A stretch of DNA of 64,000 nucleotides, taken from Carcharhinus longimanus (Eukaryota). Below, piece by piece: positions 1-64,000 of the stretch. Where the stretch lies: the NCBI GenBank assembly GCA_030264375.1, contig JASCQW010000043.1, positions 37,768,449 through 37,832,448 on the forward strand. The letters are read 5' to 3'. The notes beneath the pieces were generated by a model. The model was not told the DNA's origin. It ran no database searches and worked only from the letters and a program-made list of their open reading frames with translations. Made by a program: the position numbers and the translations under genes. Within the stretch, counting starts at the first letter, position 1. Each line of letters opens with the position of its first letter.

Positions 1-642
1 GTCTTTGACCTACCAAGAGATGATCCCATTCCCCACCCCCCCAGGCCTACCTTTATCCTTGGCTCCAGACAATTTGTTCTCTAGTTCTGCTTATTTTGCC
101 AGCAGTGACAACCTATCCTCACAACACAATTGGGACACGTGGAGTTGCTAGCCAATCATGTTTCCAGCAGCTCTCTGAGACAGGACTACTTTCCAGAGGG
201 GGGCAGAATGCCCATCTCCAGTCAATGGTGCTCCTCAGAGTGCAGCAGTCATCAGGGAGGTGGAGGAGTGGGGTGGGAAGCCCTGCCTTCCAAAAGTTTC
301 TGCTCTTTATCCTTTTGATTGGGACCTGTGATGGTCTCTTCATGGCAGGATAATCCTCATGAAGACTTGCTTTTCCTTCATAGTTAGACTGATGCTGACT
401 GCAATCAGGCCAAAGCAATTTCATAAAGGGGGCACCAGACAGGCAATGATCCCTAATTTGAATATGCAACTATCATATCTTCGGCATGGTTCCTGGATAC
501 TTCTTTTGATGCCTATGCCTGTATAAAGGGAGGTTTGCTTCCAGCTTGGAATACACAATTTCGCCACTTTGGCACATCCATTTTATTGTCTGGTAAACTC
601 AACAGATTCAGCAAATTTCAGGACAATTCTCATTATTTATGT

Positions 643-970
643 GGGAGGCAGCGGTGTAGTGGCAATGTCATTGAATTAGTAACCTAGCGGCCCAGGCTAA
701 TGCTCTGAGGTCATGGGTTCATATCTCACTATGACAGCTGGTGGAATTTAAATTAAATTAATAAATCTGGGATTAAAAGTGAAGTGACAACCATGGATCA
801 ATAGTCATAAAATCCCATGTGGTTCACTAATGTTGGTTGGGGAAGGGAATCTGCTGCCTTTACGTGTGAGACTCTTAACTGGCCTCTGAAATGGTCTAAT
901 GGGGCAATTTGCGCTCGACAATAAACACTGTCCTAACCAGTGATGTCCATGTCCCATTAAAGAATAAAAG
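643..970 (+). mobile_element. tRNA-derived SINE ('family B') with L2/CR1-group LINE tail
   Basis: A/B-box-like head (GGTGTAGTGG...GGGTTCATATCTC), body CCCATGTGGTTCACTAATG and tail ...CCAGTGATGTCCATGTCCC, homologous to 1795-2177 and 46850-47145. Confidence 0.8.
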
Positions 971-1006
971 AGATTAAGGAAAGTTATGATAAATAGATCA
1001 ATGGTA

Positions 1007-1305
1007 GGTGGCACAGTGGCACAGCGGTTAACATTGCTGCCTCACAGTGCCAGGGACCCAGGTTCAATTCCAGCTTCGGGTGACTGTATATGTGAAATTT
1101 GCATGTTCTCCCCATGTCTGCATGGATTTCCTCCAGGTGCTTGGGTTTCCTCCCACAGTTCAAAGATGTTAGTTGATTGGCCATGCGAAATTACCCCTTA
1201 GTGTCAGGGGATTAGAGGGTAAATACATGGGATTAAGGGAGCATGGCCTAGGTGGGATTGTCGTTGGTGCAGGCCTGATGGGCCAAGTGGCCTCTTTCAC
1301 AATGT
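1007..1305 (+). mobile_element. HE1-type V-SINE
   Basis: tRNA-like head GGCACAGTGGCACAGCGGTTAACATTGCTGCCTCACAG, V-domain TTCCTCCAGGTGCTTGGGTTTCCTCCCACAG, CR1-like tail GGGCCAAGTGGCCT. Confidence 0.92.
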
Positions 1306-1308
1306 TGT

Positions 1309-1741
1309 TGTTATAACAGGGTAAGTCTGAGAGAAGCTAACAAATTGCCAAAGATCCCAGCAATTGCAGGAAAAGCCCCCATGGGGAACAGGCAATGGCA
1401 GAAGTTTGGCAATCAGCAGGGTGGTGGAGGAATGGTGAAGGTGTGAGGAGATTGATAATTGGGATTGGAGGCAATTATGTGACTGGGAGGGCTGGAGATT
1501 GGGAATTTATGAAGAGACCTAAGGTTTGCTCCCCCTAACCCAGACGGAGTGCTGAAATAGACAAGCCAGTCGTTCCAGACTCCATTTTACTGTCAAGTTT
1601 CCTGACACCTCAATAACTCAGTAGCACGAGTTAATTTTAAATTTATCTTTTAATAGTAAGAGCCAGGTTTGAATAAATTAATGAGTGTCTCACGACTCTA
1701 GGTTGAATCACTTAGGCATCTTGATATCTGTCACAATAACA
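1309..1741 (+). mobile_element. Candidate solo LTR
   Basis: Perfect inverted termini TGTTAT...ATAACA, AATAAA near the 3' end (~1672), near-matching 4-bp flanks TTGT/TTGG. Confidence 0.5.
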
Positions 1742-1794
1742 TTGGTATCAACATGAGGGATGTTATGGAGGTATGTTAGGGTAGGGTTCCATGA

Positions 1795-2177
1795 ATGATT
1801 TACTGGTATTATTGTTAGATTATTAATCCAGGAATTCAGTGAAAGTTTTAGGGACCTGGAATTGTACCTCACCACAGAAGATGGTGGAATTTGAATTCAA
1901 TAAAAATATCTGGAATTAAAAATCTACTGATGACCATGAAACCATTGTTGATTGTTGGAAAAATCCATCTGGTTCACTAGTGTCCTTTAGGGAAGGAAAT
2001 CTGCTGTCCTTACCTGGTCTGGTGTACACGTGATTGTAAAGCCACAGCAATATGGTTGACTCTCAGCTGCTCTCTGAAATGGCCCAGCAAGCCATTCAGT
2101 TAAAGAGCAATTAGGAATGGGCAAAAAATGCTGGCTAGCCAGCGACACCCATGTACCAAGAGTGAATTTTTTAAAAA
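1795..2177 (+). mobile_element. tRNA-derived SINE family B
   Basis: GATGGTGGAATTTGAATTCAATAAAA...CCATCTGGTTCACTAG...; tail GCAATTAGGAATGGGCAAAAAATGCTGGC shared with LINE 3' ends at ~16985 and ~36290. Confidence 0.88.
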
Positions 2178-3809
2178 TCATTTTACAACCCCTCCCCTGA
2201 CCCCTCCACCCACCTGCTGAGGCAATTAATATTGAGGCCCATAAGTGCCTGAAAGATAGCAATTTAACTTGGGATCCAAATCAAATGTATAGGCATCGAA
2301 ATGGTGAACTCGCTGGGTTCTGGAGCATGAGGTTCAAGACTTTCGAACTCCTCCTTATGCCTGAATTGAACAGTTAAAATGGTGTGTGATACAAAAGCCA
2401 CATATGCAATGTTTTCTTGGCCTCTCATCCACATTGTACCTGACTTTAAGGAAGGTTAAAATCCACTGTTTAGTACTGTTCTTCATGCTTGCTTTTTTCC
2501 CGTTTGGTTGTCAGTGATTAAAGAAACAACTATATAAATAGATTGTGGATTATGTGATTTAAGTATTTCATACCCAAGCACTTCAGTTAAAGCTTGCCAT
2601 TGTGTACTTTTAACTGCCAGTATATTTCTTTGAGTCAGCGCACAGCAAGATCTTCCATTCCTATAAAAATTACATATTGGGCACTTAAACAAGAAATCCA
2701 ATGAAACACTTTGTAGGCTTGAACATTTCATGTTTCAAGTAATCAGCGAAATCAGTTAAATTATAAATTCATTGATTTCTAATCACTTGTCATCCTTCAA
2801 GATTTTTTCTTAAAGCTTTCTGATTATTTTGCAACACAACCAGGGAGATTTTGAGTAACTCAAGTGACTGAGTGCCTGATTACCCAAAGGTCATCAGATC
2901 AAGTTTCAGACCTGACTATTGCAGGAATGTATTTGCCTGCTGAGTGTTATCAGCTCCTTATTGTGCTGCTGGAGGTAGAATGACATAAAGGAAATATGTC
3001 TGATGGGATGAGTTTTGCTTGGAAATGTCTGTACGAGTTTTGTCTACTCCCAAACAACAGAGTCAATACCAGTCATATACAGCTCCAGTGATCATCTTTG
3101 TTGAATCATCGCAAAGCATTCCACACAATGAACTGTGATTTGAGTGCAAGCAAATATGTGCAACTGCAGAGAGGAATGTTGGCCCACATGTGAAAATCGT
3201 CAAGTAGGCTCTTGACTTAATGATGTGTAAGGTATTTTTAGTTATTCTTGAACATTGAGTCAGCCCTCTAATTTTTACAGTATTTAAGGAGTTAGAAATC
3301 AGATTCACACCAAAAAAAAATGCCCAAGCTTCACTTAATACAAAGGGGAAAATTTTGTAATCTCAATGTTCAAAAGCGGGGTCAGTGTGGCAATTGTGCT
3401 TATAAGGGCAACACAGCAGAGTAAGGGTCAGCTGGCCTGGGCAACCAGTCAGGACTCAGGATAGGGAATCTCCCCAGGGGAGGGGGTCTCCTAGGCAGAG
3501 GTAATTTGGAGCGAGCTACAAACATGCAGCTGCCCTTGAAGATCATTAAATGAACCCCTTTTGTTCACTAATGAAGTCTCTGAAGGTGTCTCATTACCAT
3601 CAGTGTTGAGAAAATTGGCAGAACTTTATTCAGCTGGATTACTACTGGTACATATCCTGGTTTAATAGGATCATTGAAGCTCCTATTAAAAGAAAGCCCT
3701 TCCACTGGTACGCCCATGTCCAAAGAATGACTTACCTCACTTTGGAAGATGTTTCTAGTGGAGGCTGCTCATCCAAAAGATGATTGTGACAATAGATCCA
3801 AAATGGCAT

Positions 3810-4660
3810 CACAATGAGTTGCAGATACAACTTAATGCATTGGGAATTGTGAAGTGTTACATTTTAATAGGAAACATGAGAAGAGGCAATATAAAATTAA
3901 TGAAAGAACGCTAAAGGCTGTGCAAGAGCAGATGGATCTGAGGGTACATATACACAAATCACCAAAGGAAGCAGGGCAGGTTGAAAAATTGTTAATAAGC
4001 TATATGGGATTCTGGGCTTTATAAATCAAGGTACTTGCCAGAACTCTATCGCCCTGCCTGCCATGGAATCAGAGCGGGTAAGGAACAGGCAATGGAAATA
4101 TCCATTGACCTTGGGCAGGAATTTCCGGTTTCGCCATAAAATCCTGCCATTGAGTGCAAAAGCAAGGAAGTGGACTGTTGTAATGCATTAGTTTGGCCTC
4201 AACAGGAATACTGTGGAAAATTGATCCAAGGATAGACTGCAAAACCTTGGGTGGTTCTCCTCAGAGAATGAATGGTTGAGAAAAGATTTGCAAGACCTAT
4301 TCAAAATTATGTGGTACCTGCATAGTGTAGATAGGGGAAAACTGTTTTGATTGGCAGAAGATTTATGCACCAGAGGACACTGATTTAAGATGATTGGTAA
4401 ATGAACCAGAGGTGACATGAGGAAACATTTGTTTATGTAGTGAATGGTCAGGATCTGGAATGCACTGCCTTACAGAATTTTGAGATAGATTTAATCATGA
4501 TTTCCAAAAGAGAATTGGTTAACTATCTGAATGGGGAAAAGTAGCAGAGCTATGAGGAAAAGATGGCATAGCGGGATTAGCTGAGCTGCTCTTCCTGAGA
4601 GCTTGTAGGGACATGACATGCCAAATGGTCTCTCTCTGTGTTGTAATCATTCCAAGACTC
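3810..4660 (+). mobile_element. CR1-clade LINE, degraded 3' part of ORF2 and tail, interrupted by a MITE
   Basis: Decayed CR1 signatures (GAAGTGTTACATTTT, ACCAGAGGACAC, ATCTGGAATGCACTGCCT, CCAAATGGTCT tail). Confidence 0.75.
4036..4148. mobile_element. Harbinger-type MITE (~115 bp family)
   Basis: TIR-like ends (GCCAGAACTCT / AAAATCCTGCC) and internal TTGACCTTGGGCAGGAATTT shared with other copies. Confidence 0.75.
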
Positions 4661-5576
4661 TATCTTTTCAGAAAATAACCTTCTTGGTTTCATCCTTACC
4701 AATCTACTCGTTGGAGGTTGATCTGTCTGTAACAACATCGGCAAAAATCATCAGCACACTTTGATTGGAGCATAGCTAGTTGGGGACTACAGGTTATCAG
4801 CACCAAAGCTAGGGTGTTTTTTCCATCCAGTCAGTGCTGGAATTCATTACATCTTTGATCCAAACATGGATGCAAGAGTTGGATCCAGAGATGATGTGAA
4901 AGTGACTGTCTTCAGGCAGCATTCAACAGCATTTGGCACCAAAAAGCCCTGGTCCAGTCCAGCAGTGGTGAAAAGGTGTTGTATCAGTGCAATTCTTTAT
5001 TTTTCTCTTCTTTTCCAATTGTCTGCAACTGTTTCATCAGTGGTTTTCCCTCCATCACACAGAATTGGGACTGTGTGCTCATGATTCTATATCGTTTGAC
5101 TTGATTCACAAATCCTCAGTCACTGAAGTTAACTCGATAAAGTGCGCTAAAGGTATCTCTCTATATTTATAGGTTCATCAAGGAGACAATAGCAGCAGCA
5201 CAAATCCTACAGCAAAATTCTGGTAGATTTATGAAAATCCAGAAAATCTCTTCTTCTGTTTGATAACATGATATTTCAAAGTATGTTGGAGCCACAGTTG
5301 TAATCATGTGTGAGATAAAAGCCAAAATCTTCAGAGGCACCAAGTTTCCAATGATAGATGGTTCACCAGCTACACAAAAATATGTGCCAGTTGTTAAGAT
5401 GGTAGGATAAGAACAGACCTGAGACGTTTAAACTGTAGGAAGAGTAACACTATCTGATTCAACAATTTTTTTTGAATCAAAGGGAATTAAATGGAAACAG
5501 GAAGGTATATGACTGTTGAGAAAAGTTGACAGTTAGATCCCCATAGAATCAGTGATGAAGAGAAGTAAAAGACAGT

Positions 5577-5701
5577 GGCTAGAAATTTACCGGCAAGCCT
5601 GCCCCGGAATCGGGGTAGGCGAGGCTCACAGAACAGCACTCTCCACTGGGCGGGGCGGGACCTTACTAGCCTCGGGCGGGCAAGGTGGTAAAATTCTGGT
5701 A
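5577..5701. mobile_element. Harbinger-type MITE
   Basis: GGCTAGAAATTT...AAAATTCTGG termini; 3-bp TSD AGT/AGT. Confidence 0.8.
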
Positions 5702-6039
5702 AGTAAGTCTGCAACTGAAAGGGAAACTGTAGGCATCCTCCACGACGAAATATCAGCTGGCAAAGTCTCCTGTTGTGATCTTGTTGTGATTACTGTGTCC
5801 TGCATTTGGTAAGGTTGTTTCAGATTGGAAAGCAGTGAGGCAATCCTCTCACAATTCCAAAATGTTGCTGCTCCGCTGGTTTTGAAAGCTGCCTTAAATA
5901 AAGCTTACGTTAATTTAATACGTACATAATTGTGTCTGATATGACGGGCATGAACCACTCTTTTTATAGCTACAATAACTGTTTACTTGGCTAACATCAG
6001 TTCTTTGCTCTATTCAACAAAACAGGGACAACATCCAGA

Positions 6040-6935
6040 TTCGAACCAGTAAGTTACAAGTAACATTTGTGCCACACAGTTGGCAGACAGTGACCCTCAC
6101 CACCAAGGGATAGTCTAACTACCTCTCCTTAACATTAAATGGCATTATCATTGTCAAGTCCCATCATTCATATTCTGGGGGTTACCACTGACCAGAAGCT
6201 TAACTGGTCCAGCTACTAGAGCACATCAGAGACAGTGGGGGGAGTTTTCCCATCCTGCCTACCATGGGAATCGTAGCAGATGGGGTGCTGGACAATTCAA
6301 CAGCCCGTTGACTTTGGGTGGGATTTTCCAGTTTTGGAACGATATGGCCAGAAAATCCTGCCCAGTGAGTGACTCATCTATGGACTTCTCAACGTTTCTC
6401 TATCACCTGTATTTCATGGGTCGTGGAATGTGATAAAATATTCTCCACTTTCTTGGATGGGCGCATTGTAAAACACTTCAGAAGCTCAACAGTTACCAGG
6501 ATGAAGCAGTCCATGATCAACACCTTGTCCAGTGGCTTGAACATTTACTTCCACCACTGCAGATGCCTGATGGTACTATTTACCTGGTTCTATTTACAGG
6601 TTGCTCTGCAGCAACTTGTCAAATCTTCTTTAGCATCACCTCTGAAATCCACAACCATGATCATCTCAAACAACAAAAGTAGCAAGTGCACGGAAACCAC
6701 ATAACTGCCAAGCTCCCCATCAAGTCACATACACCAAAGTGTCTTGGATATAATACAGTTGTTGCATGGTTCAAAATCCTGGTAGTCTCTACCCAATAGC
6801 ATTATGTGAGCCCTTTCCCCACACAGGCTTGAGTGGTTCAAGAAGTTGAGTCATTACCACCTTCTCAAGAGTAATTAAAGATGGGCAACAGATACCAACC
6901 TTGCCAGTGAGAACATATCCTAAGAAATTGTTCTA
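6040..6935 (+). mobile_element. L2/CR1-group LINE 3' fragment (tail partner of SINE family B)
   Basis: CTGGGGGTTACCACTGACCAGAAGCTTAACTGG (LGVT.DQKLNW); tail AATTAAAGATGGGCAACAGATACC. Confidence 0.8.
6237..6363. mobile_element. Harbinger-type MITE nested in LINE
   Basis: GGGGGGAGTTTT...AAAATCCTGCCC; TSD AGT/AGT. Confidence 0.82.
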
Positions 6936-8124
6936 AAAATCACATAGATGTGAACATAGCCTTATACAAGGAATCAAAGAAAAGTTAGGCGTATTAAAAC
7001 CTTTGGACCTTCAATGGAGTCTACATTTGTTGGTCAGTAGGCCAGAATACCTTTGCTTAATCAAATTACCAGCTATCAATGCTCTGGCACATTAGAGATG
7101 AGGAAATGCAGCCTGGGCAGTCATTTTAACAACACCATCAGGACTCCAGCCCTCCGTTGCCTGAGTCACTTTTTTTAGGAATACCTTGGAACTTCATCCC
7201 AAAAAAAAGCCTGGGGAAAAGGTAGGAAATTCCTGGTCCTTTTGCCACACCCGCTCTGTCCTACAGGAATGTAACACAAGGCCCTTGAATATTTGCTCCA
7301 TAGTCACTGGTACAGTAGTCACTTGTGATAAGACATTCCATGTTGTAATAATCCTGTGTGCGAAAAGCTCCTTCTAACTTTTCTCTTCATTCTTCTGGTG
7401 ATAATGCTGAATGTATTGCCCTTTTGTTACTGATTTGTGAACTGGTGTAAGCAAGCTTTCAGCGTTAATCCTCCCAAAAACCTTCCACAAAATTAGCCTT
7501 TATTAGATTCCATTTTAACCTTCTCGTTTCCAATCATAAAAATTTTACAGTTTTTTCTTTTCCCACTCGCTTCTTATATCTTTGCTTTCCTGAAAGTTAA
7601 AAGAAATCTGTGTTGATCATTGTTCCTCTAATGGGCAAGGGTAATGTCCAGTGCTACACGAAACTTTCAACTTGAATTTCCAATAAAGGAGTTGCACTGC
7701 TTTGAACTCAATAGATGATGCTTTGTTCCCCTGATATTATGAAGGAGAACTAGAATTTCACCAGAATATCATTGGTTAGCTATCTCTACTGCATCAGTAG
7801 TTGGCATAAATATTGGGCATGACCAGATACCACGCCAAAAACATGGATGATATGATGTCCATTTGCTAAGTGAAAAATGGACCTGATACAGAATATTTGA
7901 TTTAGTCCTTAATGGTAATACTCCACACACCATTGTGGCTAAAATGTCCTGTTGTCATCCAAAGCACCCATCTGGTACAGGTGTTAGAAAATGCAAATCT
8001 GGATCCTAAATTCTACTTTATGCTACTTTCCAAAACTAGTTCCCGACTAATGGTGGCTACTCACTTCAAGTTGCCACTTTATCAGGTGCACAGCAGCCAT
8101 ACTGATAGTCTTTGATAGGATTTT

Positions 8125-8550
8125 AAAATACATATATAATTTCATGGGATGTGAATATTGTTGGATAGGCCAATATTTATTGCCCATCCCTAACTGCCAT
8201 TGAGGAGGTGGAATGTGCTGCCTTTTGAACTGCTGCAGTGTGTATGGTATAGGTACACCCACAGTGTGTTAGTGAAAGAACTTCAGGAGTTTGGCCCAGC
8301 GACAGTGAAGGAATGATGATATATTTTCAAGTCAGGATGATAAGTAGTTTGGAGAGGAATTTCCGGGTGATGGTAGCCCCATGTATCTGCTGTCCTTGTT
8401 CTTTTAGATGGTAGTGGTTGTGGGTTTGGAAGGAGCTATCTAAGGAACCTGGGTGAGTTGCAGCATTGCATCTTGTAGATTTTACATACTGCTGCCACTG
8501 TGCATCAGTGGTAAAGGGAATGAGTATTTAAAATGATGTATGGGTTGCTG
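8125..8550 (-). mobile_element. L2/CR1-group LINE 3' fragment
   Basis: Reverse complement of the same tail (TTTATTGCCCATCCCTAACTGCC) and body as 6040-6935. Confidence 0.82.
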
Positions 8551-8822
8551 GAGGGCACCATCAGAAAGAGAACAAATATTTTTTTGCTTATCCAAATGTA
8601 TATCTAGAAAGAGCAGCTGGTCAGTAGAAATATCTTTATATTAAAACATTCTTGTTTCTTGTCCTGCCAGTATATTATTCTGCATGTTATGACTCCTTCT
8701 GTCTCTAAACATGAACACAGGGACAGCCATGTGAGGATATGAGGTATAGAGTGCAGCATATGATGCACAGAGCACAAGTGGGCAGGCGGATCTAAGGTAG
8801 CAAATGAATAGGGAAACATTGT

Positions 8823-8951
8823 ATGTTGGAAGGTCAGGATGATGCAGGTGGACGTGCAATGAAGTGTCCAGCTGAGGAGCATGATGATGTTAAAAAGAAG
8901 AGGCAAAAGTCAGAAAATGAACAGTCAACAGAACCCAAGGCAACAGTTTAA
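8823..8951 (+). pseudogene. PTMS: Parathymosin/prothymosin-family C-terminal retrocopy fragment
   Basis: Translates EGQDDAGGRAMKCPAEEHDDVKKKRQKSENEQSTEPKATV*, resembling the parathymosin end (..KR(A/P)AEEE.D..K(R/K)QKTEN..). No intron; AATAAA at ~9056. Confidence 0.5.
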
Positions 8952-9121
8952 GCATTCCTTTTGAATTTTTGCACCTTGTTTAATCTGCTCCTTGTTTAAA
9001 GAAACTGGAGATTTCTTGGGCCCCGCTTCTAAAAATGGTTGTTTGTAGACTGTCAAATAAACACACAGTTGTTTCAATGATCCCTGAGGATCTGAGACAG
9101 AAGAGCAATAGGAGATATCCC

Positions 9122-9455
9122 AATCATAGAATCCCTACAGTGCAGAAGGAGGCCACTCGACACGTCAAGTCCGCACTGACAACAATCCCACCCAGATTCT
9201 ATCCTTGAAACTCCACACATTTTCCCTGCTAGTCCCTCTAACATACTCATCCCAGGACACTAATGGGCAATTTAGCATGGCTAATCAACGTAACCTGCAC
9301 ATCTTTGGACTGTGGGGATAAACCGGAGCACCTGGAGGAAACCCACATGGACTTGCGGAGAACATGCAAACTCCACACAGACAGTGACCCAAGCCAGGAA
9401 TCAAACTCAGGTCCCTGGAGCTGTGAGGCAGCAGTGCTAACCGCTGTGCCACCGT
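9122..9455 (-). mobile_element. HE1-type V-SINE
   Basis: Full reverse-complement head, V-domain and CATAGAATCCCTACAGTGCAGAAGGAGGCC tail. Confidence 0.93.
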
Positions 9456-10384
9456 CATATCTGCTATNNNNNNNNNNGATGTATGGTGTTGCAGCTCTGC
9501 TGTCCACTCTGAACTGTGTGCAAATTTCAGGATGATCTCGAGTGCTCACAACAGATGCCTTAAGGGAATCTCAGTTTCTTTTATCAATGCTCAGATTGCT
9601 GCCATAGAAGCTTCGGATCATTAGCATGGGCATAACTATCGCTTCTGGTTTTCAAAGACTTGATGACTGGCTACAGACAATCATCTCCCAAGGCTTCCAG
9701 TGGGATTATTTTTCCACGTGTTAGTGTCCATGCACCAAAAAAAATCAAAACTAGGAATTATGTTTTTCAAGAATCCTTTCAAAAAGATCATTTCAAAAGC
9801 TAACTTAGTCATGTTATACCTTTTATGTTAACAGCAGACAATATTGGATGTTCATGTTACATGTTCAGTGTCAATGAGATAGTAATGCACCAACATGGGA
9901 AAAATGGGACTGAATAATATTGCATGTTTCAGTGGGGCAAGACTCTCATCTCATTAACTAACGGCAGCAAAGTGGGTTTCAAGTCCGCAATATTGCTGGA
10001 TTGTCACTTCTCCACAGAGCAGTCAAGTGGGGTGTCTGGTGGCTGGAATCGTTGGTCATTACCAGGAAGGAGATCACAGCCACTATTTAAAGGTACACTG
10101 GGCACAGACAGTATCTACTGACCAGTGATTTTCTAAGGGGCAAAGTCAGAGGAAACATTCATTTTCTACAGGATTTTTAGGCATTGTTTGAGGTACTTAT
10201 CATTCTGATGAAAAATGTGTCAAATTCTGCAGAGGCTTTGAGGTAAGCGTTGCTGCCAGTGAATACAGATGGAATGTAATTTGATCATCCACATGATGTT
10301 AAGACATTAAAATTGAGCAGCTGCTTCGCTAGTGCATGTTTTCTTCCGTTGAATGCTGAGACAAGGAAACGAGGGGAGAGGCAG

Positions 10385-10608
10385 GGAAGAAGGTCCAGAT
10401 CTGTCCTGCGCTTTGATGGAAAATCCCTCTGAGCCCTTGTCCTGGATGTGCCTACCAGGTGTGAGGACTTGATTCTAGCTGACAGGAAGAGGAAATCTCC
10501 CTCAATCTGTCTGGATGGAGTGGCCATGGAGGTCAGCAATGCAGAGATGGTACCCCGAAACTGGAGGCAACTCAGGAAGAGGCTTAATGACTCCTTGACA
10601 CCGGCAAG
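10385..10608 (+). pseudogene. Harbinger Myb/SANT-like DNA-binding protein, exon 1 remnant
   Basis: RF..SL*ALV..V..R..L...D.KR....VAMEVS....PRNWRQLRKRLNDSL followed by a GT donor; matches the Myb_DNA-bind_5/MSANTD pattern; contains an in-frame stop. Confidence 0.75.
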
Positions 10609-10811
10609 GTCTGCACTTTGTGTATTTTTGTGCAAGCAAATTATAGGAAGGGCTCAAAATGCTCGAGCGTTGTGTGAACTTCTAAGGTCCAAGGCCACAT
10701 TATGCACCATTGTAACTGCTTGTCGCCGTGATATCTCTATGATGGTGTTGTTGTGGTTCTTGAGTGGTGAGGGGAAGTCTCGATGAAGGTACACTGTGAA
10801 GGCTGCTAACT

Positions 10812-11102
10812 AACGGACAGTGGTTAGCACTGTTGCAAATCATAGTGACAGGGACCCAGGTTCAATTCTGGCCTTGGATGACTGTCTGTGTGGAGCTGCA
10901 TGTTTTCCGTGTATCTGCATGGGTTTACTCCCACAGTCCAAAGATGTACAGGTAACGTGGAATAGCCATGCTCAATGTGTGGGATTATGGGGATAGGGTG
11001 GAGGGGAGGGCCTGGGTAAAATGCTCTTTTGAAAAGTCAGTGCAGATTTGATGGGCCAAATGGCCTTCTTCTGCACTGTCGGGTTTCTCTGAATTCTACG
11101 AA
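10812..11102 (+). mobile_element. HE1-type V-SINE nested in Harbinger element
   Basis: CAGTGGTTAGCACTG head, CCCACAGTCCAAAGATGT core, GGGCCAAATGGCC tail. Confidence 0.9.
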
Positions 11103-11384
11103 TCTTGCATTCCTCTCTCAACTTTAAGGAGTGAGAAAATTAAATAACCAGAGAATAATCATTGTTGCGACATTACACTTCATTTCAGGACCCACATATC
11201 TAGGAGAGAAATAGGACTGGAGATGGCATTACTGGTAGAAACATTGTGAGTTTGCTACAAGTGTAGTTTTTGGTTGCAAGGTGTCACATCTCATAATTCA
11301 CATGCTGTAAATGGTGTTGAGCATTGTGACCATGCACACTTTGTGAAAACTGTGATCAGGAAGAGCTGTACATGCCATCCTGAG

Positions 11385-11605
11385 TTTCACTGATAGTTGC
11401 TGTGTGCCCTGCTCTGCATTACCTCACCATTCAGAGAGAGGATGCTCTGGAGGAAGAGGAGACACAAGATAGCAGGCATTCCTCTGATGATGAGATTGAA
11501 GAAGAGGTGAAGGAACTTCTCACTGGAAAGGTGCAAGGTACAGCCTGTAAGAACATGGACGGCCTTGACACAAGGAAGGCATTGATAAGTCAGAGGATCC
11601 AGCAA
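11385..11605 (+). pseudogene. Harbinger (HARBI1-like, DDE_Tnp_4) transposase C-terminal remnant
   Basis: LIVAVCPALHYLTIQRE..acidic tract..RKALISQR, resembling the HARBI1-type II.ACC.LHN..IQRG...R.ALI..RF ending. Confidence 0.7.
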
Positions 11606-13204
11606 GTCCTTGGCCTCAGAGGTGTGTTTACTGCTTGTGTCCATTTGTCTAGAATTTGAGCTCACTGAGGAAGTCCTGTCAGTGCAATCACTGTCTCAAT
11701 TCCCGAGGTATTGTTGCATTTTGACCAACATTCCCTGCTGACAATTCATTTATCTTTTCTCCATACATTTCCTGAAATGCTTGCAGATAAACTGAACCTC
11801 TGCAATGAGGGATGGTAAATTGAAGGATTGTTAACATTTTGGAAATGGGCCATATCATAATCACATCTACAAAACACATGCATGCAACCCAATTAGTGAC
11901 TAGTGCGGAGTTTTCTTCACTCTTTTCTGTGTGCCTGGCGCAGTGCTCCCTCCTTGCCATCGCTGCCACTGTGCAGGAGAGAGGCTACTGATCTGCTTGT
12001 CCCCTTGCCTTGGGTGACTTTTGCTGGTGCTCTCTAGCTGAAACACCGAGGGATCTGTCATGTTAGAAGGCTCCTCCATGCATCACAGGAGGAGATTCTG
12101 TTGCTGCATCACTTGAGGAAGCCTGAGTGAATAGTAGAGCGGTGGAGAAGAGGCTTTCTCTATCAGAAATAGCCTGCTTCCTCTGCCACTCAATCTCCTC
12201 CACCTCACTCCAAAGGAGGCTACAATCCCCTTGTATTTACTTCCACACATATTTCCATACTGTTATGGATTTGAATGTACTTTACTGCAGGGTACATGAT
12301 GCTTGATAACAGCAAAGGTAATCCCTGGGAACAGCTTCCAATAACACATTCCAGCAGCACTCACAGCTGCCTGAGCTACTGAGGTGAAACTGAGGACCCG
12401 CTGATGATTTTTAACCCAATCTTGCATTGGAAAAATCCCACCTGGCATGAATGACACAGCATCTCTGCCACCATTCGCACAGTCTCCTCGAGTGTTGTGG
12501 TGACAGAGAAGATCCTCCTGAGAATTATCAGGAGTCCTATAACATGGCAGAGTCCTCAAAGTTTCAGCCGCACACAGGACATCAGCTGAAGTCACCCAGG
12601 ACAAGGGGACAAGCAGATCAGTAGCCTTTCTCTGTACAGCAGCAAGTGAGGGGAAAGCACTGAGCCAAAGCACACACAAAAGAATGAAGAAAACTCCGTA
12701 CTAATCATGAAGTGGGTGATTTTGGTAGATGTGATTGTCAGATGGGCCATTGCCAATATGTTAATACACTTCATTGTTCCAATCACGTATTATTCCAGTC
12801 AATTGCCGCATTAACAAACTGAGTGATGACTCTGAATTTAAATAGGATGGGTGGGTAGCCAATTTCCAGGCCCATCCGCCTACCATGTTGGCGCATTCAG
12901 GTGTGATGACATCAGGAACACAACCTGATGTTATCATACCTAGTAATAATAATAATAATAATACATTAGCGTGGGCACAGTACAAGCCAATTTTTCCTGC
13001 ATATTATTCAGCCCATAATGTAATTACTGGCTCATATAATTACAACTGCGAGGTTTTATAAGATTGTTATCCGTTAGGACTGTCTCTTTGATATAGGGTA
13101 AAATGGAGGACTGATAATAGCGTTTATCTTGCAACCACTCTGTTACTTTGTTTGATGACTTGAAAGAAATGATAGTTTTAAAATACAACAAGCAAACAAT
13201 TGTA

Positions 13205-14340
13205 ACAGCCCCTAACACCACCTCCCAGCTGGTCTGCACAGAATCTGAGTGCTCGCCTGGGTACCCCATGCCTTCATTTTATAGCCTGTTATGTTTTGCA
13301 GACCTTGCTGTAGTCGGCAGGGTTCTGTGTGGCTAGCCTGGGACTCTAGCTTGATCCAGTACCGTCTTTTGGCATCTTTGATGGATCTCCTTAGATCATA
13401 TCTGGCTTTTTTGTATAGGTCAGTGTTGCCTGACTTGAACGCATCAGACCTGGACTTCAGCAAGCAATGGATATCCCTGTTCATCAACGGTTTCCGGTTG
13501 GGAAACACGCGGAATTTGCTTCTTTGGCACACAGTCTTTTATGCTCTTACTAGAGAAGTCAGTTGGCGTCCTCATTCAGTTTCATCGCAGAGTTTTTAAA
13601 TACTGACCAGTCCACTGACTCTAAGCACTGACTCCATAGGAGATCATCTGATTTCTCAGACTAACACTGCATGACTTTCTTTGATGGATTCTCCCGCTTC
13701 AGTTTTTGCTTGTAAGCTGGGAGCAGGAGCACAGCCTTGTGGTCTGATTTGCCGAAGTATAAGTGGACGAAAGAGCAGTGGGCATGTTTGATATTTATGC
13801 AGCAGTGGTCTAGGATGTTTGGGCCTCTGGTGGAGCAGGAGATGTGTTGGTGGTCTCTTGGTAAGACACTCTTGAGCTTGGCCTGATTGAAGTCCCTGGC
13901 CATGATGAGCAAGGCCTCGGGATATTTCATCTCAAGGCTATTTGTACTGGTGTATATTTCGTCCAGCGTGGTCTCCACATCTGCATGGGGTGGGACGTAA
14001 ACTGCGAGGTGAACTCCCATGGAAGGTTGTAGGGGCGGCATTTTAGCATCAGGTATTCTAGGTCCAGGGAGCAGGATCTTGCCAGTGTTGCTATGTCTAG
14101 GCACCACAAGGTATTGATTAGGAGGTAGACTCCACCTCCCCTAGTCTTGCCTGAGGCCACTATATGGTCCATTCAGTGGATTGACAAGTCCTGTGGTTGT
14201 AGGACGCAGTCTGATGAAGCAAGAGTGAGCCATGTCTCTGAAGCAGAGTACACAGCAATCCCTCAGTTCTCTTTGAAAAGTGAGTCTGGTTTTAAGTTTG
14301 TCTAACTAGTTTTCCAGAAATTGGACATTTGGTCATTGGG
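13205..14340 (-). mobile_element. Rex1/Babar-clade LINE fragment (APE endonuclease and linker)
   Basis: SGKTRGGGV, AVYVPP, RDFNQAKL, TRGPNILDHC, FGKSDH, FPNRKP.MN..LKSRSDAFKSG..YKKARYDLRRSIK; frameshifted. Confidence 0.9.
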
Positions 14341-14883
14341 AATTTAAATTCATAACTATATGTACGTACCCATCTATGTTTGATGTATTATCAAGTTGAA
14401 AGAAAATTGGAAAATTGGGCAATACAAAATGAAGATCGTCTCGCAGATCTACACCCTATTCTTTAGCCTTGATTAGAAGGACAGCACCTGAAAATTGAAG
14501 GAAAATCCAGGATATATGTATCTGTGTCTATATAACCCTGAATCTCTACGTTGTCGGACTTAGTAATTATGCAGGGCTGATAATCTGAGCTGATTTAAAT
14601 ATTATTCCGGTGTGGGCGNNNNNNNNNNNNNNNNNNNNNNNNNNNNNNNNNNNNNACCCACCTCCCCCCCCACTAACACCCCAGAAGTTCAGGACAGTCA
14701 CTGCCAATGATCAATGGGGAAAGGACACTACCTGATGTCCACTTGCTGTAACGTACTAAGGGGACTGAAACAATGTAACACCTAGCACCTTTGTCATGGG
14801 ATGTACATTGTAAAAATCTCTTGTAATTGCATTTGTATTGAGGCACCTTAGAGTAATGCATGCTAGATGGAAAATGAACCTCG

Positions 14884-15019
14884 GGCCAGAATTTTCTGGC
14901 TGTTCATCCCAATGGGATTCTCTGGTGCCAGTGCAGTGAATGGAGATTTGGCTGGGTGCCAAATTCTCTGTCCGCATTAGCAGCGGTGGTGGGATGTGGA
15001 CAGCCAGAAAATTCCAACC
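14884..15019. mobile_element. Harbinger-type MITE
   Basis: GGCCAGAATTTT...AAAATTCCAACC; flanks TCG/TTG. Confidence 0.75.
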
Positions 15020-15774
15020 TTGAAGAAATTTGAGCTTGGAATAATATCCAATTTGAACTGCTAGGGAATGCAATTTTCCGTATTTTTCTGAATACAGTAA
15101 GTTATTGGGAAAATATATTTTCCTGGTGTGCAGCCCCCTTGAAGGCTGCACCAGCAATGCCTCTGACTGGGGGAGGGAGTCTCAAAATCTCCAACTTCCT
15201 AAAGCTGTCTGACTCATTCCAGATAAACGTTTGGATGCAGAACTGCAGTATTTAGCCAAATAACTTTACGGGATACTGCAGTGGAGATTTGAAGCATAGG
15301 CTTACCCTGTGGTAAAGTGCCAAAACAACATGAATGGAGATGAGAAAATGTACCACTGGAAGTTCATCTGTTGTTTGAATGTGGGAGCAGGTGAGGGGGA
15401 AATATGCACAGCAAGATTCATGCATAAATAAATTTGAATATATTTTAATACATTGCCTTACAAAGTGCATTAATTCTAAATGGGATACATGACTACAGAG
15501 GGAGAATGCAGTACACAGCACCAAATGTTCATGTTTCTAAGTGCAGAGGAATTCTCATAGCTGTCCACAGCACCATGTAGTGTCATTTTGAAATGGATGT
15601 GTGGGCCTTTCAATGCAGCAAGTAATAGTCATCATGTGGGCACTTCACTAGCCCACATCATTCTTCACTTTACACTATGGAAAAAAAACACTTTTATACT
15701 TGCTTGTTGGAAAAGGCTAGACAGCTTGGCATACACATTCTTGCTTGCCTTTTAGTCAATATGCCAAACTCTAC

Positions 15775-17160
15775 CCTCCTCTATTGCCAACCCCGAATGG
15801 ACAAACACATCAAAGGTGGCACTGTGGTATACAATTAGCAAGGAATTGCCCTTGTAGTCTTCGACATTGATTCCACACCCTATGAAGTAAGGATTCAGGT
15901 CAAACCTCCTGCTGGTTGAAACCTATCGCCTTCCTCCATTTGATAAATCAATATTCCTCCATGTTGAATACCGCTTGGAAGAAGCACTGAGGGTAGTAAT
16001 GCTACAGAATACACTCATGGTCGGGTTTTAAATGTTCAAACTCAAGAAGGTTCTATAATCCCACTATGGGCCAAGCTGGTCAATTCCTGAAGAATACCTC
16101 TGCCAGTTTGGAATTATGGTTGGTGATAGGACAATCAACATGAGAGCAAAATCAGCTTGTCCTCATTCTCACTAGTCTGCCTGTCCTTAAATGCATCTGT
16201 TCATTGACAGTAATCATTCCACACTCTTTGTGGTGATTACAGTCTTCAGATTGAGGGCTGCCTGCATTGTATTATGTCACACAATCAACATGATAGATCA
16301 GATAGGTTCAGAACAGAGCTAATCACTCAAAACTGGACATCCATGGAGTTCTATGTGCCCTCAGCAGCAGGAATTGTATTCAATGACAATTTGCAACCTT
16401 AAGGCCCATCATATCATTCATATCGCCTTACTATCAAGTCAGTGGACTAATGCTTGTTTATTGAGGAGTGGAATTGAACATGCCATGCGCAGCACCAGAT
16501 GCAGCTAAAACAAAAGTACCAATTTGGTGAATGTGCATGTTAAAAGAGGACACAGCATTCTGTAAATGTAAGCCACCCCAGAATCTATGGATAATATCAT
16601 AACTTTACAGTCCTATCACACCCAGTTATGAAACCTAGGGGACAATTTTACAATTAGTGGGAGGAGGAAGCTCCATAAATATCCCAGTCCCGATGACAGT
16701 GGAAATAAACACATGAATGTAATGGACAAAGCTTTAGAGAAATGCTGAGTGGAGATTCAACTCATCTTTTCTCAAAGCCCTTACCAAAACGGCCTTCTGT
16801 CTTCAACCAATTTAATTCACTCCATGTGATATCGAGAAAATATACCAAGCCTCCCTTAACAGCTCACAAACCCTCAAACTGTGTCACTTGAAAGGACAAG
16901 GGCAGTGGGTGCATGAAAACATCACCAGCTGTAACTTCCCTCCAAGTCCAGTCTTGGGAATATATTGCCATTCCTCCAAAGGCAACTAGGGATGGGCAAT
17001 AAATGCTGGCCATGTCCCATGAATGAATAAAAAAGAAAATCATGGCTGGGTTAAAGTCTTGAAACTGCTGACGAAGCACTATTGTGAAAATATTTCCATC
17101 AGACAGACTGCATTGATTCAAGAGGTTAGGGATGTGCAATCAAAGCTGGCCTTGCCAGCT
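15775..17160 (+). mobile_element. L2/CR1-group LINE, internally deleted (endonuclease region plus 3' tail)
   Basis: Decayed GGTVVY and NLLL.TYR motifs; tail GGCAACTAGGGATGGGCAATAAATGCTGGCC at ~16981. Confidence 0.8.
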
Positions 17161-17419
17161 ATATTCCGTAAATGAATTTAAAAGAAGATAGAAGATAGAT
17201 TAAAAGCAGATAGAATGACCTTCGCTAAGACTGCAAATCTTGAGTCCTATGAGAATAGGATTCTAATGATATTTGGTGTGAAGTACTGACGGGATTGGAG
17301 AGAAGTGAATGCATTAATGTACTCATTTCTTAAATTGCCAAGACTGATTTCAACTTATTGATATTAATCCTGCATGTGCAGTTTGGCATGAGGCAACTAA
17401 ACTCTTCAGAGATACCAAT

Positions 17420-17600
17420 AAGTGCCGGAAGTCTGGAATTAATAACAGAAAACTAAATGTCAGCATTTCAAAAAGGAAGATGCATTCACATTTTGAGTTG
17501 GACCATCCATTTTTTATTGACAGGCCTCTACCAGGTGGTTCTTACATTGTTGTGTGTTGCCACCATTTTTTTTTTTACCCTGTTTTTGTGTTTATCTTTG
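17420..17600. mobile_element. Old degenerate Penelope-like palindromic end
   Basis: TGCCGGAAGTCTGGAATTAATAACAGAAAA...CATTTTGAGT...CTGTTTTTGT resembles 51750-51988. Confidence 0.4.
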
Positions 17601-18972
17601 AAAATCAAGATGTATTGTTGGTAAATCAGCTGAGGCACTTTACTGCAATGCTACTTATAACATTGGATATATCTCTACCCAAAGTGAGGCTTTGCTCTTC
17701 TCCATTTGGATGCCCCTCAACTACACTTCTCTTGTTAATACGCATTTACTGTTTAATGTGATTAAAATAATGTGAAATTAAACAAGGTTGTATCTGTTCA
17801 CTTCACATGATGTTTCTATTATTCATTGTACATACCGTTACATATTGTTGTCGATTAAATAAAATGGTGAACAATTGAACTATTCATTCTCCTTTGTTTG
17901 CTTTCGATAACACTGCAAAAAAATTGCATACATCAGCTACTTCTTGACTGAATTTTGAACAATATGCTTTGCTGCTGTATTTCATTAAAAATTCACCATT
18001 TAGTTAACTCTTCACTGTCAACTGGCCGTGCTAGTTGGAAAATGTAACTAAGATTATCTCCTCCAAGTGCAGAGAGCTGCATCACATTTCAAGGCCAACA
18101 TGTCCTTCTACTTAGGAATGGAATAGAATTTAAAATTGAAGAATTATTAAATCATATTTGCTGAAAATTGTATCACAGATCTGATACTTTCCGTGTGAAT
18201 AAAACATATAGGTCCAAGTTGATTAATATATTTTAGATGTCTTTATCCCACAGTAATCTCTCTGCTTGCCATTTAAAAAAAGTGTAATTTAAAATTGGTG
18301 AGATAGTACAATGAATCAGATGTTGGATTTGCACCAGCAAATCTTATCTCACTTTTTTACAGCTGTATTTTGCTCAGATATTTTCTGAACTATATTTGAA
18401 TAATTATCTTTCAATTGGATTACGACTGACCTGTACCCTATTCAGTTTTTTTCATATTTGTTCCATATCCCTTGATATCTTGATCTATTTCTATTATGGA
18501 ACTTCTACCTTTAAATGAAGTCATTAATAGGAGCTTTCCATTGGGTCCATTTCCCACAAGTGGGTTATATTTTAATTGCCCCTTTTTAAATTCAATTCTT
18601 GAACTTAAGTGCAAGAAACTTTCTCAACAGTACCATCTTCATCTCCAGGACACTGTAATTTCCAACAATTGTAATTTATGAGAAAGATATTGTTCAAACC
18701 ATTGTATTCACTCAATTAGAAACATTATTCAAACCCAAGTTAGACTTGGACTCATTATAAGTCTCAGTAGAAATGTTGTCTAAGGTCACAGAAATTAAGT
18801 AGCCACTTCTGAGTTAAAATCTTGGAGTTTTTTCTGAATGCTAAGTATGACCCCTTTTTGATAACTGGGATAGACTGCAGCAAGAGGAGGGTATGCAGAA
18901 GATTGCATTATTTAAAACTACAGAACACCTTCATGCCAGAAAATGGCAGTGAAGCAAGGCTTGTAAGACGTT

Positions 18973-19079
18973 TGCTGGAATTTTACTGCCTCGCTCTCCC
19001 TCGTAAAGTCGCGCCGAGGCCAATGGAAAATGCCGATTCTGGGAGGTGGGGTGGGGGGCAAGGTCGTAAAATCCTGGCC
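18973..19079. mobile_element. Harbinger-type MITE
   Basis: GCTGGAATTTTAC...GTAAAATCCTGGCC termini. Confidence 0.72.
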
Positions 19080-19779
19080 TTGTGTCGCATGCACATGAGA
19101 GAAGGGAAAAATGGAGACAAAAACTACATACTTCACAAGAAATCTGGAACAGTAAGACTCCATGGGATAAACAGTCCATGATTTCATGCTACTTGTGAAT
19201 CAGCTTCGCATTTATTGCTCATCAGGCCTATCTCATCAAGGCACACAGTTAAAATAAACACAATTGAAAGCCTCACCAAACTCATATCTTGCACAGGCTT
19301 CATGTATGAAAGGAATGAACCACAAACCTGTCACTTAGAGATACTGCAGAGAGCCCTCAGGTTGGGCATCTGATAGCCATTAGTGTACTTTTGGAAATGT
19401 GGCAGTACAATGACATTGGCGAGTGCATTATGATGGTCAGTTGGAAAGGTGACAGAATATTGCTGGTTATACTGACTATCTGGCAACTCTTTTATCCGTG
19501 TGAATGAGGCCTATGCATAATCTGAAATTACATTTTCAGCTAGGAATGAGTGATAGACAAAATACTTGGTGACAATGGTGACCTTGACAACTATCGATTG
19601 TGTAATTGCCATGCTGCAAGCTATCCACAGATGTTTATTGAGCCAACAACAAATTCTGTTCAAATGATCTAGCTCAACGTATGGTAGTTATTCTCACTGA
19701 CAGATAGGTGTGCCAAGGCTTGTAAATCTGACATGCGCTGTTACTAGCATAGGTCGCATGCTACCTTACTCCAACTTTG

Positions 19780-20855
19780 CAACTCCTCAGATATTGAAGC
19801 AACCCTTATCTGCATGTGGCAAGCCTGGATGACATTCAGGCTTCAGTTGCTATGTCACAAGTAATATTCATGTCACAGAAGTACCAAACAATAATAATTT
19901 CCAACTCAGGAGAATCTAACCATCAGCCCCTAAAAGCACCACCATAACTAAATTCCCTACCATCACCATTCTGGACATTACCATTGATCAGAGCATGTCA
20001 GAAGCTGGGAATTCTGCAGTGAATAACTTACATCCTGACTCCCCAAAGCCTGTATACCATCTTCAAAGTACAAATCAAACATGTTATGGAATACTATTCA
20101 CTTGCTTGGATGACTTCAGTTCCAGCAACACTCAACGTCACAGAATCCATAGAATGCCTACAGTGTAGAAGGACACCATTCAGCCCATTGGGTCCACACT
20201 GACTCTCTGAAAGAACATCTTACAAAGTCCATCTCTACCCCTGCCCTATCCCCGTAACCCTGTGCATTTGCCATAGCCAATCCATCTAACCTGCACACTT
20301 ATGGACTGTGGGAGGAAACCAGAGAACCCAGAGGAAATCCACATAGACATGTAAAGGCAGAATGTGCAATCTCTACACAGACAGTCACCCAATACCAGTA
20401 TCAAACCTGGGCCCCTGGCACTGTGAGGCAGCAGTGCCAACCACTGTGTGGCAGCAGTGCTAACCACTGTGCCATGGTGCCACTCCAGGACAACAATGTG
20501 ATTGGCATCAAACTCACCACATTAAGCTTTCACTACCTCCACCGCACAGTGGCAGTAGCTGTTTACAATCTGCAAAGCATAATAGAACAACTCACCAAGC
20601 TTTGCTTAGCAGCACCTTCCAAACTCGTGACATCTAATTGTCTAAGGGGACAAGGATAGCAATTTCATGGGAATGCCACCACTTTTAAGTTTCTTTCCAA
20701 ATTACACATTATACTGATTTGGAATTATGTCACCATCTTTCATTGTCACTGAGTCAAAATCTTGGACCTCCCCACAAACAGCAGTGTGAATGTACCAACA
20801 CCACAAAGACAGCATAGGTTCAAGAAGGTGGTTCACCTTCACCAGCTCAAGGTCT
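19780..20855 (+). mobile_element. L2/CR1-group LINE 3' fragment interrupted by V-SINE
   Basis: Homologous to 6040-6935 (CTGGATGACATTCAGGCTT, CATCCTGACTCCCCAAAGCCTG, GGTTCAAGAAGG). Confidence 0.8.
20140..20478 (-). mobile_element. HE1-type V-SINE
   Basis: Reverse-complement HE1 with a locally duplicated head (GGCAGCAGTGC..ACCACTGTG x2). Confidence 0.9.
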
Positions 20856-21218
20856 ACTCTTGGTTCTATGTTCCACTAATGCAAGGTCCTTTTAAATTGT
20901 TCACTAGATATGGGCATCACTGGCAAAGCAGCCATTATTTCCCGTCCTGAATTACCCTTGAGATGGTTTGCCTTCTTTATCCTATGCAGTCCTTTGTGCG
21001 TAGGTGCATGTGTGCAGAACCCACAAAGCCCAGAATGGAAAGTAAAATCTACTTGACTGTTTAATGCCTACTAATCCCCTTGGAATATTTTCTTGCATCA
21101 TAATACCACAACCAGAAAGAATTATACTTGAAGCCTTGAAACGGTTTATCTAAAGGAACAAATTTAAAAATCGCTTCCATTTTTCCAGAAAAATGCATTG
21201 CTAAAAATAGAAGGCAAT

Positions 21219-21344
21219 GGTGGGATTTTCCAGATGCGCTCGCTCCAAGGTTGGAAAATCCCATCCGAGGTCAACGGACTTCTCCATGGTCTGTGTCCCA
21301 CGCACTATGATTCCCATGGTAGACAGGACGGGAGAATTCTGCCC
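21219..21344. mobile_element. Harbinger-type MITE
   Basis: GGTGGGATTTTCC...GAATTCTGCCC; TSD AAT/AAT. Confidence 0.83.
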
Positions 21345-21916
21345 AATATCTAAGAAAGTGACACTGTGCTACAAAGTATTGTAAAGGTTGGTCCTAGCTC
21401 TTTTAAATAGCTGCACAAGGAATAAATGGAAACCTCAGTACAAAACTCATGTTCAGTGTTAATTTAAGTATTTCTTGCATCAAATCCGATGCCTCAGTGA
21501 CACTGGAATAAGGCCTTTATTCCCCTCAGCACTCCCTCTGCACCAGCTGCAGGGGTGCTCATCCTCTACATTGGACTGCTGAGTCAGCCCTTAGATATCA
21601 AGAGCTACTTAAATCCATACCCTGGCCAAAGTGGTCTACCCCTGCTTTAAATTTGTATTTACGTTGGTTGTTCGTTTCAACATATTCTGTTTGTACCAAC
21701 AGATTTTTCACAACATCATTTAAGAATGAATCAGAAATTTATTACAAGATGTGGTGCACATTTCCACTGAGAGGATCTGTAAAGAAGCTTGTAAGAGTTC
21801 TACTTAGAGACAGTGAGGTAAGTGTTGTTTGATTATTTGCTATCCACACTTCAGAAAATGTGTGAACCTCCTTGAGGGGTTGCAGATGAGCTTTGCCCGA
21901 ATGGTTTCAGGGATGA

Positions 21917-23073
21917 GGGGCAAAATCTTACCGATAAATGGCACAGTATTGTTTCCGATGAGGAAACCAACATACTTTTTCTGGAAAGAAACAGGCCAGT
22001 TTTCTCTCCAGATTTTATGACACTCTTCCTAAAAAAGCCAAGGTGGCATATTTCATGCCATCATGCGATGGTGATAGGGGTGGGGGTGGGTGTGTGTGGA
22101 GATACAGGGGAGAATGCAGCTCAGGGGGACCTCAATTCGCTAGGCAAACCCAGCTGCACAGAGACCGGGGCGTCATCATTAATGTGTACCTGGAACATAA
22201 CAAGAATAAACCTTCCCCCAGCCCATCACCGAGATCTCAGGAGCTCTCCCCACCCTTCCCCACCTGCCTGATCATCAGCCCCTTTCCCCCGTCTGATCAT
22301 CGCCCCTTTCCCCACCCCGGATCATCGGTCCCTTTTCCTCTGCGATCACCAGCCCTATTTCTACCCCTCACCTCCTCCCCCGAGACATTGCCTTCTTCAC
22401 TCCCCCACAACTGCGATCATCGGCTCCCTGCCCCCGTCCAATAATTGCCCTCTTTCCCTCTTCCTGATCATTGGTCTCTTCCCGTCACCCCACAGCCTTT
22501 ACTGGCAATCGCCTCCCCACCCCCACAATGGCCATCGCTGAGAGTCCTTGCTCCTCCATCTGCTCACGACCAGCATCCAAATCTAAATGAACCTCTTCCT
22601 TCTTGCATGAGGGTCCCATTGGGATTCTCCCCACCCTTGCATAGGTTGGCACAGCATGGGCATGTTGGTATAGGCATGGTGCCAACATAGCAGTGCCAGT
22701 TGTTGCCCTGGGGCAGTGCAATGTGGCACTGTCTGGGCATTGCTTGGCCATATTCCTCTCTGTAGGCTACACTCACCTTAATGCCCCCAGAGGATTCCCA
22801 TGACAGGTTCACATGTTGACACAGTTTGAAGATACGCCTCAGGCTCAATGTACAGTGATGGAAGGTCTTTAATAGTAAGTTAGTGTATTCAAATACATTT
22901 AAATCAGATTATTGCCCACAACAGGTGTGAACCTGATTATGTCGCTGGCAAGGGGCAGTGGAAATTGGAGGTCATACTCTCAGTGACAAGATTTGTGTCT
23001 TGCAGGTTTTGCCAGATCTTGAGCACCTATCGCCATTCCTGTGGACAGCGAATGCAAGTTCAAGATTGCCCCC
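21917..23073. mobile_element. Non-autonomous Harbinger-like element (~1.15 kb) splitting a CR1 fragment (21825-21916 / 23074-23345)
   Basis: Termini GGGGCAAAATCTT / AAGATTGCCCCC; C-rich internal imperfect CC-GATC repeats; CR1 sequence resumes after it. Confidence 0.65.
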
Positions 23074-23521
23074 ACAGATTTAAGGTTTCAGGCAAGAGAT
23101 GCAGGAAGGATGTAAAAAAGAACTTCTTTACTCAGCAAGTGATAACTTGGAACTTATTGCCTACGAGGGTGATGGAAGCAGAGGTGATGAATGATTTCAA
23201 AAGGAAATTTGATGGGCAGCTGAGGGAAATAAACTGACTGCATCGTGGTATTAAAGCGGGGAATGTGACTGACCGAGTTACTCTACAGAGAGTGGCATGG
23301 ACGCAATAGGCTGAGCGACCTCCTTCTCCACCTCTGCAACTCTATAAATAAAAATGATTCATCTTCTGAATCACAATTATATCAATAAAATCAATATAAT
23401 TCTCCAAGGGAGGGATGAGATTTAGCATTTCTCCAAGGATATCAGTTGGATAGTGTAATCTCCTAACTATGTTAGTGGTTTTGGTTTTAAGCTAAAAGAA
23501 AAGATGTGGTTTGCACACATA

Positions 23522-23769
23522 GGGCTTGATTTTACCATTGCGTTGCGCCCATTTTTGGGTGCGAAAATTTGGTAAAGGCAGGTGTGAGGCGAATAGCGTG
23601 ATCTGTGCCTGAGTCCACACAGGTTCCCACCTTACCAAGACCCAAAAATGGCTGCAATCGAAACCGCGCCCGAAACACGACTTAATGAGCTGGACATCCA
23701 ATCTTACCTGCATTTTCCCCTTTACCATTGCGTTCGCCCTTCCAGATTCAGCGTGAAACAGACATGTTT
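23522..23769. mobile_element. Non-autonomous Harbinger-like element, truncated by a gap
   Basis: GGGCTTGATTTTACC start; homologous to 28655-28920 (GGGTGCGAAAA, CCCAAAAATGGC, TTCCCCTTTACCAT). Confidence 0.7.
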
Positions 23770-24059
23770 NNNNNNNNNNNNNNNNNNNNNNNNNNNNNNN
23801 NNNNNNNNNNNNNNNNNNNNNNNNNNNNNNNNNNNNNNNNNNNNNNNNNNNNNNNNNNNNNNNNNNNNNTTGAATGGCGGGGCAGGCTCGAAGGGCCAGA
23901 TGGCCTACTCCTGCTCCTATTTCTTATGATCTTATGTTCTTATGTTGACTTTAAAGAGAATGTCAGGGAGTTATTTTGATTTAACCACTAAAAGTTGCTG
24001 AAGAGAAGATCATACCACTTCAACTCACTTTTACAGATTATGAGGCAAGGTTCTCCTCT

Positions 24060-25085
24060 TTGAGTGGTCAGGTATTATTTCTCCGGGGGGGAATCCATCT
24101 CCGCCTTTTAACAATTGTGACTCCAGGTTCTCTGGTGGGCCTGCCAATGCATTTCACTGTGCATGCTCGGCAGCCTGTTTCTATTTGCTACAATCTGAAT
24201 CCTGTTGCTGCCCATACAGTCCTGGTTGCAGCTCACTCATGTCTGCTGACTCACAAGGTCTGTGTAATCATTTGAACTTTGTGGAGTACCAGTATCTGAG
24301 TTGCAGCTACATGTATCAGGCCAAGTGGAAGTGTTTCTTTCTTCTCAGTCATTTCTCCATCCAAGCTCTCAACCTCCCGCATTACTGACAGGCCAGGTGA
24401 CACTTCCTGTGTATCTGAAAACATAAAGGCATGAGAATAGGATTTGGTTGAAGGAAATGGGGCAAAATAAGACATACATCTTCATACCATCACCTGCAGA
24501 ATGTAGATCGTATCAGATTTCAGGATGAAAATAAAGTGAGATTTCCAAAGGTGCATCAGGCAGAAATATATCATCATCATTAATAGTTTCAGCCATGCCA
24601 CTGACCTGTTGTGCACCATCTTGTCCTGAAAAAGAGTGGGAAGTATGTCAGTGAATGCAATGTATTTGACTGAGGGACCTACAATGGTTGAATAGCTAGC
24701 AGTATGTGCAAACTGTAAGCTGTGACTGTGTGGCTTGCAGCAGTGCAAACTAAATGAGGGTGAGATGATGTGATCAATTTAAGACAAGAGTCATGGTTGA
24801 TAAAAGATTAAAGATGGTGTGGTGATGGAGCAGTGTGTGAGGCCAATTGATAAGAACTGGAATGTGAAGTTGTATTCACTGACTTTGGCATTCAAGTGAG
24901 ATCATTAAGCTTCTTTCCAAAGTGCAGCTAGATCCTTGGGGCCACCCTTCTAGCATTAATTGAAACAATTATCTGCTTCCCCTGTCTTCTCAGTATTTTC
25001 CAGAGGGCATTCTGTCTGAGGTCACGTACCAACCGATTGAAGGGCAGCGTCTTCCCTGCTGTCTATGGCTGGAGGAACTTTGGCT
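24060..25085 (-). pseudogene. Harbinger Myb/SANT-like gene remnant with three exon pieces
   Basis: Minus strand: LRRQGKQI.VSINARRVAPRI*LHFGKKLNDLT then GTCAGT donor (~24885); TTTTTCAG|DKMVHNR (~24625); GTTTTCAG|DTQEV (~24414). Confidence 0.65.
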
Positions 25086-25379
25086 CAAAGTTGATGTACT
25101 GGAGCTCAAACTTCATGCATACTAGGATGCATCAGAGAGTGGGAAGATGCCTGGACACTTCAATCCATGAAGCAGTTAGACCCTTCAGATTTGATCAATG
25201 GTCAGGGACAGGAGGGTGTGGCTGTGAGTGAGCTAGGAATGGGGATCCATACCTAAGATAGCAATGGAGAAGCCTATGCCCTTGTGTTAGAAGTAGCAAA
25301 ATAAGTCAGTGCTGGGAATAGATTACAGGTCCCCTGACAGTAGCTGCACTACAAGCTGTGTGTAAATCAAGAAATCGTA

Positions 25380-26545
25380 AAGAGAACAAAGAAAATTACA
25401 CTACTGGAATAGGCCCTTCAGCCTTCCCAGCCAGCACTGACCATCTGCCCATCTGAACTAAAAACCCCTATCCTCTCAGGGATCATATCCCTCTATTCCC
25501 ATCCTCTTCATGTATTTGTCCAGATGCCCCTTAAAAGTCACCATTGTATCAGCTTCCACTACCCTCTCGGCAGCGAGTTCCAGGCACCCACCACCCTCTG
25601 TGTACATCTCCTTTAAACCTTGCCTATTGCACCTTAAACTTCTGATTTGATGTATTATTGTCACATGTATTCATATATAGTGAAAAGTATTGTTTCTTGC
25701 ATGCTATACAGACAAAACATACCGTTCATAGAGAAAGAAATGAGAGACTACAGAATGTAGTGTTACAGTCATAGTTAGGGTGTGGAGAAAGATCAACTTA
25801 ATGTGAGGTAGGTCCGTTTAAAAGTCTGATGGCAGCAGGGAAGACACTGTTCTTGAGTCGGTTGGTACATGACCTCAGACTTTTGTATCTTTTTCCCAAC
25901 CAAAGAAGATTGAACAGAGTATGTCCGGGGTGTGTGGGGTCCTTAATTATGCTGGCTGCCTTGCCAAGGCAGCAGGAAATGTAGACAAAGTCAATGGATG
26001 GGGAGTTGGTTTGCATGATGGATTGGGCTACATTCATGACCTTTTGTACTTTCTTGCGGTCTTGGGCAGAGCAGGAGCCATACCAACCTGTCATACAACC
26101 AGAAAGAATGCTTTCTATGGTGCATCTGCAAATGTTAGTGAGAGTCATAACTGACATGCCAACTTTCCTTAGTTTCTGAGAAAGGGGAGGCATGGTGGGC
26201 TTTCTTAACTGGCGAAACCTATGCCCTCTAGAAATTGACTCTTCCATCCTGGGAAAAAGCTTCTGACTATCCACTCTGTCCATGCCTCACATAATCTTGT
26301 AGATTTCTACCAAGTTGCCCCTCAACCTCCATCGTTCCAGTGAGAGAGAACAAACCAAGTTTCTCCAACCTCTCCTCATAGTTAATGCTCTCCAGACCAG
26401 GCAATACCCTGGTAAATCTTTTCTGTACCCGCTNNNNNNNNNNAGTAATATGGCAACCAGAATTGAACACTATGTTCTAAGTGTGGCCTAACTAAGGTTC
26501 TGTAAGGCTGCAACATGACCAATTTTTAAACTCACTGCCCCAGCT
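25380..26545 (-). mobile_element. CR1 (HER1-like) LINE 3' fragment interrupted by Rex1
   Basis: RVQKRFTRVLPGL..YEERLEKLGLFSL, DRVDSQKLFPR..SRGHRF, GAWNSL..RVVEADT. Confidence 0.9.
25640..26214 (-). mobile_element. Rex1-clade LINE 3' end
   Basis: LRKVGMS..LTN..RCTIESILSGC..WYGSCSAQDRKK..KDPTHPGH..RLKNSVFPAAIRLLN; tail TACATGTGACAATAAT(A)CATCAAATC; CR1 resumes with AAAC on both sides. Confidence 0.92.
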
Positions 26546-26574
26546 GATATAATGGAGGCTTAGATGAAAAGTAC

Positions 26575-28652
26575 TGCAGTAATCATGGGTGATTTTAATC
26601 TTCATATAGATTGGATTAATTAAATTGACGGAGGCAATCTGGAGGATGAGTTTATAAGAAGATATTCAGAACATTTTCTTAGAACAATGCATTCTGGAAT
26701 CAACCAGGTGTCAGGTTATTTCAGACTTGTTAATATCTAATCGAGGTTTTGTGCTCAATGAGTAGCATCACTTTCTCTAAGCCAGGAACTCGAGGTTTGA
26801 GCGCCACCTCAGAATTTGTTGGCCAAGGAAGATGCATTCATAACACAACCAGACAGACTGAGCGTCAATCTGCAAATCCTTCCAACACTCCAATGGCTAG
26901 GGGTAAGAGTGGGAGAACTATGAATAATGTTGGGTGGCAGCCCTCAAGCCCCTAGCAACAGACTAGTTACTTTTTCCAGGAACGACCCGCAACAGAAACA
27001 GACAAACGTATGACTTAATGCACCATTAGGTGCAGGAAGAGAATTGGAATTGGAATATTTAATGAGAAAGGATTAATTAATGACCTCATAATAAAGGCAT
27101 AACATGATAGAATTTCATATTCAGTGTGAGGGTGATAAATGTGTGTCTGAAAATAGAGTCTTAAACTTAAGTAAAAATAATTAAAATGGTATAAAGACAG
27201 AGAATCGCATCCTGGCTCTTTTTTGGACTAAATGCCATAAGATTGCTTTCTGAAGCTCTTCTGTTTTCCCGCCTTGCTCGGCACTTAAATTTTTTTCGTA
27301 AGATCACGCCATTAGAATTTTTTTTGTAAGCGTGCGCCCAAAATTTGCTGAAGTGGATTTGGAAGATAGATTAAAAAAGGAGTGGCACCCTTTTAAGGAG
27401 ATTTTTCACATCACTCAACAAAGATCTATTCCATTGAAGAAACAAGCAACTATGAGAAGGATGTACCATCCTTGACTAATTAGGGAAGTTGATGAGGTCT
27501 TCTATTTGAAAGAGAAGGTGTACAATGCTGTGAAGGTTACTGGGAAACCAGAAGATTGAAGACATTCTAGAAATCAGCAAGTGATAACTAATCAAAAACT
27601 AATGCTGGAGTAGTAGATTATGAGAAGGATCTTGCAAGAAATATTAAAACAGGCAGTAAAAACTTATACAAGTGTATAAAAAAGGAAGAAAGTCACTAAA
27701 ATGTGCATTGCTGCCTTAGAGGGTGAGAATGGGAAATTAATAATGGGAAACAAGGTAATGACAGAGATTTTAATCAGGTATTTCATACCTTTTTTCACAA
27801 TAGAAGACAGAGTAAACCTGAGAATAGTAAAAGATCAAGAAATAAAAGGAAGTGAGGAACTAAAAACATAAACATGAGAAAAAGTATGAGGAAAACTAAT
27901 AGGCCTAAAGGTCAACAAGTCCCCTGGAATTGATGGTCTGCATTCTAAAATCTTAAAAGAAGGGGCTATAGGTTGCATCCTTTCAAAATTTCCAATATTC
28001 TGGAACGGTCCCAGTGGATTGGAAAACTGTAAATGCAACACCACTATTCAAGAAAGGAGATAGGAAGCAGGAGACTACGGGCCAATTAGTCTGCTATCTG
28101 TCAATGGGAAAATGTGGGAATCCCTTATTGAGGAAGTAATAGTAGAACATTTCTAAAATTATAATATAGTGTGGTAGAGTCATCTTGGTCTTTAGAAAGG
28201 GAAATTATATTTGACAAATCAAAGTTCTTTGAGGATATAGTAAGTGGGTGGATAAAGAAGAGGTATAATAGGTGTAGTTTAATTGGATTTCCAGAGATGC
28301 TGCTCTTACATGAAAGGATACTACACAAGTAAGAGTCAATGATATTGAGAATACTATTTTAGCATGGATAGAGAATTAGTTAACAAACAGGAAACAGAGA
28401 GGTGGGATAAATGGGTCATTTTTAAGTTGGCAGACAGTAACCAGTAACCACATGTATCAATGTTGGGCCTCATCTGTTTACAATTTTCATTAATGATTTA
28501 ACTAAAGACTCTGAATTTGTTGTTGCTGAATGATATAAAAATAGGTAGAAAACCAACTAGGTAAAAAATTTGAAAATGGAGTGTAATATGGAAAAATGAG
28601 ATTGTCCATTTTGGCAGGAAGAATAGAAAAACAGAATATTATTTAAATAGAG
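26575..28652 (+). mobile_element. CR1-clade LINE ORF2 (endonuclease C-term to RT), degraded
   Basis: MGDFNL.IDW, KSPG.DGLH, DW.NATPLFKKG, NYRPISL-like and TI.INDL motifs with many stops. Confidence 0.85.
26742..27053 (+). mobile_element. tRNA-derived SINE ('family C')
   Basis: A/B-box-like head, 10-bp TSD AATATCTAAT/AATATTTAAT, TGCACC-ATTA-GGTGCA hairpin, (GAATTG)n tail. Confidence 0.7.
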
Positions 28653-28654
28653 AT

Positions 28655-29411
28655 AGCCCGATTTTATCGGGTGCGAAAACTTGGTATGGTCGAGCGTGAG
28701 GTGATAAATGCAATCCGCATCCACACTCGGGCAGATGCCCACTTTACCGAGGCCCAAAAATGGCCGCGATCCGAACAATGCCCAAAACAGGCACAATGGC
28801 AATTTAAATGCATTTGTATACATTTAAATTGAATTAAAGGGCTGCCCACCCAACTTTACCAGTATTTCCCCTTTACCATCGCGTTTGCATGTCCAGGTTT
28901 GGCACAAAACAGCCCAGGTGTGTTTGTCAATTTTTTTTTCCAAAAAAGAAGGCAGAAGGGAGGCCAGATCGTTCTCTGGTGGGGGAGAGTGGGGAAGGGG
29001 GGTCTGCTGTCACTCTGCGGGCAATCGGTGGGGGGAAAGGAGGCAGGGGATCATGATTGATCTGGGTAGCGGGTGGAGGCTGGATGGATAAGGGGGAACA
29101 CTTATGTTGTGCGGGTGGGGCAATGTTAGTGGGGACCATTACTCCCGGATTGCTTTATGCGCTTCTTATGGCCCGGGAGCGATGTGACAGGGGAGCGTTT
29201 TTCAATTTTTTTTCAACTGCATGCGCAGTTGAAGGCTCTGATCAGCACAGCAGTGTTTTGGGCGTGATAAGCCCTGCCACAGTGCGATCCAGACTCATGA
29301 TTTTTTTTTTCAGGCTATGTGTATATGGGGACACCTGAGAACAGGCTTTGAAATCAGATCTGAATTACGCCCAGATTAAGCACTTAGAATCAAAATGGTA
29401 AAATCGTCCCC
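28655..29411. mobile_element. Non-autonomous Harbinger-like element
   Basis: AGCCCGATTTTA...GTAAAATCGTCCC termini; CpG-rich; G-rich internal tract. Confidence 0.72.
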
Positions 29412-29412
29412 A

Positions 29413-31848
29413 AAGATTCAAAATAACAACAAGGTTTATTCTAGGAACTGTTGCCTGTACAGAGTAGAAAATAAAAATAAACAGCAGCCTGTGAAATACC
29501 CCAATGCCATCAAATCATGTGACTGGCTCTTAAAACAATCATGCAGCTACTGAAATATATAACATTCTTCCCTTTCACTTTGTTTGCCATTAAAACAAAT
29601 TACTACAATGTTATACATGGGATCAGTATGGTGGCACATTGGTTCGCACTGCTGCCTCACAGCACTAGGGACCCAGCTTCAATCCCTGGCTTGGGTTACT
29701 GTCTGTGCAGAGTCTGCACGTTCTCCAGTTTCCTCCCATGATCTAAAAGACATGCTGGTTAGAAGAATTGGTCATGCTAAATTCTCCCTCTATGTCCCCG
29801 AACAGGCGGTGGAGCGTGGTGACTCGGGGATTTTCACGGCAATTTCAATCCAGTGTTAATGTAAGTCTACTTGTGACACTAATAAATAAACTTAAAATAA
29901 AGGAATAATAATACTCTAGACAGAACTATGCACAGTATGTAAGAAAGTTGAATCGGAGAATGTCTATTCCTCTTTGGTTGTATATGACGATCTAGAATTT
30001 GGCTGCCCTTGAGCCTGGAGGCATGATTTGGGCGTTAAATGGATAATTCTTCTCTTGGAACTAGTTCTGCATCATTCTCATATGGGGTAGTAGCAGAGAG
30101 ACAATCATCAGGCAACTTAAATTCAACTAAGTCTTTCATAGTAATATTCACAACACCAGGAATGAAGGAAGTTGGTGCTTCTGGCAGTGATTCTGATAAA
30201 TCATTTTGAATCTTTGTAATTCATCCTGTATGGATAAGACATTCAGTTGGAATTCTTCATCATATTTCTGGACATTCTTATCTTTATAGTCAAAATTATT
30301 TCCTTCCACGTTGTAAATTTTGCAACCTGTTCTTCTTCTTGAAGAAACCTGGATTCTTCCTCTGAATATTCTTCTCAGGGGAAGCTGGTCCAGCCCAACG
30401 AGCTTTTACAATGTGACCCATTTTGCTACATTTCTTGCATAGATTCTGCTTGCTCCAGCATTCATTTCTCCAGCACAGATCATTTTGGCAGATCTCTGAC
30501 ATGTTTGTTTTGCTGTTTGGCTTCCATAGGCAATTCCCAATTGTGAATCTTCATTCCTCCGTCAAATTGTGAAGCCTCTTTAGCAGCCAATTCCATCAAC
30601 GCTGCGATTTCTGTTGCTGCCTTTAAAATGATTGCATGTACTGTAAGCAATCTTCTTCAGATAGCCTCATTTTGGAGACTACAAATTAGATGACCTCAAG
30701 AGTATCTTCCAAAAACTCACCAAATTCATAAAGTTGTGCAGCCTTTTTACAGCTGCTCCAAACTGAACAAAGCTTTTGCCTTCCACTTCATTCCTTTGAT
30801 GAAACCTGAACTATTCATGATGATCACTGGCTTTATAGAGTAATGTTCTTCAAGGATCCTTATCATGCCACTGTAAGGTTTGGTTCCTGGCTCTGCTGGA
30901 CGAACTAAGTTTCAGATCAAACTGAAGGTTTTACTCCCTATTTTACTGAAAGAAGCTCGTATGAGCAACTCATTTTCAATTTCATTCACTTGTACTGTAT
31001 GCTCTGTATATGAATTCCATGATTCATTTTCTTCATTGAAAGGACACATGATGCCTAATTGACTCGCCATTTCTCTTGCAGACACTAGCCACTTGATACT
31101 GCACAGTATATTATTTTACTTTCTTCCCAGAGCTGCCCGTTTTAGCTTGGAGCCCGTTGACTTGATGTATTTTTTTGCAAACGGCCTCACTGTTACAACA
31201 AAGGATCCCCTTTCTTCAAATATGCTACATAGTGCCTGGGATCTCACCCTTCTCTGTTTGGAAAGAAACCTCCCATTTTAAAACCACACAGAAAGCTTCT
31301 ACCCCTTTTATGCTCACATGGCCTTTCTTCACTGGCACTTTTATCCTGTTACATAGAAACATAGAAGATAGGAGCATTTGGCCCTTTGAGCCTGCTCCAT
31401 CATTCGTTACGATCATGGCTGATCATGCACTTCAATAGCCTAATCCTGCTTTTTCCCCATAACCTTTAATCCCATTCGCTCCAAGTGCTATATCTAGCTG
31501 CCTCTTGGATATATTATTATTGATCTTTCCCAGCCTTCCAATATTAGAAGTGTGGGGACCCACAATTTTTTTTTCTCTATGTAGGAGCTTTTCCTGAGTT
31601 TCTCAAAGAAACACAATCCTGACTCATCGCCAATTTTCTTTTTGTAATGTTTTAGCTATATTAGAGATTATGAGTTTTAAACAAAAATGAAAGATCTGGT
31701 TTGCACATTTAGATTCAAATTATCAACAGCAAAATTTATTCGAGGAGTTCTGGTCTGTACAGAGTAGAAAATGAAACATGTGAAACACTCCAATCAAATC
31801 ATGTGAGCAATTCTTAAAACAATCATGCAACTGCTTAAATATATAACA
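29413..31848 (-). mobile_element. Internally deleted Ty3/Gypsy LTR retrotransposon
   Basis: 5' LTR 31643-31848 (TG..CA), PBS-like TGGCGATGAGTCAGGA, gag remnant (ESWNSY.E, IGSKTF, EEHYS.KP, LMELAAKEA, CKKCSKMGHIV knuckle), PPT GAAAGGGAAGAA, partial 3' LTR 29413-29564. Confidence 0.87.
29622..29895 (+). mobile_element. V-SINE with alternative (Rex1-like) tail
   Basis: HE1 head and V-domain; tail CCGAACAGGCG...TTTTCAC...TACTTGTGACACTAATAAATAAAC. Confidence 0.88.
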
Positions 31849-31914
31849 GCATTTGTCCTATCTGTTGGAAATGCAATGCTGGAATTTCATCAGGGGTTCT
31901 CCAGAATGACTATC

Positions 31915-32357
31915 TATTGATAGCACTGTCACCTGTGAAACACAGGATTCCTGCTTCAAATCCCATGGCCACTCCACGGCCTCAGCACAACAATCAAGTC
32001 TCACACTTCAGTGCGGTCTGGAGAGAATGCTTCACCATTCAGATGAGACATTAAACCATCTGCCTGCTTGAGTGAATGTTAAAGATCCATGGCACTTTTT
32101 CAGAGAAGAGCAGGATATGGAGATATCCCCTGAGTTTTCATCAATTTATACCCCTCAATGAACATCACAAAATAAAACAAACTATCCAGTCATTATTATA
32201 TCGCTGTTGGGGGGAGTTTGCTGTGTGCATACTGACTGCCTCATTTCCTACATTACAGTGGTGACTACACTTCAAAAAAGTACTTAATTAGCAGTAAAGT
32301 GTTTTGAGATGCTCAGTGCCCATAAGAAGCATTACATCAATGCATGTCTTTATTTCC
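31915..32357 (+). mobile_element. DeuSINE (SacSINE1/AmnSINE1-like)
   Basis: CAGATGAGACATTAAAC, TAAAGATCCATGGCACT..GAAGAGCAG, GGGAGTTTGCTGTGTGCA, L2-type tail AATGCATGTCTTT. Confidence 0.8.
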
Positions 32358-32515
32358 TCTTTCTAACTACAGTGGATAACCAGATAGATGCATAATTCAG
32401 GCTTCTACTAAGATTATGGTAGGTGACTGGCAGAGTTTCTGGAGAAATTGTTGAACGTGGGTATTGCAGTGAGGTTCATAACTAAAAAGGACAAGGTCAC
32501 TGATTAAAGACATTC

Positions 32516-33611
32516 TGTTCCCATCCTCCCCGTAACTCCAGGAATTACGAGAACAAAATGCATGTGACATAATGTTTGGCTCAACTTCAGATTCATTAGT
32601 TTATTGAATTCACAAACCCCCGCCCCCCCCCCCCCCAGCACAAACCCTCTTGTGATTTGACCGGAATCAACAGCAATACCTCACAGCACAGACACACATA
32701 AAAGGTTGACTGAAATTTACAAAAGCCCTCATAATACAAACTCCTCTACGATTTGACTGAGATAATCACCAACACAGCTAATCACGACCAGTGAGCCTGG
32801 ATCTGGAGATATCTGGTTTTCATCTTTCTCCCCTTGACTGCAGTGCCCGGGTTCCGATACCATACTCGTTCATGATGATTTATATCATACTATCACGGGC
32901 ACAGATCCAAAGTAATAGAATCACTACACTGCAAAAGGAGGCAATTGGGACAATAGGGTGGGATTTTCCAGCTGCACTTGCCCCAAGGCCGGTAAATCCT
33001 ATCCGAGGTCAACGAACCTTTGCCAGGTCTGTGTCCCACCTGCTACAATTCCTGTGGTGGGCAGGATAGTAAAATTCCGCCCATTGAGTCTATACGTACT
33101 CACTGAAAGAGCCATCTCACCCAGGTCCCCTACCCCGCCCTAGCCCCTAACCCCACAACTTTACCATGGTTAACCCACCTCACCTGCACATCCGTGAGTC
33201 ACCCGATGATTAACATCTCTTTATTTTGGTTAATTCCATGCTCTGGTTTGGACAGCACTGTATAGGTATAGTCAGTTCTTTTGCTGTTAACACAAGAGAA
33301 AGCAAAGTGATTCCCTCCTCATGGTGGGGGACATCTGGGTTAAAGCTTGACTGAGGTGCGAATGCTCCTTCTGTTCCTGGCAGGAACTAATTGTGCCATG
33401 CAACGGCAGTTACCCTGTGCCATTGACAACGATAATGGCCCTCTCAATCTCTTGATGAGTCCACATTACGGTTAGCTTTCTCGGTTACAGTTAATCCTTT
33501 AGTGCCTGTACAATTCTCTTCTGTGTGTGCTTTTGAGCTTTCACTATTTTATATTTTTACAGCTCGGGGTCATGTCCTTCGCTGATCCCGTACTCGCAAA
33601 GGGAATTCACA
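32516..33611 (-). mobile_element. Candidate solo LTR containing a V-SINE fragment and a MITE
   Basis: TG..CA ends (TGTTCCC / GGGAATTCACA), flanks ATTC/ATCC, minus-strand ATATAAA (~32880) and AATAAA (~32602), CpG-retaining. Confidence 0.45.
32915..33195 (-). mobile_element. HE1 V-SINE 3' part, with Harbinger MITE at 32956-33082
   Basis: AGAATCACTACACTGCAAAAGGAGGC tail split by GGGTGGGATTTT...AAAATTCCGCCC (flanks ATA/ATT). Confidence 0.85.
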
Positions 33612-34397
33612 ATCCAAGTGAGTGCAGATAATAATCCTCCCAGCCTGTGATCCATTCTAACTCTAATCACCCCATTCAGCCAGAGTCTTATGCTGCTACT
33701 GACATGGGAAATAAGGCTCGTGTTACTAGGAGGTGAAATGTCAGATTCCAATGATGGGAGGAAAGTAGGGAATTGAGGTTGTAAAGGATAGAAGGTAGAT
33801 CGATGGCAAGCGGTAAGAACCTATTTTTAGTGGACATACATGTTTTGATTACTCATTAAGGCACAATTTCACTGGATTAAGTGGTAATTTGTCTAATTCA
33901 AAGTGGTGTGTAGCAAGGTGAGGTAGTCTTCCTGGTGGAGTTGGACTGAGCAGAAGCTACTTTTCTTTCATGGTGCTTTTTGTGTATTACCACAGAGGAG
34001 GCATTGATGCCTCTTGAGATTGGGTGGTGGTAATGCAAGGGACATGGCTAACAAAGGGAAGGAGGCGGAGGGGGTACTGTCTGTGCAAGGACATCAGGAC
34101 ATGGTTGGTAGCAAGAGAAAGGGGGACAGTGTGGTGTCTGTNNNNNNNNNNAGGGAATCATGGACATGGTTGACAGAGAGAGGTAGAATGGATTGTTGAC
34201 AAACTGTGAGGTCTAGTGGGAACAGGGGAGGAAGGTGGACTATATAGGGAATGCAATATCTGTCGATGGGCAGTGCAGCATGATTGTAGGGAATACCTCA
34301 CCACAAATGTCAGAGACAATGTTGGAGATGGCTGAGGACATCAAGGGATTCTGTTACTCACCTATGTCAGCTATTTCAGAATAACCTCAATTCCTGG

Positions 34398-34753
34398 GGT
34401 GGCACGGTGGCTCAGTGGTGGGGCAGCACGGTGGCAGAATGGTTAGCACTGCTACCTCAACGTGCCAGGGACCTGGGTTTGCTTCCCAGCTTGGGTCACT
34501 CTCTGTGTGGAGTCTGTACGTTCTGCCTGTGTCTGTGTGGAATTCCTCCGGATGCTCCAGTTTCCTCCCACAGTCCAAAGATGTGCAGACTAGGTAGATT
34601 GGCCATGCTAAATTGCACCTTAGTATTGGGGGAACTAGCTAGAGTAAATATAGGGGGATAGGGAGTAATGGGGATAGGGCCTGCATGGGATTGTGGTCGG
34701 TACAGACTTGATGGGCCAAATGGCCTCCTTCTGCACTGTAGGATTCTATGATT
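34398..34753 (+). mobile_element. HE1-type V-SINE
   Basis: Full head, V-domain and GGATTCTATGATTCT tail. Confidence 0.93.
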
Positions 34754-35524
34754 CTGGGGATTGGGAGACAATCCAATGNNNNNNNNNNNNNNNNNNNNNN
34801 NNNNNNNNNNNNNNNNNNNNNNNNNNNNNNNNNNNNNNNNNNNNNNNNNNNNNNNNNNNNNNNNNNNNNNNNNNNNNNGCAGACTTGATGGGCCAAATGG
34901 CCTCCTTCTGCACTGTAGGATTCTATGATTCTGGGGATTGGGAGACAATCCAATGACAATTCAAAACCGATGTCAGTCACTTTAAAAATCACCGGGCCAT
35001 TGTATTCCTATGCAGTCTGTCTGGTCCAGGGCTCCTCTAGCCTCAACTCTCCCTTAGTCAGCTTCTGACCATTCACCTTTACTTTCTGTGTCCCATGCTA
35101 GCTATCACTGTAGCTGATTCCTCACTTGAGGCACCATCTCATTTGGCTTTTAAAACTGCCATCTCTCAAAAATGTCCTCCATTCATTCTCTTATACCATT
35201 TTCTTTCTGACTTACTTTTCTTCTCAAGTCTTTGAACTGCTATATTTCAGAGGCCATCTCTCTCAACACCGCTATTCAAATCCCTCGGGTCTGTTTTCTA
35301 CAAACAATGCAGTCAAAATCACAAGCAACATCCTCTGCTGACTGTGCCAGTGATGTATTAGCCCTCCAAATGCTGCCAGATCCCAGATAATCTGCTTTCC
35401 ACCAAAGCCCGAGTCTGAGCTATACACCAGCCATTGCTTTTCTCTGCACGCTTCATTCTACACGTTGAATCCAAGCTGTTCAACCACATTGCCCACCCTC
35501 AACCTTTGTTTCTTTCTCAGCTAC

Positions 35525-35840
35525 AAGAAAGAAAAGAAAGACTTGCATTTTTATCAACCCTTTCATGGCCATCATGCTTTACAGCAAATGTAGTTTTTTT
35601 TAATGTAGTTACTGCAGTAATGTCGGAAATACAGCTGTTAATTTTCATACAGCAAACTCCCATAAACAGCAACGTGATAATGAGCAGGTAACTGTTTGTA
35701 TTTTTATGATGCTGATTGAGGGATAAATATTGTCTGAGAAGCTGCAGATAACTCCTCTGTTCTTCTTCAAAATAGTGTCAGGGAATCCTTCATGTGCACT
35801 TTGGTTTAATCTCTTGTCTAAAAAATGGAACCCTTGACAG
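35525..35840 (-). mobile_element. DeuSINE 3' part
   Basis: AAAGAAAGACTTGCATTT tail (reverse complement), CAGCAAACTCCCA, GATTGAGGGATAAATATTG. Confidence 0.78.
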
Positions 35841-35854
35841 TGTGATATCATATA

Positions 35855-36357
35855 TCCATTTGCCTGGAAGAGTCCAGCACCAGAAATACTCGAGAAACTT
35901 GACGCCATCCAGGGCAATTCAGCCTACTTGATTGGCATCCCATGCAGCACAATAAATATTTATTCCCCTGACACTGATGCACAGTGGAAGCAGTACATAC
36001 CACTCACATGATGCATTGCAACAAATCACCAAGACCTGTTTGATACCACTTTCCAAACCGGCAACCTCTACCACCTAGAAAACAAGGACAGCAGGGGCAT
36101 CAGAATGCCAGCACTTGCAAGTTCCCCTTCAAGCCACACATAATCCTGACTCTGAAACTTAGCACAGTTTCTTCACTAACGCTGGGTCAAAATCCTGAAA
36201 CTCCCTCCCTAAACAGCACTGTGGGTGCACCTTCGCCACATGTACTGCAACAGCTCAAGAAGACAGCACACCACTACCTTCGTGAGGGCAATTAGGGATG
36301 GGCAATAAATGCTGGCCTAACCAGCGATGCCCACATCACGTGAAAGAGTTTTTTAAA
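35855..36357 (+). mobile_element. L2/CR1-group LINE 3' end
   Basis: Tail GGGCAATTAGGGATGGGCAATAAATGCTGGCCTAACCAGCGATGCCCAC. Confidence 0.87.
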
Positions 36358-36519
36358 AATCCTTCCCACCTGCTGGCATAAAGCTACTGGTGAATGCAAG
36401 TTTTCATGTGAGTATTCACATGGCCAAGCATGGTGCGATGATAGGCATTGAATAAAATCTGAACTAAATTCATGTCCCGTCACCAACAATTATACATAAG
36501 ATGTTTCTGCTGATTAGGC

Positions 36520-36812
36520 AGTCCAGAACCCTAGGGGACATAATTTCAGAATAAGAGGGAAGCCACTTAGGACTGAGATGAGGAGAAATATTGTGAATAT
36601 TTGGAATTCTCTGCTCCAGAGGGCTGTGCAAGCTCAACCATTGAATATGTTTGAAACAGAGACTTACAGATTTCTAAATACCAGTGATGTGAAGAGATAT
36701 GGGGATTGTGTGGGGGAAAAGGATTGAGGTGGATAATCAGCCATGATTGTATTGAATGACGGGGCAGGCTCAATGAGCTGAATGGCCTCTTCCTGTTCCT
36801 TCGCTCCTATGT
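36520..36812 (+). mobile_element. CR1 LINE 3' end
   Basis: CCTAGGGGACATAATTT..TTAGGACTGAGATGAGGAGAAAT..GAATGGCCT.TCCTGTTCCT. Confidence 0.85.
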
Positions 36813-36917
36813 TCCAAAACCTTAAATTAATACCAATTACATGTAAATACCTAAAACACACCATCACAATCACAATCATACTTTTTGAATCATATAGTAC
36901 AATCACGAAAACACATT

Positions 36918-37044
36918 GGCCAGAATTTTATCACCCCGCCCGTCACAGGACTCACAGTGGGCAAGGAGAGGAACATGGAAAGGTCCATTGACCTCGGGTG
37001 GAATTTTATGGTTTTGGGATGAGCAAAGCTGTAAAATCCCACCC
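36918..37044. mobile_element. Harbinger-type MITE
   Basis: GGCCAGAATTTT...AAAATCCCACCC; flanks ATT/ATA. Confidence 0.83.
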
Positions 37045-37586
37045 ATAATGTACAAATATGTACACATTTAATATCAGTAAAAAGAGGAATGAGCAGAAAG
37101 GTTGCTCTACCTTGTTCTGTAAACCTGGAAATCAAGCCTAAAAAATCACAGTACTCCACAATAAAAATTAGTTTAATTTATTCAATCAGTAGAAATCAGC
37201 AGCTCTCAATTTATTGTGCATGATGCAGGATAAAAATCTATATCCTCTGACTCATCATAAGCAATGCTGTGAAAGATTTATTAATTGTCAAAAAGAAGTG
37301 TTGCATCTANNNNNNNNNNACTTTGCATTCATTACCCTTATGAAGTGTTTATCTCATGAAAAAAATCTCTGATTGTCTCAAAACAGATCAAAAACACTTA
37401 CTTCACTCTTTCTGGATACCAGTAGTTTCCATGCCACCTCCGCTGTCCCCTTCATCACACACACACTGAAGCAAGGGCTTCATCGCCCTCAACAGCATTT
37501 GCCGCAGCTCTCCTGTCTCGGTACACCAGTGTCTTTGGAACTAATTTTCGATATGTATCCCATGTTCATTTACTTTTAGAGTCATA

Positions 37587-37885
37587 AGGTGAGCACAGTG
37601 GCACAGTGGTTAGCATTGCTGCCTCACAGCGCCAGGGACCTGGATTCCCAGCTTGGGTCACTGTCTGTGCGGAGTCTGCATGTTCTCCCTGTGTCTGCGT
37701 GGGATCCCTCCGAGTGCTCTGGATTCCCCCCACAGTCCAAAGATGTGCAGGTTAGGTGGATTGACCATGGTAAATTCCCCTTCAGTGTACGCAAACACGC
37801 CCCAGCGTGTGGTGACTAGGAGATGTTCACAGTAACTTCATTGCAGTGTTAATGTAAGTCTACTTGTGACTAATAAATAAACTTT
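37587..37885 (+). mobile_element. V-SINE with alternative (Rex1-like) tail
   Basis: HE1 head/V-domain; TTCACAGTAACTTCATTGCAGTGTTAATGTAAGTCTACTTGTGACTAATAAATAAAC. Confidence 0.9.
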
Positions 37886-38509
37886 AAAAACATTAGATAT
37901 TAAGAACAAAACAGAGACAATACAACAATGTATTGTGGAAAATGAAAATCAGCAAATAGTTACTTATTTTGTGAATATCACTTCCAAAAGAGAATATCCA
38001 CGAATGCACATGGATTATAAATATGAATTTTAGTCAGCAAAAAATAAAGGACTATAAAATCTTTCTTGATACTGAAGATGAAGAGATCAATATTAAAGTC
38101 TAAGGTATGCATTACACATGTAGTTTTATAATGAATAAGTGTAAAACCATCCTCCAAACAGCCATGTGCAGAATTAAGAAAAGTAAGAGCTTAATGAGCA
38201 GATTAAAGTACTTATACCAGCAAGAACAATTGTAGTCTTTCATTTTTAGTTCTTATCTGGTTCAAATTAAGTGTAAAGGTTACTGAAGGTCACAAGTGGT
38301 AGTTTAAGTAACAAGCAAATTCCTACCCTGGCATCATAAAAATTTAAAAACTACTTAGAAAGGAACACTCTTAACCAAGATCATTAAGATAAAATTATTG
38401 CTCCGTGCATTTTTTTCATCACTACAGGAATGTACAAATGTTTTTACAAGTTAATGGTGAGCCTAACAGCGAAAATAGATAAAAGCTATCCATCCAGGTT
38501 CCTGTATGA

Positions 38510-38745
38510 TTGCTGCACTGTTGGAGGTGCTGTCTTTTAGATGAGATATTAAAATTGAGTTCAAACCTGCTTGCTCAGGTGGATGCAAAAGGACCCTTGC
38601 CACACTTCAAAGAAGAGCCATGGGAGTTATCCTCGAGTCCTGGTTAATATTTTAAGAAAACGGATTGTTCGCTCACTATCCGATTTCTATTTGTGGACGT
38701 TTGCTGTGTTTATATTGGCTGCCCCATTTCCTGCATTCCGATGTA
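38510..38745 (+). mobile_element. DeuSINE fragment
   Basis: GCTGCACTGTTGGAGGTGCTGTCTTTTAGATGAGAT, AAGAAGAGC. Confidence 0.7.
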
Positions 38746-38934
38746 GTCTCCCCACTTAAAAATCCACCAGTGAGAGGGGGTATCAGAAGTCTGGCCTTGC
38801 TCAAAGAATGTCAACATTGATTTATGAATCTGAATTTGTGTCTAACTAATCTATTTAAATATTTTGAGGAAATAACTGCATGATGGGTAGGAGAATGTCT
38901 CGAGATTTTCATAGAATCATAGAATCCTTCTTTT

Positions 38935-39137
38935 TATTTGATTTTGATTTGATTTATTATTGTCACATGCATTAGTATGCAGTGAAAAGTATTGTTTTTT
39001 GCAGACTTACAGACAAAGCATACTGTCCATACAGAAAGAAACAAGAGAATGCAGAATGTAGTGTTACAGTCATAGCTAGGGTGTAGAGAAAGATCAACTT
39101 AGTATGAGGTAGGTCCATTCAAAAGTCTGATGGCAGC
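38935..39137 (-). mobile_element. Rex1 LINE 3' end, inserted in the tail of a minus-strand HE1 SINE whose head lies at 39511-39600
   Basis: Homologous to 25640-25835 (AAIRLLNGPT; TGTGACAATAATAAATCAAATC tail); preceded by the HE1 tail CATAGAATCATAGAATCC; gap follows. Confidence 0.85.
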
Positions 39138-39624
39138 NNNNNNNNNNNNNNNNNNNNNNNNNNNNNNNNNNNNNNNNNNNNNNNNNNNNNNNNNNNNNNN
39201 NNNNNNNNNNNNNNNNNNNNNNNNNNNNNNNNNNNNNNNNNNNNNNNNNNNNNNNNNNNNNNNNNNNNNNNNNNNNNNNNNNNNNNNNNNNNNNNNNNNN
39301 NNNNNNNNNNNNNNNNNNNNNNNNNNNNNNNNNNNNNNNNNNNNNNNNNNNNNNNNNNNNNNNNNNNNNNNNNNNNNNNNNNNNNNNNNNNNNNNNNNNN
39401 NNNNNNNNNNNNNNNNNNNNNNNNNNNNNNNNNNNNNNNNNNNNNNNNNNNNNNNNNNNNNNNNNNNNNNNNNNNNNNNNNNNNNNNNNNNNNNNNNNNN
39501 NNNNNNNNNNCCACACAACCAGTGACCCAAGCCGGGAATCAAACCCGGTCCCTGGTGCTGTGAGGCAGCAGTGCTAACCACTGTGCCACCGTGCTGCCCC
39601 TCCCCCCTCCAACCATATGAAGTG

Positions 39625-40078
39625 CCGAAGAGCATTTGGGAACGTTCCACGCACAAGATTATGAGCAAAAATGAACGTACATGGGAACTGGCTGAGAGTA
39701 ATTGATCGAGGGAAGGAGACAGAGAAAAGGGATGAAGAGAATTTTCTCTGTTTAGCAGGTATGAAGGTGTGTTTCCTAGAGGTGTATATTTGGGTTTTAT
39801 CTTTTCACCATATATATTAAAAACATATGAAGAAACCAAAAGTATACTGAAATTTGCAGGTGACACTAAATTAGGAGGCACGGTGGGTTATGTCGATGGA
39901 AGCAGAAGTTCGCAAAGCGACGTAGACGAATCTTTTATCAAGATTAAGACTGATAAATTTTTGTTGGTTAAGGATATCAGGGGAAGAAAGCTGATAACTG
40001 GAGTAGAGATGTAAACAGAAATGATATAATTGAATGACAAACAGGCTTGAGGGGCTGAGTGGCAGTCTCCTGTTCCTC
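39625..40078 (+). mobile_element. CR1 RT fragment and tail
   Basis: ILKFAGDTKLGG (CR1 RT motif FADDTK); GGGCTGAGTGGC tail. Confidence 0.8.
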
Positions 40079-40736
40079 TGCTTGTTTAATTTCAGTGCTG
40101 CTGAAGTAACACATCACAATTACTCAGAATAACCTTTGCATTGTGTTTTTTTTCCATGAACAGTCCTTTTATGTGTTGAGTGCACATTTATGAAGCAGAT
40201 GTTGAGGCAATGGCCAAGTTATTCTCAATATATAACAATGTGAGAGACAGCATCCTTATTTAAGCGCAGAAATGCCATTAGCTTTCACACATGCTTATTA
40301 TAATTCATACTCTTGCTTATTCTGTTTTCCTTGCAGAGCTTTTCAGAGTGGATATGAATTGTTTCTCCCTAATTAGCACAACAATCAGCCATTTCAATTG
40401 CTGGTTTTATTTGCCTTGCAGGATTATGTGAACAATCATTTACTGCTGTAAACTGTTGAAAGAGGTTGTCTCGGACAACTCAGCTGCTTTATTATTGACT
40501 GGCAGTGTCAGCCCAAGATGCACATTTAATGAAAATGGTTATTTTTGTGATAAATTGTGTAAATGAAATATGCAAATCATGCAGATTTTAAAAGCACGAC
40601 ACAACCATAATGCAACTGGCAACACTGCAGCAGTTAAAAATTCATTTTATGTTCAGTGTTGTGAAGTTAACTTGATGGTTCAACTGGCTGCCCAAATATT
40701 TTTTCCCTGTACACTTACACAGTTAATGGTGGGGCC

Positions 40737-40955
40737 TTGGGAAGAGTTACCAAACAAAGAGATCTAAAGGTACATGTTCATAGCTCCTTAAAAGTGGAGT
40801 CACAGGTGCACAGAGTGGTGAAGAAGGCATTCAGCACGTTTGGTTTCGTTGGTCAGAACATTGTATACAGGAGTTGGGACGTCTTGTTGAAGTTGTACAA
40901 GACATTGGTAAGGCCACATTTGGAATACTGTGTACAGTTCTGGTCACCCTATTAT
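40737..40955 (+). mobile_element. CR1 LINE fragment
   Basis: QRDL.VHVHSSLKV..QV.RVVKKA..LYKTLVRPHLEYCVQFWSP. Confidence 0.92.
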
Positions 40956-41056
40956 ANNNNNNNNNNNNNNNNNNNNNNNNNNNNNNNNNNNNNNNNNNNN
41001 NNNNNNNNNNNNNNNNNNNNNNNNNNNNNNNNNNNNNNNNNNNNNNNNNNNNNNNN

Positions 41057-41197
41057 AAACCAGAGCACCCGAGGAAACCCACACAGATACAGGGAGAATG
41101 TGTAAACTCCACACAGACAGTGACCCAAGGCCAAAACTGAACTCAGATCCCTGGCACTGCAAGGCAGCAGTGCTAACCACTATGCCATCGTGCCACT
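41057..41197 (-). mobile_element. HE1 V-SINE 5' part
   Basis: AAACTCCACACAGACAGTGACCCAAG...GGCAGCAGTGCTAACCACT. Confidence 0.88.
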
Positions 41198-44100
41198 CCA
41201 TGTGTGCAGTTAATGGAACCCTGTACCATGGGAAGCCAGAAATTGTTGCAAATCATGGAAAACTTGATGTAACTATGTGCCTTATTGAAACAGGAATTGT
41301 TGAATTTCCTTATACATTTATGAATAGGGGATTACATATTCCATTGAGGCCTCCAGTGGAGTCCTGGAATGAGTCATTAGTAATAGATGGCCTCCCCACT
41401 TAAGATGCCAAATGCCTCCATGGAATTAGCCTCTCTTCCTCAGCTTCTGGGTCCTTCTGGGGCCCCACCAGCCCATTTTCCTCAAGGCAAGGCTCTACTC
41501 TTAACCCTCCTCGACCTTCTCCAGTTCTATCATAGCCATCAAGAAGGCAGACTCCTGCCTGCATTATGAACTCCCTGTTTCTGTGGAAAAATAGATTAGA
41601 GACACAACTGTACATTACCCTGCAATGATTAACTCCAATTGTTAAGCTAGGAAGTCATTGTGAAATCTTTGCCTGCCCTCATGCCATCCCCATCCCAGGT
41701 TGATCCTTGTAGCTGAAATATATCCTGAAGGTAGCTGAGATTTCCTCGCTATCACCTCTTCCCCTCCCCTACATCCCAGACATGACAGCACATTCACAAA
41801 ATGCATTGGACCTGGGTGTTTGCAGTCACGTGCTATCAATGTCAGAACACTGTCCAGCTGCCTCTATTTGACTAGAGAGAGAGACCAGCTTGCCACTAAT
41901 TTAATGACTGCAAACTTTATGCCTTGTTATCATTGACTATCCCAACTACAATGTGTAAGCTTGTAGGCTACATGTTGCGTATGCGCTGCAGCCGTGTTCC
42001 CTCCATTTTTTGATTTCTCTTCGTGTTTCACATTCTTCCGTGAGGGACAATAATAAATCAGACCAATTCAAATATTTTTCCAAGCTCTATTGTATTCTCA
42101 CAAGAATTTGCACCATGAGTGGAGATAATCAAATCTTTCACTGGACATTTGACTCATCCTAACATTTCTCAAGTGAGCCTTTCTCTGCATATCCCGAATT
42201 GGTAATTCCCCTTCAATTGGCCCAGAAGTGCTGTAGCCAACTCCTTCCACAAGTCCTCAGAATCCTTCAGTGGTGACATTTTCCCCCAAGTTACTTTTCT
42301 CTTGCATCATTGCATCTGGCTTTTGAGATGGTGCTATTCCAATTCTACTTCAACCTCTCCAGCTATCATCCACGTGCTCTTATTCTCCTCAATGCTCACC
42401 ATGTCCAAATTTCCATTCCTCTGATCACTTTCCTGCTTCCCCCTTTAACTCCAGGGCTCCATAGACATTGTCAATATTCCTATCCAAGCCCTGAACTAGC
42501 TCCTGTTGATGACCCCATGCCTCAGGTCGACCTCAGCCCTCCCCATCTTGAGGCCCTATGCACAGTGACCTATAGAAAAGCCCCCTCTTATTTACCAGTT
42601 TCACATTTACAGGTTATTGAAGCCTCCCCTGACAGTGACAGTGCCACTCCTACCCAGTAATAAACCATCAAGTGTGTGAAGAAGGACTGACCACACCCTG
42701 AATAGCATGCTATGCATGACCCACACTGCACAGCTAGGCCTTCCCCCTCCCTGGACTGGGACTAAGACAAGCATGCCAAGCATAGCATGGTCAGCACAGC
42801 CCCAAGATTGCCTTCCATGCTGCACCCACAACATGGTCTCCATAGCCCCAAGGCTGCCTTTGCATTCTGGCCCTGATAATGTGGTCTGCCCTTGTCCAGG
42901 ACTGACTCATACTTCTCTCTCTCCAGTTCCTTTAACCACCTCCTCCCAGTCGTATGTTTTTGTCCATCTCTATCTACTGGGCTCCAGTCACCTCCTCTNN
43001 NNNNNNNNNNNNNNNNNNNNNNNNNNNNNNNNNNNNNNNNNNNNNNNNNNNNNNNNNNNNNNNNNNNNNNNNNNNNNNNNNNNNNNNNNNNNNNNNNNTC
43101 TCCCCCTTCCCTCCCTGCTGGCCTTACCTGACAGTAAGCACCTTGGTGCAGAGTTAGAGCATCTACGAGATAGGACAGCAACTCAGTGAAAGATAGGCAA
43201 ATGCTATGTGTACAAACCTCAAAGTCATGAGCGAAGTGAAGGCCATCAGGTGCATGCCACTTATATACGGCTGTGAATCAGCTGGTGTAATTGTCTGCTG
43301 GCGGGGAAATTAGATTTGGAGTATGGGCGTGACTCCGACAAGCTGATGTTTTTAATGAGAATTCGTAAGATACAAAGAGATACAAAATGTGGTTCCTGAC
43401 ATGGAGCAGCAGGAAACTCGACCACCAAGAAAGTCAGGAGTGGAAAATTACACTTACTTCCTGCCAGAAGAAAACTGACTTTTGCCATCATGCCAAATTT
43501 TGTGCCATTGCCTGTCACAATCTCCGCCATTGGTGAGATGGAAAATTCTACCGTATCACTCAGTTTGCTTTGCTGTTTAAGTGAATCATGTCCAATCTGC
43601 ACTTCAACTCCATTCTTCAGATTTTGCTTCATATCCCTTGATATCCTTGCGCAGCAAACATTTATCTATCCCAGCCTTGAAGGCTTCAATTCCCTTATGC
43701 CCCTTGTTCTTGATTTCTCGCCACATGAAACAGTTTATCTATAATTACCCTATCAAATCATTTTAATGTTTTAAAAATCCCAATTACATCATCCCTCCAT
43801 CTTCTAAACTCAAGCAAAAATGGGCCAACCTGTCCCCACGCGTTAAACCTCTAAGTCCTGCTGATCACAGTGCCTATGCCTTATATCCTAACTTTGTCCC
43901 CTGTAACCCAACTAACCTCTAACCCAATCCACCTCTGCTACGCCATGCCCTGATCTAATGCCAAAGTTTGCTGCATGCTTCTCATAGGGTAGTAAGTGTG
44001 GAAGGGTATCTGACCCTTTGGAATGCGGCATATATTTGCAGGTCACTGGAATCCAGAATAGCACTGTGACATAGACTTGAAAGAGTTAATGGTATTAGTG

Positions 44101-44702
44101 GTTATCTAAAGGTTGCCCCCTCTGTCAGGGTCACAGGGGCAACACAGCTTTTCTCCTACAAGGACTTTATAATCCTCTTAGTAGGGATTGTTTGCCAGAT
44201 TTTCTGGCTATTTTAGTTCAGTGGATTTCCTCAGAACACTAGCTGGTACTGAAACCATTCAAATAGAGACCCTGTGGATGTTAGCAGAGTTAGCAACAGA
44301 GGTCATTGTTACCGTGGAGTGCCACTCCATGGATTTTGTCCCAATGTTATTCCCATGCTGGGGTCAGGAATACTCCCAGAAAAAAAAAAGTAACCAAGGA
44401 TGGCAACTTCAGTTCATTCTTTTCTTTATTTTTCTGGCTCACAGTCACTGAAGCCAAGTCTGGCACTCTCAGTGCAACCCTGATATATATTAACAGCTAA
44501 CGTGGGAGAGGTAGATTTCTAATCTTGGACCTTTCTGGTTGCTATGGTTCAGTGGCATTTCACTGAGTGTGTCTATCTGAATAAATCAGGTGGGAGTCAA
44601 AATCTTTATGTTTGTATTTATGCATCTGCACTCATTTATGTGTATGCACTCATACTTTACATTTTAAGATATTTATCTGATGATGACCATGTTGTTCTAC
44701 TC

Positions 44703-45308
44703 CAGGAGCATTGAGTATAAAAATTCACAGGTCATGCTGCAGCTGCACAGAAATTTAGTTCGGCCTCACTTAGAATGTTGTGTACAATTCTGGTTGCCAC
44801 ACCATCAGAAGGATGTGACGGCTTTGAAGAGGTACAGAAGAGGTTTACCAGGATGTTACTTGGTTTGGAGGGTATTAGCTATGAGGAGAGGTTGGATAAA
44901 CTCGGTTTGTTCTCACTGGAATGGCAGAAGTTGAGGGGTGACCTGATAGAGGTTTACAAGATTATGAGTAGCATGGACATAGTGGATAGTCAAATGCTCC
45001 TCCCTAGGGTAGAAAAGTCAAGTACCCAGGAACGTAAGTTTAAGATGCGTGGGGAAAAGTTTAGAGAAGATGTTTGAGGCACTTTTTTTTTACACAGAGG
45101 ATGATGAATGTCTGGAACGTGCTGCCCAGGGAGGTGGTAGGAGCAGACACGATAACAGCATTTAAGGGGCAATGAGACGAATGCATGAATAGGATGGGAA
45201 TGGACTCTGTAATTGCTTATAGTTTTAGTTTAGGCAGGCATCATGATCAGCAGGCTTGGAGGGCCAAAGGGCCTATTCCTGTGCTGTACTTTTCTTTGAT
45301 CTTTGTTC
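44703..45308 (+). mobile_element. CR1 (HER1-like) LINE 3' end
   Basis: LVRPHLECCVQFW, VQKRFTRML.GL..YEERLDKLGLFSLE..LRGDLIEVYKI; (TTCTTTG)-type tail. Confidence 0.93.
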
Positions 45309-45456
45309 CACATGTGCGCACATCTTTATATTTCTCCTGTGTTTCCATTGCTGGCACAACGAATGAATGAAGCAGAATCAGCAGGCATAAATTGTTAAGT
45401 GAACTCTGGATAAAAGATACCTTGATGAATGCATCAATCCCTGAAACGCATATCTT

Positions 45457-45760
45457 GGGGAAATAATGGCATAGTGGTACTGTGATTAGATTTGTCACGA
45501 ATATCCTGGCGGCACAGGTTCAAATCCCACCATGGTAACAAATGGAATTTATATTCAACTAATAAATGTGGAAGATAATGCTAGTTCCAATAATGTTGAT
45601 CAGAAAACTATCATTGTTTGAGGTAAAACCCCATCTGGTTCACACATGCACACATGGGGTGAATGTGCAGTCTCCACACTGAAAGTCACCTGAGGTCGGA
45701 AGTAAACCCGGGTCCCTGGCACTGTGAGGCAGCAGTGCTAACCACTGCACCACTGTGCTG
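45457..45760. mobile_element. SINE family B 5' part (+, 45457-45642) abutting a partial HE1 head (-, 45650-45760)
   Basis: GGCATAGTGGTA..GGTTCAAATCCCACCATGG..CCCATCTGGTTCAC, then CCCGGGTCCCTGGCACTGTGAGGCAGCAGTGCTAACC. Confidence 0.75.
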
Positions 45761-45775
45761 TCATAATGACTTTCT

Positions 45776-46293
45776 GGGCAGGAATCTCATTTAAATGAAT
45801 TGGAATTTCATTAAAGGCTACCTCCCACATATTTTCTCCCACAGTGGTGTTAAGTTTACAACAGGTTTTCAAAAATGGGAACCAGGCAAATGGAGGACAG
45901 GGGGTAAATGTAGCCCCCGAGGAAGGGGAGGGGGGGCATGCACCCTGATATTGCACTGGCATTGTGCTTTGGCACCCTGGCACTGCTCTATGGCACTGCT
46001 GGGGGAAGTGCCAAGGGAACCCTGCTGGAGAGCTCCATTGCGATGAGGTTCCCCTTTTCCATGGGGGAGGTTCTCTTTGTGCAGGGGGATGGGGTGGGGG
46101 GAGGGGTCGGTGGGGTTGTCCTCTGAGTGCATGTTGGGGAGGAGTTCTTTGCCAGCATTGCTGCCTTTTTCTGACCCAGCTTGAGCGTGTTGGACAATGT
46201 CTGCAGATTCTATCTGCACAAAGTGCAGCTGGTGAGCCACACACTGGTTTTCTCATCTCAGCCGGCACTTTGCAAAAAGGGAAAATTCTGCCC
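45776..46293. mobile_element. Non-autonomous Harbinger-like element
   Basis: GGGCAGGAATCTC...AAAATTCTGCCC termini; internal TGGCAC repeats and G-rich tract similar to the reverse complement of 22200-22750. Confidence 0.7.
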
Positions 46294-46319
46294 TTGGATT
46301 CCTGGAGGGGTTCCACATT

Positions 46320-49300
46320 CCAGCTGTAGAATGTTCCTAGGATTCCCACTGTGGTTCCTGGTGGCCATATTTGTAGCAAACATTGGTTTCTCAAGCAACT
46401 TTGGCTCAGAGTTAATGAGCTGGAGTGTGAGCTTCAGATCCAGAGAGAGGGAAAAGTTACCTGGAGCTGTATTTCAGGAGGCAGTCACATCCCTTAGATT
46501 AACTACCTTGAATTCAGTCAGGGGCAGGAGGGTGTGACTACAAGTGAGGCCGGTAGAGGAATCCAGGAAGTAACACTGCAGGAGACACAGCTTTTGTTCA
46601 AAATATCTGATATTCTCGCTCCTGNNNNNNNNNNNNNNNNNNNNNNNNNNNNNNNNNNNNNNNNNNNNNNNNNNNNNNNNNNNNNNNNNNNNNNNNNNNN
46701 NNNNNNNNNNNNNNNNNNNNNNNNNNNNNNNNNNNNNNNNNNNNNNNNNNNNTTGTGTCTGAATGCGCATAAGTGTTCGGAATAAAATTAATGAGTTAGT
46801 CATGCAAATAGACAAAACATGGTGTGATTTGCTGGCGATTACTGCAACTTTTTTTGAATTCATTCATGGAAAGTGGGAGTCACTGGCTGGGCCAACATTT
46901 ATTGCCCATCCCTGAGGGCATTTTAAGAGTCAACCACATTTCTGTGGTCGTGGAGTCACATGTAGACAAAATCAGATAAGGATGCCAGATTTCCTTCTCT
47001 AAAGAACATTAGTGAACCAGATGGGTTTTTACAATGGTTGACAATAGTTTCATGGTCCTTGTGAGACTTTTTAATTCCAGGTTTTTATTTAATTCAAATT
47101 TTACCATCTGTCGTAATGGGATTTGAAGCCAGGTGCCCAAAGTGTTAAAATGAGACCAGGTCTGGGAATTGAATATCCAAGGGTACTCACTGTTTTGGAA
47201 AGATGGACAGAAAGGGAAGAGAGGTGGTGTAGCTTTGTTATTAAAGGAAGGGATCTATGCTGTAATGAGAGATGATATTAACACTGGAGATCAAAGAGTA
47301 GAATCAGCCTGGGTAGAAATAAGAAAGAGCAAATGAAAGAAATCCCTGGTGGGATTAATCTATGGGTCCCCTAATATTAGTGCAACAATAGGAAACAGTA
47401 TAAACCAAAAAATATTGGGGGCTTGAAAACAAGGTATGGCAATAGTCATGCGTGATTTTAATATGCATATGGTTTGGATGAATCAAATTGGCAAAGGTAA
47501 CCTCGAGGGAGAGTTCATAGAATGTATTACAGCTCGTTTCTTGGAACAATATGTTGTCAAACAAACCAGGAGCGGGCTGTTTTAGCTTTAGTATTGAGTA
47601 ATGAAATGGATTAATTAATGATTCTGATATGAAAGGTCCTCTAGGGCAGAGTGATCATTGCATGCTTGAATTTCAAATTCAGGTTGAGGGCAATAAATTT
47701 AAATCCCACACTAATGTTTTGGTATTAAACCAAAGTAGTTACATAGGCATGAGGACAGATTAGCCCTATTGGTCTGGGCAGAAAGACTAAAACGTAGAAT
47801 AGTTGATGAACAGTTTTAAATGTTTCAGAAGATATTCAATTCCTCCCAAGTAAAATGTATTCCAGAGAGGAAAAAAAAGGGAGGAAATACTTTTGTGGCT
47901 AAGAAAGGAGGTTAAAGATGGCATAAAGGCAAAAATTAAGGCATACCGTAATGCAAAGGTTGGCTGGAAGTTTGGGGAACTTTTAAAACCAACAGAGAAT
48001 TACTAAAACTGTAATAAGAAGAGCAAAGGTAAATTATGAAAGCAATCTAATATAAATATAAACACAGATAGCAAAAGAATAAAAAGAAAGAAAGTAGGTA
48101 AAGTCAATGTTGGTCCTTTAGAGGACAAGACTAGGAAGCTCATAATGGGGAACGTGGAAATGGCAGAGACATTAAATCAATATTTTGCCTCGGTTTTCAT
48201 GGTGGAGGATACTGGATCCCAATAGTAACAGATAATGCAGAGGTTGTTGGAAAGGAAAAGCTTAAGACAATTGCCATCACTAAGTAATGAGCTATTGAAA
48301 CTAAAGGCAGACAAAACTCCAAGACTTGATAGCCTATATCCCAGGTCTTAAGAGAGAAGTGGCAGTAGGGATAATGGAGGTATTGCTTATAATATTCCAA
48401 AATTTCCTAGATTTTGGAAAGATTCTAGTGGGTTGAACAACACTGATGTAATCCTTGTTCAAAAAGAGAGAAAGACAAAAAGAGAGAAAGACAGAAAGTA
48501 GAAAACTACACTTTAACATCTATTGTTGGAAAACTGTTGGAATCCATTATAAAGGGAGTAGTAATGGGACATTTGGAAAATCAAAACACACTCTATCAGA
48601 GTCAGCATGTTTTAGTAAAAGTTAAACATATTTGACTAATTTGCTGGAATTCTTCAAAGATGTAACAAGTAAACTGGATAATGGGGATTCTGTAGATGTA
48701 GTGTATCTGAATTTCCAGAAGGCATTTGATAAGTGCCACACAAAAGGTTAATAATACACAACATATTCGGGGATTAGTGGCGATATATTAGTTCGGAAAA
48801 AGGATTGGATAACCAACAGAAAGCAAAGAATGAGGATAAATGAATCTTTTTCTGATTAGCAAGCTGTAACTAGTGGTGCACCACAGGGTTTGGGTCCCAA
48901 TTATTTAAATTAATGACTTGGATGTAGTGATAGAATGTACTATAGCCAAATTTTCAGCTGACTCTAAAATAGGTGGGAAAGAAAGTTGCAATGAAAAAAT
49001 AAAACATTTACAAATGGACATGGATTGGTTAGGTGAATGGGCCAAAATTTGGCGGATGGAATTTAACATAGATAAGCGAGATGTTGTCCATGTTGGCCGG
49101 AGGAATCAAAAAGCAACATTCCTAAATAGAGAGAAACTTTAAGATACTTCGGTGCAGACGGACCTGGGTATCCTTGTGCACAAAGAGAGTTAGTATGCAG
49201 GTGCAACAGTTAATAAGGAAGGTAAATTGAATTTTGCATCAATTGCTAATAGAATAGAGCAGAGAAGTAGGGGATTGCTTTTGCATCTGTATAGGCATTA

Positions 49301-49496
49301 ATGAAACTGTATCTGGAGTACTATACATAGTTTTAGTCTCTTGAGGAAGGATGCAAATGCATTGGAGGTAGTTCAGAGAAGGTTCACTAGATTGATTCCA
49401 GGGATGAAAGTCGTGTCTTATGAAGAGGGATTGAACAGTTTAAGACTATACTTGCTGGAGTTTAGGAGAATAAGAGGAGATCTAATCGAGGTATTT
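46320..49496 (+). mobile_element. Long CR1 LINE (ORF1 zinc finger/coiled coil, gap, ORF2 endonuclease-RT), degraded
   Basis: HICSK..LKQLWLRVNELECEL (ORF1); CLNA..INEL, GGVALL.KEG, MRDFN, SDH, FQKAFDK, SGAPQG, IAKFSADSKIG, RGDLIEV. Confidence 0.9.
46850..47145 (-). mobile_element. SINE family B inserted in CR1
   Basis: TTTATTGCCCATCCCT, CATTAGTGAACCAGATGGG, GGATTTGAAGCC (reverse-complement B box). Confidence 0.87.
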
Positions 49497-50885
49497 GGCC
49501 TCTACAACTAATTGGGCATGTTTCTTTTGCTAGAATCTTTGTAAATCCATCATACACTTTGCCCACTTCTGCTACTGAAGGCAAAATGCTCATCAACTTA
49601 AGTTGCTCTTAGTTAAATTGCTCATTTGGTTATTTGATTCTTGATTTGATTTGATATATTATTGTCACATGTATTAACATAGAGTGAAAAGTATTGATTC
49701 TTGCACGCTATATAGACANNNNNNNNNNNNNNNNNNNNNNNNNNNNNNNNNNNNNNNNNNNNNNNNNNNNNNNNNNNNNNNNNNNNNNNNNNNNNNNNNN
49801 NNNNNNNNNNNNNNNNNNCATAGAGAAGGAAAGGAGAGAGTGCAGAATGGAGTGTTACAGTCATAGCTAGGGTGTAGAGAAAGATCAACTTAATGTCAGG
49901 TAGATCTATTCAAAGTCTGGTGGCAGTAGGGAAGAAGCTGTTCTTCAGTTGGTTGGCATGTGTCCTCAGACATTTGCATCTTCTTCCTGATGGAAGAAGT
50001 TGGAAGGAGAATGTCTGGGTGTGTGGGGTCTTTAAGTATGCTGACTGCTTTGCAGAGGCAGCAGGAAGTGTAGGCGGAGTCAATGGATTGGAGGCTGATT
50101 TGCATGATGGATTGGGCTACATTCATGACTTTTTGTAGTTCCTTTCGCTCTTGGGCAGAGCGGGAGCCATACCAAGCTGTGATACAACCAGAAAGAATGC
50201 TTTCTGTGGTGCATCTGTAAACGTTAGTGAGAGTCTTAACAGACATGCCAAATTTCCTTAGTCTTCTAAGAAATTTGGACTGCCAGTCCACAGTGCTTGA
50301 TTTTTACAGGAAGGCTGGGTCTTGGGCCAGACCCGAAGTGTTCTGTAGCCGGATGGCTAACAACTACATTTCTGCAAACCATGATGGGAAAATCAGCCAA
50401 CATTACACAACATGAAGTCTGTGAAACAGCTTGTTTTTCCAAGCAAGTGCGATAAGATGTACTCAACATGAAATTGCTGCAGTTGCTAAGGTAAGTAAAG
50501 AGAATAAGCTAGCATTGAGCAAAATGGGTAACAGGTTATCCGTGTATGTGGTTAAAGAACTTTCTCAACGAGAATAACTGGATGAACACAGAAGGTTTGG
50601 AACTTTCGCAGCAATGGCCTGCGGGACCCACCATCGTGAAGACCGTCCTGCATCTGGGACTCAGTGAAGACAACCCATCAAAAGGAGGCTGATCACCTCA
50701 CCCTGCAATAGGTATTATTAAGTCCAAGCCCACAGTCTTGTGATTTATTGTAACAAGTAATCAGTGTTTTAATAAGTGAAATAAAGACCAGCTGAATATT
50801 TATCAAGTACTTTAAACATTAATAAAGCGTGCTCTGCATGAAATATCTCATGTCTGTCTGTCATGCCATCGTTTGAGGGTCAACA
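49497..50885 (+). mobile_element. Possible LTR remnant interrupted by Rex1
   Basis: Ends AATAAA (50821)...GAGGGTCAACA; weak left terminus TTGGCCTCT at the CR1 break point; no clean TSD. Confidence 0.3.
49636..50271 (-). mobile_element. Rex1 LINE 3' end
   Basis: FLRRLRKFGMSVKTLTNVYRCTTESILSGCITAWYGS..KDPTHP; tail TACATGTGACAATAAT..(CAAAT)n. Confidence 0.92.
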
Positions 50886-51417
50886 ATAGAACTTGAAATC
50901 AAATCTTATCTTTTTGATTTGCCCTGTCCCCTACTTAAAAGTAATCCATTCCCCCAGTGCAAATTTTTTGAAGTCCGATAGCACTGGGTAGATTATTTAA
51001 AATATGCACTGCACTGAGAGGTTCAAAGCAGCATAAATAACGGAAAGCTTCATGTCACATTTACAGTTTAGGAGCTAATTAAGTATTAATATTCAACTCC
51101 TTATCATGTGCATATACTAAGCAGCTGCATGTTGGACAATTTTGCACAAACATATCTCTGAGAAATGTAATTGTTGAAATAGAATTCAAATTGACACAGA
51201 GAATGGTGAAACATTGGTACATATTAACATATTATGCAGTCTACTTACTTAATGGGACACCATACATGACAATCGGCAAACATTCTTTTCAAGTTTCCCC
51301 CACAGCGGATTGTGAATAGTTTCAAATTCTCATTTTCCCAAAAAGGAAAATCCTTCTAGATTTCAGTTGAACATTTCATTCAGACAAATGCTGGTTCCTG
51401 CCACTGAGTTACAGTTT

Positions 51418-51522
51418 AACATTTATTTATTAGTGTCAAATGTAGGCTTACATTAACACTGCAATGAAGTTACTGTGAAAACCTCCTAGTTGCCACACTC
51501 TGAAGCCTGTTCGTGTATATTG
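51418..51522 (-). mobile_element. Alternative-tail V-SINE 3' end (rest in gap)
   Basis: TTTATTTATTAGTGTCAAATGTAGGCTTACATTAACACTGCAATGAAGTTACTGTGAAAA. Confidence 0.85.
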
Positions 51523-51749
51523 NNNNNNNNNNNNNNNNNNNNNNNNNNNNNNNNNNNNNNNNNNNNNNNNNNNNNNNNNNNNNNNNNNNNNNNNNNNNNN
51601 NNNNNNNNNNNNNNNNNNNNNNNNNNNNNNNNNNNNNNNNNNNNNNNNNNNNNNNNNNNNNNNNNNNNNNNNNNNNNNNNNNNNNNNNNNNNNNNNNNNN
51701 NNNNNNNNNNNNNNNNNNNNNNAAAGGAATAGAACATATGCTAAAATGG

Positions 51750-51988
51750 ATAAAAGCAAAATACTGTGAGTGCGGGAATCTGAAACAAAAACAGAAAATG
51801 CTGGAAAATCTCAGCAGGTCTGACAGCATCTATGAGGAGAGAATAGAGCCAATGTTTTGAGTCTAGATAACCCTTCGTCAGTGACAGAGTCAGACAAAGG
51901 GTCATCTAGACTTGAAACATTGGCTCTATTCTCTCCTCATAGATGCTGTCAGGCCTGCTGAGATTTTCCAGCGTTTTCTGTTTTTGTA
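51750..51988. mobile_element. Penelope-like inverted terminal palindrome with two decayed hammerhead-like cores
   Basis: 97-bp arms 51785-51881 and 51891-51987 (about 90/97 identical), 9-bp spacer; CTGACGA..GAAA-type motif on each strand. Confidence 0.75.
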
Positions 51989-52592
51989 TTAAAATGGGGT
52001 TGCTTGCCTTCCGACTCAGTGCTCCCCTTCCGATGTGGTATTCACGATCCCGCACCATTGTAATTATTGCTGTTATTTCCATGATGCATAGATCTCAGAG
52101 TAGAACAAATGTGTTTCAACTCTTAGATCGATTTCATAATTAACAGAGCGACTGAGAAAAATAAGATTTGAAATGGTTTTCTACAACTCAGTGGATAACA
52201 ATTGGCAGTGACATACTTTCAGTTGGACAATCTGAATGGGATCAACAAATGGAGAAAGGAGGAAACAGGTGATACAGTGACATTGATTCAACAGCAGTGA
52301 CTTAACATATTAATAACATTATGTCAAAAAGATTTAATAAAACTATCTGGACATGCAGTGAATACTATCAATAAAGCTGACGGTTTTAATTGGAATTATA
52401 CAATAGGAATATAGTTAAAGGAAGAGGACAAAGTAATCATCCATCTCTTTCATTTTTTAAATTGGAAATGCTATTATAACTTATTTGCCAATTCTAAATT
52501 ACCAACACAAATCATGTCTCAGAACAGCCTGGAGGGCTCCATTTCTGGTATATTTAAGGAGAATATCAATTACTCTTAGAATTGTTTTTACA

Positions 52593-52918
52593 GGGGCAGC
52601 ACGGTACCACAGTAGTTAGCATTGCTGCCTCACAATGGCAGGGACCCGGGTTCGATTCCAGACTTGGGTCACTGCCTGTGTAGAAATTGCATGTTCTCCC
52701 CCTGTCGACGTGGGTTTCCTCCTGGTGCTCTGGTTTCCTCCCACAGTCCAAAGATGTGTGAGTTATGTTGATTGGCCATGCTTAATTGACCCCAGTCTCA
52801 GGGGATTAGCAGGGTAAATATGTGGGGTTACAAGAATAGGGCCTAGGTGGGATTGATTTTGACGCAGACTTGATGGGCTGAATGAGTTCCTTCTGCACTG
52901 TGGGGATTCTATTCTATG
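52593..52918 (+). mobile_element. HE1-type V-SINE
   Basis: Full head, V-domain and tail. Confidence 0.93.
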
Positions 52919-54607
52919 ACAGCACTGGTTGGGTTATTTGGACTGCTGGTGTGCAGTAATTGAGCCATATGGGATGTCTGGGTCCTGGAACTGAGAGTGA
53001 TGATTTCAGAAATTAATTTGATGAGTCAGTGAGTGGGTGTTGACCAGGGCTTTTTTTGACAAATACTGTTAGTTTCTGTTTGGTTTGGTGTTTATATCGC
53101 TAATATAGTAAGATGGGCCAGAGAACAAGGCCAGAGACCAGGGAGCTGAAACTGCATGGGGAGAAGACAAGAGGAGGCCAGCTCACCAGAAGCCTTACCC
53201 CACTGCATTTGTGCTGGCTCAGAAACTCTTACCTGTGATTCACCAGGGAGCCAAGTGCAAAGAAGTTCTGCTTTACCTGGGAGCTGTCGCAGAGATCCGA
53301 CACCTGCTGCAACCAAGGGCAAGATCATGTACAAACTTGCCTGTGGCCGTCAAAGTCAAAGATGTTTGTGCTTCCAGATCATTCCAGTCTGCGGCGGGTA
53401 GAATAATTACCAACTAGCTGTGAAGTCTGTATTCACCAGGTAATGGCTGGGCTCTTTGCCAAAGCATTGACTTTATATCCTTGCCCAAGGATACTGTAAA
53501 ACAGCAAGACAAGGCTCCGGACTGGGATTCCAGGGTTCACTGATGTATCATTGACCGCAGACACATAGCCTTGCATAAATTAGTAAAGAGCCTCGCATCA
53601 ACAGGAATGGGAATGCATATTACTGAAGAACTAGCAAAAATGTACAGTGCATCATTCAGGCTTATGTAAACTTTTGGCTGCCACGATTCCTTCATCTTGC
53701 TCTAGGTTGGCTGCTTGAAGGAAAAAGACTATCCTTTCCAGGGTAAGCTAATTGCATTTCCAAGAAATCCGGGCATTTATGTCGTGTGCACTCTGTGCGA
53801 TGCTATGATTCAAATCCTGGTAGAGTGGACCATAGCAATCATGCAACCATACTCCTGCTGTGTAGAAAAATCTGTTTTGCTGCAGCCTAGACGTCTCTCA
53901 GACACTAGGCCCAACATTATTGTGTGAAGTGCTACATTTCATTTCCTTCTCACTCACGGGGCTGGTGAGGAGATTTCAGAAAGGTAAAGCATTAGAAATG
54001 TATCTCACTGTTAATCGAAACAACAAATCTCTGTTTTATGAACAAGCTTCAAATGTGAAGAATAACTTGTTGGCCTACATTCTCGTCACTGTATTTTATC
54101 GCAGATTTCGTGAGGTATCTGACATTAATCGCTCAGTGATTGAAGGACCAAAAGGCAAACCTACTCACACAGATTCTTGAAAGGTGTTTGAAAGCAGTTT
54201 CTTCATAACATTGGTGCAGTTATTTCCTCAGCAAGGAGGATTTGCAACAATTTATTTTCTTTCTATTTGGACGGTTTGGATCATTTTTTTCCACATCAAT
54301 GATATAGCAAATGCGAATAAAGAAAGTAAAAATTGGTGTTATGTTTGTTGAGAATTCTTGCCAATTCTCTGAACTAGCTTTCTGAAGCATGGTTAAAAAT
54401 TAGGAGAACAGGTCAGTAGATTTTCTGAAAGCTTTGTTGAAGGCCAAGCATTAAAAACTCACGTGGAATCATCCCACTGAGAAAGATAATGGGAAAATGG
54501 TTAACTTCAAATTAGATAAAATTAGTGACCTTAAAGACGAGGAAGATGTCAGTGTAATTACCACAAGTTAATCACACATGACAGAGTCCTTTGTCTCAGA
54601 GACTAGT

Positions 54608-54952
54608 TAGCACAGTGGTTAGCACTACTGCCTCACAGTTCCAGAGACCCGGGTTCAATTCAAGCCTTAGGTAACTGTCTGTGTGGAGTTTACACATTCT
54701 CCCCATGTCTGCGTGGGTTTCCTCCAGGTGCACTGGTTTCCTCCCACACTCCAAAGGTGTGCAGGTTAAGTTGATTGGCCATGCTCAATTGCCCCTTAGT
54801 ATCTCAAGATGTGTCAGCTGGATGGATTAGCTGTGGCAAATGTGAAATTACAGGGATAGGTAGGGTAGAGGGCCTGAGTGGGATGCTCTGTCAGAGAGTT
54901 GGTGAAGACTTGATGGGCTGAATGGCCTCTTCTGCAATGTAAGGATTCTATG
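54608..54952 (+). mobile_element. HE1-type V-SINE
   Basis: Full head, V-domain and GGATTCTATGA tail. Confidence 0.92.
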
Positions 54953-55661
54953 ATTAGATGTAATGGCCAGTGGCAGGTTTTACTGGTGGGAGGAAAGTAT
55001 CCAAGAAGTGGATGGAGCACAGGAAGTATATGATACTTTAAACACATTGGGCTGGATTTTCATGCGGGATCGGGGAGCTAACAATTGGATGAATTCTGGG
55101 TCCTAACCCTGCACCTGAGCTGCATTGACATTACAACATCACTTTTAAATACAAATGGCCTACTTAGCCATGAGATGACCTCAGCATCCATAGGAGGCAC
55201 CAAGCACCTGAAGAGGGTGGGGGTTGCCTGCTTGGTGCCATGTTTGGGGCTGCTGTTGCCTTGTCCATTTTTGCAGTGACCTCAGAAGACCAGGAGGTTG
55301 AAAGAGGCCATGCACATCACTTGTTGGTGTTAGATGGAGCGTCAAAACAACTGCAGCGAAAATTACCAGGGCCCTGTGACAAACCATAAGACCATAAAAT
55401 ATAAGAGCAGAATAAGGCCATTCAGCCTATTGAGTCTACAATACCATTCAATTGTGGCTGATAGGTTTCTCAATCACATTCTCCCACCTTTTCCCCAAAT
55501 CTTTGATCCCCTTAAACACAGCAGCTATGCAGTGACACACCCAAGTCTGTTCAGGCTCAGGCTCACCAAAACAGATAGAAAACTTTCATAAGTCGGACTC
55601 TGGCCTGTGGGCCACATGACGGGTGACCGTACTTTAGGATCATTGTTTTCTGATGCACAAT

Positions 55662-55759
55662 TTTGAAAATCTCAGCAGGTCTTACAGCGTCTGGGAAGAT
55701 AGGATTGAGCCACCATTTTGTGACATGATGACCCTTCGTTGTGTTCTGACGAAGAGTCA
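55662..55759. mobile_element. Penelope-like palindrome, second copy, truncated by a gap
   Basis: GAAAATCTCAGCAGGTC..ACAGC..ATGACCCTTCGT-spacer-CTGACGAAGAGTCA. Confidence 0.65.
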
Positions 55760-55945
55760 NNNNNNNNNNNNNNNNNNNNNNNNNNNNNNNNNNNNNNNNN
55801 NNNNNNNNNNNNNNNNNNNNNNNNNNNNNNNNNNNNNNNNNNNNNNNNNNNNNNNNNNNNNNNNNNNNNNNNNNNNNNNNNNNNNNNNNNNNNNNNNNNN
55901 NNNNNNNNNNNNNNNNNNNNNNNNNNNNNNNNNNNNNNNNNNNNN

Positions 55946-56126
55946 TCCTCCCACAGTCCAAAGATGTGCAGGTTAGGTTGATTGGCCATGTTAAATTGCC
56001 CCTTAGTGTCAGGGGGATTTGCAGGGTAAATAAGTAGGGTTACAGGAATAGGGGCTGGGAGGGATTGTGGTCAGTGCAGACTTGATGGGATGAGTGGCCT
56101 CCTTCTGCACTGAAGGGATTCTATGA
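55946..56126 (+). mobile_element. HE1 V-SINE 3' part
   Basis: CCCACAGTCCAAAGATGTGCAGG...GGGATTCTATGA. Confidence 0.9.
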
Positions 56127-57573
56127 TATGGACAGCAACTCAGGTTGGAATTCTTATGCTGGTCACTCCTTCATACTTCCCCGACAATGAATCTGCTGTC
56201 ACAACCGCTCTTGGGAATTGCATCCACTCCCATGAACTAATCACCTCCATCCAAAATAATTATCTAAAACCCCACATCATTGGCATGAATGAACTAGTTA
56301 ACTTTCTTCTACTGATCATTATCTTCTTCTCCAACAGTTGAGATATGGAGATTCCTACAGGTGGCACTAATGCAGCAATTAAAAAAATGCAGCAAGCAAT
56401 TGCCACAAAGTATTTGAGGAACCTCCGCAGCAGCAAAAATGTACGAAGAAAATAGTTCTTAAATGTTGCGTTACTTTTCTTAATGTGCAGTTCCAATGAA
56501 CTTATACAACTGATTCTCTAACTGGACACACTTTATTCATGGATATGAAATGACTGAGCATTAACATGGATGAATGCTAAGGTAAGGGGTAAAAGCAAGA
56601 CCACCCGTCCAGTGTTTTTAATATTTAAAGAAGCTTTTCTCTGTTTCAGCCAGCTCTCTACTCCTGTTTCTGGCACTTCTCGAAATATGTGTGATACACC
56701 ATGTAGTGGAAGAGTTATCATGCTAGCAGTTTGAATAAACCAGAGCACAAAATCTGCCTTTTTGTTGAGCGCAGTTGAAATATTTTGTTGACAATAATAA
56801 CCAGAGGATCATTCTATGTTGAGTCACGTCTGCTTAGAAAGTTAAATTAAATGGATTGCAGACACAATATGTTATTGAGTTAGTCTGAAATCTGTTTTTC
56901 TTCAGCAGAAATCATTGTTGGCACAAAATATAAATTTGGAAATCATATTTGAGTAATTCTGTCTTTTAATTTACCCACCTTTGATGAAAATATAGTGATG
57001 GAGCTCCTACTAAACACTTTGACTATTTTGCGCAGGCAAGCAATAGAGCTGAAGATATTAGGGTGCCCACTTTCCTGAATGTGATGGGGGGGCACGGAAT
57101 CATTTAATCTGTGAAGATTAGTGCCATCTGAGAAACCAGGCATTAAAACGTATGAACTGATCATCGATATTTTGCAAGCAAATTTTCCAGCAAAGTCTTT
57201 GATGCTTGAGAGCACTTTAGATTCCACAAAGGGAACCAAGAAGTGGGGGAGTCAAGTGTGCAATTCATGCTTGTTTTTAAAAGATCTTCAGAATAATATG
57301 CATTTGGAGATGTGCTGAATGACATTTTTCGGACAGTCTGTAGTATGCGCAGTGACACAATGTTTGCTGACCAAGAATAACCTTGTTCTAAAAAAGGCCA
57401 TGAAGGTTGCTGTTTCGCTAGAACTAGCTGCAAAAAAAGCTTAGCAATCGAGTTTGCACATCCAAACAGACAAAATGGCAGCTGAGTTGACACCCAAGAA
57501 CCTTAAAATTCATATATATCGCTGGTGTGAAAAGCCGAGACATTCTGCAGCTGAATGCTGGTATAAAGGCATG

Positions 57574-57691
57574 AGCCAGAATTTTAACAGTCTGCCCACC
57601 ACCGGAATTGTGGGGAGGGGCCTTGGAAAGGTCCATTGACCTCGGGCGGGATTTTACGGTTTTGGGACAACAAGGCTGTAAAATTCTACCT
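57574..57691. mobile_element. Harbinger-type MITE in Gypsy gag
   Basis: AGCCAGAATTTT..TTGACCTCGGGCGGGATTTTAC..AAAATTCTACC. Confidence 0.8.
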
Positions 57692-57986
57692 TTTTTTTAA
57701 GTTTATTTATTAGTGTCACAAGTAGGCTTACATTAACTCTACAATGAAGTTACTGTGAAAATCCCCTAGTCACCACACTGTGGCGCCTGGTCAGGTACAC
57801 TGAGGGAGAATTTAGCATGGCTAATGCTCCTAACCAGCACATCTTCCAGACTTTGGAAGGAAACTGGAACATCCAGAGAAAACCCATGCAGACACGGGGA
57901 GAATGTGCAAACTCCACACAGAAAGTGACCCAAGCTAGAAATCAAACACACATGCCTGGCGCTATGAGGCAGCAGTGCTAAGCACA
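57692..57986 (-). mobile_element. V-SINE with alternative (Rex1-like) tail
   Basis: Complete reverse-complement copy, including TTTTCACAGTA..TACTTGTGACACTAATAAATAAAC. Confidence 0.92.
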
Positions 57987-59726
57987 GCATATGGCTGCTG
58001 GAAGGGAAAGTAAACCCTAGGTAAAAAGTATACACAAAGAACAAACCTAGACAGCACTTAAATCGAATAAAAGGCAAAATGTTCATTCTGTACAAAAGGG
58101 TCAAGAAAAAGAGAGTGAATCACAGTCTGAGGAGGAATTATTAGATTGTCCTAGCCATTGCTGGTGCTACACATCAATATTGGGTCACTCCACTGTTGGA
58201 TGGACAGCTAGTAGTGATGTAAGTTGGTACTGGACAGCAGTCTCCCTGGTGCCAGAAACTATTTACAAGAAGAAGCTTAAATACATTTCCTTGAAGCCAT
58301 CAAGGATACTGCTGAAGACATACACAGGTGAATGGTTTCATTGAAGGTCCACATTGAAGTAGCTGTGCAATTTAATGGGCAAACAGCAGATTTGTCCCTA
58401 CATATAGTAAAGGGCAATTATACAACTGTGATAGGTCGAATATGGCTGGAGAAGATTCGACTGAACTGGACTGAAGTCAACACAATGACCAATGGAGAAA
58501 CAGGCCTCATGAAAACTTTAAAGAAGCACAATGTTGTGTTTGATGGAGAATTAGGGAGTATGAGGGAAGCCAAGAAAAATGCTTGAAGGCAAAGTCTCTA
58601 CCATATGCTATTAGGCGGAAGGTGGAAGCTGTCTTGGAATGACTTGTAAAGACTGGAGTCGTGGAACTTGTCAGCATTAGTGAATGCACCATGCCAATAG
58701 TTCCAGTCATCCAGAAAGTTGGATCCTGAAGGACTTGCAGAGACTTCAAGGTCACTGTTGATCCAGTATTATGTGCCCATTACTTCACATCAATGACTTG
58801 TTCCCAGATTAGCAGGAGGCCAACATTTTAGCAAAATTGACCTGAGTTAGGCTTATTTGCAGATGAATGTGGACAAAAAAATCATAGGAACTTCTGATAA
58901 TCGTGACATATAAAAGCTTGTTCCAGGACCAAAGATTGTCGTTTAATGTCACCTCTGCATTGTTTCGAAGAGCAATGGATCAGATCCTTGGTGGATTGAG
59001 TGAAATCCAGTGCTATCTGGATGACATCCTAGCCACTGGAGGAGATTACGAGGAACATCTTCAGAAGTTGGATGCCACTCTTCAGAGACTGGAAGAATGT
59101 GGTCTAAGAGTCTGCAAGGATGAGTGTGAGCTCTTCCAATCTTTTGTTGAATATTTGGGACATGTGATTGACAATGCTCACCTTCACAAATCTCTTTAAA
59201 TGTCAAGGCTAGTACACCTGCACCTCAGACTATTAATCAGTTGCATTCCTTCCTAGGATTGTTGAACTCTTATGGAAAAATTGTCCCAAACTTGACAACC
59301 ATTCTGAAATCACTACAGAACCTCCTGTGTCAGAACAAGAATGAAAATGTGAAATTGATTTATTAGTCACAAGTAAGGCTTACATTCACACTGCAATGAA
59401 GTTACTGTGAAATGGTCGAATCAATACAATATTGCCTTAATGAAAGCTGAAGAACTGCTCTATAAATCTGAAGTTCTTTCACATTTTGATCCTACTCACC
59501 TCTTCAGTTAGCTTGTGATGCACCCTCTTGTAGTGGTCTCGCACATCATGCCAATGGGGGAAGAAAGGCCCATTGCTTTTGCAGCTTGAACCTTGAGCAA
59601 TGCTGTAAGTGACTATACACAGGTTGAAAGGAAGAATTACATCTTTGGAGTGAAGGAATTCCATCAGTTCCTATATGGGAGAGATTTACATTATTGATGG
59701 ATCATCATTTCTTAATAACACAATCC

Positions 59727-60025
59727 ACAGTGGTTAGCACTGCTGACTCACAGCGCCAGGGACCTGGGTTCAATTCCCGGCTTGGGTCACTGTGGCATTT
59801 GTACGTTCTCCCCGTGCCTGTGTGCCTTTCCTCCGAGTGCTCCATTTTCCTCCCACGGTCTAAAGATGTGCTGGTTAGGTGGATTGGCCATGCTAAATTG
59901 CTCCTTAGTGTCAGAGGATTGGCAGGGTAAATATGTGGGGTTGTGGGGATGGTGCCTGGGTGGGTTTGTGGTTGGTGCCGACTCGATGGGCCGAATGGCC
60001 TCCTTCATCAGTGTAGGATTCTATG
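59727..60025 (+). mobile_element. HE1 V-SINE in Gypsy RNase H region; CR1 3' fragment nearby at 60076-60222
   Basis: Canonical head and tail; Gypsy frame resumes TIFGPHVGI.SLAAS and, after the CR1 piece, RMQ.WAL. Confidence 0.9.
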
Positions 60026-61296
60026 AGCGACCATTTTTGGACCACACGTGGGAATTCTGTCACTTGCAGCAAGTGTTTAGACAATTACATGGGTACAATG
60101 GGTATAGAGGGATATGGGCTACTAGGATTAGCTTAGGAGTTTAAGAGCAGTATGGACAAGTTGGGCCAAAGGGCTTGTTTCTTTGCTGTAAACATCTGTG
60201 ACTATGACTTTATGACTCTATGAGAATGCAAGGTGGGGCATTGTTTTTGTCTGCACATACATATACCATTAAATATCGACAATCAAGTCTACATGATAAT
60301 GCGGATTACCTTTCAAAATTGCGACTACTGGGTAATTCATCAAACTGCTCAAGTCAGAATATTTTCCACTTTGAACAATTAGACAATATAACAGTCATTG
60401 CTAGTCTATGAGGAAGCATACTCTGAATGATCCGATAATCTCAGAAATGATAGATATGGTATTATAAGAAAAGACCTGAGCACTAATCCTAACCTGAATC
60501 CCTACTACTTCAGGAGATTGGAGGAGGGTATCTTATACTGGGGCTCAAAATGATCATTCCATCACAATTAAGAAAGCAAATGTTAGAGAAGTTACATGAG
60601 GGCCATTGCAGAATTGTACGTATAAAGGAAATAATGAGGAGTTATTTCAGGTGGCCTGGATTAGATGGGGAAATTGAAGAGAAAACCAGGACATGTTTGT
60701 CCTGTGCCAAGGTAAGAAAAATGTCAACATATCACCACTGCATTTATGGGAATGGCCTGAAGAGGCTTTGCAATAAGTGCATGTGGACTTTGCAGGACCT
60801 TTTGAAGGACAAGTGTTCTTGCTAATGATTGCTGCTCACACAGAGTGGCGAGAGATTGCTGTGATGAAATCTATTTCATCGGAGAAGTATTTAATCAGTT
60901 TGGATTCCCTGAACGACAGATGAGCAACAATGGACCCCAATTTGTCTCACAAGAATTTAATTGTTTCTCAGAAGAGAATGGTATTCAACAAATTAGGTCC
61001 ACATTGTATTTTCCTGCTATCAATGGACCAACAGAATGTTTCATTCTACCCATGAAACACCTTGAAGGCAACCAAGGACCAAGGCTGATGATCAATCATC
61101 TTAACAAATTCCTACTCTTGCATAGGAATGCTGCATATTCATGGGCCAAAACCTCTCTTGTATTAGTAATCATTATTAATGATGAAGTGACAGTTATGTT
61201 TGGCATTTGACTTGTTGAAACCTCCAAGAATCAAAGAAATTGTGCAACGGCAACAGCAAGGACAAATGGAATGGCAGGAAAACTAATCAAAACATG

Positions 61297-61423
61297 GGGT
61301 GGGATTTTATGGCTTCGGTCATCCCAAAACTGTAAAATCGTGCTGAAGATCAATGGACTTTTCTGTGGTCCACCTCTTGCCTGCTCTGATTCCTATGGAG
61401 GGTGGTCTGGTAAAATTCTGGCC
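61297..61423. mobile_element. Harbinger-type MITE
   Basis: GGGTGGGATTTT...AAAATTCTGGCC; TSD ATG/ATG. Confidence 0.85.
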
Positions 61424-62011
61424 ATGGAGTTTTCCACCAAGGACAAAGGAGTTTTGGCTAGGAATTACTCCACAGAAGAGATGTGGGTTCTTGCCTCAAT
61501 CCTTGCACAGACTGGATCTATCTTTTATATCCAGATCAGAGATGAAATTATCTGAATTGGACGTATGGACCAGTTGTTGGCTGGGAGAACTGATGAACTG
61601 GAATCAGAACGTGCGGAGAATCCAGATTCAACCGTATAAAGTCCTACCTGAGCCATCCTACAATCCCAACACCAGACACTGTTGAGGAAAGCAACACCTC
61701 ATTTAGAGGGCAGACACCGTGACAACCTCTAGTGCTTAGATCAACACCAGAGGTACCACTAGTGCAAAGAAGATTTTCACTGTCAACCATTCTGAGATCA
61801 ATGATCTCCAGACAGTCTGACTTATTAACAGTGATTGAATTATTGAATAATTGTTTTGAAATTGTTAGGGAAGTTCAGTTTAAGCAAGGAGAAAATGTGA
61901 TGTATTTGTCCTAATTCTTACTGGCTTACTGGCTCTGTTGCGGTATGTATTTATGCATTCACTGGAAGTCACATTGCAAGCCTTGAGCACGGCAAACTGA
62001 CAGATAAGAAT

Positions 62012-62546
62012 GGGCAGCACTATGGCACAGTGGTTAGCACTGCTGTCTCACAGTGCCAGGGGCTCGGGTTCAACTCCTGTCTTGGGTGACTATCTGTGTG
62101 AAGTTTGCACATTCTCCCCGTGTCTGTATGGATTTCCTCCCACAGTCCAAAGATGTGCGAGTTAGGCTGATTGACTATGGTAAATTTCCCTTTAATATCA
62201 AGGGATTGGCAGGGATGGGGCCTAGGTGGGATTGCTGTCAGTACAGGTTCAATGGACCAAGTAGCCTCCTTCCACACTTTAGAGGCTGAATAAACTGGGC
62301 TTGTACTCGTTAGAGTTTAGAAGAATGAGGGGAGATCTCATTGAGACATATAAGATGNNNNNNNNNNNNNNNNNNNNNNNNNNNNNNNNNNNNNNNNNNN
62401 NNNNNNNNNNNNNNNNNNNNNNNNNNNNNNNNNNNNNNNNNNNNNNNNNNNNNNNNNTCTTATTGAATGGTGGGGCAGGCTCGAAGGGCTAGATGGCCTA
62501 CTCCTGCTCCTATTTCTTATGTTCTTATGATTCTATGATTCTATTC
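62012..62546 (+). mobile_element. HE1 V-SINE in Gypsy LTR, with a CR1 3' fragment inserted in its tail
   Basis: SINE body to ~62284; CR1 LGLYSLEFRRMRGDLIETYK..TTCTTATG tail; then the SINE tail ATTCTATGATTCTAT resumes. Confidence 0.85.
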
Positions 62547-62894
62547 TAAAAAGCAGCCATGGAAGAGAACATACTCCTGTAAATAAAGCTCTGTTGTTTT
62601 AACTCTCTGTGTTCCCTAGCATCATTTTCCAAGATACGACAGGTCCCTGTAACAGTGCTAACTTCTCACTACTGATCTGTATTTCAATTAAAGTATGAAT
62701 TTATGTGAGCTAATCATTCTCATAGTCTCTGCTTTGTTTCATCTCCCATTCATTCAGCTTATTTTCCTCTCGGTGACTGATCAACCTCGATGCAGTGGAG
62801 AGGGTGAAAGTAATGATTGGCTGATTGGTCATTGGAATGAGCTATGCTAGCATCTGGATGGGTGAGAACAGGATTTCCGATGGAATCCTCAAAA

Positions 62895-63366
62895 CACAGT
62901 GTCCACTACCTGACGTGATTCTGTAATTGGAAAATATTTGTTAAATAGTCCCCAGTGTACTAAAAATTATGCTGATAACCCATTTTAAGATTGTCAGTCA
63001 GACTGTCAGTGCAGCATATTTGCATGTGCTGGAGGCTACATATATTAATACACAGCGTTTTGTTCTCTGCAGACAGAAAGAAGATACACACAGAATGTGC
63101 CTGCTTCCATTAAACAAGGTAAATGATAGCCGTTCACTGGTTCATTTCTCAAGGCAATGCCATGACCGATCAAAGTCAAGTTGCCTGGTTTAAATTTTCA
63201 AATATGCTTGACAGTTAATCATCAGTCATATTAACTGGTGCATTACCCATGGTAACACCTCCACCATAATACAGTATAATGTTGTTTCCTCTGACATTGG
63301 TATTCTTGTGATTGTCCTGATGAGTGCAAGATGAAAAGCTTCAACAAAATGTAATTTTTCAGCAAT
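62895..63366 (+). mobile_element. Penelope-like element 3' end (GIY-YIG C-terminus plus pLTR)
   Basis: DSVIGKYLLNSPQCTKNYADN.FKIVSQ..AYLHVLEATYINTQ..LCRQKE, followed by a non-coding terminal repeat with TATAA and a hammerhead core. Confidence 0.82.
63312..63347 (+). ncRNA. Minimal type I hammerhead ribozyme
   Basis: TTGTC-CTGATGA-GT-GCAAG-AT-GAAA-AGCT-TC^AACAA: intact core, short stem II, palindromic loop III, stem I TTGT/ACAA. Confidence 0.75.
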
Positions 63367-63367
63367 G

Positions 63368-63890
63368 CTCAAGTATTTATCTCCTTATTTATGGAAAGAT
63401 GTAAATGTGCTAGAGATAGTTCAGAATTTTTTTTCTAGACGAATATCTAGGATTGTTTTATGGGAAAAGTTAGACAAGCAAGACTTGTATCCATTGCAGT
63501 CTAAAAGAGTAAGAACTGACTTGATTGAAACATTTCGGATCCTGAGGGGTCTTGACAGAGTGGATGTGGTGAGGATGTTTCCTTTTGTGGGAGAATCTTG
63601 AACCAAGACTCTCTGTTTAAAGTAAAGGGTCACTCGTTGGAGACAGAGATGGGGAGAATGATTTTCTCTCCGAGGATCTTTGGAACTCTTTCTCAAAAGG
63701 CAGTGGAAGCAGAGTCTTTAAATATTTTTATCGCAGAACTCAATAAGCAAGGGGAGGTTGAGTGGGGAAGATTAAACGCGGTAGGCAGGAATGTGGTTAC
63801 AATCAGATCAGCAATGAACTTATTGAGTGGCAGAATGGCTTAAAGGGCCAAGTGTTTTACTCCTGCTTCGAATTCATATGTTTTTATGTT
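63368..63890 (+). mobile_element. CR1 LINE 3' end
   Basis: YLSPYLWKDV..LDKQDLYPL..DLIETFRILRGLDRVDV.RMFP; GGGCCAAGTG..TCCTGCT tail. Confidence 0.88.
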
Positions 63891-64000
63891 TGTACAAGAT
63901 GTCTGGTGGTTGTGAGGAGCTCCAAATAAATGCACTTTGTCTTGTACTAATGGAAGAAATTATATCATCATTTCCTTATGCATAGGTGCAATGTACTTAT

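Follow-up and report, generated by a model that had tools for sequence, protein, structure and literature searches.

The window, meaning the whole 64-kb stretch of DNA analyzed here, contains five copies of a SINE ending in a Rex1-type tail. A full-length copy lies at 37592..37890 on the plus strand and a nearly full-length copy at 57693..57985 on the minus strand, while the copy at 29624..29897 (plus strand) consists of a tRNA-like head, a V body with an internal deletion, a Rex1 5' piece and a Rex1-type tail. In these copies, the match to the 5'-terminus of the Rex1 LINE was found at 37798..37817 (+, decayed), 57768..57787 (-) and 29805..29824 (+), and the tail at 37824..37878 (+), 57705..57761 (-, outer arms exact) and 29831..29887 (+, one stem arm mutated), respectively. 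The original prediction, which had placed three copies at 29622, 37587 and 57692, was thereby confirmed. The tail predicted at 51418 was also present with its remainder in an N gap; this copy (51415..51522, minus strand) retains the 3' part, with the 5' piece at 51488-51507 and the tail at 51425-51481, its head being lost to the gap. The fifth copy, at 59352..59412 (-), had been overlooked and comprises the tail alone, probably owing to 5'-truncation; its assignment to a second family was considered and dropped, as the upstream sequence had no shared match. The tail motif had been written in a single form, which is exact in the 57692 copy and in the consensus of 26 family copies, but the other copies deviate from it: the motif is TTTTCACGGCA in the 29622 copy and TGTTCACAGTA in the 37587 copy, and it contains TACATTTGACA in the 51418 copy. 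Additionally, an apparent open frame of 1860 aa proved to be an N gap and not coding, and a Pfam search with a short ORF of the window gave no match.

The window also contains Rex1-type LINE sequences, all on the minus strand. Three 3' ends were found where they had been predicted: a 3' fragment at 25640..26214, which sits inside a CR1-type LINE and contains the C-terminal ORF, the 3' UTR, the hairpin and 5-nt repeats; a 3' end at 38938..39137; and a 3' fragment at 49641..50273. An internal fragment covering the endonuclease region (13278..14331) served as the start for a walk to the 5' end of the family. A single Rex1-type family of 3.75 kb (3758 bases) was detected in the genome, and a second one was absent among the 150 scored matches listed in each of two protein searches. 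The encoded protein has RVT_1 and PF09004 domains, and the single copies L411, L414 and L416, each of which joins the 5' end to the endonuclease, the RT and the tail, showed collinear matches to a 969-aa homologue. In six copies, the 5' end is also where the reading frame opens, and the element has a single ORF with endonuclease and RT and no ORF1; Rex1 without ORF1 is described in the available part of PMC13343379. In L105 and L238, the sites of the Rex1 RT primers (encoding YSSAFNT and QRLYFLR) are separated by 556 and 559 bases, compared with ~550 bases in a previous report, and the 3' UTR ends in TCAAA units, consistent with the 5-7-nt tandem repeats that follow the Rex1 3' UTR in the same report (PMC4635592). 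Protein searches with the LINE gave no match named Rex1, and the clade assignment rests on the domains, primer sites and repeats. About 20 of 25 loci showed a sharp 5' end, as did four public runs. The 5' region was also observed to hold about 660 extra bases. Start-plus-end Rex1 deletions of about 210-870 bases, with differing break points, were present at 9 of the 20 fetched 5'-end loci, a fraction that is enriched because the query favours short copies.

The Rex1-tailed SINE family comprises roughly 200,000 copies in the genome, and more than 100,000 contigs carried it in each of four runs. The copies are dispersed, non-coding and 5'-truncated, and their 3' ends are tandem repeats. From 5' to 3', the modules are the head, the V body and the Rex1 5' piece, then 6-7 unrelated bases, and finally the Rex1 3' piece with terminal repeats of 5-7 bases. 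The loop of the 3' piece has 26 bases in the SINE versus 6 bases in the LINE, and the terminal repeat unit is CTTTAAA-like in the SINE and TCAAA in the LINE. A T-A pair in the LINE hairpin is A-T in the SINE, which is, as originally noted, a true difference between the consensuses. A- and B-box-like motifs, a putative A and a putative B box, are visible in the SINE consensus, and the 37587 copy had no Rfam match. The head and V body are presumably those of HE1. A V domain of ~80 bases was identified by the BivaV-SINE2 reverse primer (PMC4824008, supplement), which matches both the Rex1-tailed and the CR1-tailed consensus at 19 of 20 positions, a partial check made with this primer.

Among 138 sampled heads of the shark SINE, 34 carried the Rex1-type tail and 85 the CR1-type stem. 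The head and V body of the two types differ at 12 positions plus one gap in 202 bases. The tail of the Rex1-tailed SINE has no CR1-type stem, and thus departs from the HER1/CR1-derived tail of canonical HE1; the element is therefore a V-SINE but not canonical HE1. The tails had been proposed to be interchangeable. We found that head haplotypes sort with tail type (scores of +1 to +11 versus -12 to +1), and the tails are therefore not freely interchangeable; judging from these sequences, the Rex1-tailed SINE most likely forms a separate lineage following one fusion. Target-site duplications did not separate the tail types, since matches of 8 or more bases occurred in 4 of 73 Rex-tailed and 5 of 62 CR1-tailed copies.

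Comparison of the SINE with the LINE revealed that the last ~95 bases of the SINE resemble the first ~27 plus the last ~60 bases of the LINE. The last 60 bases of the SINE aligned with the LINE 3' end with a score of 41.3, which was reached by 3 of 5000 shuffles. Upstream of the tail, a stretch of 35 bases matched LINE bases ~10-29 with 18 of 20 identical, beginning at position 10 of 3758; none of 1500 shuffles reached 18 on either strand, and three CpG sites coincide. As in bipartite SINEs, the middle part thus resembles the 5' region of a LINE and the 3' part resembles the 3' end of the same LINE. The spacer also resembled an internal part of Rex1 (18/24, gap included; 13 of 2000 shuffles, 936-base consensus), but this similarity was rejected as weaker than the terminal match. 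The SINE tail had a median score of 39.3 against 26 Rex1 ends and 17.7 against 48 CR1-type ends, and a better non-Rex1 donor was not found among these. A family-blind tail pattern gave 3040 matches versus 55 for the control, and the 100 matches listed comprised, by eye, 77 Rex1-type and 23 SINE-type tails and no third family. A model derived from 59 Rex1 ends alone yielded 6 weak matches (E 0.4-6.7), and these included four of the five SINE tails of the window; in a second 100-kb set, a SINE tail was matched once, again weakly. The tail sequence common to SINE and LINE amounts to about 11 + 21 bases, which is short, and is AT-rich. The ages were nearly the same, at 0.104 for the SINE (n=26) and 0.106 for the LINE (n=31; p=0.68). 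The 3' match, the 5' match, the equal age and the lack of a better donor uphold the derivation of the SINE 3' part from Rex1.

A LINE with the exact SINE tail was not found by four pattern searches. The short-loop search listed 100 of 1195 matches, all SINE deletions by eye; matches without the G-run included no such LINE in 35 loci of 537 matches, those with unusual sequence before the spacer none in 20 of 20, and those with a different loop none in 25 loci of 223 matches. A search for a headless minimal Rex1 junction returned 21 matches, of which 20 loci were 19 SINE copies and 1 unrelated sequence. The missing donor would fit an origin of both pieces from an older or lost Rex1 family with a long loop and the A-T pair, in which case the present family would either cross-recognise the SINE or never have mobilised it. 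This scenario also accords with the differences in tail and terminal repeat between the SINE and the present LINE and with a diverged Rex1 in other sharks (58% identity). We nevertheless consider it improbable, as a search with the diverged Rex1 protein revealed no closer family here (best 69% among the matches listed), the 5' piece is nearly identical to the present family, the SINE and LINE ages coincide, and the 26-base insert resembles decayed copies of the arm and loop of the present hairpin (68 and 192 of 5000 shuffles, respectively, with the loop variant chosen afterwards).

Both tails had been predicted to form the same 8-bp stem with compensatory changes. This stem was indeed predicted in the isolated tail, with outer pairs of 0.81-0.88, but neither beyond-chance support in the SINE nor persistence in context was obtained: the z-score was -0.8 in the SINE (219 of 1000 shuffles) and -2.6 in the LINE (17 of 1000), and the stem fell to 0.00-0.01 once the tail was folded together with the 35 bases before it or within the entire SINE. 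At 38963-38985, the sequence does have C-G in place of T-A, but this represents chance co-occurrence; the partner G occurred in 6 of 100 listed LINE ends with that C (of 1398; by eye) and in 4 of 56 ends with T. Covariation was not detected in 59 Rex1 ends, where 60-114 of 500 shuffles reached the observed measures and dead copies give little power. The A-T pair counts as one event and does not define a subfamily of Rex1 (observed 9 times, expected 5; p=0.07), and runs from other organisms contained the same tail and no compensatory variants. The compensatory changes consequently lost their value as evidence. Rex1 subfamily variation affected 3 of 4 loop positions and none of 18 stem positions, a pattern in these sequences that agrees with constraint on the stem.

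For the SINE consensus, the optimum structure was predicted (-21.2 kcal/mol) to be a rival fold, made of SINE-specific changes, that joins the 5' piece to the 3' arm by base pairing. If such a hairpin, or another feature besides the tail, were recognised by a different LINE (CR1/Zenon, L2 or L1), the Rex1 pieces could have been captured without Rex1 copying the SINE, and the activity of CR1-group LINEs overlapped in time (ages from the heads alone, 0.108 versus 0.131, p=0.057). This appears even less probable than a lost donor: the SINE tail carries no CR1-type stem, the SINE ends terminate at a Rex1-like terminus, and a variant that makes up 19 of 51 classified copies lacks two bases required by the outer helix of the rival fold, one copy of this variant folding into the Rex1-type hairpin. 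An alternative in which AT-rich and CpG-rich motifs match by chance and the tail originated elsewhere is very improbable and already largely refuted by the 5'-terminus match, since two independent matches lie in the correct order and strand at both termini of one 3.75-kb element (3/5000 and 0/1500 shuffles), although each match is short and structural support is weak.

The module matches, the start-plus-end Rex1 copies and the equal age of SINE and LINE make a single fusion the most likely origin: a V-SINE head appears to have fused once to a start-plus-end Rex1 remnant and to have been copied, in all likelihood, by the Rex1 protein in trans, a reading to which we assign a probability of roughly 0.8. 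A V-SINE front half followed by two Rex1 terminal pieces points to a likely switch to the Rex1 copying enzyme. An HE1-type head would have joined an internally deleted Rex1 copy once, possibly by template switching, following the model of Kojima. The SINE would be transcribed by RNA polymerase III from the putative A/B-box head, and the Rex1 endonuclease/reverse transcriptase would bind its 3' end and prime reverse transcription at the target. Recognition may involve the lower arms of the stem and the A-rich stretch that follows them, both common to SINE and LINE, and not the loop, which differs between Rex1 subfamilies. A SINE that keeps ~27 + ~32 shared bases and tolerates a 20-base loop expansion points to candidate determinants of Rex1 recognition, and its variants may serve as ready mutants; no description of how Rex1 chooses its RNA was found in the literature consulted. 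The ~27-base 5' piece may have been carried along as a passenger. More speculatively, it might be a functional cis-element through which the Rex1 protein binds or forms the 5' junction; the SINE would have kept it and paired it anew with the 3' arm, giving a fold that can switch, and Rex1 might be a further clade building SINEs from start-plus-end copies. We regard this as doubtful; if true, nature would have supplied, in the ~95-base cassette, a minimal map of Rex1 recognition.

To place this SINE among known systems, we compared it with published SINEs. HE1 is the V-SINE of sharks and rays with HER1 as its partner (PMC3747384, available part). The head and V body are the same as in the CR1-tailed SINE found here, but everything beyond the V body is swapped for the Rex1 5' and 3' pieces, and the head has its own haplotype. 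The available part of PMC5786205 (Kojima 2018) describes SINEs with a bipartite LINE portion, namely WALLSI2, SINE2-1_ACar, CoeSINE4 and Bov-tA; like these, the present SINE has a tRNA head, a conserved body and LINE 5' and 3' pieces, and LINE start-plus-end deletion copies coexist with it. In that part, the 5'-part donors are RTE and Vingi only, and the makers of ORF-less bipartite copies are RTE, Ingi, Vingi and R2; "rex1" occurs 0 times in the text. The SINE described here differs in its Rex1 donor and V-domain body, and its 5' piece is the extreme terminus of about 27 bases, compared with 36-220 in the table of that source. SINE2-5_NV and Rex1-24_NV of a sea anemone form a SINE-LINE pair, and SINE2-5_NV is likewise a tRNA SINE whose 3' end is common with a Rex1 LINE; by description and not by sequence, it is set apart by its non-vertebrate host, by not being listed as a V-SINE and by having no 5' piece mentioned in the available part of PMC3747384. 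There, SINE2-1_XT is a V-SINE with an L2 partner, and bivalve V-SINEs partner CR1-Zenon and Nimb (PMC11481361 and PMC4824008, available parts). Tail exchange between LINE clades is thus established in the V superfamily, with Rex1 absent among the partners given in these parts. We found no Rex1-tailed shark V-SINE or bipartite Rex1 SINE in the literature searched, which lay outside subscription journals, Repbase, Dfam and SINEBase. The general picture is unchanged, as SINE tail swapping is known, with published cases both of tail swaps in V-SINEs and of one SINE partnered by Rex1. Within it, Rex1 would be added as a V-SINE partner and as a donor of both SINE ends, and the bipartite-SINE model, hitherto stated for RTE and Vingi, would extend to Rex1. 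Compared with the other V-SINEs in the available text of these sources, two lineages with one head coexist here on two LINE clades within one genome.

We located the SINE whose HE1-type head and V body are followed by a Rex1 5' piece and a Rex1-type tail (the new-tail SINE) in the window at 29624-29897(+), 37592-37890(+), 57693-57985(-) and 51415-51522(-), and the Rex1 LINE ends at 25645, 38950 and 49650, all on the minus strand. The original prediction had placed all of these where they stand, but had missed a fifth, tail-only copy at 59352-59412(-); its tail motif was exact in the 57692 copy and the family consensus and inexact in the other window copies. Four T residues at the tail start, e.g., at 57758-57761(-) and 37824-37827(+), may be a polymerase III stop; this run was kept in most of 158 copies and broken by A in 27 and G in 20, counts that are inflated by targeted searches. 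In an unbiased sample of 504,686 bases (the window and 49 stretches not picked for the tail), 138 heads of this SINE type were found, with a CR1-type tail in 85, the new tail in 34 and no class assigned to 19, which were mostly truncated or at gaps. Scaled to a genome of 2.68 Gb, the 39 tail matches of this sample, two of which may not be SINE tails, correspond to roughly 200,000 new-tail copies, and the 31 Rex1 3' ends to roughly 165,000. The new tail was also abundant, with the same variants, in four public runs, each from a different study and labelled with a different organism.

Across 202 bases, the consensuses of the new-tail and CR1-tailed SINEs, built from 26 and 54 full copies, respectively, showed 12 differences and one gap; beyond the V body they diverged. 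Head alleles segregated by tail type, with scores of +1 to +11 versus -12 to +1; these scores are partly circular, as the same copies served to define the diagnostic sites, but four non-CpG sites were nearly fixed. This sorting speaks against the proposal that one head uses interchangeable tails and argues, from sequence comparison, for a single lineage after a single fusion with no free exchange of tails. A subfamily (loci L010, L013, L016 and L052-L070) lacked the last ~25 V-body bases and kept the Rex1 5' piece, and its Rex1-type stem was often lengthened by an additional T; the subfamily was rare in the unbiased sample (1/39).

The last 62 SINE bases aligned to the LINE end with a score of 41.3, which was reached by 3 of 5000 shuffles; for the CR1-type tail, the score was 22.6 (28 of 5000). 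When actual copies were used, the SINE tail had a median score of 39.3 with Rex1 ends (n=26) and 17.7 with CR1-type ends (n=48, with some SINE ends among them). A family-blind pattern gave 3040 matches versus 55 with a control, and 77 of the 100 matches listed were judged by eye to be Rex1-type and 23 SINE-type; no LINE carrying the exact SINE tail was found among the matches listed in this genome. Built on 59 LINE ends, a covariance model recovered SINE tails weakly, with four of the five window tails at E 0.4-6.7 among six weak matches and one SINE tail in a second 100 kb. A weak Rex1-end-like match at 42025-42063(+) (E 0.15), with no ORF match upstream, may be an old copy or chance. A SINE head at 39511-39594(-) and a Rex1 3' end at 38938-39137(-) lie on the same strand with only a 373-base N gap between them, and may represent either two separate insertions or a single chimera. 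In place of the 6-base LINE loop, the SINE carries 26 bases that resemble further decayed copies of the 5' arm of the hairpin and of its loop. This resemblance, matched by 68 and 192 of 5000 shuffles with the loop variant picked after the fact, is no more than suggestive.

Stringent LINEs recognise 3' stem-loops. The LINE hairpin (nine pairs, one bulge and a 4-base loop) was predicted well, with pair probabilities of 0.87-1.0 and a z of -2.6. Among 60 ungapped of 100 anchored ends, Rex1 subfamilies varied at 3/4 loop positions and 0/18 stem positions, and the Rex1 ends showed no covariation in the tail stem. The T-A to C-G swap at 38963, taken earlier as compensatory, was attributable to chance (6/100 versus 4/56), and the A-T pair did not mark a Rex1 subfamily (T-A, 15,401; single changes, 346 and 221; doubles, 9 versus 5.0 expected, p=0.07). 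The A-T pair of the SINE is a single event, and by our estimate a complementary pair would result from two changes about 1 time in 45. The predicted pair probability of the SINE hairpin was 0.81-0.88 for the tail alone, 0.61-0.76 when folded from the V end, and 0.18, 0.34, 0.44 and 1.0 in four natural copies. Predicted folds that took in the whole consensus, or that started at the 5' piece, lost this hairpin to a longer one (-21.2 kcal/mol), in which the Rex1 5' piece pairs with the 3' arm. The A-to-T change in the SINE 3' arm is paired in this rival fold too and is therefore not necessarily compensatory. Target-site duplications did not distinguish the new-tail from the CR1-tailed SINE. Elsewhere in the window, we observed a near-perfect inverted repeat of ~200 bases (91%) at 51785-51987, with a partial match at 55665-55739, and an identical 76-base duplicate either side of an N gap (34703-34778 and 34880-34955), probably an assembly overlap.

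The LINE reading frame contained RVT_1 and PF09004 domains, and its relatives, none of them named Rex1, were fish endonuclease-RT proteins with a single ORF of ~970 aa and 50-58% identity; the closest named relative, from Mustelus, was 83% identical, which points to an elasmobranch genome. In two protein searches of the genome, one family of this type was seen among the matches scored. In two copies, motifs corresponding to the Rex1 primer sites of PMC4635592 were separated by 556 and 559 bases (~550 expected), and the 3' tandem repeats were of 5 bases, as stated for Rex1 in the same source. The frame opened at the element's 5' end, in agreement with the ORF1-less Rex1 described in PMC13343379. 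On these features we file the LINE as probably Rex1-type. In the first ~870 bases of loci L411-L420, the frame opened at an ATG inside the first ten bases, and ~660 bases more preceded the endonuclease than in teleost homologues. The near full-length copy L411 lay between ~28-base direct repeats (~70-100 and ~3850-3880), possibly a long target-site duplication; no such repeat was seen in eight other copies inspected.

Walking upstream from the window endonuclease fragment (13278-14331), we reached a Rex1 5' end whose sharp start was common to about 20 of 25 loci; four runs confirmed it, with hundreds of contigs that broke off there within five bases. L411, L414 and L416 connected this start to the endonuclease, RT and tail over about 3.7-4.4 kb. 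The 35 bases between the SINE V body and tail matched the Rex1 start at 18 of 20 bases (LINE position 10 of 3758). No dinucleotide shuffle of 1500 reached 18, anywhere on either strand, and three reached 17. Three CpG sites were in common, and one mismatch was a CpG transition (18 LINE starts, 158 SINE copies). The 5' piece was present in all four window copies that have a head or are cut by a gap, and this match to the Rex1 5' terminus appears to be a new observation. Additionally, of the 20 start-bearing loci fetched, with a query that favours short copies, nine (L412, L422-L427, L429 and L430) were internally deleted Rex1 copies that join start to end; they measured about 210-870 bases and had differing break points. 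No minimal Rex1 start/end junction without a SINE head was found among the 20 loci inspected for one.

With CpG sites masked, the K2P distance from the consensus had a median of 0.104 for the new-tail SINE (n=26) and 0.106 for Rex1 (n=31; p=0.68), so that the two are of like age; all dated copies were old and dead. The CR1-tailed SINE as a whole gave 0.156, inflated by its subfamily mix; for heads alone, the medians were 0.131 versus 0.108 for the new-tail SINE (p=0.057).

We consider it most likely, at roughly four chances in five, that a Rex1 remnant was fused by template switching behind an HE1-type head and then copied by the Rex1 protein. In the order of events that we infer, a start-plus-end remnant would have joined the head and V body as in the PMC5786205 model; polymerase III would then have made the transcripts, and the Rex1 protein would have reverse-transcribed them, recognising the A-rich stretch and the lower arms of the stem rather than the loop. 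The anatomy, abundance and age of the family are direct observations. Recognition of the 3' end through stem-loops by stringent LINEs is described in PMC3472496; the portion of PMC6274825 available did not show it for Rex1 itself.

Among known systems, the partners given in table rows of PMC3747384 are HER1 for HE1, L2 for a frog V-SINE and Rex1-24_NV for SINE2-5_NV. V-SINEs with Zenon and Nimb partners appear in PMC11481361 and PMC4824008, and tail exchange among chondrichthyan SINEs in PMC5499810; the accessible part of PMC6887750 added nothing further on these SINEs. In the article literature searched, neither a shark V-SINE with a Rex1 tail nor a bipartite SINE built from Rex1 was found. 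In the sections of Kojima 2018 (PMC5786205) available, RTE and Vingi are the sole listed donors of SINE 5' parts, and Rex1 is absent from the clades listed as making ORF-less bipartite copies; nine start-plus-end Rex1 copies were present here.
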